A stretch of 64,000 nucleotides of DNA, taken from the NCBI GenBank assembly GCA_965112735.1, contig OZ218956.1, positions 3,038,001 to 3,102,000 of the forward strand, given 5' to 3'. The notes under the pieces are model-generated. The model was not told the DNA's origin. It ran no database searches and was given only the letters and a program-made list of their open reading frames with translations. The stretch comes from Phaeosaccion multiseriatum (lineage: Eukaryota > Protista > Ochrophyta, other classes). The position numbers and the translations under genes are program-made. Positions 1 through 64,000 of this stretch are shown here, piece by piece; the stretch's first letter is position 1, and each line of letters starts with the position of its first letter.

Positions 1-1
1 A

Positions 2-1396
2 GATGGTGGACGACGTGAACGAGAGAAGCAAAAAGAGCTGAACAAAGAGATCCAGAGACTCGGAAACAAGCGCGACTGGAGGGGGGTCGCGAGAGCGATT
101 GAGGAGGCGAAAGCAGCGGGGCTTCGAATGAACGTCATTGTGTATACCACTTCCATTACTGCGGTTGGGAAAGCCGGGCGATGGAAGGGTGCGCTTGCTC
201 TACTCGATAGGATGCGAGAGGACGGGATTCAGCCGAATGAATACACGTACAGCTCTGTGATGAGTGCTTGTGGGAAGGCAGGGCAGTACGAGAAGGCGCT
301 TAACCTGCTGGAGGAGATGCGGTGGGAAGGGGTTCAACCCCAAGAATTCTCGTACAACTCTGCGATTTCTGCTTGTGCCAAGGCACGGCAGCACGAGAAG
401 GCGCTTGACTTGCTGAAGGAGATGCGCAGGGAAGGGCTTCAACCCACTGAAATCTCGTACAACTCTGCGATTGCTGCTTGTGGCAAGGCAGGGCAGTACG
501 AGAAGGCGCTTGGCTTGCTGCAGGAAATGAGGAGGGAAGGGCTTGAGCCCGATGTCATCTCCTACAGCTCTGCGATTTCTGCCTGTGGCAAGGCAAGGCA
601 GCACGAGAAGGCGCTTGACTTGCTGAAGGAGATGCGGGGGGAAGGTCTTCAACCCAATGTATTCACGTACAGCTCTGCGATTGATGCTTGTGGCAATGCA
701 GGAGAGCACGAGAAGGCGCTTGACTTGCTGAAGGAGATGCGGAGGGAAGGTCTTCAACCCAATGTCATCACGTACAGCTCTGCGATTACTGCTTGTGGCA
801 ATGCAGGAGAGCACGAGAAGGCGCTTGACCTGCTGGGGGAGATGCGGAGGGAAGGGCTTCGACCTAATGTATTTTCGTACTCCTGTGCGATGAGTGCTTG
901 TGGCAGCGCAGGAGAGTACGAGAAGGCGCTTGACTTGCTGGAGGAGATGCGAAAGGAAGGGTTGCAACCCGATGTCATCTCGTACAACTCTGCGATTAGT
1001 GCGTGTGGCAAGGCAGGGCAGTATGAGAAGGCGCTTGACGTGCTGGAGGAGATGCAGAGGGAAGGGCTTGAGCCCGATATATTCTCGTTCAAATCTGCGA
1101 TTTCTACTTGTGGCAAGGCAGGGCAGTACGAAAAGGCGCTGGACTTGCTGGAGGAGATGCGAAAGGAAGGGTTGCAACCCGATGTCATCTCGTACAACTC
1201 TGCGATTAGTGCTTGTGGCAAGGCAGGGCAGTACGAGAAGGCGCTTGACTTACTGGAAGAGATGCAGAGGGAAGGGCTTGAGCCCGATGACTTCTCGTAC
1301 AAGTCTGCGATTTCTGCTTGTAGAAATGCGGGAGAGCACGAGAAGGAGCTGAACTTGCTGGAGGAGATGCAGAGGAGGGGGTTGAGCGCGATGTAA
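2..1396 (+). CDS. P-class pentatricopeptide repeat (PPR) protein, 5'-truncated by window edge
   Basis: 12 tandem 35-aa repeats (PDVISYNSAISACGKAGQYEKALDLLEEMRxEGLx). The frame is open from base 2 upstream of the listed Met at 128. No introns in the visible part. Confidence 0.95.
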   Translation, partial: DGGRREREKQKELNKEIQRLGNKRDWRGVARAIEEAKAAGLRMNVIVYTTSITAVGKAGRWKGALALLDRMREDGIQPNEYTYSSVMSACGKAGQYEKALNLLEEMRWEGVQPQEFSYNSAISACAKARQHEKALDLLKEMRREGLQPTEISYNSAIAACGKAGQYEKALGLLQEMRREGLEPDVISYSSAISACGKARQHEKALDLLKEMRGEGLQPNVFTYSSAIDACGNAGEHEKALDLLKEMRREGLQPNVITYSSAITACGNAGEHEKALDLLGEMRREGLRPNVFSYSCAMSACGSAGEYEKALDLLEEMRKEGLQPDVISYNSAISACGKAGQYEKALDVLEEMQREGLEPDIFSFKSAISTCGKAGQYEKALDLLEEMRKEGLQPDVISYNSAISACGKAGQYEKALDLLEEMQREGLEPDDFSYKSAISACRNAGEHEKELNLLEEMQRRGLSAM

Positions 1397-1590
1397 TTTC
1401 GTACCACTCTGTGATTAGTGCTTGTGGCACCCCCCCTCTTGCCTCCTTGCAGCGATGGGGTGGGGGTGGAGGCAGCAAGTCTCCTCCTCCTCTATTGATG
1501 TGTTGCTTGTTTGTTTCAGAAAAGAATATTGGGTTGTTTTTGTTGTTCAGAAAGTACAAAGTTAAGTTAATTCATGAAGAGATGAAGAGG

Positions 1591-2559
1591 TTATCGAGTG
1601 AAGATCCAAATGAAGAAGAACAACAGCAGGAAGATTTTGATGATCATGCCGCGATTCCCCTGAACAATGTGGTAATATCGATGTAGATGCGCCTGCCCTT
1701 CCTGTGCGTAGCCGTGAGCTGAGAGAAAGAGAGCAATGTGCCACAGACAGTTACATTGCAAAGCAGGGCACAGGGTAGGGGGGAGGGATGCCAGTTCAGT
1801 CCACGCGCGGGGAAGGGATGGATGGAAGGAAGGAAGGAAGGAAGGAAGGAAGGAAGGAAGGTTCAGGAAGGGAAAAAGGAATGTAAGCATGGAAGGAAGG
1901 ACTCAAAGCCCGGAAGCCGGTATATCTGAGTTTTGTCTCCGGAAATTACTCGTATCCTTAACCCTGAATGGCCTTCAGATACATGGAGACGCGAACACAT
2001 CGCACAACGGCGGGGCAAGGATAACAACAATACAATCCCTCAAGTGCAAACAGCAACAAACAGGTCCTTCCCTCCCCCCTCCTCCTTCTCTTTGCCCCTC
2101 TCTCTCTCCCCCTCCCTCCGTGCCTCTCTACCCTCTCTCCCCTCCGTCCCTCCTCCCGCCGTGTCGAATCAAACCCCCTTCACACTACACTCACTCATAC
2201 ACATCACATACTTACATATACATATATACACTTACACATACTTACACATACTCACTCACGCCCTCCCTCCATCCCTCTCTCCTCACTCACTCCCCACTCA
2301 CTCCCTCACTCAGTCACTCCCTCCCTCCCTCACTCAGTCACTCACTCCCTCACTCAGTCACTCACTCACTCACTCCCACCCTCACCTGCAAGCACATCCT
2401 CCTCAATATGCATCACAGTCTCTTCCTGCTGCGCCACAAGAGTGCTGAATTTGCTAAACATCTGCCCAAGCTCGCCAATCATCTTCTCCACCTTGTGCGC
2501 CTCTTGCATGCGGGTCTTGCTGTTGTTCCCTTCCATCATCATCTGCTGCTGATACGACC

Positions 2560-2591
<32 letters not shown>

Positions 2592-4946
2592 ATCATCATG
2601 CCATTGCTATCCCCTCCCGTGGGTCTCCGTCGAAGCCCCATCCCCATCCCTCTTCCCCCTCCCCCGCTACCAGGCCGGGGCGGTCCTGCTTCTGCTGTAC
2701 CACCAACTGCTGCTGCTGCTGCTTCAGCTGCCGTCGGTGGCGGTGCTATTGGCGTTTGGTGTCCAGCGTAAGATCCGTACCTCCCTCCCCCTCCCACCCC
2801 TGAAAAAAGAGGCGGGGCGATGGGGGCGACCACCTTGCCCACCCCCCCCCCACCCCCACCGCCTTCCCTTAAGCCAATCCCAGGCGGTGGCGGCGGCGGC
2901 GGCGGAGGTGGTGGTCTCGCTTGATGGTCGTACGAGGTGTAAGGAGATGATGATGACGACGATACTGCTGCTGACAACGACGATGAAGGCATAGGAGGTG
3001 GGGGATATGATCCACCCCCACTCGCCCCCCCTCCTCTCTTGCCGCCTCTGCTGGTGGATGATCCGGGCGGCGTGGAGAAAGTGGGCGGCGGAGGTTCACT
3101 GACTCCTCCTCCTCCTCCTCCTCCTCCTCCATCACCACCCCCACCGGCTCTACTTTGGCCAAAGATAGGGGGGGAGGCACTCCGCGGTGACGTCCCTGTT
3201 GACCCCTCCACCCTTGCTCCGAAGCTCGACCCGCCCCCGCCCCCGGCACTGCGCACTGTATGGGAGCTCGGAGGAGTAGAGACCGAACCCACCCCTCCTC
3301 CGCCTCCACCACCACCACCACTACGAGCAGCCCCATTGGCCATCGACTCTCCTGTCGAGGACGGAGGAGTGGGTGTGGGAGTGGACGTGGGCAGCAGCTT
3401 GACTGGAGGAGACGGACAGGAGCCAAAGAGGGGGTTGTCGAACTGAACGAGGGGAGCCATGACTCCTCCCCGCGTGTGGGAGAACTTTTGTTGCCTCTGA
3501 TTCTGCTCCTTCATCACCTCGCTCCTTCGTTGGAGGAGGTGTTGGAACTCCTTTGTGTGGTCCTTTGCTGCTCGCTCGAGAGCCGTGGCGATGCATTGGT
3601 AGTGGATTTGCTTTTGGCTGCCCCGAGTGGGGGCCCCCTTGGCGTTTCCATTTGCGTAACTGTAGGTTTTTCGTTTGATGGATTGGTATCAAATGCATTA
3701 GGAAACACGAGAGAGACAACACAATGAAACGGAATTGGAATCAGAGAAGGAACGGAGCCATGAAAAATGCTCCTCTTGTTATCCTCCCTCCCGTCCCCCC
3801 TCCCTCTCTCTCTTCCCCTCTCCCTCCCTCCCCCCCTCCCTCCTTCTGTACCACCAACTCCCTCACCTCTGCAGTAGAGCGAGCTCCTTATGCAGCACCG
3901 CCACATCCGCCTTAAAGAAGCCCGCCACTTCGTTAATCTCCATAGTGGGATCATTGCTGTAGCCCTTGCGCCCCACCAGCTGAGACAGTCGCTCGATCTG
4001 GCGGTGAGTGAGTGAGTGAGTGAGAGAATGGGTTGAGGGAGGGAGGGATTTGAGTGAGTGAGTGAGTGAGAAAGATCACTTTAAATAAAAAACACTACAA
4101 TGTTTGCTTGCTCTCCTCTGCAGCAGCCGCCAGGCTCAGAGAGGAAAAAGAGAAAAGGAGAAAGAGTAAATGAATGACTGCCCATCGGAATTTGAAAAGA
4201 TAGATTTGCTTAAGATGTCCAGTGGCGAGCGGTAAAGCTCAGCCGTCACTGAATTGCGCAAGTTTTTCGTCATTGGCAGCATTCCTTTCCGACCCTTTCT
4301 CGTTTCGTCTCCCCTATCCACAGGCACACACTCCCCCCTCCAACTCCCCTCTCTTTGGATTAAAGGACTGCCCATCGGAATTTGAAAAGATAAGATTTGC
4401 TTAAGGTGTCCAGCGGTGAGCCGAAGCTCAGCCGTCACGGATATGTGCAAGTTTTTCGTCATTGGCAGTGCTCCTTTGCTTCCCTCTCTCTCTGTGGCAT
4501 AGCACCCGAAACACCAGCTCGACGAGCAGGAAAAAACGAGGACACCAACACTCAGCGATCGACTCGCACGGTAGGGAACTGTTAACTCGATCGATTCACA
4601 CGGTAGGGAGTTGTTTCCCATGCTGCTGGTGCTTCTGCTGCTGCCGTCGCTTCGTACTTCGTAAGGCCTCATTCCTAATGCTCAACAAAAAGGCCTCATG
4701 CACGCCGCACTTGCATATTCCCATCCACACCCATACATGCTACACAATACAATCACTTACATCCGAACGACTCCAGTAAGCACTTACCAGCTTCGCAGTG
4801 CCTTGGAAGCCAACAGCCACGCCCTCTGCCGCCTTCAGGAAGTCCCCTTGCTGCCTCAGCCGCGGCGTCGAGTTCGCAATCACCGTGCTCGGACACCCGC
4901 GCTGGAAAACCTTCACGGCCCCGCGAAACTCCGCTGTTCGATCCAT
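1591..4946 (-). CDS. STX5: Syntaxin-5/Sed5 (Qa-SNARE), 4 exons (~4946-4788, 3998-3868, 3659-2386, 1718-1591)
   Basis: N-terminal MDRTAEF peptide; Habc segments (IERLSQLVGRKGYSNDPTMEINEV; KEFQHLLQRRSEVMKEQ); SNARE motif VEKMIGELGQMFSKFSTLVAQQEETVMHIEEDV; C-terminal TM NRGMIIKIFLLLFFFIWIFTR*; GT-AG junctions keep frame. Confidence 0.9.
4178..4279 (-). ncRNA. Candidate intronic box C/D snoRNA, copy 1
   Basis: On the host-gene sense strand: CTGCC terminal stem, box C-like ATGACGA, internal CTGA (D'), box D-like CCGA, closing GGCAG. Duplicated at 4368-4468. Confidence 0.55.
4368..4468 (-). ncRNA. Candidate intronic box C/D snoRNA, copy 2
   Basis: Diverged duplicate of 4178-4279. The stem, boxes and ATCTTTTCAAATT next to box D are conserved while spacers differ. 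Confidence 0.55.
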
Positions 4947-5437
4947 AGCCTGCCCCTCTCTCTTACTATGGTTTCCCTCCTTCGTTCCTTCCCCACTCTC
5001 GAACGCTCCCTCTCCTCTTCCGCCTCCCTTTTATCTCTTCTTCTCTCTCTCCCTTCCTCAGCCTTTTCTTCTTGGACCTCCGCGATGCCGGGAGAGAAGC
5101 TCTGCCATCCTACCCGCTCTACTCTCCTCCCCTCGAGAGTCAAGACAATCTGGAGACAGATAGGAAGAGGCTATCGACCTGAAACTAAAACTGCCAGGGT
5201 GTGAACCCGCCCCCCCCAGCAAGGAGTCACTACCCACAAGAGAGAGGGGAGGGAGAGGCGTGTGTGGAAAGTGAAGGGCGTCATTATAGCTCTGTTTACT
5301 AATAGTCTGGATTTTCTTTCACCCCCCCCTTCCTTCTTTTTTCAGGAGGTTCCGCAGTAGGGTGGGAGGGAACGCCTGGCGCACCAGCAGCACCAGCAGC
5401 CCATGCAGTAATAGTAGACCGTGCAGAAGCAGTTGAA

Positions 5438-8400
5438 ATGAGCGCTCGAAGGATGTCGACGTCTCCGATGCAGCGGCTGCTTCTGCTGCTCGTGCTCTGT
5501 GCAGCGTCCGCAGCAGCAACATGGGTTCGAGGGGGAGCGCCAATAGCTGCAGCAGCAATAGCAGCGGGCGCAGTAGTAGCAGCGGGAGTAGTTGAAGCAG
5601 GAGGAGGCCGCGAAAAGCGTGGCTCAGTAGCCATGTTGGGGGAGGAGGAGCTGCAGACAGATGCCGTCGCTCTGTCGGAGGCGGGCGACATCGAGCGGGA
5701 ACACTGGCCTCGGCGCAGCCTCAGCACGGAGGGAAACCGCCTCTTGCATTTTAGTCTGGGCAGAATCAGTACTGGGGATGATGGGAATGGGCGCTGTGCT
5801 ACACGCGAAGAGCGGGAGCGTCGCCGACTAGCCCATCACGATATGCGGCACGGGAGAGGGGCGGAGGGAGCAGGCGACAGAGAGACACAGCAGGCGCAAG
5901 AGGAGCAGCAGATAGAGAAGAGAGACAGCCTGGGGTACGAACACGTCCCCGTCTTTCCTGGCTACGGAACGCACTTTGCCTACATCTATGTAGGAACCCC
6001 GCCGCAGCGAGTGAGCGTCATTCTGGACACGGGGAGTCACTTCACGGCCTTTCCATGTGTGGGGTGCAAGTGTGGTGAACACACGGATGCGTATTTCAAC
6101 CCCGACGCGTCTTCGACCATTGACCGCTTCGGCTGTGACCGCTGCCAGACCAGTTTCAAGTGCAACATCGGGTCCAAAAAGTGCTCGTACAAGCAAGGTG
6201 AGCTGTGCGTGGCACTTCGTCTGTCTGTCATTGTTGAGTCATGCGCTGTGGGTGAATGGATGGGATGTGCCGCTGGTGGTAGAAAGGGGGGGTTGGGTCC
6301 CTCCCAACAAGCTCTACATGACGCACCGCTCACCACGCCCGTCTGGGTTAGATTTCTCCATCACCAAGCCAACGAAATCCGCAACCAGCCAACCGGCCAA
6401 CACCGGCCAACCGGCCAAGTGGCTAACTCGAACTGACTTCATTTCTACTTTCCACTCTGGTGTCGCTCAGGCTACAGCGAGGGCAGCAGCTGGAATGCCT
6501 ATCAAATGAGCGACGAGCTTTGGGTCGGTCAGATTGAGCTGGATGCAGACAAGCAGCCCCCCCCGGAGCAGCGGTGGTCCGTGCCCTTCATGTTTGGCTG
6601 CATCAGCTCTCAGACGGGGCTGTTCAAGACGCAGTTAGCGGACGGCATCATGGGACTCTCGGCCAATGAGGTAGGTAGGGGCAGGCATGCTCTCGTACAC
6701 GTGGTGGTGTTGCTGTTACTGTTGCTGTTGTGTTTGTGTGGTTCGACCCCGCCCCTTTATGCGTTCCTCTCGCACGGGCTCCTCCATCCATCTATCGTAC
6801 CCTGTGGCCATGTATACTTTCCTTCCCCCCCCCCCCCTCTTCCCCCTCCCCCTCTCTTGCCCGATGCCACGTCTTTGGCTCGCAAGTGCCCTGTGTCCTC
6901 CTCTGCTGCTGCCCCCTTCTGCGTTCAAACGAACTGAAATCGTATGGTCTGCCTGCCTGCCTGCCCCTCTTCCCCCTTCCTCCCTCCCTCCCTCCGTCCC
7001 ACACTCTCTGCCTCCCTCCCTCCCTACCTACCTACCTGCCTCCGTCCCTCTCTTCCTCCCTCCTTCCCCACACCACATCAACACCACAGTACACCCTTCC
7101 ATTTCAGCTCCAAAAGTACGGCCTTTTGGACGACGTGAACTTCAGTTTGTGCTTCCACTTGGAGGGGGGAACTTTCACTGTAGGGGGGCACGAACAAACC
7201 ATTCTGCATAAAGGTAGGCAGTGAAGGTATCGTATGCTCATTCCTGTGTGTGGGGGAAGGTGTGAGCCTTTCTGTGCTTCTGCTGCTGTATCACCAACTG
7301 CTGCTGCTCCTCCCTCCCTGACGCCTGTCCTCTCTCTCTCTGTCTCTCTCTTCTCTTTTTCATTCGCTCCCGGCTGTCACCCTAACACACAACACCACTC
7401 AGCGCCGGTACAATATGTGCCTCTCGTCAAGAGTACGGGATGGTTCACCGTAGAGATGCGTGACATTCAGGTTAGTGAGGTGCAAGGGAGGGAGGGAGGG
7501 AGGCGAGGAGAGGAGGGGAGGAGGGAGGGAGGGAGGACGGGAGGGAAGGGAGGAGCTCACTAACGCACGCACTCTCGCACCGCCGCTCTAAAACAACGAG
7601 CAGATTGGAGGCGTGAGCTTGGGTGCGGATCCAAGTGTGTACAATCGCGGCAAGGGCTACATTGTGGACAGTGGGACGACGGACATGTATCTGTCGTCGG
7701 CCATCGCCACACCCTTCAAGCGCATCTTCAAGGAACAGACAAAGAGGGTGAGAGAAGGGAAGGCGAAGGGAGAGGAGGAAGAGGACAAAACGAATAGACT
7801 ATTCGCTTACCACAAGGCGTTGCTGCTTTCTGTGTTGTCTTTTGCCGCACCCCGCCGCTACTCCACTCTATCCCACTCACACTCACACAGGCGTACGCCA
7901 ACACCGTCTATAAGCTGACCAAAGAGGAGCTGGAAAAGATGCCCATCATCAGCTTTCACTTAGTCAACGACGTTGTTGTGTATGTGAAGCCAGATGCCTA
8001 CTTTGAAGCGGTGAGTGAGAGATCTCTCATGTCTATCGTCGGATGGCAGGGGTGAATACACGGGGAGGAGGAGGAGGGGCCGAGGGATGGCGGGGTGGCC
8101 AGGTGGGGGGGGGTAGGAGAGAGGGGGAGGGAGCGGTTGAAGAGGAAGTTCATCCGACCAAAGGGGTCTGACTGACTGTCTGCCTGACGGATTTCACGGG
8201 CTGGACTGACTGAACTGACTGAGTAATTGACTGGCTCGAATGACTGACTGGCTGACTGACTGACTGACTGACTAAGTGATTGACTGGCTGGAATGACCGA
8301 CTGACTGACTGACTGGCTGGACTGACTGGCTGGACTGACTTACTGACTGACTGACTTGTCCTCTTGCCCTCTCTACGCACAGGAAGAATCGGGCACTTCT

Positions 8401-8546
8401 TCTTACACGCCGCGTGTGTACGTGGACGAGAGTTCTGGGGGCGTGTTAGGCGCAAACTTTATGATGAACCACAATGTAAGAACCAAAGGTGCAACGGATA
8501 GGGCATGATAAGACGGGGGTTGCTTGTCGAGGGTCTTTGTTGTTGG

Positions 8547-8580
<34 letters not shown>

Positions 8581-10741
8581 GGAGGAGGAGGAGGAGGAGT
8601 GTTGGAGGAGGAGGAGGAGGAGGAGGAGGAGGAGGAGGAGGAGTTTGATGAAGTTGCGTTGCCAGCAAACCTGCCTGACCTGAGATATCTAATTCTCTTT
8701 TTCACAACTTGCACCACCCCCTCCCCCCATCCCTTTGGCGTGAAAAGGTTATTTTTGATCACGCCAATGGTCGCATTGGCTTCGCGGAAGCTGACTGCGC
8801 ATTCTCCACTCTGGGAAAGGGAACAGAGGATAAGCCCTCTTCAGCGACACCCTGCCAACTCTCCGAGTCCAAGATTGTAGTCGAAGAGTGTAACGCAGAT
8901 TGTTCGTCCGGCAATGGGTGAGTGAGTGAGTGAGTGAGTGAGAGAGTGAGTGAGTGAGTGAGTGAGTGAGTGAGTGAGTGAGTGTTCAGGGGGCGCTACT
9001 GAGGCTCCGTCCAACCACCCACCAACCCACGCACCCACCCGCCCATGCTGGCATCAATCTGCTGCCATCCCCGCCCACCCCACAGGAGCTCTGCGGAGGG
9101 CGTTGAAGTGTGGGCCTATACTGTCGTTAAGGAGGGCAGCACGGGAGCCCCTCAGTGCGATGTAGAGGCCGAGGAGCGGTCTTGCAGCAAGACATGCGGC
9201 AAAGGGGGAGGGTCAGGAGGATCAGGTGGAGGGAAGGGAGGAAACGAAGGGGAGGGGTCGATCGAGTGCGTGACCGGCCCGCGATCCATCTGCTCCGTGA
9301 GCTGTGAACAGTCGCGCGTAGAGGTGGTGTGGGCCGGAGGGGGCGTTGATAGAACAAAGTCGTGCAGCACGAGATTGGCCAAGAGGACGTGCCATACGGC
9401 GCTGTGCGGGGCGTCGAAGATTGGGCTTGTTTTGGAGGTGGACCTCCGATTGGCGATGAAGAAGATGGACCGGAGGCTCGAGGAGGAGGAGAAGGAGGAG
9501 GGAATGGAAGCAGAGGATCAACACGTGAAGGAGGATGAGGCAAAGGAGAAGGAGGTGGAGACTGGAGAGGAGGTTGAACAGCCGGCCGAGGAAAAAGAGG
9601 AGGAGGAGGAGGAGGAGGAGGAGGAGGAGGAGGATGTTGGGAGTGAGATGCAGGTCCAGGCCACACCGGCGAAGCATCAGCTCATGGGCTCCGGGGACGG
9701 GAACCTCGCCGCGAGTGAGTGAAACCCGTTTTTGTTGTTGCTTGGTCAGAGCTGCGAAAGGGGTTGAGTGAGGGCCGAAAAACACACTTGGGGATCGATC
9801 ACACTCGTTGGAATGGCTTCCCTCCCAGGCCCGCTCATTGCTATGATCACCTCCGCACCATTTAAGGGGTTGAAACCACGCCACCGACCCTGACCCTCCT
9901 GCCCCCTCCCCCCTCCCCCCCCACAAACACACACACACTCTCTCTCTCAGGCTTGCCGTGGACGCAGGTGATGAGCGACTCCCTCGGGGACGCCATTGCC
10001 CGCTACACCAACGTGTTTCCTGGCGACGTGCTAGTCACACTTGACGAGTCCGCGGAGCACCAGGGCAGCGTCGTGACTCACGCCCTTGCTGTCAAAGTAC
10101 ACCTCACTCCCAAGGTAAGGCTCTGTGTGGTGCTGTGCGGTGTGGTGTGGGCACTGCATTGTTAAGCGTTATCAACGGTGCGGTATCATGCGTTGTCAAT
10201 CGTTGGCAATGTCACTACGTGTGTGGCTCCCTTCGCCCCCGTCTGTCCTCGGCTCCCAAAAGCAGCAGTTGGTGATACAGCAGCGAGCGCCGGAAGTTGT
10301 TGGCGGTGTATTTGTTCCTGCTTTGTTTTGATTGGGGAAAGGAGGGGTATGGCTTCGAGGCTCGCACCTACGCTCAAATCGCATCTCAAAGGAAAAGAAG
10401 ATGGTGAAATATTGTCAAGGACATAAGGTTGTACTCACTGCCCCCCCTTCCCTTAACTCTGCCTACCCCCCCTCCCTCTCTTGCAGATTGACAGCGCTGA
10501 GGCAGCCCGAGTGTCTGGTCTTCTGATGGCCCCGCTGACCACCCCTCTGCTGGCAGAGCTCGGGAAGGAGCAGTCAGGAGCTTTCGATTTGCCGGGTATC
10601 AAGGTGAGAGAGAGAGAGCCCCCTGGGTCGGAGAGTCCCCCTGGGCTTCGGTCCACCCCGTACGCTCTTTTGGTCAGTCACTTCGCAGGAGGACATCTGC
10701 TGACTCCCTCTTTCCCTCCCCCTCCCCCCTCCCTCCCTCCC

Positions 10742-10789
<48 letters not shown>

Positions 10790-11729
10790 CTCTTCCTCTC
10801 TCCTTCCCTCCCTCCCTCCCTCCCTCCCTCCTTCCCTCCCTCCCTCTTTCCCTCTTTCCCTCTCTCTCTCTGTGTGTATTGCCCTCCCTCAGATTGTTGG
10901 CATCGAGACCGATGGGGATGTGAAGATCCTCACCGCCTTTGACCGCCAGGAGTACATGCATGCCCATTCTGGCGAAAACAGCGTCACTCCCGTCACTCCC
11001 ATTTTATCCTATCCCGCCGACAGCAGCGGCGCCACGTTCGGAAAGCTCTTCGGACGTGCGGTTCTCATCTTTACGTGCGTTGTTACGGTGGTGTGGGTCA
11101 TACTTTTGGGGCGAAAGCGACTTCGGAGGGGGAGAGGGGGCGACACTTTCGATGGCAGCCTAACGAGGAGCATGGGAGTGGGTGGGCTGGAGAACGGTCT
11201 TGGGTCATCGTCGGCTAGGGCTCGAGCAAAGGCAGGAGGAGGAGGAGGAGGCGGAGACAAGGGAGACTATCAAATGGTGAACGTCGCGTCAGACGATCAG
11301 GGAGAGGGGGGCACGCTGCTCAGTGGGCGGGTAATGGACAAGTCCAAGAAATCGAACCCTCATCTGCAGCAGACGGGTGAACAGGACACAAGGAGCTTGA
11401 GGGAGGGGAGCGGGGGTGGCGGCTCGGGAGAGCACATGGGGGAAGGTAGCGGGGACGGCCAGGTGAGAGAGAGGGGGCCTGATTGCTTCTTTTCACACCT
11501 TCCTGAATTATTCTTCTCCACTCTCGTTGCTGCTGTATTACCAACTGCTGTGCTGCTGGTGATGGTGGTCCTCTGGTCCTCCCTCTTTCGCCTTCCTCGC
11601 GTTGTCTCTCTCTCTCTCTCTCACTTCGCCACCTTTCTTCTTATCACATGTTTCTTCCCCTCCTTTCCCTGTTGGCAACAGGGCAACTCGTCAAGGAGAA
11701 GCAAAGTACGCCGCTTCATCAACCTCTAG
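5438..11729 (+). CDS. Membrane-anchored A1 aspartic protease, plasmepsin V/ASP5-like; multi-exon
   Basis: Signal peptide MQRLLLLLVLCAASAAA; YIYVGTPPQRVSVILDTGSHFTAFPCVGCKCGEH; FGCISSQTGLFKTQLADGIMGLS; second catalytic motif IVDSGTT (~7665); GVLGANFMMNHN/VIFDHANGRIGFAEADC; Cys-rich extension; TM AVLIFTCVVTVVWVILLG followed by RKRLRR. Confidence 0.85.
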
Positions 11730-12218
11730 CCTGACTGAGGCCACGGGTAGCCACACTGTCAGATTGGGTTGTGGCAAGATATCAGACATTGGATTTGAAT
11801 CGTGAAGAAGGGGATTGAGGCAGGGTGGATGCAGCAAGTGTTTATTTTTTTTGTGATACGTGTAATCGTTTCGTGGGGCGGTTTTGTGTACTGTGCGGGG
11901 ACCGGGGGGGCGTAGTATAATTAGATACAAGGCGGGCCTGGTAGGTAGGGGGAAGGAGGAGGAGGGAAGAGGGGTGGGGTTGGCAAGAAGTGGGAGCCGG
12001 ATATTTAAGGGAAGGAGGTCCGGGCAGTGGAGCAAAGCCCGAAACAAAAAATAAAATATTTAGGTCTTTTCGTCGACCCTGGACAAGATGAGAGTAAGGG
12101 AAATAGAGTGCATCGATAATAATATCGATATAGATACTGATGAATCCCCCCCCCCGGGAAAAAATCGATGTGACTGTACCCTCCCTTGCCCATCTCTCTC
12201 TCTCCCTCCAAAAAAATT

Positions 12219-15076
12219 ATGATGTACCGCTCCAGCATTGCGTTCCTGGCCATGCTGGCGGTGGCCATGGCCTTCGCCCCGTCGGCTCTCCTGGCAAGCC
12301 AACGGAGGCTGCAGGGCGGTGTGGGCAGCGGCAGCGGTCGGTCCTCTTCCTACAGGGGCAGCTCGGCGCTCAACATGTCACTCGAAGACCTTGAGAAGCG
12401 GCTGGCGGAGAAGGACGCAGCACAAGTACCGAAGGTAACGATAGGTGGGGTGCGTGGCCCATGTTTTCCCTGTGTGATTTGCCTTGGGCTCTTTTGTGTG
12501 AAAGGGTGACACGTCGAAGGTGTGTGACGTGTGGGTAATGTGTCTGGCTCATGTCACGTGTTTCTCCTCTGGTAGGCCCTGCTTGTGGCCGTGCTATAGT
12601 GCACAATCGCACCGAAACTCTTGCGTTTGCTGCTTGTACTTTTGCTGAGTATTTTAGCTGAGCCCTCACCTCTCTCGTGCCTCTCTCTCTCTCCTCTCTC
12701 CTCTCCCCCCCCCCCCCCCTCTCTCTCTCGCTCTCTCTCTCCTTCCTCGTCCCCCTCTTGTTGTTTTCCTTGTTTTCTTTGCATCTGGGACCTCCTCTCT
12801 TTCGCGTGCCTTGGTGCGGGCCTTACAACTAAAAGGGAGGGAAGGCTTCTAAGGCTCCTAAGGCTACTGCCCCTGCCACTGCCCCTAAGGCGGCTGCCCC
12901 TGCCCCTGCCCCTAAGGCGGCTTCCTTTGGGTTTGGGAAGAAGGCCCCTGCGCCGGCCCCTGCCCCTGTAGTGATCCCTGCTCCCGCCCCCCCCGCACCT
13001 GTCGTCAAGGCCAAGTCCTCATCAGGTGAGAGAGGAAAGGAAGAGAAATAGGAGGAGGAGAGAAGGAGGAGGAGAGAAGGAGGGGGAGGAGGAGGAGCAG
13101 GAAGAGGAGGAGCAGGAAAGAAGCGTATCATATGACTCCGGCGGGGGACAGCCGAGCGAGCGAGGAGGATAGTGGAGATGTGTCAATGAAGATCAAGTGG
13201 CTGCGGTATCGCTGCGCGCGTAGACGCAGCAGTTGTGGAACGGCAGCAGAAGCTCGGCAGGCAAGAGAGTGCCGAGGCCTGAAGCAAGAATGCGACCGGG
13301 CCAAACAGCAGTGATGGAGGGGTTGCCTTCCGTGTGTCTGGAAGTGGAGCTGCGATGGTCTGAAGAAGAGCACGGCCAGCAGCAGCAGGGGGAGGAGGCT
13401 GAAGAGGGGGGGGGGGTGAGCAGAGCAGCAGCAGCAGCAGCAGCATAGTGTTTGCTACGAAGAGGGGGGATGAGCAGAGCAGCAGCAGTAGCAGTAGTAG
13501 CATTGCTTGGTCAAGGGTTGTGTTGCAGGGGGTCGTCGTGGAGGGAGGCAAAGGGCGGCGGCCAGCCAGTGTTGGCGCAAGGAGCACGGCTGTACCACCA
13601 ACAGCAGTGGCCGTGACGCCCTTTGCAGAGGGGTGTTTCTTCCCCTCCTCTTCCGTCCCTTCCCAACTGCACTCAAGGGCGTGTGCGTGTGTGTGTGGAC
13701 ATGTACGCTTTCACATGACAGGCACACACGCGTGCGTGGCGTTTGGTTTGTCGCTTGTCTCCTGCCGCTCCCTCGGAAGCACTCTGCTTTACCTACCTGG
13801 CGGCTCTATCCCCCTCTCACTCGGTCCCTGCCTCCGTCCTGTCCTCCCTCCCTTCCTTCCGTCCCCCTCTGGCTGCAATCACTCCCCCCTCCTCCGTTCC
13901 AGAGGGCGGAAACTTCGTGGTGCCTGGAGTGGCCCTCGGTGCACTTCCCTGGATTGTGGCTCCGGTGGCGGCCCTGGCTGCTGTGCGGCCCATCCTCGCT
14001 AAGGTGTGTGTGTTTGTGTGTGTGTGTGCGTTTGTGTGTGTATATGTGTGTGTGATCACGTTACCACGTCAGGTCATCAACTTTGCTCGGTTTGCTGGAC
14101 CCTTGCCGGTTGGTGCCCGAGACGGCGATTCTAACCCCTGAACTCTCTTCTCGTGTGGTGTCCTCCTCCTCCTCCTCCTCCTCCTCCTCCTCCTCCTCCT
14201 CCTCCTCCTCCCCTCCTCCTCCTCCTTCTCCTCCTCCTCTTTCTCCTCCTCCTCCTCCTCCTCCTCCTCCTCCTCCCTTCTCTTGTGATGGAACCGAAAG
14301 GGAGCCGCAGCGCGAGCGGAGGCAGCACGAGCTGCGGAGGAGAAGGCAGCGAAGGAGGCGGCCATGGCAGCAGCGTCGGGCCTCAATGGGCAGGACAAGA
14401 GTGCCCTCACCGTTGTAGGTGCGTAGAAGAGAGGGAGACAATGAAGGAGAGAGAGATAGAGACAGACAAGACAGACAGGCAGACACAAAACACACACGCA
14501 CACACATACACACACACAATGAGAGGGAGGAGAGCGGGGGCAGGCAGGAGGCGGGGTGAGCGAACATCTCCTCCCTCTCCTTCCTTGTCTTTTGCGCTCT
14601 CCATCCGAAGCAAGCTCTCCACTCCCCGCCCCTCCCCGCAGCTTTGTGCCCACTGACTTACTGACTTACTGCTTGTCACGTTGCTTTTCGTGCTGATGTC
14701 GTTCCCTTGTCTCGTTGCCTTTCCTTTCCCTCCCTTCCCTCCTCTATGCACAAACACTTTCTATGCATGTCCACACATACATACCTGCCAGGCGGACTCC
14801 TGGCCACCGCCATCGGTGGTCTGCTGCTCCAGCCCCTCCTGTTCGGAGGAGGAGGTGCCCCTAAGCCCCCCACCCCCCCCGCAGCGCCCGCTGTGAGCAG
14901 GCCCAAGGTTGTCGCCCCTGCCCCTGCCCCTGCCCCCGCCGCGCCCGTAGGTAAGTCAATGAATGACTCCAGGGGGAGGAGTGGGAAAGAGGCTTTTGAT
15001 TAGGATTCTGGAGTGCAATGACCAGCATTGAAGGGGGGGGGGGGCACTTTGGCGATACTGGGGCGTGGGTGTGTGT

Positions 15077-15116
<40 letters not shown>

Positions 15117-15334
15117 CGGGCGCGTTGTACATGCGTGCGTGCTCTATTGCAGTGGGTTTTAGTGGCAATGGGTGGCGGGGGGATGGTGGGGAGGGAGGGG
15201 GATGCACACTCTTTCTTACATGCTTTTGCTCTGTGTTTCTGACCTACCCCCCTTCATTCCTCGTTCCCCTGTGCCATTACTCACAACCGCTCTTCCCCCT
15301 TCGCCGCCCCGCCCGTCTCATCAATCACACACAC

Positions 15335-15406
<72 letters not shown>

Positions 15407-15866
15407 ACACACCCACACACACAACCAGCCGCACCAAAAGCAGCCCCTGCCCCTGCTCCGGCCCCGGCGCCTGAGAAGAAGGCCGCCCCTGCGCCTGCTC
15501 CTGCTCCTGCCCCTGCTCCGGCCCCTGTCAAGGGGTCAGCACCTGCTCCTGCCCCTGCGCCTGCCCCTGCCCCTGCTCCTGCTCCGGCCCCTGTCAAGAA
15601 GCCAGCACCTGCTCCTGCCCCGGCGCCTGTGCAGAAGGCCGCCCCTGCTCCTGCTCCGGCCCCTGTCAAGAAGCCAGCACCTGCTCCTGCCCCTGCCCCT
15701 GCTCCTCCGGCAGATCTTAAGGCCCCCGCCACCAGCGGTCAGGTAAGGGAAGGAAGGATTTAATCTAAACGGAGTGCAACAGGAGTTTATTGCAATGCCT
15801 GCGCGCTCCTCTTTGTTGCATTTGTATGTATTGCCACTCACCCACTCGATCTTCTGTCGTTGTTGT

Positions 15867-15913
<47 letters not shown>

Positions 15914-16031
15914 CCTGTCGTTGTACAATGGTTTTATGAATCAGGGCCGAGTATTGGAGGCAGAGACGGTGGACCCCGCCCTCCTCAACTCCCTCAAGAG
16001 CATGAGCAAGAGCACCCAGCTCAAGAAATAA
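12219..16031 (+). CDS. Plastid-targeted Pro/Ala/Lys-rich protein with two hydrophobic segments, function unknown (~7 exons)
   Basis: MMYRSSIAFLAMLAVAMA-FAP bipartite (ASAFAP-type) presequence. Exons joined in frame by GT-AG encode KAAPAPAP repeats and the hydrophobic stretches FVVPGVALGALPWIVAPVAALAAV and ALTVVGGLLATAIGGLLLQPLLF. Ends SKSTQLKK*. Confidence 0.7.
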
Positions 16032-17016
16032 GTCAGCAATGAAGAGGAGGAGACGAGAGGAGAGGAGTATTTATTGGTTGCTTCGGTCAAGGGCAGCAGC
16101 ACAAGTTGGTGATACAGCAGCAGCGTCGTACAGTGGGGGAGGGGGCGGGGGGGGGGGGCTAGTTCGCCCTCGGTGGAGAGAGTGAGGGATAGAGATAGAA
16201 AAGGAGAGACTCGGGAGGAGAGGGAAGGTGAGCTTTTCATTTACCGGACGGAGTATATTTAGGCGTATGCAAGAGCGAAGAAGCGTTTACTTTCATTTTT
16301 TTTTACTTGACACAAACGATGATTAATGGTATAGAGTAGAGTTGCTGACTCTCCTCCCCTTCTTTCTGACTCCTGTACGACGTTAGGAAGAAATGATTGA
16401 GGGGTGCTATAGTCCGCTGCTTCCCCTTCCCTCGTTCATCACATATCTTTACTCAATTTTTTTATTAAAATCATATTTTCTAATTTAAGTTATTACACAT
16501 AGAAAAGAGGAAGGAACCCCGAGCCCCCCGTTTGCGTTGCCACATCACAGCACCATTGTACTTCCAACGTGCCTGAAGCAAAAGCCCTCCCTCGAGTGTC
16601 AACCACAACACAAAAACAGACAGAACAAACACAACGACTACAGTAATAGACACCGCAACAAAAGAAAGAAAAAGCCTCCTCGCCTCTTGTATCGAAGCCT
16701 GTGCCCTCTCTCTCTCTTTCGAGGCTTCTATCGCATCGTGCGATAGCATAGGCTTTCTCTCTCTCTCTCTCTCTCGGCTCCCTCCCCTTCCCCTCCGGCC
16801 CTCCTCCATCTCGAGGGCTCTCTTCACGGTCCTATCCCGTCTTAGATATCATTTCGCTTCCTCATCGCAATATCCCCCCTCCCCCTCCGCCCCCCTTTTC
16901 CAGCTCCCTCCTCTTCCCTTCACTACCCTCCTTCCCAGCAGCCTAGCATTCGGTCGCTGACGCATTCGGTCGCTGACGCCCCAATCTGCCTCGATACCGC
17001 AGACTCACACCTTGTC

Positions 17017-17399
17017 TCACAGCTCTTTGGTGTGAGAGACCACAGGGGTCGGCTGGGACGGGGGCTGCAACTGCCCTTCTGCTGATGCTACTGCTGCTGC
17101 GGCTGCTGCATTCACTTGCGCCATTTGAGCGTCATTCATTGGCTGCTGTTGTATCACCTCCTGCTGCGCCTGCTGCGCCTGTAGCTGCTGTTCTAGTTGC
17201 TGCTGCTGTTGTTGCTGTTGTTGCTGTTGCTGTTGTTGTTGCTGGAGCTGCTGCTGGTGCACGGCGGCTTGCTGCGCCAGCTGCTGCTGCTGCTGCTGGA
17301 GTTGCTGGGCCTGCTGCTCAAGCTGCTGCTGGTGTTGGTACTGCTGTTGCTGCTGCAGCAGCTGCTGTTGTTGCTGCTGCTGTAGCTGCTGCTGCTGCA

Positions 17400-17434
<35 letters not shown>

Positions 17435-17858
17435 AGATGGCCCATAGGACTGGCTGCTGCTGCTGACGCGGCCTCCATCTCTTCTCTACTCCTCTTCGTG
17501 CCAGTGGCATCAGCCTCGCCGACGGTACCGGCGGCGGTGGGGGCGAGCGCAGCAGGCTGTCCCATCACCACTCCAACAGCAGCGGCAGCAGCGGCAGCAG
17601 CAGCAGCAGCAGCAGCGGCAGGGTCGGTACTGGCATCCACAGCGGTGATGGGATTCATCGGAGCCACGGAAACAGGGCCAGTATTGAGGACGTCCACCAT
17701 TGGGGTCGGCGCGAGGACCATCCCCTGCTGCTGAAGTTGAAGCTGCTGCTGCTGTAACTGCTGTTGCTGCAACTGCTGCTGCTGCTGCTGCTGCTGAAGC
17801 TGTAGCTGCTGCTGTTGGTGTTGGTGCGCCACCTGCTGCTGTAGCTGCTGCTGTCCCA

Positions 17859-17890
<32 letters not shown>

Positions 17891-19139
17891 ACTCCCAAGC
17901 CACCAGGAGTCACAAGCTGGTGCTGGATCGTCGCCCCAGGAGCCATGTGCGCCACCTGCTGCACCTGCTGATGCTGCATCATCTCCTCGCGAGCCACGGT
18001 CGCATGGTCTTGGCAGGGGTCCCCCTTGACCTTGACCACTCTCTTGCACCCATGTCTCGAGCAGCGCCACCGCTTGCCCCCGTGACTCGCACACACCCCG
18101 TTTTTCTCCGGGTACTTGTCGCACCCCTCATGCTTGCAGCGTTGCACCTTCGCTCCGTGACGGATGCACTTGCCAGCCTGTTGGGACTTCTTCCCACAGC
18201 CCTCGTAAGTGCATTTCTTCTCCTTGGCCCCATGCCGCACACAGAGCCCTGCCTGCCGAGCGCGATTCTGACAATTTGGCTCGGAGCATCTCTTCCGACT
18301 GATGTGCGCCCCGTGTCGCTTGCACACTCCGGAACGCTGGGCCTGCTTGTCGCAACCGTCCTGCTTGCACCGCTTACGATCGAGCCTCTTTCCATCCTCC
18401 GTCTCCGCATCCTCCCTCTGCTGCTGACTCTGCTGGAGCTGTATCTGATACTGCATATGCCGGGTCACATCGATAGGCACGCCCTGCTGGTGCGGGTGCT
18501 GAAGCTGAGCCTGCGGCAAGGCGCCCGGGATCTGACCAGCCTGCGCGTGCTGCACAAGGTGCTGCGGTTGGTGCCCCACCTGAGGCATCTGTTGAACGAT
18601 TTGCTGCACCTGTTAGTTGTTCGAGGGGTTGGGATTTATCGTCACAGCACAAGGAGGGAGGGGCAATAGGGTTAGAGGGAGATTGAGCTAAATTGAGTAC
18701 CCTCTACCACATATGGGTGGAGAAGTGATTCGAGCCATTTGGGGGAGCAATAGGAAACTCACTTGTTGTTGGATCTGTTGCTGCATGTGTAGGTCCTGCT
18801 GCTGCTGCAGTTGCTGGTGGTGTTGGAGCGTGGGCTCGGGGTAGGTGTGCTGCTGCGGCTGCTCTGGGTAGTGATGAGGCTGCGGGTGTTGGGGCACTTG
18901 GGAGGGCTGCTGCTGCTCAACCCCAACTTGGGCCACGGGGGCCGCCTGCTGCTGTGCCTGCTGCTGCTGCTGAACGTGCTGATGTTGCTGGACTTCCTGA
19001 AGTGTTTGCAGCTGATGGGGCTGGGGTTGGGGCTGGTGCAGCTGATGTTGGGGCTGTACGGGCTGCGGCTGCTGTACCCCATGTTCCTGAATAACGCCTG
19101 GAACGCCTTGCAGCACTTGCAACTGCTGGGGATGGAGCA

Positions 19140-19173
<34 letters not shown>

Positions 19174-19465
19174 GGGCTGTGGCTGTGGCTGTGGCTGTAC
19201 GTGTGCAGGTTGCTGCGGCTGCTGTTGTTGCTGGGGCTGCTGGGGTTGGTGCGCCACATGTTGCTGCTCGCCGCCTTGTGGGAGGGCTTGCAGCTGCTGG
19301 GGCGGGGGTGGCAGCTGCGGAGGCTGATGCGGCTGCTCCGGCTGCTGCTGCTCCCCGACGTGGGGCGGGGGCTGTACCATATGCTGTTGCTGGGTGTCCT
19401 GAAGCGTTGGCACCTGGTGTGGGGGTGCTGGCTGTGGGTGTTGGGGTGCTGGCAGCTGCTCCGCT

Positions 19466-19498
<33 letters not shown>

Positions 19499-19950
19499 CC
19501 AAGCACCTGGGGCGGCTGCTGCTCTAACTGCTGGTGGGGGGCCGCCGGCTGCTCCACATGCTGGGGCTGAGGCTGCTGCTGTGGCTGTGGCAGTTGTTGT
19601 TGCACATCTTGGTGCTGCTCGGGTTGGGTGGGGGCCTGTGGGTGTGGCAGTTGCAGTTGCTCCGGCTGCGGCTCCGGCTGTTGCGGTGGCGGCAGGGTCG
19701 GCGGTGGCGGCAGCGATGGCGGCCGCTCTTGTTCCTCCAGGCCCCCTCCACCCTCCCCCCCCTCCTCCCCGCCCCCCTCCGACCCGGACTGCTGAGTCTG
19801 TTGCTGCTCCTGCTGCTGCTGCTGTTCCGCCTGTTGCTCGGGGGGCTGCATTTGTGGCACCTGTGGTGTGTGGGGCGGCACCTCCACCCCCTGCTGCGGC
19901 TGCTCCTGCTGCTCCAGCTGCTGCCCACCCTCAGAGATCATTGTACTCAT
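17017..19950 (-). CDS. Poly-Q protein with five C-x4-C-x9/10-C-x2-H(G) zinc-finger repeats (WRKY19-like repeat type), putative transcription factor; 2 exons (19950-18763, 18609-17017)
   Basis: CKQDGCDKQAQRSGVCKRHG, CSEPNCQNRARQAGLCVRHG, CTYEGCGKKSQQAGKCIRHG, CKHEGCDKYPEKNGVCASHG, CSRHGCKRVVKVKGDPCQDH. Donor GTGAGT at ~18762 and acceptor ctaacag at ~18610. Confidence 0.8.
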
Positions 19951-20450
19951 TGGTGCCGTGTCAAGGCGGTCCAGTTCTTCTAGAAGTTGTCCCCCCCTCG
20001 TTCTCCCCCTCTTCCTTGGCGTCTCCCCAGCTGCTCAAGCCCTGTGTCCCGCGCAGCCCGGAGAGGCCAGGAGAAGGAGGGGAGCGAGAGAGAGGGGAGG
20101 CAGGACAGTTGGGCAGGGGGAAGAGCAACTGTCGGTCAAGACAGACAAACGGGAGGATTGCGGAGCGAAGCTCCTATCCACCCATGCGCGCCTCGCTACC
20201 CGCTTCCTCACCTCAGCTTTTCCAGCGAGCACAGAAGGAAGCCTAGCAAAGCCTCGTCTCTCCAACGGGAGAGAAGGCGGCAAAAAATAAGGCAGCGCTC
20301 CAGGTGGGTGTGGGGGCAATGCGCCCCGGGAGAGAGTTGTCCAGCCAATTTCTTACCGAAAGAAATATTTACTAAGATTTCGACATCGATTTGACGTTTC
20401 AATCGTGTTTCAATCTGAAAAAAGCTGCTCTTGCCTGTCGTGCACCCACT

Positions 20451-22713
20451 ATGATGAAGCCTGGTCCGGTGCCGGTTCCAGGTGGATACGGCGCGCATGC
20501 GGGGCCAGGGGGTGCTGTTGGAGGTGAGCGCGCGCAACTACATTGTATGGCCAAACCTCATTTTCACGTGCTCATTTTGCTTCTTTTTCTCCTTTTCTTC
20601 GCTCTCTCTCTGTCTGCCTAACTCCTCGCGCGCCTCGTCTCCCTTCAAACGACCCCCACCCACCCCCACCCCCCTCTCTCTCACACACACACACTCTCTC
20701 TCTCTCTCTCGCTCTCTTTCTCTCCTCTCTGGTGCGTCTCTCCATTGAACTCGCTCTGGGCCAGGTCCAGCTGTGAAGAAATCGCACGCACCCGCCCCAT
20801 ACCGGAGGCCGCGAATGCAAAAGTTACGTAAGCCGCAGCAGCAGTGCAGCAGCAGTAGGAGTCCCGGCCATTTTCCAGGCCACCATGGCAGCCCGGCTTC
20901 CAATTCCTCCTCCTCCCCGGTAGGGGAGTTGGCTTCTTTTCCCTTGTGCATGCCTCCTGCTGGAGGAGCAAACAACAACGTCACCGCACGACACGGAGCG
21001 GCCAAAGGCGGGGCTGGGGGCAGGGGAAGAGGGGCAGGGGGGGGGGGGGGAGGAGGAGCAGCAGCTCGGGAGGGGAGGAGTCCGCCACCTGCGCTCCCTG
21101 CCTCTGCCTTCAGCTCCGTTGCGGCTGCATTTGACTTCACGCACCACGTGGACACAGACCCCGCGGCGGAGCTGCTGGTGCTCAAGGCCCTGCTAGTCAG
21201 GGAGAGCTTCTTAGGCAGGCTGGAGGACCTGTGCAGTAGGCTAAAGAGAGGGGAGGTGAGTGAGTGAGTGAGTGAGGGAGGGAGAGAGGGGATGAGAGAG
21301 AGGGAGGGAGAGGAGGGGTGAGTAAGTGTCACAGCAACAGTAGTGGCACTGAGGGGGGACGGTTCATCGGAGACGACAGGATTCTGCTCATGCCGATGCA
21401 TTGCCCATCTTTGAGGCCTGTGAGAAGGCCTTGGCTCAGGCTGGCGGAGGTGCTCAGGTCAGCACGTCAGGTCATTTAGCTCAATCGGAGCGGGCTGCGG
21501 CTGCTGCTGCTGCGGCGGCTGCTGCTGCAGACTACGATACCACGGGGGAAGATGATGCCGTCAATGCAGAAGGCAATCGTTGGAAATGGACGCACTCGTT
21601 TTCCCTCTTTTAACCCTTTTGTCTTTCCCGTTCGACTCCTCTCCTCCCCCTCTTCTATTTGCAATCTATCTGAATCCGGTCCGTCCTTCCTGTCCTGTCC
21701 TGTCCTGTCCACCCACCCCACCACCAGGAGGTGCCTCTTCGCTCGGATAATAACAACAATCACAACCACAACCACAACAACCACAACAACAACATCGCCA
21801 ACAACACCAACGCCGGAGTGCTCAACCTTATGACGAGAATCCGTGAAACGTCCGTCGATGTTGTCCACGCAATCTCGCAGTGGAGAGCGGGGGCAGGGGG
21901 GGGGGCGGAGGTGGGAGAGGGGAGGAGGGATGCGGATCCGCAGCAGCAGCAGCAGCAGCAGCTGCCGCCAGCCTTCGTATGGCAGGGGGAGAACTACCTG
22001 CTCAAGGTTAGGAGTGAGTGGGGGAGGGTAGTAAAGGATGGTCTGTTTTGTCACTTGCATAGAGAGGTCGCTCCTCACCTCTTACGATACCACTGATCTG
22101 TAACGTACCATCATGGGGTGGCTAAGCTACGATTTCTAACATCATATTTATTGGGCGGTAATGTCTTGTGCTGCAGATGGCGAACGATCTCAACTTTTTG
22201 GCGGGAGTGGAGCCTTTGGTTGCGGCGCTGCAAATCCCCCCAGCGAGCTTGTGCCGGAATCCTTTCATGCTGCCACAGACCTTAGACGAACAGCGGATGG
22301 AGGAGCAGAGGCGGAGCGGCGCAGACGCCGCCGCTGGCTCTGAGGTACCGACTGAGGGTGGTACTACCTCGGACAGAGAGGACAAAGGACCTGGAGGAGG
22401 AGGAGGAGGAGAAGAGGGACAGGCGATAGCCGACACACCGGAGCAGCAGCAGCAAGAAGAGGAAGAGGAAGAGGAGGAGGAGGAGGAGGAGGAGTACGGG
22501 GGAGACGACGAGTGGCAAGTGGATGGCCCGTCTGAGGCTCCCAACAGCGGCGGCGAAGTGGATGGAAGAGGGGGGAGAGGAGAGGGAGGAGGGGCGAGCC
22601 GGAGCGCTACGGGCAGCGATGTGAGCGGGGAAGGTGGATGCCTCTCTCCACGGAGTATGGAAAGAAAGAGGGTAAGTCGTGGGGAGGAGGAGGAGGAGGA
22701 GGAGGAGGAGGAG

Positions 22714-22745
<32 letters not shown>

Positions 22746-25700
22746 GGAGGAATAGGAGGAGGGTAGATAGGCAGTCCTCTCAGCCGTGGTGCGTCTGTCT
22801 CAGTGTCTCCTGCAGTGGAACTCAATTGCCTGTGCCGAATCATTCACCATTTACCCCCCGGCCTTCCACCACGCATCTCCCTCCCTCCTTCCCTCCCTCC
22901 CTCATCCCTCCCTCCCTCCCTCCCTCCCTCCCTCCCTCCCTCCCTGCTTTAGCTGTACGATGTCGCCGGGGTGCTCATCGCAGAGGAGGCACTAGAGAGA
23001 CAGAGGGAGGGCCTTCGCCGTCAGACGAAGGCGTCATCTCCTCCACGTCCAACGGGCGCGACGACTTCTACTACTGCTGCTGGATCACCACCTGTTGCGG
23101 GTGGGATGGTGCCGCTTGGAGAGGGGAAAAAGGCCGTAGCAGCAGCAGCAGCAGCAGCAGCATTAGTTGGTGATATAGCTGCTGCGATGGGAAGTGGGGA
23201 AGGAGGCACAAAGATCGATGACGATTTGCAGCAGGAGAAGAGTGCTGGCTCTGAGGGCGGCGACGGGGAGGCGGCCCCGCCTTCGGCCTCTACAACACCA
23301 TCACCACCCCCGCCGCTAACACTAGTAGCAGCAGTTGGTGATACAACACCAGCAAATGACAGCCAAGACGAGTACGACCTGCAAGAGGGGGTCCTGCAGC
23401 GAGCCTTGCAGGAGATTCAAGAGCAGCAGCGGCGGGAAGTGAATGAGACATGTCAGGCGACAAGCAGTCTCCAGGCACAGCGGCAGCAGCAGCAGCGACA
23501 GGAGGACATGCGGCAGTGGTACGAGCAGGCCAGGGATCAGCTCATTGCGCTGTGCTCCACTCCACAGGACGAAGAGGTGCGTGCCTGTGTGTGGCTGTGC
23601 GTGTGTTGGTTGTCTGGTTGTTGTTCTTGTGAGTTCTTTGTGATTGTACACGCAACCGTCGTACCGCGTGTGGTGTAGCGGTGCGGTGTTTCTTTCTTTG
23701 CGCAGTCGCTGCATTTCTATTCAGGCCTTGTGCTTGTCTCCTCGTCATGCACGTGAAGCAACCGTTATTTTTAGGCTGCACAGATGGCACCAAAGGGTAT
23801 TGAAACAACAACCGAGGGGGCGGCCTCTATAGAACGGAACCATGGACTCCGTTTCAAGCTCTAAACCTTGCGTCGCCATGGTCTGCCCTCCATCCCATTT
23901 TGATTTTATTTCTTGTGCCTCCAAACACACACACGCACACACACACACACACGCACACACACGTACACGCGCGCACACACACACAGTTCTACAGCCACTC
24001 CAAGCGCTTTTGGAAGAAGGACGAGCTCCAGCAGCTCCAACACCGGCGTTGTCATCCCAAGAGAGGGGCCTACAAGCGAAGCTATCGGCCGGGCCAGTGG
24101 GCGGCAGGGGTCTCTCCCACTCCCGCCCCCGCCCTCACCCCCGCCCGCCTAACCACCAACACTGCCACTGCTATCCAAGAGGGGGCGCCTCTCTTGCCAT
24201 CGAACAATAGCAGCAGCGATGGTGGTGCCATTAGCCCCGCGTCTTCGTCTGCGTCTCCGTCTCAGTCTCTGGCCTCTACCGGCGGGCGGGTGCGCCAAAT
24301 ACGGCGGGTGCAGCAGCAGCAGCAGCAGCAGCCGCAGCAGCGGTACGGAGCCCTCATTCCTCGAGGTGGAGGCGTCATACGGAAGAGCAGGAGTCAGGTG
24401 CAAGTCGGGACAGCGACAGGGTCAGGGTCAGGGGCAGGGGCAGGGGCAGGGTCAGGGTCAGGAGCAGGAGCAGGATCAGGGTCGGGGTCAGGGTCTGTCG
24501 CCTCCTCCGCAGGGAAAGGCGGCTCCATGAGCGACCCATTCTGTCGAGAAGGGGCCCTCCTCGGGGCAGCAGAGCCGGCCACAGCAACGCCTGCAACAGT
24601 TGGTGGTACAGCGCCCGCACCCGTTGCGGCTGTTGATGGCGATGCTGCTGATCATGGTGATGGTGGTGGTGACAGTGGTGATGGTGGTGATGGTGGTGAT
24701 GGTGGTGACCGCGTGAGTCAAGCGGCGGCTCAGCTGTCTGTAGCGGAGGTGTCTGCCCTGCTCCAAGTGGCCTCTCCCAAGGCGGTGGTGGCGCTGGCCG
24801 GAGCAGTGGTTGTGATTCTCCTCTCTTCGAAGGATGAGGAAATCCCCTCGGACCTGGCGTGGCCCCACAGGTACGTATGTCATACGTAAGGGTATACGTG
24901 TTACGTACCGCGATATGTACATGGTTACGGGCATGTGGGCATTGGGTGTGTAAGCATATGTGCATGTGGATGGGCATGGTGACGAAAAGGTTATAATGAG
25001 TCTCATATGACTGCCTGCTCCTGCATCACGCGGAAACCCGGGCGTCTGTGCGTGCGTGCGTGCGTGCGTGCGTCCGTGCGTGCGTGCTTAAAACCAACTC
25101 TCCACCTCACTTGGCTCACCATTTACCGCTCTCTCCGTCTCTCTCTCCGTCACTCTGTCTGTCACTCTCTCCGTCGCTCTCTCCGCCCTTCTCTCCGCCC
25201 TTCTCTCCGTCACCCCCCCCCCCCCTCTCTCTCTCTCTCTTCTCTTCTCTTCCTCTCCCTCCCTCTTTCTCCCCTCCCCCCCCGTCTCTCCCCGCCCCTC
25301 TCTCTGCTTGCCTCCCTCTTCGCCTGCCTCTCTACCTCCACTGCCCACTTTCAGCTTCAAGGCGGTGTGCCATCCCCTCGAGACCTTGTCTTCGCGCCTC
25401 GACGCGTGTTGCCGCTGTCCGAAGCAAGACAGCACGAGCACTCACGACAGTAGTAGCAGCAGTAACAGCAACAGCCCCGACGAAGGAGGCCCTAGCGGCA
25501 GTAGTGGCGGCAGAAGAAGCTCTGTGCCGGCGTATAAGGTAGATGCTCGTGTATGCGTGTGTGTGTGTGTGTGAGAGAGAGAGAGTGAGAGAGAGAGAGA
25601 GAGAATCCACTCTACCTACCTCCGTCTCTGCACCGGGGGTGCTTTTGCTGCTTCTTCTCAACCTATTTATTGTGTCCCTTCACTCTGCCTCTTGTGTCCC

Positions 25701-25978
25701 TTCACTCTGCCTCTTGAGTCCCTTCACTCTTCCTCTTGTATCCCTTCAGTCTGCCTCTTGCGTCCCTCCAACCTACCTCTTACGCCCCCTCCCTTCGACA
25801 ACGCATGCAATGAATGCCCTCCTCCTCCCTTGACATGTGTACTGCCCTATTGCTGTTGTATGCCCAACTGCTGATGCTACTCAGGTGCGAGCCATACGGC
25901 CGTTCCTGCAGTCCGATGCTCTCAGACCTGCCGCCCTCAGACACGTCCATCCCACGGTACGCAACAAAGACGTGTGAT

Positions 25979-26042
<64 letters not shown>

Positions 26043-27089
26043 GTGTGTGTGTTTGTGTGTGTGTGCGTACGTGTGCGTGTGTGTGTGCGCGCGTTTCGCT
26101 GTGCCGACCTCTTCGTACTCGCTTTTGTCTGATCAACTCTCCTCCTCCTTTTGACTCAACTGTTGTTCTCATTGTTGTTGTTGCTGTTGTTGCTGCTGTT
26201 GCTCTTGTTGTTGCTGCTGTTATTGTTGTTGTGGGGTCGGATGGTGCGTTGCTTCGCTTCTCCTCCTTCTGCCTCGTTCCGTATCACCAACTCCTGCTGC
26301 AGGCCGCCAAGCTTGTGGTGTGGGCTCTGGAGCTCCTTAAACCCACTCCAGAGATGCACGACTGGTGCAAAGCTGCCCTTGCCGAGTGGGAAGCACTCGG
26401 ACTTGGAGCACAACAAGGTATCCAAGGAGGGAGGCGAGGAGGGTTTCCGAATCGAGGAGCTGGAGGAGGAGGAGGAGGAGGAGGAGTGAGGAAGCCCAGC
26501 AAGATCACACGAGCCTCCGTTTCCGCTTCTAGGAAGAAGAGTGAACAAACGGAAGCAACCCCAGAAGGAAGACTGGTGAGTGTATTGTGTGCCTGCGTGC
26601 ATCCGTGGGTGCGTTTGTACGTGCGTGTGCGTGCGCGTACATCCGACCTCCTCTCCCGCCCCCCCGCACCAGTCCCTCCTTTAGCCCGCCGCACTCTCAC
26701 ACACACCCATACCCACACCCATACCCCTGCTTTCATCTCTTGTCACCTCTCTCTCTGTCGCTCCTCCCCACTCACTCTCTGTCTCTCTCTCTTCATTCTT
26801 TCTCATTCTCTATGTATACCTCTCTCTGTCGCTCCTCCCCACTCTCTCTCTGCCTCTCTCTCTTCATTCTTTCTCATTCTCGATCTATGTATACCTCTCT
26901 CTGCCGCTCCTCCCCACTCTCTCTCTGCCTCTCTCTCTTCATTCTTTCTCATTCTCGATCTATGTATACCTCTCTCCTCCCCTTTCTTTTTCTATACCTT
27001 TCTCTTTCGCCTCTTGCTTCTACAGCTCTACAAGTCGCTGCATGTCGTGAACGGTGGACGGGGCGGCATGCTCGTCACCCTGTTCGACC

Positions 27090-27137
<48 letters not shown>

Positions 27138-30100
27138 TGGTGGTACAGCCGGGTCTGCTGATCCGCGTGTATGACCCTCGTCAGAGACACACGTACTCTC
27201 TGAGCATCTCCAAGGACGGTGCTAACACACTCAAGGGACCCTTGGGCACACACACGGTGAGCAGGCCAGGGGGGGAGGATGAGGGGGTGGGTGGGTAGGT
27301 GGGTGGGTGGCTGGGTGGGTGGGTGGGTGGGTGGGTGAGTGGTGGGTGAGTGGTGGGTGAGTAAGCAACTTCGAGCGAGAGGGTGTGGTTTGCCTTCTTA
27401 TTCAATTCATCTTCCTCTCTCGGCCAACCGCCAATTTTGTTTCTCACCCCCCCTCCTCTCCCTTCCTCTCCCCTCCTCTCCCCTCCTCTCCTCTCCTCTC
27501 GCCCATCAATAGACGGTGTGGGTAACCAAGCTGATCCAAAGGCTCAAGCTCAAAGCGCTTGCTGGCTCCTCATCCGGCGAACTGGCCTTGACGCTAACAA
27601 GATCCTCCCACCATGCCAGCGGCGGCGCTGGCTCCTTCTCCAGTCCCACCCCCACCCCCATCCGCACCTCCACCTCAGTCTCAGCCTCTACCTCTGCCTC
27701 TGCGTCGACCTCGGCCTCAGTGTCCACGCCAGCCCAGAAACCTCTTGCTCCAAAGGCGGCATCCTCATCAGGGGCGGTCACGAGGGGCCCTGCGGCAGGA
27801 GGGAGCCGGGCAGGGGCCCAGCCGCCACGGAAGAGCAGCAACACCAGTGTTGTACGGATTCCTGTCCGCAGCAGCGCCGAGGTCGTCGCCCCTGTTGTGG
27901 CTGTTCCACCAACTGCTGCTGCTGGTACTGGTGCTGCTGCTGCTGTTACTGCTGCTACTGCTGCTACTGCTGCTGCTGCTGGTGGTGGTGGTCTGTCAGG
28001 GAAGCAGCAGGAGGAGACGGAGGAGAAGGAGAAAGAAGAGCAGAAGAAAAGGGACGACAGGAAAGAGGAGAAGAGAAAGGAGGAGGAAGAGGAGGACGAG
28101 GAGGACGACTATGAAGGCGATGAGTATGACGACGATGCGAACCAAGAGGAGCAGGAGAACAACCAAGACGAGCAGGAGAACGAGAAGGAGGCCAACAAGC
28201 CTCAGGCTAGCGGAGGTAAGGCAGCAGGAGGAAAGGCAGCAGAAGGAAAGGAGGCGAAGGAGGAGGAGGAGGAGGAGGATGACGAGTATGAAGACGACGA
28301 TGATGATGACTATCTCATGATGGAGGCTATGCAGGATGACGCCGACGACACAGAAGCAGCGGTAGCAGAGGCGAAAGCAGCAGAAGAAGCGAAAGCAGTG
28401 GAAGAAGCGAAAGCAGCAGCGGAGGCGAAAGCAGCAGCAGAAGCGAAAGCAGCAGCAGAGGCGAAAGCAGCAGAAGAAGCGAAAGCAGCAGCAGAGACGA
28501 AAGCAGCAGAAGAAGCGAAAGCAGCAGCGGAGGCGAAAGCAGCAGCAGAGGCGAGAGCAGCAGCAGAGGCGAAAGTAGCGGCAGAAGCGAAAGCCGCAGA
28601 AGAAGCGAAAGCCGCAGAAGAAGCGAAAGCAGTGGAAGAAGCGAAAGCCACCGCAGAAGCGGCGGCGGCAGAGGCGAGTGCAGCGGAAGAAGCGAAGGCA
28701 GCAGCGGAGTTGAAGGCAACCGCAGAGGCGAAAGCAACCGCAGAAGCGAACACAGCCGCAGAAGCGAGCGCAGCCGAGGCGATGAAAGCAGCCTCGGAGG
28801 CAAAAGCAGCAACAGAAGCGAAAGCAGCAGCAGATGTGAAGGCAGCTGAGGAGGAGGAAGATGAGTACGGAGACGATGAGAACTTCGAAGGGGATTTTGA
28901 GGCGGACGAGGAGGAGAAAGAGGAGGAGGAGAAGGAGAAGGAGGGTGAGGAAGAAGTGATGAAGGAAGACGTTGTTGCTCAAGGAGAGCTGGGTACCGCT
29001 AGCACCGTTGCAGGTGCCAAGCCGAGCACGGCGGACAGGCAAGAATCCGTCGACTATGGAGACGAAAACTTCAGTGATGATGAGGACGAAGAGGAGAAGG
29101 AGGGCGATGATAGTGGGGAGGAGGCACATGCGACAACAAGGAAAGCAAGTCGTGCAAAACCGACGAGCGACGAGGCTGAGCAGGAGATGACCACTACACC
29201 ACCCACTGGGCCAGTCCCACAGCCACTGTCAGTACCTTCGGGTCAGCTGCTCGCGAAGCAAGCGTCGTCTGCCGAGAGCGAGCTGTCTGTCGGCTACGAG
29301 GACAGCTTCAGCGACGACGAAGGCGACGAACAAGCGGCGGGAGGTGAAGAGGTGGAGCGTGGTACAGCAGGGGGAGTTGGTGATACAGCAGCGGCGCCTC
29401 CTCCTCGCAAGAGCAGCAGTAGCACCAGCAGGAGCAACAGCAGTAGCAAGAGGGGTGGTAGCTTCAGTAGGAAGAGCAGTGGGGGACGGGGTGGTGTTGT
29501 CGAGCGGAAGAGTAGTACCAGCAGCGCCACCGGCAGGAGGAGTAGCAGGAGCGGCAGCAGCAGCAGCAGCAGCCAGCTGAAGCATGCAGATTCGGCAGTC
29601 TCTTCCGCGGCAGATTCTGCCACAGAGGGCTACGCTGACGAAGATTTTGACGAAGCGGAAGTGGAGGAGGGCAAGAAGGAGGAGGAGAAGGAGGAGGGGG
29701 AAGAGGGGGAAAAGGAAGAAAGGGAGGAGGAGGACAAGAGGAAGGAGGAGGAGGAGGAGGAGGAGATGAAGGATGAGGGGGAGAAGGAGGAGGAGGAGAA
29801 GGAGGAGGAGGAGAAGGAGGAGGAGGAATATGGTGACGACGACTACGAGGGCGAGAACGATGACGACAACGTAGAAGAGGAGACAGAAAAGAAGGAGGTG
29901 GCAATGAGTGAGAAGGAAACCAGCTCAAGCTCGGTAGACGCTGCCCGCAGTAGTAGCGTCAGTAGCAGCATGAGTAATGATGGCAGAAGGAGAAGCAGTC
30001 GGAGACGAGCGAGTAGTAGCACTTCCCAGGCACAAGGGGGAGGGGGAGGAGGAGGAGGAGCGGAAGGAGAAAGCGAAGCAGTTGGGGAGACGGAACGAGG

Positions 30101-30272
30101 ACAAGAAGACGAGACACGCAAGGGCAATCAGGCGGAGTCTCCACCCCCCCGCGCCGCCGCTGCGGTTGAGACTCAGCCCTCTTCTCCTCCTCCTGCTGCA
30201 GCTGCTGCTGCCGCTGCTGTGGCTGCTTCTGAGGAGGAGGATGAAGGCTATGATGACGAGGAGTTCGACTGA
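20451..30272 (+). CDS. Large multi-exon hypothetical protein: N-terminal helical domain, AEAKAA repeats, acidic C-terminus
   Basis: Globular-looking exons (ELLVLKALLVRESFL; IRETSVDVVHAISQWR..FVWQGENYLLK/MANDLNFLAGVEPL..CRNPFM; LLIRVYDPRQRHTYSL). Final ~920-codon ORF 27516-30272 with (EAKAA)n and poly-E/D. Could be two genes. Confidence 0.6.
26748..26975. repeat. Intronic minisatellite, ~3 copies of a ~75-bp CT-rich unit
   Basis: Repeated ctctctctg(t/c)cgctcctccccactc...cttcattctttctcattct...tatgtatacc. Confidence 0.8.
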
Positions 30273-30586
30273 GCTGAGCTGAGCTGAAATGACCCACGGA
30301 ATGACCGAGATGTCGAAGGGGGGTAGAGGGGGTTCTCATCCCAGCCGCAGAACCATCGTGCCTCTGAGGACAGGGCGGGAAGAGCAAGACAGACGTACAT
30401 ACTAGCTTGTCCACTAGCTCTATACATAAGGACTCGCCATTGATTTGAGTGTGTACCTGAGCATTAATTACACGTCGTCATTACTGCTGTGCCTTGCTAG
30501 CTGGCGGTGCCTCACTCCCTCATCCCCTTGAGTCACTCTGTGCTCTAGGCGCCCTCTTTTCTCTCTTCTCTCTGCGCTTCGTTCTA

Positions 30587-30617
<31 letters not shown>

Positions 30618-30640
30618 TCTCTCCGTGCCTGCCCTACCCC

Positions 30641-33600
30641 CTACTCTCTGTGCTCCACAGTCACAAAAGTGCCATATCTAGGAATGACAGGCACCATCCA
30701 GGGGTGCCGCTTTCCGGCATCTCTCTCCTCAGGGTTCGTACACGCGAACTTGTAGCGGTGAACCAACAGGCTCAGCACCACCTTGGTCTCCAGGAGAGAG
30801 AGGTGCTGCCCGATACAGTTGCGGGGCCCGTCGATAAAGGGGAGGAAGTGGTAAGGTGGGATGACAACCTTGCCTACCTGCTGCTGTTGGCCCTCTTGTT
30901 GTCCCCCTTCTCCTCGCCCTCCTGCTCCTCTTCCTTCTCCTTCTCCTCCTGCTGCTGCTACTGCTCGAGGAAGCTTCCAGAACCGTTCCGGCCGGAATCG
31001 AGACGGCTCGGGCCAGAGTTTCGCGCTTTCGTGCACACCTTTCATCAACAGCATGACGATAGTCCCTTTGGGGATGAAATGGACCTCCGGCCGCTGCTTT
31101 CTGAGACCACCACCACCACCACCACCGACGGACATGCCGCCAAGGTCACCCGCTTTGCTTGCACCGTTGTCCTGCTGTTGCGAGGTGGTGAGCTTCCTGC
31201 TCCCATTGCTGCCGTCTATTGGCGCTCCTTTGCGCCCCTCCGTTCCTCCTCCTGCTGCTGCTGCTGCTGTATCACCAACTGCTGCTGCTTGCCCCTCTTG
31301 CTCCTCGTCGTTGCCTTCAATGACGTGATCCTTAACACAAACTCGACTCACAGTTGGCACGAGCGAGTACTTGCGCAGCGTCTCCTTTATACAAGCCTCC
31401 GCGAAAGGCAACTTCGCTGTCCAGGGAGCACCGCCACCCCTACCCCCCGCCCCACCACCACCACCACCACCACCACCACCACCACTACTGCTGCCCCGTT
31501 CTGGCCAGTCCTGAGGCAGCATGCCCGCCTTCAAGCCGTAGTTTGAACCGTATACCCCCTCCGCCTCGCTCAGCGCCTGAGCGCACACCCCGGGGTTCTG
31601 AGTAAGCTCGTACAGCGCCCAATTGAGCGCCGCGGCGGAGGTCTCATGACCGGCCAACACAAAGGTCTTAATCTCATCCCTCAACTGCTTCACCACCGGG
31701 TAGCTCCACTCCTGCGGGGTGATGTACCCCATGACCCGGTCCAGAATGTCTTCTCTCCTCGGAGCCAGAGGAGCTACTGCTTCCCCCACTCCCGTCCCAT
31801 CACCGGGTCTTCCTGCCCCTGCTCCTGCCGCTACTGCGTTTGCTTTTGCTTGTGCCTCTGCTGCACGTAATTCCCACCTCGCTCTAATCTTTTGCTCTAA
31901 AAAGTCGTTGAGGGTGCGCACTTGGCGTCTGTGCCTGTGCCAAAAAGGCAGGAAGAAGCAGAATCTCCTGAGGGAGTTGGTGATACAGGGTTGGGATTGG
32001 GATTGGGAGTAGGATTAGGAGTAGAGATTGTTGTGCACACACGCACGCACGCACGAAACGCACGCACGTACATATACCAATAAAAGTGGAGGGGAGACAG
32101 CAGTCAGAGGGGGCGATTTCAGCGAACAGAGTTGAAGGTGTGGGCTTCCTTTCGACGTCCCCCCCCCCCCCCCCTGCCAATCTCGCTGTATTCACTCTCT
32201 TCCTCTCTCAACTTTTCTTCATTCTCTCTCTCAACACTTTCTTCCCCCCCCTCATTCTATCTCTCTCTCTCTATCTCTCTCACCGTAGCGGGTTCCAAAT
32301 CCTCCGATGGCCCTCCACCACGATGGGCATGTACATGTGCGCAAAGGTGCCGTCGCTCTCTTCCGCCGACAGCGACATGAGGGCAGCTGAGATGACTTGA
32401 AGCGTCAAGTGCCTAAACTCCTCCCCTACCTCCAAACTCTGGCCTGTCCCTGCTATCTGGTCCAGCTTGGCAGCTAGTCGGAGGGCGGCTTTGAAGGCCA
32501 TGTCTGGAATGTGCTCGAGGATCTCTACGCGTAGGGCCCGGCTGACTCGGTTCCTCTGCTTGCGCCAGTGCGGGCCGTCGCTGGTGACAATACCCGTGCC
32601 CAGCAGCGAGAGGAAGGGCTTGTAGGCAAACACCAAATCCTTATTGTAGTGCGTGAACTGCACACACCAACACCAGCCCCCAGGCCCCCAGCAGCAGCAG
32701 TAGGGCAGCGCACAGGGAAGGACAGGGAAGGGAAGAGCAAGGGGAAGAGCAAGGGGCAGAGCAAGGGTAGGCACAAGAAGAGGGTTGGGTTTGTGAGTGT
32801 GGGGGGTCAATCGTGACGGAACGACGGTCGTTCGTGTGGCTAGCCTCGGGGGGGGATGGGCGGTGCACTCAGGACCGAAGTGGGGGCACATTCCGTACGT
32901 AGGGCATTCAACCCCACCCCCTTCCCCTCCCCCCACCCTCATTGAGAGAGCAGACCTGCTTGTGCATGATTCTCTGGAGCAATACCGGATCCGCCACTGC
33001 CACACATCGGGTACCGAACAGCGGGAATTGGTAAATGTGTCCGTACTCCTTGACCCAGTCCGTCATTACATCCCAAGGCGAGCGAGCCATCATGTTCAGA
33101 GCCTGCACACACGCACAGAGGAGAGAGAGGAGGGGGAAGAGAGGGGAAAGAGAGAGGGAGGGAGAGCGAGAGTGAGGCACGCCCGGGGAGAGAGAGGCGA
33201 GGGAAAAAGGGAGAGCGAGGCCAATACAGAGACAGTGAATATATAGGTAATACGCCTTGCACATTTTCTTGCACCCCCCGCTTCCCCAATTACTGCATCT
33301 CTCACTAGATTCAATGGGCAACGGTACTGAGCCCGCCTTACTCCACCTCCTTGTCAGCTCACCTGCCCGAGAATCGGCGTGCCCCCTTGAACGCAAGGGA
33401 CGGTTGCATTCAGCCTAGCGTACTTCACCTGGGAAAGCCCTCTCTGAACAGCCTTCACCACCATCCATACAAAGAGAAGGATCAGCGCGAACCCGTGCAC
33501 CACCTCCAGCCACTGAGCAAGCAACCAATTGCTACTGCCGGCGTTGCTACTGCTGCTGCCGGAGCTGCCACCGTCAAAGAGCTGAGCATAGCGCGGGGCT

Positions 33601-33752
33601 GTGTGAGCGTGCAGCAGTTGCTCGAGCTTGTTGGACAAGCTCTCTGGCGCGAATGCAGTACACACAGTTGCAAGCCAAGCGTGGAGGGGCACAGGGTTCG
33701 CCTTGGAGACGCACAACAGCCCCTCGACTGCTCCATAGAGCAGCCCACTCAT
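30641..33752 (-). CDS. Cytochrome P450; multi-exon
   Basis: N-terminal TM (VVHGFALILLFVWMVV) and Pro hinge PCVQGGTPILGQ; GIVTSDGPHWRKQR; I-helix TFVLAGHETSA; K-helix KETLR; FRPERF; haem motif FIDGPRNCIGQ. Confidence 0.92.
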
Positions 33753-34232
33753 GGGTGCCGCCGCTCCCTGGCTATAAATCCACCCTATGTCTCCTTTCCT
33801 TGCGCTACCCTTCTTTCAGGCCCCTTGTCCCTTTTTATATTAGTGATCGTCTCTCTGCTGAAGGGAGAGAGATGGCAGCAGAGGGGCGGGAAAATGTCGA
33901 GCTCGGTATCGTTCTTTTTTTTTTGGCTTGTGCGATCCTTGTGCTCTCCGAGGGAGCGATCTCCCTCAACACCTCACTCGTCCACACGATAGGCAAAAGA
34001 AGAAGTTGACTGCTTGCATGTGTCTACGCCTGAAAAGGGCACCGCGCCCTCAAAAGAGGACGCTGAACTGCACTGTGGGTGCTCTCCTTCTCTCCTGGAG
34101 CCGGGAGATGCCAGTGACTCTACAGCTACAGCCTCTGCTGCTGGTCATACACACACGGACACACGGGCACACACGCTGACACACATGCGGACACACACAC
34201 ACACACACGCTGACACACACACACACTCACAC

Positions 34233-34274
<42 letters not shown>

Positions 34275-34804
34275 GCACGCACACACGCACACACACGCAT
34301 GCAAACACGCGGACGCGCACACTCTCTCTCTTTCTGCTCTCTCTCTCTCTCTCTCTCCTCTTCTCCAACTCTGTCTCAGGCGACGGGCCTTACCTTCCCC
34401 AGCACTGCAGGCTGCCATACAGACTTTCAAAAACTTGCGCAGGAGAAGTGCCCGCGCGTACATGAACCACGGTACCTCCTTCAGCGGACACGATGCACGC
34501 TGCAGACACTGTGGTCGAAGAAAGAAAGCACATCCCTGCTTCTCCGAGGTCGCCGGCCGCCCATCTTTTCTTCCATCCTCCTGGCTCCTGGCTCTCCCAG
34601 CCGCAGTACTGGTACAGTCCATGACCACAGTCCAGTCGTTGTGGTGGCTCATCTCATCCAGTGTCTGGCCTTCTTCTGCTCCAGCCAGAGGTAAGTGGCT
34701 CCGCAATGTACATGGTCCTTACCTTCAAAACAGCTCTAGCCTACGATAAGACGGATACAGAAATCCCGCTCCTTGGGTCGAGCCCACCGCCGTGCACTCC
34801 ACAC

Positions 34805-35041
34805 TCGACCCCTGACACACTATCGCCCACATTCTCGATAGCGCGCTATCGCCCCCCCCGGGGGCCGATAGCGGATAGCGTGCCGGCTGGCGCCGGCCGA
34901 TAGCGGATAGCGCGCCGGCTGGCGGATAGCACGCCCCAACAACCCCCCCCCCCCCCCAAAGCCGGCTGACGCTGCCGATAGCGGATAGCGCGCCGGCTGG
35001 CGCCGGCGATAGCGGATAGCGGATAGTGTGTCAGGGGTCGA
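34805..35041. mobile_element. MITE copy 1 (TIR TCGACCCCTGACACACTATC), 6-bp target-site duplication CCACAC
   Basis: Perfect 20-bp terminal inverted repeat, CCACAC on both flanks, internal GCGGATAGC/GCCGGCTGGCGCCGGC subrepeats, no coding capacity. Confidence 0.8.
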
Positions 35042-35408
35042 CCACACCTCCTCCTCACACCAGACAAAACAGATTCTAGGGAGGGAGGACATTACCAAAC
35101 AACACTTCCGTTTCTGGAGGTATAGGGGAGAGACATCATCAACTCATATCGGGCGCGGCTTTGGACGTGTAGGGTAGTGCTGAGTGCGTGCGTGCGTGCG
35201 TGCAGCAGCATGAGGGTGCAAGCAGTCGTCATACCCTGCACAAGCAAGGGGCTGAGGACAGTGGAGAAGGAAGAGCTTGCAAGCTCGCTTCCTATGGTAT
35301 GAAGTGGTGCGGCAGCCGGGCGGAGCCAAGCATGAAAAGAGAAGAGTAGTTTTTTATATCCATCCACGATGTGTAGTAGAAGTAGCTCACTATCACACCT
35401 ACATGTTG

Positions 35409-35613
35409 TGGACCCCTGACGCGCTATCCGCTATCTGCTATCGCCGGCGCCAGCCGGCGTGCTATGCTATCGCCAGCGTCAGCCGGCTTGGGGGGGGGGG
35501 TTGTGGGGGCGTGCTATCCGCTATCGCCGGCGCCAGCCGGCGCGCTATCTGCTATCGGCCGGCAGCCGATAGCGTGCTATCGAGAATGTGGGCGATAGCG
35601 CGTCACGGGTCGA
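35409..35613. mobile_element. MITE copy 2, inverted relative to copy 1
   Basis: TGGACCCCTGACGCGCTATC ... GATAGCGCGTCACGGGTCGA. The interior is the reverse complement of copy 1 (e.g. gagaatgtgggcgatag). Confidence 0.75.
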
Positions 35614-36802
35614 GCATGTCGCTGCGCAAAAGGTTCTACAGGCGGTGAGAGCCGTATACTAAACTGAGACTGAGTCCTGGTGCTGCTGGAATCAGTCGGT
35701 TTCCGTCAATGGACTCACTCCCTGCTCCATGTAGAAGTACATGAGGCAGATTGGAGGGAGGCTCCACTCACTGCCATGGTCACTATACCTTTCTCCCCAC
35801 GGAGTAGTACTCACCCGACCATTGGCGGAAGGCTGTGCTTCCTCAAAGATTGCAACTATCCTTTTCTTCTTCTGCACGCTCCCAAAGGATAGTCGTCGTA
35901 TATATGTCCCTGTGCGTGGAAGATCCACCTTCAGTCTCTGGCTGTTGTCCACTGGCTGCTGCTCTCTGCTCTCCCCCTTTTTTTATTCCTGCTCTCCATT
36001 TTCGAGAGAGAGAGGGGACAAAGAAGGGGCAGGTGCACGGCGCCTCATGCTTCTCCGTGGGATGAAATGATACGTGTGCACGTCTCGCAAGGTACCCTCA
36101 AGCCTCCCGCAGAGGCCCTCAAGCCTGCAGTGGTCCAGTTTGGAAGAGTTTTTGGAGGGAAAAAATGGAGGGAAAGTGGCCCCCCTGGGTTTGGCCCGAG
36201 GGTGGAGGCAGGGAGGCCAGATTTCAAGACAGGAGGAAAATACAGGAGGAGTAAGCGGTTAGTAGAGCTTGAGGGATAACGTGATCAGAGGTGGTGCACC
36301 TGCATAAGAGGAGCATAGAGGAGTTTTGCAGGGACTGTGCAGCAGCGAATCGGGTGTGGAGGCGGTGTGGGCGTAGAAAAATCTCCCAGCGAACAGCTTT
36401 GTTTGAAAGCGCTCTCTAGGACAAGGAGCAACGGCAGGCCCGCTGCTGGGCTGGTGTACACGAGGAGGGTTTCTACTGCTTGACTATACGTAGTGGGTTA
36501 CTGCTGTTATCGTGAGAAAAGGAGGGCAGCGAGAGGAGTTACTACTCGTTGAGAGGTTGTCCGGAAGGGAGGGCACTGCTTTGAGCAGACAGCGGGGACT
36601 CGGCAAGGGGACTGGGGGACGCAGCGGCACGGCAAGGAGAAGAGAACGGAAGGCACATGGCACATGTGATGTGGGAATCTTGATTGATTGGGCCCCTGTG
36701 GTCAACTTCGTTCACAATTTCCTGCCGTTGCATTCTCCAACGACAAAGCTGCCTGGTTTGGTTATAAGGAGACAGCCCCGCATTGAGGTGCGTAGAGGCG
36801 CA

Positions 36803-39800
36803 ATGCCCGGTCTAAGACGGCAACGGCCACTCATCATGTCAGCATGGCCCGCGCTACTCGTGCTGCTGGGGCTGGTTTGCTCACAAGCAAAGAACCCCTC
36901 CGCCACAGCTCTCAATTTAAGAGCGTTGGTCAATAATGGTCGCAGCAGCAGCAGCAGCAGCAGAAGCAGCACAGCAGCACAGCAGCACCCAGAGACGCTC
37001 ACAACGGGTCTCTTAGTAGGTAGTCACGTCGCCAAACTGCGCGGCGGGGCGTCATCAGGGGGCAGCGGGGGCGCAATATCACAGACGCAAAAGGAGAAGT
37101 TGTTTGAGGCGTATAATGAGCTGCACTCACTTGCTCAGGTATGTGGCGTGTGAGTGGGGTGACAAGGAGAGTGTCTGTGGCGTGTAGTCAGATGAGACGG
37201 TGTAGATGATGGTGCAACACACGCGCTTTCTCTCTGTTGCAGAGATGCTAATGCGGGGGGGCTGTGCCTGGCCTCTTCTTGCTCACGGCCTGTCGAGGGA
37301 GACAGACAGACAGGGGGGTGGGGAAGAGACTGTCTTTGGGTTTCTAGATGAGCCAAACAGAAAACACCACAGACACACTGGCGGACACTGACCGTCCCTC
37401 CTGCCCCCCCCCCCTTCTCTCTCTCTCCTCTCTCTGGCAGAACTTCCACAAGCCCTTCGACTCTCCCGCTGTGCTTGTCGTCGGGCAGCAAAGCAGCGGA
37501 AAGTCCGCCCTGATTGAGGCCCTGATGGGGTTCCAATTTAACCAAGTTGGGGGAGGGACGAAGACGCGGAGACCCATCGCCCTCCGCATGCAATACAACC
37601 CCGGTAAGACTCATGAATTATAATTATAATGACTTAAGCGTGATGACGATCCAAGACGCGAACGAAGTCAGAGGGTCGGAGCTGGGGAGAGAGGAGGGGA
37701 AGGAGGAGGAGAGAAGAGGGAAGAGGGCCACTCGAAGGAGCACCGTTGGTGTGGATCCGAAGCTCGCAATAGTGTCCGTGGGGGAAGGGGTTCTGGACCT
37801 CACCTCCAACTCAGGACTGCTATTGCTGTGCTGTACCTCTAACCGCTGCTGCTGTACTCTCCTTTCGTCTCCTCTGCTTTGTCCGATGGCGGCGGTCACT
37901 GCCCTCCTCCCCCTGCTGTGGCCGTTTGGTTATACTACACAACAGACTACGACCACCCGAAGTGCTACTTGACCACGGACAGCGGTAAGGAAGAGGAGCG
38001 CACACTGGCACAGATCCAAGACTACATTGAGGTGAGAAGCCGTACAACAGACGAGTGAACGGGCTCTGCAGTGCGAGAAGGGGGAATGGGCTCTGGAGTG
38101 TTCGCATCCACGGCTACTCTGCTGCATTCTCACTCTCTTCTTTCTCCCACCCGTCTCCCCCCCCCCCCCCCCCCCCCCCCCTCTCTCTCTCTAACCCTCC
38201 CTCGTTCCTGCGCTCTTCGCCAGTCGGAAAACCGCCGACTCGAGCGAGACCCCAGCCGCTGCTTCGATCCCAGGGAGATCGTGGTGCGAGTCGAGTACCG
38301 ATTCTGCCCCAACATGATCCTCATCGACACTCCGGGCCTCATCCAAGCCCCCCGGGGGAAGCACCTCAACCCGGAGCAGCTCAGTTTGGCCAATGTAAGA
38401 GGGCGTGGTGGGGGTGTGTGTGGGTGTGTGGGTGTGTGTGTGGGTGTGTGTGTGTGTGTGTGTGTGTGTGTACCCACCTCCGCTCACCCTCTCCTCTGAT
38501 GTCTCCATTGAAGTCGAAGCTGAACTGTATCCCTCGCAGTTGATGCTCTGCCTTTGTGTAACTGCCGTGGTCGGTTACCATGTGTCCCTTCCTTCTCTTA
38601 TCTCTTTTGATACCTGAACTAAGACTCCACTCCACTTCACTTTATACCACTGACAAGGCGTCATACTCACATTCCCCACTCCGTCGTTTGGATTTCTTAT
38701 CCTCAACCAAATTAACTCCAACCAAACCACAAATGAAATTAAATGTCACACTCACCACCACACAACCAACAAAAGGCGGCGAGAGAGGCAGAGCAGCTGG
38801 TGATTGAGAAGATGCGTTGCCAAGACTACATTGTGCTCTGCGTGGAGGACACGGCGGACTGGAAACACGCCTCCACCCGTAACACCGTCATGAAAGTCGA
38901 CCCCATGCTGGAGCGAACAGTGCTGGTGACCACCAAACTGGACACCAAACTCCCCCAATTCGGCTCCTCTGTGGACCTGGAAGACTTCCTTTCGGCCCCT
39001 GTTGTGGAGAGCCTGTACCCGCAGATGCTGGGCGGGCCGTACTTTACAACGGTGCCGTCAGGAAGGGTGGGGAGAGCGCCAGACTCTGAGTTCTTCAGCA
39101 ACGCAGCATTTGTGCAGGTGTGTATGGTGATGGCAGTGGATGGAGGGGAGGGACGGCAATGGGTGGTGATGGCATGGTATAAAGTATCGGTCTTTGTGTA
39201 GGGGTTCGCTTAACATAACATGGTATGGTTTCGTTAAACGTACTAACATGATATGGCTTCTGCGCCCTGTCCCTACCTGCCCCCTTCGTCGGTTTAGGCA
39301 TGCCGGAGAGGAGAGGGGAAGGACAGCGCCTACGTCAGCACGAAGCTCGGAAAGGGCAAGGCACAAGGTCTGCTCCCCAACATTGGAATCTCTAGGTGCG
39401 TTCTTCCTTCCTTCCTTCCTTCTTTCCATCGAATGATGGAATTGCCGTGAGAGGCGTTCCAATGAATTCCTGAATGGCCTTGAGGCGTCCAGGCCAGCTC
39501 GGATGCCTTATTGGCATGTTTGGTATCATGGGTGATTATAGTAGTGTTTCTTCTTACCCCTCGCCGCGGCTCGCTTTCGATTTGTTACTTGCCTTTTCTT
39601 CCCTTCCCTTGTCTTGCCTGCACTCATTCATTTCTAACGGCATTGTACTTGCTGCCCCGTGTGTAAATCTGTCCCACCACCTACCTTCTCACCTACCTCC
39701 CCCGTACCCACCTACCTACCTACCTATCCACCATTCTACCCACCCTCAGACTGCGAAAGTTCCTGGAGACTCGTGTGGAGGAGTGCTACAGGAAGAACGT

Positions 39801-42673
39801 CGCCCGCATTGTCCCTCTCATGCAGAGGGAGCTCAGCAGGTACCAAATAGCACCTAACGTGAAATTGTAAATTGTACTCTCTGGGCACTGTGTCCCACTT
39901 GTGACTCACTCTCCTCCTACCACTGTGTGCCAACTGTGACTCTTGTGTGTGTTGTATGTACAGGGCCGAGACCAAGCTGCTGGACACCGAGTCAGAGCTG
40001 AAGGAGCTGTCAATGGAAAACCTCAAGGGCAAGACCGATCAGTACAGAGAGCACTTCTCCAAGGCGCTGCAGAGCTCCATCCAGGGAACCATCAAAGTAA
40101 GTGTGTGTGGGGGGGTGCGTGCGTGTAGATACGTATTTGTGTGTGCATGCGTGGGTGTGGGTGTGGGTGAGTGAGTGAGTGAGTGAGTGAGCAGAAGTGT
40201 CGTGTGGTTACTGTGCCGGAGCCCTCGCACTCTCCGCTCTTCTACCCTTCTTTTCCTCCTCCTCCGCTTAAACTCTCCCTCTCCCTCCTCATCTTCTCAA
40301 CCCTCCCCCAGGCCCCTCCCGAGACGTACGGTGAGAGCCTGGAGGCCGAGCAAGCCAAGGCCGGCAGCTTCGTCGAAAACGCCGCAGACATGGACATGCA
40401 GGGCCTCCATCTCATGGAACTTGAGGTGGGCAACACAGAGCACAAGCTGTTCGGAGGAGCGCAGTACCACAGGACGCTGAGGGAGTTCGCCTACGCGTGT
40501 AAGCATTTGATGAGCCCGCTCATTACGGAGGACGAGATTGCCAACGCTGCCGGTAAGGAAGGGAGGGATGCGTGGCTGGCTGGCTGGCTGGTTGGTGCGG
40601 AAGTGTTGTGTCCCCTTAGGGGAGCTCACTTCGCGCCCTCGCTCTCGCTCTCTCTCTCTTTCTCTCTCGCACACACACGCCCACTCTTTCCTCTCTCCCT
40701 CTCATCTCTCTCTTCACCGCCCCCTTCCCCTCTCCCACGCCCACCTATGCTTTTGGGTACCGACGCCCCACCCAACCAGGTGTGGGAGATATGCACGACG
40801 GAGTGAACTTTATGAGGGCGGCGTGTGTCATCGCCGTGGAGAAGGCGCGCATAAGCTTCGAGCCGCTGCTGGACAGCCTCCGATTACGTACGACCCACGT
40901 GATGAAGAGGTGAGTGAAGGGCGAGGAGCGAGAGCGGACAGATGGGGCAAGGGCAAGGGGCGAAAGGCAGGGGCGGTGGCAGGCAGGCAGGAAGGAAGGA
41001 AGGAAGGAAGGAAGGGCATTGTCGCTTGCAGGCAGGCCATCCGCCCCTCTCTAGATCCATCCATCCATCATTCCCCCTGCCATTCTCTGCCTCCTCTCCT
41101 GGCTGCTCACCCCCCCCCCCCCCACAAACGTCTCTCTCCCACAGGCTATTCGTGGTGGTGGAGTATATGCTTGAGAAGGAAGGTCATGCATTGGGCAACT
41201 CCCATCAGAGGCCTTTCTCCTTTGTAGTCAGGCGTATCTTTGAAGAGTTTGTGGAGAAGAGCGTGGAGAGTTGTCTCAGTCGCTGCCGGGATGACCTCCG
41301 CTCCATCACGCGGTGAGACAGACAGAGCCCGAGAGAGGGAGAGTCGTGAAGAAGTCCACCTCGAGTGCCTCTTTCTAATTTTACCCTCTCTCTCCCGCCC
41401 TCGTTTTGCCTCTTGCTTCTCCTTCTGCTCCTGCCTTTCTCCTCTTCCCTCTCCTCTTCCCCCTCCTCCTCTTCCTCTTCCTCTTGTGCAAAAGCTTCGT
41501 CACCTGGGATCTCCATGAGCGGGCCGCTGGCGCCCTCCACCGAAGCCTCCCTGACGCCAACATGGTGCAAGTCTACTCCCTCGCCGTTGAGTCCTCGGAC
41601 AGAACCCGCAGGAGAAGAGCCGCCCAGCAGCAGCAGCAGAAGCAGCAGCAACAGGGCACAGACGGCCGCCGCGGGGCCAAGCAGCAGCGGTCGCGTGGTG
41701 GAGAGATTTGGGAGGATGGAAGCGCCTCGGCGGACGGAAGTCAGGAGCATGTTGTGGACCAGTGGGACGCTGCCAACAGCGCTGGTCTGGGAGGCGCCGG
41801 AGGAGTGACAAAGCACAATGAGTACTTCGACTTGATGCAGCTCATGGAGGAGGTGAGATGAGAGAAAGGCTTGTTCATGTTGTATCACTCACCCATTTTC
41901 GATGTATGTAGGGGTGTGCCTCAACCTAATCCCCCCCCCCCCCCCCCCATTCTCTCCTCCTCCCCTCAGGCCTCGTGCACCCGCAACGCAAAGCGCACAT
42001 CCGCCGTGGTGTCTTCCCTCGTGCGGCACATCATGGGGTCTTGGAGAGAACACTTCTCTCGAGAGGTGGCCATGAAGTTCAACTGCTTCTTCCTCATGCC
42101 CTTCGTCGATGACTTCCCCTTTTATCTGCGCCAAGAGCTGGACAAGGTGGGTGCACCCACCGCCATCCACCTCAGTACCACCACCACCACCACCACCACC
42201 ACCACCATTACCGGTACCTACCTCTCTCGAAGATGCGCTGACCCCCTCCCCTCGTTCTCCCCATGTGGTTCTGTCCTCTCTTATACAGGTGTGTGAGGGG
42301 GATATGAGCGACTTCTTTGACATCACGGAGACTCGCAACAGCCTCAATCGGAAACGAGACTCACTCATCAAGGAGTGCAAGGCCTGCCACCAGGTTAGGG
42401 AGGGAGGGGGTGAAGGAAGGGAGGGAAGGAGGGAGTGGACGCTTGCTTTGTGTTTGTCCGCTCTATCGATGCCTTGCAGGTTGCAATGGGGAAACAATAT
42501 GGGACGCGTTTTTGCCTGCGTATGGTCCGAGTGCTGCGTCTTCGTCTCGCGTACCTCTTGATGGGGGGTGGGGGATTGCACCTTTTTCATGTCATTTGTA
42601 TCCCCTCCACACACCGACCTCACTCACCTCACTCACCTCACTCACTCCAATCCATATTTGATACGCACACACA

Positions 42674-42728
<55 letters not shown>

Positions 42729-43356
42729 GCACACGCGCACCCACACGCAGATCCAGACCAAGTTCGACGAGATCAATGGCCAGCTCAGCGAGGCAAGGAT
42801 GATGTACGACAAGGAAGTGGAGGGGGCCGAGGAGGAGGACAGCCTACAGGACCTGGACGAGCAAGTCAACTCTTGGGACTACGACTTGGGTGTGGAGGAC
42901 CTCGACAACATGGATGTCGAAGAGTCCGACTTTGAGGCGGGCGGAGGGATGGAGGAGGGCATGGAGGGGGCTTACCAGGACCCCTTTTCACGCGGAGGAG
43001 GAGGAGGAGGAGGAGGGCGACAGCAGCAGGTGAGGGCGGAGAGAAGAAGCCCGCCCCCCTTGTCCAAGGGCGGCTACTACGACGAGGAGTTAGAGGAGGA
43101 GGACGAAGTTACCCTCAACCCCATCCAGCTCCACGAACCAGCCAGAAGCCGCAGCAGCAGCGGCAGCAGCAGCGGCAGCGGCAGTGGCAGAGGCAGCAAG
43201 GGAAGTAGTCGAGCGGCCTCGTCCAAGCGGGCGAGCAGGCGGAGTAAGGAAGGTTCCCCAGGAGACCACGGAAGCAGCCCAGGCACCTCGTCATCGAGAC
43301 CGCCGTCCTTCGCGGCGAGGCGACCACATCATCCGTCGTCTCCCCCAGGCCGGTAA
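36803..43356 (+). CDS. DRP5B: Dynamin-related protein DRP5B/ARC5 (plastid division) with N-terminal signal-peptide-like extension; multi-exon
   Basis: LFEAYNELHSLAQ/NFHKPFDSPAVLVVGQQSSGKSALIEALMGFQFNQVGGGTKTRRPIALRMQYNP; G3 IDTPG; G4 TKLD; KLFGGAQYHRTLREF; KFNCFFLMPFVD, all characteristic of DRP5B. Confidence 0.9.
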
Positions 43357-44833
43357 AGAACGGGGCGCAGGCGCGGGCGGGGAGCCTGGGGCGACGCACC
43401 ACGTCTCGCTTGGGGGTGGGGGAAGGGGACGAGATACACAGGTGGGGTGGGGAAGGACGGAGGAGCCGGGGGGGGGGGGGGGGGGTGGTTGGGTATCCAA
43501 CCACAGCCCTACCCAAGCACAGACGCCCAAGCACCGTAGGTGGAGGAGAGAGTCGAGTCCCAACAGAGCAGGAGCAAGAGGAGGAAAAGGAGAGAGGGAG
43601 GGGGGGGGGGGGTGGTGGAGAGGAGAGGTGATGGTATATGCAAAATCAAAGCCCCCCCCCACCCACCCCCTTGTCCCTCTCGGTGTGTAAGGGGGGTGTA
43701 CAGACTCGAGAGAGAATGTGCTGGTCTTGCCCCTGTGGTGGGTAGCAATTTGGCAGTCATTTTCTAGCAAAGGTGTACGGGAGAGAGGGGGAGGGGAGGG
43801 GAGGGGAGGGGAGTGGGCGGGTGGAGGCGCTGAATTTGGTTATAAACAGCGTGCCTCCGGGACTCTTTGGGGCCTGCTACGCTACTTTTATGGAAGGGTT
43901 TGACTGCGTGCTCTTTTGGTGCGGAGCGGCCTTTTTGTTTTAATCAAGTACGTTTCGGTTTTGGAGGGTTCGGCCGGGGCAGGAGGAGAAGAAGAGAGCT
44001 GAGTGGGGCGAGATGCTGTCTGTGTCATAGCTTGGGGCGAGAGGCTATATAGATACGTATTGTATGTTGTGTGAGTGACAAGCCGAATGGCGTGCAGTGG
44101 CGCGCGGAACGGTTACGCAACACAAGAGAGAGTATACTTACAACAGGTTATACATTATCGGAAGTAATTATCATTTTTCAATGGACATCGCACGTTAAAT
44201 TCAAGACTAAAAAGTACTTCTCATAATATTGACGGAACAGATACGCCCATTTAAGAGACACCCAAGCGAGTTTTTGCGAGTTTTGAGCATGCGCATCGTG
44301 TTACCCTCGTGAAGACAAGTCGAATGCTGGCCTCGTTGGCTCCTGCACCCCCCATCAAGTTCAGTTCTATTGCCCTGCAACATGTGAGAGCCTAGCAAAT
44401 TGAAACTTTTGTTCATTACGTAAGGGCCAGGAGGGTCTTACATGAGGGTGTCTGCAAGCCCAAGTGGGCCCTCCCCCCTTCCCCAAAGTGCCCTTCATGG
44501 CTGAGTTGAGCAAGTTTTTGTGTTTCGCGTCTCGAGTAGCGATGGGCAAGGGAGATCGCAGTAAGACCCCCAGCGTCTTTGGTGACGTTAGTCGCACTAT
44601 ACGTCTGGAAAAAAGGGAGAGGAAAAAAATAGAAACTCAAACTTCCGCAACCACTATGTTCTCCTACTCCCCGCGGGCCGTTTTTGCTGCTGGTGTAAGT
44701 GCTGGTGCTGCCGCTAACCGATATGCTTCCATTTCAATACTACGATACGTGTGTACACGTATACCATTGCACGTCCACATAACCACACATTATCCAGAGG
44801 AGGGGAAATACATGGTCACTGTCACAGCAGCAA

Positions 44834-44976
44834 CTACAGTTCGCTTCTTGCCCCACCCTCACCGCCGTCCTTCGGGGTGCTGCTAGCCCCGCCCTCCTCT
44901 GCTCCTGTTTCTGTCGAAGGGGCAAACTCCGCGCACTGGTGGGGAATGTCCCGGAAGCACGTCACGCGATCGTCGT

Positions 44977-45061
<85 letters not shown>

Positions 45062-45725
45062 ATGTGTGTGTGTGTGTGTGTGCGTATGTGTGTGTGTGTG
45101 TGTGTGCGTGTGCGTGTGTGTGTGTGCGTGTGCGTGTGTGTGTGTGTGTGCGTATGTGTGTGTGTATGTGTGTGCATCAGCGACAACATCTCTCATGGTT
45201 CAAGGTGGGATCGACTGGTTTACTAAGGGCCGCCTAAACTAAATACTGAGAGCTCTTGTCCTCCTCTCTGCCTGCGCCACTTGCCACTCACTAGTATCTT
45301 GAAATACGAGAAGTGTAGCTTGATCTTTGTGTCTTCGTACGTCTTGATCATGACACTTTCCACCTCTGCAGCTGCGGGCCCCCTCTGGAGCCACTCTATG
45401 AGCTTTGGACCTGCCCGGATGGCAGTGGAACAAGAGGGGAGGGGAGGGGAGGGGAGGGGAGGGGAAGGGAGGGGAGGAGAGGAGAGGAGAGGAGAGGAGA
45501 GGAGAGGGGAGGGGAGGAGGGGGGAGGGGAGGAGAGGAGAGGGGAGGGAAGGAGAGGAGAGGGGAGGAGAGGAGAGGAGAGGGGAGGGGAGGAGAGGAGA
45601 GGAGCAAGACGTGACATCAGAAGGTGTCGGTCGGGGGAAAGGAGAGCAATGGAGTTGAGGAAAGACCAGTCGAAGCGCAATCGAAAGATTCAGTTTTCTT
45701 CCTTCCTTGTGTCTTTGCCTCACGC

Positions 45726-45756
<31 letters not shown>

Positions 45757-46535
45757 CTAACAACACTAACAACCAAAAGAAGCAACTTCGTTCGTATATT
45801 GGCATGCCCTTTTCAGCATTCCACGCCCTTCCCTCCCCAAATCACCCCCGCTGTAAGACGTCAGCTTCCCGTGATATATAAAACGTGTCTAACCTTTAGT
45901 CTTGCCGCAGCGGGCTTCTCCTACCACAGTGCCATCTGGGGTGTTTTGCACCCACCCAAAGCAGCCAAGCTCGTCCGCAACAGCCACCACCCCCTTTGGG
46001 CACATCGGTGACAGTGAGATGGCAACACGTGGGAAGTGGACAGATGGTGAGGAGCGAGAGACAGCGAGAGAGTGGCGTGGCGGCGGAGAGACGGGAGACC
46101 ACAAGATGCTCTTAATAGAGTGATACAAGGTGAGCGCCGAGCTTGCACTCGCTCAGGGGTACGAAGGATGCTTGAGATGCTCTTCCCCTCCCTCTCTCCC
46201 TCCTTCTCTCTCTCCATCTGTCCTCTCTCTCTCTCCCTCCCCCTCTTTGCTCTGCTACTTGATCAATCACCTACCTGTCTGAAGCCCACGTCCTGAACTT
46301 GGCCGTACACTTCATAGCGAAAGCCGTGGAACCGGTCGGCCATCCTCCAGCCCTCAGGTACGAAATCCTCTGCTGATCTTGGAGCTGCTGCGGCTGCTCT
46401 TAGCAACCCAAGGTCGCGCCATGAGCACGCCAACAGAATCAGTACTTTCGCCATCGCCCGAGCCCTTCGCTTCGCAAACATGACCCGTGTCCTCCCACAC
46501 GATCTACAGCACACTGTTCGTTCATCTGCAGCCAT
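44834..46535 (-). CDS. Acylphosphatase-fold protein with N-terminal hydrophobic extension and C-terminal RSEL; 4 exons (start may be 46454)
   Basis: [16 protein letters not shown] / [25 protein letters not shown] / [14 protein letters not shown] match the acylphosphatase pattern, with the catalytic Arg and Asn retained. Last exon [15 protein letters not shown]...GARSEL*. Confidence 0.75.
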
Positions 46536-46761
46536 GGCGAGAAAAATATTTCCTTCCACTCCCCCTTCCTTCTCCTTCTAGGCCGCTGCTGTTATTACAC
46601 AGACTTCGATCATAATGTGAAAAAAGAAGGGAGACGCCAGGTTGGATCACCAACTGCCAAAGGTGTACCTCTTTTTTTTTTGCTGTCTCTCCCATCTCCC
46701 ATCCCATCCATGGGCCTTCGTTGGTACATCCAGAAGAAGAGTAGCCCTTCTACCTTCTGTG

Positions 46762-49728
46762 ATGGATAACTATGAGGCTGAAAGCTCTTTGCAGCATGGG
46801 AGGGGGGGAGGAGAGAGGGAAAGGGGGAGACGCCGGTCCTTGAGGTGAGCTCGCTATAGCGTCGATGTGTGTGCCAAGATTCTCGCCAGCAAAGTCGTTA
46901 TCATGCACGTCCCCCTTCCCCCCCTGCCCACCCGCCGTTTTGCTTCACCAGGCACCGTGTGGCGATGGTGTCAGACTTCTTCTACCCAAGTATCGGAGGG
47001 GTGGAGACGCACATTTGGTCGCTCAGTCAGTGCCTCATCCGTCGAGGCCACAAAGTCATAGTTATCACTCACAGCTACGGCGATCGTACTGGCGTCAGAT
47101 ATATGACGAACGGTCTTAAGGTGCGTAAAGAGCTGTACAATTCCACCAAGGGAGGGAGAGGTATGGGGAGAGGGAGAAGGGGGAGCCGCCGCCATTGCGA
47201 CCACCTCCACTCGGTAGGGAGCCAAGACCCCTTCTTGAATACCGTGGCAGCCAGTCATCGTCCTCACCGTCCTCATCCATTTGCTCTATATATGTACATA
47301 TATATACACATATATATTATATATATGTATAAACATATATGTATATATATATTTGTATATATATATATATATATCTCTCACACACACACACACATCTACG
47401 TATCACTGCTTCCACAGGTTTATTATCTCCCCCTGACAACCTTAGGCTCCCTCCAAGTGGTCATGCCAACGGTGAGGAAGAACAGTACACTTTGGTTACA
47501 CTTTGTACCCCCACACACACCACTGCTACTGCTGCTACTGCCCGTTGCTGTAACGCTGGCTGGGTAGCATGGCCATTGGCTTGGGTGAGAAAAAGCAAAA
47601 CCTGCTTTTTGCTCTTCCTCCCTGTGCTTTCCAAGCCTCTGCCGCTGAGCTCAAGCCATGACCTCCCCCCCCCCCCTTCGCTCCTTACACCTCCCCACTC
47701 TCCTCCCCCACCTTCCACCCCTTCCTCTCTCTTGCTTGTCTTCACTCCCCCCTCCCCTCCCCTCTCCCAACCGAACCACCCACACAACACAACACACAAG
47801 GTTGCCTTCGCCATCCCCTCGGTAATGCCCCTCCTGCGGCAAATCCTCATCCGGGAGCGCGTCTCCATAGTCCACGGCCATCAAGCTTCTTCTGCCCTGG
47901 CACAAGAAGCTCTCAACTACTCGAAGACCATGGGCTACAGGACCGCTTTCACAGACCACTCCCTCTTTTGTTTCGAGGAGGTAGGGCCCTCCTTCCTTTC
48001 CTCCCTCCCTCTCTCTCCTTCCTTCCTCCCCCCCCCTATATATTATCCTTATATATACATATATATACATATATATATACTTTCTCTCTCTCTCCATCAC
48101 TCCCCCCCTCACTCCTTCCCGTCCTCCCTCACTTCCTTCCTCCCTCCCTCCCTACCTCTCTCCCTCCCTCTTTTGCGTCGAGTAGGTGGGCGCCATCCAC
48201 GTCAACAAGCTTCTAAAGTGGACACTGTGTAGCGTGGATGAGGCAATTAGTGTCAGTCACACATGCAGGGAAAACCTTGTACTACGTAGCGGTAAGTATG
48301 TAAGTAAGTAAGTGCCTGCATGTGTGCGTGCATGTGTGTGTGCGTGTGCGTGCGTGTGCGCGTGCCCTGTTTTCGTGGTCGATGGACTTCTTGATTTTTT
48401 GTTTGTTCTACTTCGTTTGCTTACCCTCCGATCCGTTCCCGCTCCCCTCACATCCACTGCCCTCCTCCCCCCACCCCATCCACTGCCATCCCATCCACTG
48501 CAATCCCATCCAAGCCATGCCCCCGCATAAGGTGCACACAATCCCCAATGCAGTGGACCCCGAAAAATACCTCCCCGACCCAACCCGCCCCATGCCCCGA
48601 CCCGGAGACAGGCTCAATGTTGTCATCGTGAGTCGCATGACGTATCGAAAGGGCATTGACCTCATGGCGCCGACCATCGGCATCATGTGTCAGAGGTTTC
48701 CGCAGCTGCATTTCATCGTAGGGGGGGACGGCCCTAAGAAACTTCTGTTGGAGGAAATGAGGGAGAAGCTGCAGCTCCATGACAGGTGCGTGGTGGCGCG
48801 CGTGCGTGCGTGCGTGCGAGCGAGCGGGCGTGGATGCGGGCATGGGTTGGGTGCGTGCTTGTATGTATGTGAGGGGGGGTGTACGTGAGTGGGTGCGTGG
48901 GTGAGTGCGTGCGTGGGTGCGTGTGTGGGTGCGTGGGTGGGTGCGTGCGTGAGTGAGTCGTGGGTGTGATGTAGACGATGACGTCGTAACCCCCACCCTC
49001 CTCATCTCTCACGTCTCTGTTCTCTGCTTCTTCATCCGCACATCCATCCCCCAAACAAACAAACAAACAAACCAAACAAACCATTTATAACGACCAAAAG
49101 AGTGGAGCTGCTGGGGGCGGTGCCGCATGACCAAGTCCGTTCTGTGCTTGTGAGAGGTCACATCTTCCTCAACTGCTCCCTGACGGAGTCCTTCTGCATC
49201 GCGCTCGTTGAGGCGGCCTGCTGCGGCCTCGTGGTGGTGAGTAATGATACGAAATTCATTCGTACCCGTGGAGGGAAGAATAAAAGGGTATATGGCATAC
49301 AATCTACACATATATATATATATATTTACAACATACATGGGAGGAGTGTGTATGTATTTATGTACATATTTTTATCAACAATTTACCTGTGTATGAAGAG
49401 AGAAAGAAACCCATAACCAATTCTTCGCAAAAATCCAAATCTAACCCAAAAGAATTCACCTTTCCTAACAAGGTGAGTACCCGCGTGGGAGGTGTGCCTG
49501 AGGTGCTGCCCCCGTCCATGACCAAACTCGCGGAGCCCACGGTGGATGGGCTTGTGCAGGCCCTCACCGCAGCCCTGCCCCTGGCCAGACAAGCTCGGCC
49601 GGAGGAACTTCACAGGAGGGTGCGGGAGATGTACAGCTGGCCAGATGTGGCTGCCAGGACAGAGAGTGTGTACAATCAGGTGCGAGACAATTATTTTAAC
49701 AATTAATGTGCATCATGTCCGTCTCTCC

Positions 49729-49785
<57 letters not shown>

Positions 49786-51625
49786 CTCTCTCTTGTCTCT
49801 GTCCAGGCCTTTCTCTTCTCTTTCTCTTTCTCTCTTTACTTACAATACATTATGTACACACACACATATATATTTTTTGTATTTATGTACTTGGTTTCAT
49901 GTATCTCTGGTCTGGTTGGGGTCGGCGCAGGTGATGAGGGGGACCAACCCAAGCCTGGTGGAGCGCTTCCACGGCTTTCGTCGCGTGGGGCAGTTCGGGC
50001 AGTGGGTGGCGTGTTTCACGGTGGCGTTTCACTTCCTCTTCTGGCGCTTCCTTGACTGGCTCTCTCCCGCTGAGGATATTGACATCGGTGAGAAGATGGG
50101 CACGTTCATTTGTTGGCGTATTTGTGATTGTTGACACGTTTACACCAATTCAGTGGTGTGTTGTAGTAGTGGAGTTGTTTGTCATAGTGTTTGTTGTTGG
50201 CTGGTTTGATCAATTGTTTGTTTGTTTATGTGTTTGTTTGCTTGTTTGTCTCCTTCCTTCCTTCCTTCCTTCCTTCCTTCCTTCCTCTCTTCTCCCTTCT
50301 CCTCCTTTGCAGTTGTGTTGTTGTCCTCTTCATCCTTCCCGCCGTTTTGAACTTCTCCTCACTCACTCCCTCACTGAACGAACGAAGGCTCACTCCCTCG
50401 CTTCCTCCCTTACTCACTCACTCACTCATTCACTCACCCACTCACTCACTTACTCACCCACACATTCACTCACTCACTCTCTCACTCCCCGACTCACTCC
50501 CCCACTCAACTCATCACCCACTTACTCACTCACCCACTCACGCACTCCTCCTTCTCACTCATCCACTCACTTCTTCCCTCCCTCCCTCGCTCACTCACTC
50601 ACTCACTCACTCACTCACTCACTCACTCACTCACTCACTCACGCTATCACTCTCTCACTCACGCTACCACTCTCTCACTCACTCACTCACTCACTCACTC
50701 TCTCACTCACTCACTCACTCACTCACTCACTCTCTCACTCACTCTCTCACTCACTTAGTCACTCACTCACTCACTCACTCACTCACTCACTCACTCACTC
50801 ACTCTCTCACTCACTTAGTCACTCACTCACTCACTCACTCACTTACTCTCTCACTCACTCACTCTCTCACTCACTTAGTCACTCACTCACTCTCTCTCAC
50901 TCACTCACTCACTCACTCACTTAGTCACTCTCTCACTCACTCACTCACTCACTCTCTCACTCACTTTGTCTCTCACTCACTCACTCACTCACTCACTTAG
51001 TCACTCATCACTCACTCACTCACTCACTCACTCTCTCACTCACCTACTCAGTCACTCACTCACTCACTCACTCACTCACTTACTCACTCACTCTCTCCCT
51101 CACTTACTCACTCACTCACTCACTCACTCTCTCACTCACTTCGTCACTCACTCACTCACTCACTCACTCTCTCACTCACTTAGTCACTCACTCACTCACT
51201 CACTCTCTCACTCACTTAGTCACTCACTCTCTCACTCACTTAGTCACTCACTCACTCACTCACTCACTTCCGTAGAACGCACTGTGTATCGTTACCCATC
51301 TCTCTCCGTGTGTTCTCAAGGGCCTGCTGCACTGCCCTGTGCTGTATCATCAACTGCTGCACTACCCTGTGCGGTGTGTCCCGTCATTCCGACTCACACC
51401 CCTTTACACTCGCTGGTCTTCATTTCCCTCCCTCCCTCCCTCCCTCCCTCTCTCCCTCCCTCTCTCCTTCCTTCCCTCCCTCCCTTCCACCCCTCTTCAG
51501 CACCAGACTTCCCTTCGCCAGAAGAGATGCGGGGCAGCGCAGCCAAACAGACATCGGCGGCAGCGAGAGAAGAGGACGCAGCTGTGCCCTTCGGCTCCGC
51601 GAAGGAAGGCACTTATGCTGCTTGA
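46762..51625 (+). CDS. PIGA: Phosphatidylinositol N-acetylglucosaminyltransferase subunit A (GPI biosynthesis); multi-exon
   Basis: [61 protein letters not shown]; IPNAVD; [14 protein letters not shown]; [22 protein letters not shown]; [12 protein letters not shown]; [14 protein letters not shown]. Confidence 0.95.
50360..51268 (+). repeat. ~0.9-kb degenerate (TCAC)n microsatellite in last PIG-A intron
   Basis: Directly visible tandem tcac units with interspersed ttagtc variants. Confidence 0.9.
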
Positions 51626-51897
51626 CACCTTGCTTGACATTGCGCTTGACACAGCGCTTGAGGAGCCCTTTCCTTTCCGGACTCAATCAGTCAATCGACG
51701 TCTGCCCCCATCCGCCACGCCCGACTTGGACATTCAAGGGGCGACCGGGCAGGGCAGGGCAGTTGGTGATACAGGGCAGGGGGGGCACCACTACTTCCGC
51801 CCTTTGACCCAACAGATAGTGGAAGGGATTCGTCGATTTACCGTCCTTGCCCCTCGCAGTCGGGTAGGGAGAAGAGTGGGTACAGCAGAGAGCGAGC

Positions 51898-51939
<42 letters not shown>

Positions 51940-52579
51940 AAGACAGAGGGCGACAAAGGGACAGAAAGACACAGCGCGATGTTCACTTCAACGCCTCGCC
52001 TGGCCTCGGGTTGGCAGGGGGGGGTTGCGTGTGTGCGTGCGTGCGTACGCCCTCAGGCTGTACTTGGTGTCAGGTTGCGCACGGCTCACGCCGCGGCCAC
52101 GCAGGCAGCGCCTCTGTGTACACATCAGGTCCGTCGGCAGTCGTCAGTTGGTAATCGACAGTCGGCAGTTGTCAGTCGTCGGTCGGCTCTTCAGGAGTGG
52201 ACCCCAAAGGCTATACGGTTAGGTCGAGAGGGGTTGTCGTGCTGGCTGTGTCTAGCCAGTGCCACTTTACGGTGCTTACTGCAAGGGGTGTCAGGGGTGT
52301 CAGGACTCACAGTGCCACCGTTCGCCCCCTACGTGATGCCAAGTAGGTGGGTGGTTGGCGTTTCTATCATCCCTTGTCGCCATCAAGGGCCGTCATCATC
52401 CTCATCATCATCAAGAGCGGCAGCCACAAGCAGTTGGTGATTCGGTTGCAGAAGCAGCAGCAGCAGCAGCGGCAGCGCGAGATGGAGGATAGACTCCACC
52501 ACCAAGCCGCAGACCCACAGAGGAGCAGACCATCAACAATGACAAGAGACACAGAGCGGAGACAGAAAGGAGGAGGCAG

Positions 52580-53092
52580 GAGGAGGACGAGGAGGAGGAG
52601 GAGGGGGAGGAGGATGAGGAGGAGGGAGGAGGAGGAGGAGGAGGAGGAGGGGGAGGAGGAGGACGAGGAGGATGAGGAGGGGGAGGAGGAGGAGGAGGAG
52701 GATGAGGAGGAGGGGGAAGAAGGAGGAGGAGGAGGACGAGGAGGAGGACGAGGAGGAGGAGGACGAGGAGGGGGAGGAGGAGGATGAGGGGGAGGAGGAG
52801 GAGGAGGATGAGGAGGGGGAGGAGGAGGAGGAGGAGGAGGAGCAGGAGGAGGAGGGGCAGCAGCAGAAGGAGGAGGAGGAGGAGGAGGAGGAGGAGGAGG
52901 AGGAGGAGGGGGAGGAGGAGGAGGAGGAGGAGGAGGAGGAGGAGGAGGAGGAGGAGGAGGAAGAGGAGGAAGAGGAGGAAAAGGACGAGGAGGAAAAGGA
53001 CGAGGAGGATGAGGAGGGGGAGGAGGAGGGGGAGGAGGAGGACGAAGAGGACGAGGAAGACGAGGAGGAGGAGGAGGATGAGGAGGGGGAGG
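52580..53092 (+). repeat. (GAG)n-type purine repeat, possibly part of a frameshifted poly-Glu ORF
   Basis: Degenerate GAG/GGA array; overlapping low-complexity ORFs in all frames. Confidence 0.7.
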
Positions 53093-53253
53093 AGCCCAAC
53101 CACCGGCATGAGCTCTGTAGTCGTATGCACCACAAAGAGCGACATACGTATATATGCAAGCTTTGATTTTATCTTGTATACATACGTTGGAGCTTTCCCG
53201 TTTACGGGGCAAGCCCGCTCCTTCTAACGTGCCTACTACTTGTAACCGACTTG

Positions 53254-53407
53254 TCGACCCCTGACGTGCTACCGGCGGATTCTGGGCAGCAGGCTAGCGG
53301 GTCCAGGCGGGCCCGGTAGCACGCTACTGGCCACTGGCCGCCAGCAGGTAGCGCGCCGGCTGGTGGTGCCGGCGGTAGAAGGTAGCATGTAGCACGTCAG
53401 GGGTCGA
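53254..53407. mobile_element. MITE copy 3 (diverged subfamily, same TIR core)
   Basis: TCGACCCCTGACGTGCTAC ... GTAGCACGTCAGGGGTCGA, a perfect 19-bp TIR. Internal GGTAGC replaces GATAGC; shares gcgcgccggctgg..gccggcg. Confidence 0.75.
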
Positions 53408-53410
53408 AAC

Positions 53411-53460
53411 TAGGGACAAATAGGGACAAATAGGGACAAATAGGGACAAATAGGGACAAA
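53411..53460 (+). repeat. Five perfect copies of TAGGGACAAA
   Basis: Exact 10-bp tandem repeat starting 3 bp after the MITE right TIR. Confidence 0.9.
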
Positions 53461-53739
53461 TTTCTTTATTTTGGGGCGCGCGCTTTCCCCCTTTCCCCCC
53501 TCAATGTGATTGGACTTCGTAATAAAAAGAAGCCTACAAAAGGCCAGAAAACCAGGAAAAATTCCAAATCTCTTCCTCGTACCATCAATCTACAATCTAT
53601 TTATATGTATGTACGAATGTAAGAGGTAAGCAAGCAGCCGAGGCCATCTCAACCCGCCCCCCCCCCCCCCCCCCCGCGGAGACAGGACCCCCCACAACCC
53701 CACACCACCGCCGACCAACGCCCACTCACGCGCCCACAC

Positions 53740-54783
53740 TCACACGCCCACATTCATGCACCCACCCACGCGGGTCCTCGTCACTGGCTTAAGGGCAGCG
53801 GGAAGGCTTAGCCCTAGGGCCACTTGACCGAGCAGTAAGGAGGCACCGAACTCCCTACCTCGGGGCACCAAAGCGTCCAGAGAGCCTCCGAGCTCGAGGT
53901 GGAGCAGGGAGAGCACGGGGTCTTCTCTCTTGTCTCGCCCCCGGAACTCCTTATTCGAAATCCCAGGTATCTCCTCCTCCTCCTCCTCCTCCTCCTCCTC
54001 CTCCTGCGGCTGCTGGTGGTGGTGCTGGTGGTGGTGCGGGTGGTGGGGGTGGTGGTTTCCATCACCACCTACCGACGCATGCTCTACCCCGGCACCACCA
54101 CCACCACCAGCACCAGCACCAGCAGCAGCAGCACTAGCAGAAGTAGAAACTGATTGAATCGTAGAGATGGTGGAGGTGGTGTTCGTGCGTATGCTTGGGG
54201 GGGGGTTGAACTCGATCGGTCCTCCTTGTGTACACCAACGCTCGATCTCACCCGCCCCCCCCCGGGTCCCGCGGAAGACGTAGAAGCGGCTGTTCCTCCA
54301 GGCCGTCTCCTTCTCCTCGGCCGCAACAGCCGCGGCGGCCCTCCCAGCCTTCGCACACATCGTAGGCGACAACCGTCCCTGAGCCCATTTCGCCATCGCC
54401 CGACCGTCTGCCGCCCGTTCGTCTCTGAGTGCCTCGAGCACGTCTGTGGTTCCTACCACAACTGTAGAAAACACCCTCACCACGGATGCGACCTGACGTT
54501 CCGATGCCGCGCCAGTCCCTGCCCGTCCTTCTCCTCCTCCTCCTCCTCCTCCTCCTCCTCCTCCTCCTCCTCCTCCTCCTCCTCCTCCTCCTCCTCCTCC
54601 TCCTCCTCCTCTTCTTCCTCCTCCTCCTCCTCCTCCTCCTCCTCCTCCTCCTCCTCCTCCTCCTCCTCCTCCTCCTCCTCTTCCTCCTCCTCCTCCTCCT
54701 CCTCCTCCTCCTCCACCACCACCACCTCCTCCTTCCCCCCCTCCTCCACCTCCCCCTCCTCCGCCTCCTCCTCCTCCTCCTCC

Positions 54784-54817
<34 letters not shown>

Positions 54818-55730
54818 GCTCCCTTCCCATGCCCGTGCCGATTGGAGAAAGTGTACGTTAACAGCTCCAAAGTCATCGCGTGATCCTCGTTGCACGAAGC
54901 CCCATACCCTCCACCTCCTCCCGTGAATGGTAACACGAAGCGTTTCGTTGGATCATCCTCTGCTGGTGGTGCTCGTGTTCGCCCTCGTCGTCGTCGTCGT
55001 CGTCGTCCTTCTGCTGTTGGTTCTTCACCTTCCTGAAGGCTCCCTACCGGCGACGATCGTGAAGTAGCAAGACCCTCACACATGCTCACTTCATCGGCAA
55101 AGCCCACGTGCACATGTGAGCCCAGGCTCAGGAGAGCTCGTGTTGCATTCTCTGTCCACCATCCCCTCCCTACCTCCTCCTCTTCCTCCTCCTCTTCCTC
55201 CTCCTCCTCCTCTTCCTCCTCCTCCTCCTCCTCCTCCTCCTCCTCCTCCTCCTCCTCCTCCTCCTCCTCCTCCTCCTCCTCCTCCTCCTCCTCCTCCTCC
55301 TCCTCCTCCTCCTCCTCCTCCTCCTTTCCCCCCCCCTCCTCTTCCTCCTCCCCCCCCCCCCCCCTCCTCCTCCTCCTCCTCCTCCCCCGCCGCCTCTTGC
55401 ACCCTGCAGGCGATGGTACACTCGGCGTGAAGAGCGCCCCCCCTGGAGCTCGTAGAACAAGAAGAAGAACAACAACAACAAGAACAAGAACGAGACGGTG
55501 GCGAAGATGAAGACGGTAGGACGACGAGCACCTCAGAGATACGATCGGGCTCTGATTGTTGGAGCGCCGTGCTGGACAGTGTCACGACTCGCACAAGAGC
55601 ATCGAGCGTACTCTGCTGCTCTTCATGTGACTGCCGCTGCCTCAGGCCCCACCCCCGCCCCCGACCCTGCTCCTGCCCCTCCCCCTCCAAGAGGCCCAAG
55701 CCGAGAAAGATGGCGGCGAAGTGGTGTCCG

Positions 55731-55763
<33 letters not shown>

Positions 55764-58276
55764 AAAGAAGAAGAAGAAGAAGAAGAAGAAGAAGGACTGT
55801 TGCTATTGTCCTTCCCTCCTTCTTCACCGGGTCGACCGAACAAGAAAAGTTGGTCGCTATTTCCCTTCGCAGTCCTCCCACCCCGCGACCGTTCCACCCG
55901 CTGCTTCTCACACGTTTCGCACCACTGCTGCCCTTCGCACCCGTTCACCTCCTCCCTCTCGTCCCGTAGCCTGGCCAAGTGACGTTGTCGTCGCAGTTGG
56001 CTCTCCTTCTGTAACCGCCTCTGCTTCCGGCGATAAAGGGTCTCACCAAGCCAATTCGTCGGCACTCCTCCTGTCCCCGAACGAGTCCGCGTGGATGTGC
56101 TGAAGATACTTGCTCCGCTGAGGCTGCTGTGCGCACTACACCCCACCTCTGAGTCGTCAATCGTGCCGGCCCCTGACCCTCCCCGATTCACATCTCGAAC
56201 TGACTTGGCACTGTATCGATCTCTACCTCCTACACCTCCTGGCCTTTCTCCCGTTGCCGGCACCCTCTCGTTCCTCTGCACTTGCACGTGCCCCTCCACC
56301 TTCAATTCACCACTGGCTAGAGTCATCACCTGGCGTATGCCCCGCCGGTCTACGAGGCCTCCGTTCCCCAGCCCGAAGTGCACGTGCACAAAGCCAAAGA
56401 AGTTCTCTCTGATCGCGAGAGGGAGGAAACTAGGCAGAGCCCTGCCTTTGTCTCTGCGGCGGAGGAGAAGAGGTGCTCTTCCTCTACCTCTTTTGGGAGG
56501 GATCCGATCTGCTGCCGACCCGTTTCTCAGCCTCTGCTCCTCCTGCTGTATCACCAACTGCTCCTGTTGCTGCTGCTCCTGCTGCCGCTTCTGTTGCTGC
56601 TGCTGCTTCTTCTGATGCTGCTGCTGCCGCGGCGGTCGGTGCCCCGGTGACCGCCGCTTCCACGACTTGACCTGGTCTCGCGGCCACGCCATCACAGAAT
56701 CATTGGCTGTAATCTTTTGCAGCTCCTCCTCAGCCTTCTCTCTCATCGCCTTTCTAATCGCCTCTCTCGAGCAAGGCAGGCATGTGGCACGAATCATGCT
56801 AGAGTCATACAGATTTGCAGTGGCGTCGTCTGCGTCCTGAGCTGGCTCTTGCGCTTCTTTGAGGAAGAAGTGCTTTGGCTTGTATGCAGCAATCAGCGCA
56901 GCCGTACCGCTGGGAGTGCTGGCCAGCTCATACAGCGGAGTAGTCTCCTCCTCCTCCTCCTCCTTCTCCTCCTCCTCCCCCCCCCCCCCCCCCCCCTCCT
57001 CCTCCTCCTCCTCCTTCTCCTCCTCCTCCTCCTCCTCCTCCTCCTCGTCCGCCTCCTCCTCCTCCTCCTCCTCGTCCGCCTCCTCCTCCTCCTCCTCCTC
57101 CTCCTCCTCCTCCTCCTCCTCCTCCTCCTCCTCCTCCTCCTCCTCCTCCTCCTCCTCCTCCTCCTCCTCGTCCCCCGCCGCCCGCTGGTGCTGCCGAGGC
57201 TGTCCCTCGTTGCCGTGCCTGCTGGTTGGGCCATCCGTGACGGTAGCGTTGAAGCGGATGACTAGGCCCCCCTTGGGACGCGGACTCTGGAGGAAGGATT
57301 CGGTCCTGCTGCCGCCATCGACTAAACTAAAATCGCTCTTCTTCCGGCTGCTTCTGCTCCAGCCTGACCCACGCGCTGTCTCTAAGACAGGAGGGCCGCA
57401 TGGGGACGAGGGATTTACCAGTGTGACTTCCGATCGCTCTTCCTCAAACTCCGTCGTAGGCACCACCTTGGAGTCTCGTAGAGCACTGTTACTCTCTCGC
57501 ATCCACTTACGGAGCTTGCTAAAGCTTTGTTGGCGCCCCCCTCCTCTTCCGCTCTCAGAGGGAAAAGCTGATTGAAATGCCAGTCCTCCTGAGTCATCAC
57601 ATTGCTCCAGGTAATCGGCGCGGTGCGGTGTCCTTGGGGACTCCGCACGCCACTGCCGTCCACCCCCCCCTCCACTCCTCCCTCCTTCCTCTTTTCCCTC
57701 CTCCTGTTCCTTCTCATGCCCCTCCTCCACCTCTTCCTTCTCCTGCCCCTCCTCCTTCTCCTCCTCCTGCTCGTCTTCCTCCTCCTCCTCCTCCTCCTCC
57801 TCCTCCTCCTCCTCCTCCTCCTCCTCCTTTTCCTCCTCATCCTCATCCTCTTGTTCCTCCTCCTCCTCCTCATCCTCCCCTGTCTGGTGCTGCTGCTGTT
57901 GCGGGCGCGCCAAATGTGCGGTTATCCCAGGAGAAAGGCGGGGCGAAGAACCTGAAGCGGCAAGCACAATGCCGACGGAAGAAGTAGATGAAGTGTGTAG
58001 GTTCTGCGACTTGGTCTGTGTGCCTGCATGAGAAAGCAACTGACTTTCCTCCCCCATTGCCTGCTGCGGCTGAGCTTCACTCTCCTCATCACCAAGGGGG
58101 GGGAGTAAGCGCGGCTGCTGGCCCCTTTGCTGTGACTGTCGCCCCTGGTACTGCGGAGAGACTCCCCCTCCTCTTGATAGGGAAAAGTTGCTGCCCCATC
58201 CACTGTCCCTTGTCGCTCCTTCCCCGCCCATCAAGGCCGAGGCAGGTTGGAGCGAAGGCGCGGACATGATCAGCAA
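53740..58276 (-). CDS. Large low-complexity hypothetical protein, probably one gene with apparent frameshift(s) inside GAG/G-runs
   Basis: The 1061-aa and 457-aa ORFs abut at ~55100. Non-repetitive segments (ENFFGFVHVHFG, RVFSTVVVGTTDVLEAL, FYVFRGT) look protein-like, but no family is recognised. Confidence 0.5.
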
Positions 58277-58674
58277 TCATCTATTCCCTCTATTGTCTAC
58301 GTTCTGACCTACTATACTAACGAGTCACCAGCGATGTCGTGGACAAGTTGAGAATGGAGCGAAGAGGGACAGGACTGGCTATTGACAGTTACATATTTTC
58401 TGTTTTTTTTTGCCAGCTCTCTCAAGATCTGGTGGGGGGGGATGTTGGGAAAAAAAAACGCCCCTGCCTGCGAGGGGATTTTGTGGTTGTGGGGTGGTTA
58501 TGGTTGTGGGGTGGTTGTGGTGGCTGGACGCCGCTACCCAAGGGCTCCGTCGCGTGAAGTCTTGTCCTGCCTGCACACATGAATTACTTGATATGTTCGA
58601 ATATGTGTGTATGTGGGGGAGTGAGGGGTGAGGGGCGAGGGGATGCCCCCGTCAGCTCTCGTTGTCAGCTCTTG

Positions 58675-60983
58675 TCAGCTCTTGCGGATGTTCATGGCGG
58701 CAATCTTGTCAGCCAGGCCCTCGTCTCTCCTCGCTCCGTGCGAGCCAATGGCGGCGTTGAGCTGGCTCGTAAAGGCCACTCCCTGCTGCCCGGTGCCGCC
58801 CCTTGCCCGACTCCGCACCGATGTCAGGATCTGCGAGGGAGGAGGAGGAGGAGGAGTGGGAGGAGGAGGAGGAGGAGGAGGAGGAGGAGGAGGAGGAGGA
58901 GGAGGAGGGGGAGGAGGAGGAGGAGGAGGAGGAGGAGGAGGAGGAGGAGGAGGAGGAGGAGGAGGAGGAGGAGGAGGAGGAGGAGGAGGAGGAGGAGGAG
59001 GAGGAGGAGGAGGAGGAGGAGGAGGAGGAGGAGGAAGAGGAGAAGGGGCCGCGCCCAGCCAAAGAGAAGAGAGAGCGGGGGGGGGGGGGAAGAGAGGAAG
59101 AGAGAGGGGAGAGAGAGAGAGCGAAGAGAGAGAGAGGTAAGGGGTGTGGTTGGGCACAGCATCAAAGACAGCGGAAAGGACGGTGGGGGGGCGAAGGAGG
59201 GCGGCAAGCATAGCCGAGCGGGGAAATTACCAATCACTCAAACAACCAATCTAATCAACTAACCACCGAATCAGCCAACCAACCAAACCAACCAACCAAC
59301 CATCCTCCCCTCCAGTAACCAACCAACCTGGTAAGTCTTTTGGATGTACAACCCATCAATGTCCCTCCTGATGCTCGTCTCCATCGCCTCCAGCATGGTG
59401 CCAATGTTGCGAAGGTGTGCGTCCCCCTGCCCCGCTGCCCCCGAACCCTAACAGAGGGAGAGGGAGGGAGGGGGGGAGGAGGCAGGCAGGGAGGGAGGGA
59501 GGGAGGGAGGGAGGGAGGGAGGGAGGCAGGGAGGGAGGGAGGGAGGGAGGCAGGGAGGGAGGGAGGGAGGGAGAGAGGGAGGGAGGGAGGGAGGGAGGGA
59601 GGGAGGGAGGGAGGGAGGGAGGGAGGGAGGGAGGGAGGGAGGGTGTGAAGTCCAGGCAATTCACAATCCAACCTCCTGGGGGCCACTCTCCCTCCCATCC
59701 ACCCTCTGTGCTCACTCTCCCCCTATCCACCTCCCGTTGTGCTCACTCACTCACTCATTCATTCACTCACTCACTCACTCACTCACACTCACTCACTCAC
59801 TCACTCACCCACTCACCCACTCACCCACTCACCCACTCACTCACTCACTCACTCACCCACTCACTCACTCACTCACCTCCATGGCGTCGACCTTCAGTGT
59901 CTGCTCCACGGAACGGGTGAGGTTGCCGGAGAGCACTGTGGTGGGGTTGGGGGTGAGGTCTGTCGCTGCTCGGGCGATGATGGTAAGAGCGGCCGGCCCC
60001 AAAGCCGACAACAAAGCACAAAAAACAAAACAAAAACAGAGTCGTAAGTGCTAGTCTTGGCAAATGCTGCCTGCGGTAGCTCCCCCCCTCACTGCCATCC
60101 TCCCCTCCCTCCCTCCCCATCCACTGCCATCCTCCTCTCCCTCCCCATCCACTGCCATCCTCCCCTCCCTCCCCGTCCACTGCCATCCTCCCCTCCCTCC
60201 CCATCCACTGCCATCCTCCTCTCCCTCCCCATCCACTGCCATCCTCCCCTCCCTCCCCATCCACTGCCACCCCCCCCTCCCCCCCCCCTCACCTCCGTCC
60301 TCGGCCTCTGCTGCTGCTGCCTCCTCCCCGGCGTTGATGGTGACAGCTACGGTTGTGTTGAGTTTGTAAGTGGCCTGACTGGCGCTCTTCTCCTTGCCCG
60401 CGCCCCCTCCGCCCCCATCCGGCTGCACCTGCACAAGTTTCAGTTTCGGTTTATGTGTGCGTGGACGTGTGTACGGGTAAGTCCCTCTGAGATTCAAAAT
60501 TGATGAGCCACCAGCCAGCCATGATTGTTCAAACAAGAGGACGACATTGATTATCGACATCGCATGTGTGCGCTTCTGTGGAGAACTCAAACTCACACTC
60601 ACCTGTACTACGTGTGTGCTCTCCCACAGACAGCCCTCCTTCTCGCGATTGTGTCGAATCAGAAAGGCCCCCGCGAAACCGCCGCTCTGCAATCCAGAGA
60701 CAATCGAGTGAGGAGACAAACGCGGTGAGGAGAGGCGTGCATTAGGTTAGCAGCACAAATGATAATGCAATTACAATACGTCGCGAAGAGAAAAGAAGAA
60801 AAAGGAGGAGCCAATCTTCAGCTGAAAACCTGCCTGTCTTCGCCATCGTAGCACGTACATACACGCACCAGTAGCAAGCAGTACACAAACTAAAAGTAAA
60901 CGGGAGAACAAACAAACACACACAACACACACCCACACACACGCACACACACAAAGACATACACACTCACTCACACACACACA

Positions 60984-61034
<51 letters not shown>

Positions 61035-62441
61035 ACACACACACTCCTACCCGCTCCCCACCTGCTGTCCGCTGCCTTCCTCCAAGTCCCAGAGATACAC
61101 GCTGCTCACCCCCCCTTCATAGTAGAGCTCTCTGTACGTGTCCAGCAGCTCGTTGGCGTCCACCTATTTAAGAGGTTATTTTAAGTCAATGATTGATTTA
61201 GAGTTGGAGGGCATCGATACGGATGCCCACTGTATCAGTCAGTCAGTCAGTCAATCAGTCAGTCAGTCAGTCAGTCAGTCAGTCAGGCAGGCAGCCAGCC
61301 AGTCAGCCAGTCAGTCAGCCAGTCAGTCAGTGAGTCAGTGAGTCAGCCAGTCAGTCAATCAAAAAACAACCAGCCAATCAATCAGGCATTCAGTCAGCCA
61401 GTCAATCACTCAGCCGGTCAATCAGTCAGTCAGTCAGCCAGTCAATCAAGCAGGCATTCAGTCTCAATCAGAGCGCCACACACCAAACTCACCTCCAAAC
61501 TGCGCAGGTCCTTGCGAGGGGTGTAGGCCTGTCCCTCCGTGCCGCTCTCCAGGGGGGGGTCGTATGTGTTGGACCAAGGGGAGCGATAGCTGTCACCATC
61601 CCGTGAGTACTCACAGATGAGGTACTGGCGGTTACAAGAGTGGTCGGTGGCCTCTTGCAGTGGCTGTCGTGTGGTGGGGTGGGGGTAGGGGGGAAGGTGG
61701 GTATGGATAGGGGGTGGGGTGGGCGGGGGTGGGTGGGTGCGTGGGAAAGGAAGAACGGAGACGGAAGACGAGAGGAAGGTTGGGTAAGCGGCGTTGTTAT
61801 TCATGGGGTAGGTGGGTATGGGTGGGTGTTGGGACGGGGGGGGGGATGGGCAGACACAAACACGTGTGGTTTGTTAGCTAAGGCATGGCACTCAAGACGA
61901 GAGAGGCATTGCTCGGCATGGAAGCTACCGAGCCAAAGAGGACAGGAAATCGATATTAATCAAGTGTTCGAGGACAGAGAAGAAAAAAAAAGGACGGCAC
62001 CTTTTCACCCTTTCCCTTCCCCTTCCTTCTCTGATGAGGAAGGAACCAGAGAGTTGGCACATGCGCAAGAGAGGCCACAGCAGGCGGGGAGCAGCCGAGC
62101 CACTTGATGACTGACCTGGTCGACCCGTTGCAGTAGCTCATCGACCGTATCCGGACTATCCTGTAATAGGCTGGCCAAGCCTGCCAAGCTGCGAGGGAGG
62201 GAAGGGGGACGGAGGGAGACCAAGACGAGAGGACGATCAGAGAGCCTGAACTACGCAAACATCGACATAGATAGATAGACAGAGATGGATGCACAGAGAG
62301 AGAGAGGTGGAGAGAGAGGCAGGGGGGAACAACTGTGCACCTGTCCTCAGTGTCCTGCGGCGGCAGTCTCCTCATCAGATTGAGAGCGGCGGACAGGGAA
62401 GACGACGCGCCATTGTCGCCCACCGCGGCCAAGGAAGACAT
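58675..62441 (-). CDS. CAPZB: F-actin capping protein beta subunit; multi-exon
   Basis: [12 protein letters not shown]; [10 protein letters not shown]; [26 protein letters not shown]; [25 protein letters not shown]; GFAGAFLI; WESTHVVQV; YKLNTTV; LSGNLTR-like segment; [13 protein letters not shown]. Confidence 0.93.
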
Positions 62442-62618
62442 GTCTTCACCACCACTACAAGTTGGACCAGTTGAGCGTAAGGAGGGGGGATTTTTTCAGC
62501 TAAGGTTTAGACTTTAGCCCTTGGAGCACCAACATGTTACCTTAGCGGCATCGCACACAGGAGGGAACAAACGAACAAACATCAAAAGCAGCTGATCGGA
62601 AGACAAATCCGGCCCAGG

Positions 62619-64000
62619 ATGGACGGGTGGGACGAAGCAAGCCTGGGGAGCGTCAGTAGTGGTGGGGGAAGCGGTGGCATCGTGGCGCCTCCACCACCTC
62701 CTCCCACAGGAGGAGGTTACTATGCCCAACGCCCGACAGAGGGGGAGGAGGGGGAGGAGCAAGAACAGAGCCAAACACAACACCCCTCCTACCAGCAGCC
62801 CGCCCACTACATGAGCTCTCCAGTGGGAAGGACGCCTGCAGGCGAGTATGACGAGGGAGACCGCCCCATCCCCCCCATGACGGACCCCGGAGCGTATCGA
62901 GGGCCGGCTGCAGCAGTTTTCACGCCCCCCAGAGCGGGGGGAGGGGAAGACCGAGCGGGGGAGCGGTTGAGCTCTGTGATTCAGCAGCGCCAGTCGGAAC
63001 TCGACGACGTCCGAGCGAGCCCTCTGCTGGCGTTCAAGAACCAGGTGGGGCAGAGCAGAAGCGCCACGCAATCGGCCTCCAAGATGCTGGAGAGGGCGAA
63101 TCGCGCGCTCGGCGCCGACAGGAGTAGGCAAAGGTGAGAAGAAGAGATAGAAGGAGGAAGAGAGAAGCCATCATGCATCGAGGACAATCACTTCATCATC
63201 TCACTTTCTCCAAGGGAATGAAAGTACTGGATGCCATTCCCCGTCTCTCCCTTCTCTTTCGATGCGTAACCCCCCCTTTCCTCTTCTTTGACCTTTACTC
63301 CACCGTTCCCGCTACTCCCCCCTTCCATCAACCCGACAACCCATCCACGAACCCGCTCAGGCTCTCGAGTCACACCCCCCCCCGCAGAGTGACCCAGGCT
63401 GCCACTGTCGATGCCGCCCGCCAACGCTGGGGTGAGGAGAGTGGCCAGCAGAAGCAGCAGCAGCAGGAGCAGCAACACGACCAAGGCGCAGGAACCACCC
63501 CTACACCCCGAGTGGACAAGCTCCGAGGTTAGACTGTCGGGTGGCGGCGGCGAAAGAGGCGGTGTAGAGCAGGATAGCGCCGCCCTACTCAGTGTCAGTT
63601 ACCAGCCTCACTCTTAACCCCTCCTCTTTCCCTTCCTTGTCTTTCCATCGTTTCCCTTCCCCTCCTCTCAGAATCACCAATGGGCATATACTCTCCCCAA
63701 ACAACAATGACATACTCCCCTCCTCCTTCTCCTCGAGGCCCTGCAGGGCCTGCTGAAGGTCCCGGGGGCGAGGGACGAAGAGTCCCCCCGGGGGATGGAG
63801 CTCCCCCCAGGGGGGAGGACGACGGCGGCAGCAGTGACATGGCGATGACGGAGCACCAACACGGCCACCACGAGCCCTCGGCTGCTGCGGTGGCTGCTGT
63901 CTCGCTCCCTGTAGTGCCGAGTGTGGGGGTGGAAGAGGAGGTGACGTCCAAAGAAAACGCACGCAACTCCCAAATGTACGTACGGCCACCAGCGCTATCA
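62619..64000 (+). CDS. 5' part of hypothetical gene (Pro/Gly/Ser-rich); 3' extent uncertain
   Basis: ATG at 62619 is divergent from CAPZB; 172-codon first exon ending at AG|GTGAGA (~63133); further candidate GT-AG exons at ~63361 and ~63747. Confidence 0.45.

Follow-up and report, generated by a model that had tools for sequence, protein, structure and literature searches.

The core of the human hypervariable minisatellites (the Jeffreys core, GGGCAGGAXG) is among the closest described parallels to the 14-base word reported here, AGTTGGTG(A/G)TACAG. In both, a word of 10–15 nt is common to unrelated, dispersed and repeat-embedded loci that share no flank, and tandem arrays exist at some loci; in the algal reads their period is ~18 nt, and for a second algal word, GATGGCAGTGGATGG, it is 28 nt. 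The algal copies differ in being mostly solitary, almost invariant and situated in triplet microsatellites and coding loops, and any role in recombination is putative. Rickettsia palindromic elements and bacterial REP-type repeats are likewise short and dispersed, land in frame within genes and add a few residues to tolerant regions. However, the former are 100–150 nt long and the latter are palindromic and hairpin-forming, whereas the algal word is 14–23 nt, non-palindromic, unstructured and located in a eukaryotic nucleus.

Cyanobacterial HIP1, DNA uptake sequences and Chi are also short words whose frequency exceeds expectation by orders of magnitude in every genome compartment. HIP1, however, is a palindrome of 8 bp, uptake sequences and Chi rely on bacterial machinery and have a strand bias tied to replication, and none of them is microsatellite-embedded. 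Drosophila mini-me and the lepidopteran microsatellite flanking repeats couple a conserved unique core to microsatellite-forming shoulders at many loci; their cores are tens to hundreds of nucleotides long and are regarded as MITE- or SINE-like, whereas the algal word has 14 conserved nucleotides and no element body. Polymerase-theta templated insertions and ectopic micro-gene-conversion copy tracts of 3–30 nt on microhomology, without TSD or TIR and in an orientation fixed by homology. Known events, however, copy nearby, locus-specific templates and create no genome-wide family, and we know of no described version of templated insertion or micro-gene-conversion that is self-amplifying.

Abundance and copy classes of the word

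The window (the whole 64,000-nt stretch of DNA that was analysed) contains 12 exact copies of the word, compared with none in 100 dinucleotide shuffles and 0.0005–0.006 expected under Markov models of orders 1–5 trained both with and without the motif copies. The enrichment over these nulls is >2000-fold, and the word ranks first among the non-simple dispersed k-mers of the window at k = 11, 12 and 14. The over-representation claimed in the original prediction thus holds in the window against higher-order Markov nulls. All 12 exact and seven one-mismatch copies that it named were found by motif search, and its weaker copies near 46643 and 52431 correspond to two-mismatch copies at 46642 and 52432. 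Its minus-strand coordinates for the exact copies were correct, and its plus-strand starts had to be moved one base later (10267, 16104, 24598, 27135, 29375, 31975 and 51761). The copies are as follows.

2695..2708, minus strand: exact, G variant, bordering an (AGC)5 run
3846..3859, minus strand: exact, G variant, outside a CAG tract, with G-rich flanks
7286..7299, minus strand: exact, A variant, with CAG repeats on either side
10267..10280, plus strand: exact, A variant, in otherwise unique DNA with only the GCAGC and CAGC shoulders in common
11533..11546, minus strand: one mismatch
13590..13603, minus strand: one mismatch, G variant, non-CAG context
16104..16117, plus strand: exact, A variant, within a short CAG tract
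23080..23093, minus strand: two mismatches, next copy 85 nt away
23165..23178, plus strand: one mismatch, immediately after (GCA)8
23333..23346, plus strand: one mismatch
24598..24611, plus strand: exact, G variant, non-CAG context, flanking direct repeat of 10/13
26279..26292, minus strand: one mismatch, plainly non-coding, the surrounding ORF being microsatellite read-through
27135..27148, plus strand: exact, G variant, non-coding, at the 3′ edge of a perfect (CAG)15
27901..27914, minus strand: one mismatch, antisense in a 919-aa acidic ORF, read as AVPPTA
29375..29388, plus strand: exact, sense in the same ORF, read as GVGDTA; site of the contig stack
31267..31280, minus strand: exact, sense in a cytochrome P450 exon, read as AVGDT
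31975..31988, plus strand: exact, antisense to the P450 gene, at −21 to −8 of the intron 32283..31968 (GT..AG)
39669..39682, minus strand: two mismatches, without the shared shoulders, probably a chance match
46642..46655, minus strand: two mismatches, ~300 nt upstream of the first mapped PIGA exon
51342..51355, minus strand: one mismatch, flanked by a direct repeat of 16–19 nt (17/19 identical)
51761..51774, plus strand: exact, within (GGGCA)n with the repeat phase kept
52432..52445, plus strand: two mismatches, adjoining a CAG tract
56546..56559, minus strand: exact, sense in a 1061-aa low-complexity ORF at 55091-58276(-), read as QLVIQ

The four two-mismatch copies compare with 0.61 expected, and the seven three-mismatch matches with ~7.4, so that chance fully accounts for the latter class. 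After subtraction of chance, the classes with 0, 1, 2 and 3 mismatches hold 12, 7, ~3.4 and ~0 copies, leaving ~10 genuine degenerate copies in the window. The spectrum has no tail of old, decayed copies, so the copies must be young, turned over or homogenised. Exact copies occur once per 5 kb and real copies once per 3 kb, spread across the exons, introns and spacers of this microsatellite-rich stramenopile alga. A single variable position is tolerated, occupied by A in 16 copies and by G in six.

Anatomy and orientation

The word is an all-or-none 14-mer with CAG-periodic shoulders, of which the 5′ one is the stronger. In the aligned flanks, shoulder information amounts to 0.5–1.1 bits as far as −10, with a weaker signal 3′ of the word, and nothing is conserved farther out; the consensus of loose contig ends shows the shoulders as well. 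GCAGC and CAGC are the shoulders common to the copies; the AG or CAG flanking on both sides belongs to the word itself, which can be seen as AG-TTGGTGRTAC-AG, for a putative net gain of 12 nt. The repeat phase is preserved around the word in both (GCA)n and (GGGCA)n, and its preservation around the copy at 51761 fits a net insertion of this length. Neither the core TTGGTGRTA nor the left half AGTTGGTG occurs in the window outside full copies, where the remaining half-words do not exceed chance frequency. Every copy in the window stands alone, the closest being 85–168 nt apart; tandem units were found only in contigs from elsewhere in the genome, as head-to-tail arrays with a period of ~18 nt.

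No TIR and no shared element body were found in the aligned flanks of the window copies or at contig ends genome-wide. Flanking direct repeats with a score of at least 4 surround 43% of the copies and 39% of controls anchored on GC...CAG, and there is consequently no TSD signal above the matched control. The word is no palindrome, and hairpins of either strand are no more stable than those of shuffled sequence. In these respects (no longer shared flank, no TIR, no TSD signal above the control, no palindrome) the original prediction is supported by the aligned flanks, the diverging contig ends and the matched control. A transposon remnant was rejected on the lack of TIR, body and partial copies and on a TSD statistic equal to that of the anchored control; within the window there is no graded 5′-truncated series sharing a 3′ end, as would be expected of the 3′ ends of non-LTR retroposons. 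Ordered pairs delimiting elements were also rejected, as 15 strand runs were observed against 12.5 expected and the inner flanks share nothing. The copies do not behave as introners, being 14–23 nt long, with one in frame in an exon and another a mere part of a 316-nt intron, and the word is no palindrome of the HIP1 type.

On the motif strand, purines make up 60% of the flanks (18 versus 4 copies, p ~5e-4), a bias that persists after removal of CAG runs and out to ±120 nt, and every copy adjoining a triplet tract lies on the CAG strand of that tract, never on the CTG strand. The orientation independence originally proposed for the word is therefore true relative to genes, where both orientations occur, and untrue of the local sequence, in which orientation tracks the CAG- or purine-rich strand. 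Similarly, the frequent CAG/CTG flanks are real as triplet tracts, with CAG alone on the motif strand. Only 10–11 of the 79 CAG-class tracts in the window carry the word, and a CTG-rich gene at 17–20 kb has no copy. About one third of the copies lie in non-CAG DNA, where AG and CAG are the only possible microhomology and the 14-mer boundaries are as sharp as elsewhere.

Gene contexts and distribution

Two copies lie in the P450 gene, one sense and probably exonic, the other antisense in the 316-nt intron. The exonic copy has the arrangement (GCA)3-GTT GGT GAT ACA-(GCA)5 and sits in a low-complexity insertion of ~70 aa that is absent from the Ectocarpus, Pylaiella and Tribonema orthologues. The exon has three such low-complexity insertions, all in frame without stops, and around the exonic copy no plausible frame-restoring GT..AG pair was found for an in-frame intron, except with a weak GTCATT donor. 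The 919-aa acidic ORF at 27516-30272(+) contains the word in both orientations, and none of the six PIGA introns contains it. Relative to the few verifiable genes, copy positions and orientations are inconsistent (exon, intron 3′ end, 5′ and 3′ flanks, junk DNA). As originally described, then, the word occurs in exon, intron and non-coding DNA and in both gene orientations (P450, the 919-aa ORF, 26279 and 27135); for the proposed action at the DNA level, these contexts and orientations argue for a DNA-level origin and not for a protein or RNA function. The codon bias of the genome is too weak for coding-potential scoring of the other copies.

Read contigs from four runs (three of one sample, and one of a second sample from a second study) stack ~30-fold on 29375-29392, where dozens of loose contig ends diverge at once on both sides. 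The word is thus genuine, genome-wide and without a longer shared flank.

The word is lineage-specific: ~94 kb of DNA from related algae lacks it, 23 kb of which is Tribonema sequence with 20 CAG tracts, and a 23-mer had no match in JGI metagenome contigs. In agreement with the view that it is not a described eukaryotic element, neither strand was found in the literature and keyword searches yielded nothing relevant. There is no Rfam match and no tRNA match anywhere in the window. A viral origin was rejected after an 18-mer scan of viral contigs, in which none of the 26 matches had CAG flanks; 20 belong to one AT-rich phage gene family, two share another context and four are single. Partial likenesses noted by eye to the tRNA D-arm/A-box, the U6 ACAGAGA region, 18S rRNA and Chi span 7–9 nt only and were set aside as numerology.

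Possible origins of the word

The reading that we tentatively prefer, without great confidence, is that the word is a lineage-specific micro-insertion with a net gain of 12 nt, spread by a putative DNA-level copying between purine-rich triplet tracts. Existing copies would be the source of its recent spread or homogenisation, and the targets would be purine-rich, low-complexity DNA with (C)AG, for the most part CAG/GCA triplet tracts whose orientation the word always follows. Most probably, such copying would be primed by homology or microhomology while break-prone triplet repeats are repaired or replicated, possibly as ectopic micro-gene-conversion or templated insertion via the GCAGC/CAGC shoulders, and each new copy could act as a further donor. 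Because the 12-nt unit keeps triplet phase, it could persist in exons, where it adds four codons to disordered loops (AVGDT, AVPPT or QLVIQ), as well as in introns and spacers. On this account, the word would be selfish or neutral rather than functional. In favour of this reading are the enrichment, the all-or-none unit with its CAG-periodic shoulders, the lack of decayed copies, the co-orientation and kept repeat phase, the P450 insertion missing from orthologues, the arrays elsewhere in the genome, the like behaviour of GATGGCAGTGGATGG and the absence of the word from related algae; against it, most CAG-class tracts lack the word, its boundaries stay sharp in non-CAG DNA, and no empty site, donor or polymorphism was seen.

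Alternatively, and in line with the recognition signal originally proposed, the word may be a candidate genome-wide site for a sequence-specific DNA-binding protein (a multi-Myb or multi-zinc-finger factor, for example), kept intact by selection and with a putative role as chromatin organiser, insulator or recombination signal. We consider this somewhat unlikely. Sharp 14-mer boundaries with one tolerated variable position are consistent with such a site, as are the absence of decayed copies and of transposon hallmarks, a frequency of about one copy per 3–5 kb, or roughly one per gene, and the CAGTTG in the word, which we take to match CNGTTR, the generic Myb site. Purifying selection on a functional site would also fit a mismatch spectrum of this shape, and the sharp boundaries in non-CAG DNA are more in keeping with a selected site, or with insertion of a defined unit, than with copying that ends at random. 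However, a binding site does not account for the inconsistent placement relative to genes, nor would triplet-repeat embedding and purine-strand co-orientation be expected of it. Moreover, the unrelated GATGGCAGTGGATGG is equally repeat-embedded, inside GGGA-type repeats and with a period of 28 nt in arrays. A copied micro-insertion explains the young, all-or-none copy spectrum and the presence in low-complexity coding loops no less well than a recognition signal does.

It is unlikely that the word is a defined mini-element or the scar of a dedicated machinery, i.e. either a very short non-autonomous insertion that duplicates an AG/CAG target or the constant footprint that a site-specific transposon or recombinase element leaves on excision. 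In favour are a unit that stays constant and complete (AG-10 nt-AG or CAG-9 nt-CAG) in non-CAG DNA too, a young copy spectrum and isolated long flanking direct repeats at 51342 (17/19) and 24598 (10/13). Against these stand the missing TIR, longer body and 5′-truncated copies, flanking direct repeats scarcely distinguishable in frequency from the GC...CAG-anchored controls, and a window without a parent element. Excision footprints are normally heterogeneous, and palindromic for TIR elements, and the word is neither.

An RNA-level signal, such as a branch-point/polypyrimidine or acceptor module of related introns with exonic copies as by-products, is highly improbable; one copy does lie at −21 to −8 of a verified GT..AG intron and the canonical strand terminates in ACAG, but a single ORF can carry the word in both orientations, some copies are exonic or sit in junk DNA that does not look transcribed, the PIGA introns lack the word and Rfam gave no match. 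An artefact (adapter, barcode, assembly or base-calling error), in favour of which nothing was found, can be practically discounted, since the word is internal to contigs from two samples, two studies and many contexts, its P450 copy is in frame within a conserved gene and its single-base variants are transition-biased.

It is possible, if doubtful, that the word is either a self-amplifying 12-nt micro-insertion copied through the nuclear genome purely via homology- or microhomology-templated triplet-repeat repair or the binding site of an undescribed general chromatin organiser of the algal lineage. If true, micro-insertion or organiser site would be a genome-wide DNA word of a kind not yet described in eukaryotes, and a self-amplifying micro-insertion would write four codons into many proteins. 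If the density in the window holds genome-wide, there would be thousands of near-identical copies without transposon anatomy, some of them translated, spread by a route that is neither classical transposition nor point-mutation bias, and they would show how low-complexity protein loops gain complex residues. The word is also a ready-made lineage marker, and it confounds assembly, microsatellite genotyping and motif discovery in the algal genome.

Copy number and anatomy of the 14-base word

An exact scan of the window located 12 copies of AGTTGGTGRTACAG, the dispersed word ending in (A/G)TACAG, as the original prediction had claimed, and 100 dinucleotide-preserving shuffles produced none. The positions first assigned to the minus-strand copies were correct, whereas the plus-strand copies start one base later than proposed. 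Markov models of order 1–5, trained both with and without the copies, predict only 0.0005–0.006 exact occurrences, such that the excess stands against this null within the window, and the word ranked first among non-simple dispersed words at k = 11, 12, and 14 in an unbiased k-mer survey of the same sequence. At two or fewer mismatches there are 23 matches compared with 0.61 expected. The seven further matches at three mismatches correspond to the chance level (∼7.4 expected), which leaves ∼22 true copies in the window, with 12, 7, and ∼3–4 of them at zero, one, and two mismatches, respectively.

Contigs from three runs of one sample and one run of a different sample and study, all of which appear to be DNA, were aligned to positions 26200–32100. 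The word is present in these independent runs, including that of the second sample and study, and an adapter or other artefact is therefore ruled out. Contig depth rises ∼30-fold above the single-copy level precisely at 29375–29392, and dozens of contigs per run part ways directly before or after this segment. On the left the diverging ends agree only in a CAG repeat, and on the right only in a weak AGCAG; this immediate divergence on both sides bears out the earlier claim that the copies share no longer flank, here genome-wide. In contigs from elsewhere, degenerate copies succeed one another, either ∼18 nt apart or separated by a 23-nt spacer, and thus some loci are small tandem arrays.

The core carries 1.3–2.2 bits per position over its 14 positions, the sole frequent variant being at position 9 (A in 16 copies, G in six). 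It is preceded by a shoulder with clear CAG periodicity to about −10 (0.5–1.1 bits) and followed by a weaker CAGCAG, giving the extended consensus (CAG)n-C-AGTTGGTGRTACAG-CAGCAG, and the per-position information in the aligned flanks reveals no conservation past these shoulders. Neither the 9-mer core nor the left 8-mer occurs in the window outside full copies, and the remaining half-words are found at or under chance frequency, so truncated versions form no series. When direct repeats flanking the word were sought in the register expected of a target-site duplication, they proved no commoner (score of at least 4 at 43% of the copies) than at control sites fixed on the same GC...CAG letters (39%). 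Two loci have suggestive repeats, 51342 (17/19 identical) and 24598 (10/13). Where the surrounding repeat makes its phase readable, this is preserved across the word (at 31267 in (GCA)n and at 51761 in (GGGCA)n), which would fit a net gain of 12 nt, either as 9 nt plus CAG or as 10 nt plus AG.

The word had been described as orientation-independent. It does occur on both strands of genes, but its direction is fixed relative to the CAG tract and the purine-rich strand: all copies touching a triplet tract sit on the CAG strand and never on the CTG strand. The flanks on the motif strand are 60% purine, a bias seen in 18 of the 22 informative copies (Wilcoxon p about 5e-4) that persists at ±30, 60, and 120 nt and with the CAG runs taken out. 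Only 10–11 of the 79 tracts in the window carry the word, and the region of the zinc-finger gene at 17–20 kb, which is rich in CTG and contains more than 20 triplet tracts, has no copy. About one-third of the copies lie in non-CAG, mostly G-rich DNA, where the boundaries of the word are equally sharp. Taken together, the few occupied tracts and the copies located elsewhere show that the presence of CAG tracts does not by itself account for the word.

A second word, GATGGCAGTGGATGG, is present at three dispersed loci in the window (39129–39143, 48450–48505, and 60117–60271), invariably embedded in GGGA-type G-rich repeats, and builds a 28-bp minisatellite of ∼6 units at 60090–60292. The CAG word is thus not the only complex word carried within a single class of simple repeat.

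Gene contexts and lineage distribution

The exons of a cytochrome P450 gene were placed by tblastn with brown-algal orthologues, Pfam, and solved structures, and its intron at 32283..31968 was placed so that "...NPLR" runs directly into "RFCFFLPFW", as it does in the orthologues. The genes and the copies within them are as follows.

30641–33102 (−): cytochrome P450 gene, ∼47% identity to brown-algal orthologues
31267 (−): exact copy in P450 exon 31967..30641, sense; (GCA)3 GTT GGT GAT ACA (GCA)5, read AVGDT
31975 (+): exact copy in P450 intron 32283..31968 (GTGAGA...CCCTCAG), positions −21 to −8, antisense to P450
27516–30272 (+): highly acidic 919-aa ORF with recurring Y-x-D-E-x-F motifs and no Pfam family
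27901 (−): copy inside the 919-aa ORF, antisense, read AVPPTA
29375 (+): copy inside the 919-aa ORF, sense, read GVGDTA

Copy 31267 lies at the centre of ∼70 low-complexity residues that separate the conserved "...VIEG" and "HFIPKG" segments and are missing in all five aligned orthologues. The last P450 exon holds three such lineage-specific insertions (poly-Gly of ∼27 aa, ∼70 aa, and ∼35 aa), which are most likely translated, being in frame and free of stops, although the low-complexity sequence may instead be an in-frame intron. The 919-aa ORF looks like a real protein, as its Y-x-D-E-x-F motifs share one frame with (AEAKAA)n, encoded by a minisatellite of 27 units of 18 nt at 28364–28846. 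The 494-aa "ORF" at 25814–27298 arises from reading through repeats, (GT)n among them, and consequently copies 26279 and 27135 are non-coding.

The word was absent, at one or no mismatch, from five loci of relatives totaling ∼94 kb (among them 30 kb from Ectocarpus and, from Tribonema, 23 kb in which 20 CAG tracts lie), where 25–30 copies would be expected at the density of the window. No match to the 23-mer consensus was found among JGI metagenome contigs, and a literature search with either strand of the word or its variants returned no relevant occurrence. An 18-mer scan of viral contigs (IMG/VR) gave 26 matches, 20 of them from a single AT-rich phage gene family, in which GCAGTTGGTGATACAGCA is common to 20 closely related contigs within one conserved gene; two others share one other context and four are isolated, with no CAG flanks. 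A viral relationship of the algal word was rejected, the sharing with phage being coincidence.

Possible routes of spread

Point-mutation bias cannot multiply a 14-mer, and so the copies either arose as a stretch of at least 12–23 nt was copied or, once made in this way, were kept by selection. Our preferred reading, held tentatively, is that the word spread by copy-and-paste at the DNA level, with homology or microhomology supplied by the triplet shoulders. This reading fits the way in which the word is coupled to CAG shoulders, strictly follows the purine-rich strand, and has a net length that keeps the repeat phase; it also fits a mismatch spectrum that is young or homogenised, the tandem arrays at some loci, and the parallel second word. 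Ectopic micro-conversion is one conceivable route and templated insertion another, either taking place as break-prone repeats are repaired, and proteins would accommodate the resulting copies in their disordered loops.

Against copy-and-paste, the boundaries of the word are sharp even in non-CAG DNA, there are no partial copies, and most CAG tracts lack the word. The same three features keep two rivals alive. The first, that the word is a putative protein-binding site under selection, as the original prediction had it, is possible if rather unlikely; the second, a defined mini-element or a scar left by dedicated machinery, we consider unlikely. The expectation that copies would be found in exons, introns, and flanks on both gene strands was confirmed by the P450 exon and intron, the 919-aa ORF, and the non-coding copies. 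That the word acts in splicing or otherwise as an RNA signal is highly improbable. The data exclude a protein motif, an intron family, the remnant of a classical transposon or retroposon, and a hairpin element; neither strand of the word folds better than shuffled sequence.

The nearest analogues are human minisatellites, whose core recurs among loci; the palindromic elements of Rickettsia, whose insertions into genes stay in frame; HIP1 of cyanobacteria and further bacterial words of extreme abundance; dispersed elements associated with microsatellites in insects; and polymerase-theta templated insertions. Wherever a defining feature of these systems could be tested conclusively, the word lacks it, and we rate the word as a short dispersed repeat outside any named family.

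Other genes and repeats in the window

The window is 58% G+C and bears an extreme microsatellite load: Tandem Repeats Finder reports 142 rows for its 64 kb. Simple repeats dominate its intergenic and part of its coding DNA, and some are very long, such as (CTCA) x221 at 50389–51268, (AGG) x175 at 52568–53094, and (TCC) x86 at 54526–54783. For the P450 and an exon of PIGA, the best relatives are Phaeothamnion, Ectocarpus, Discosporangium, Pylaiella, and Tribonema, at ∼40–75% identity, which places the source among the ochrophyte stramenopiles, close to the brown algae yet not within them. The PIGA gene (GPI-anchor GlcNAc transferase; 46950–50095, +) has at least seven exons, and in Ectocarpus and one Logan contig PIGA adjoins a transaldolase gene. 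The ORF at 17017–18609 (−) encodes three WRKY19-type zinc fingers (Pfam PF24906) in very CTG-rich surroundings. A PPR protein ORF at 128–1396 (+) has 35-aa repeats that are also tandem at the DNA level (246–1429), with a 105-nt period, 11 copies, and 82% identity, which suggests recent expansion or homogenisation. Finally, 31–32-nt repeats (GCCGATAGCGGATAGCGC...) at 34863–35581 are found in direct and, ∼500 nt away, inverted orientation, and may represent an inverted-repeat element.
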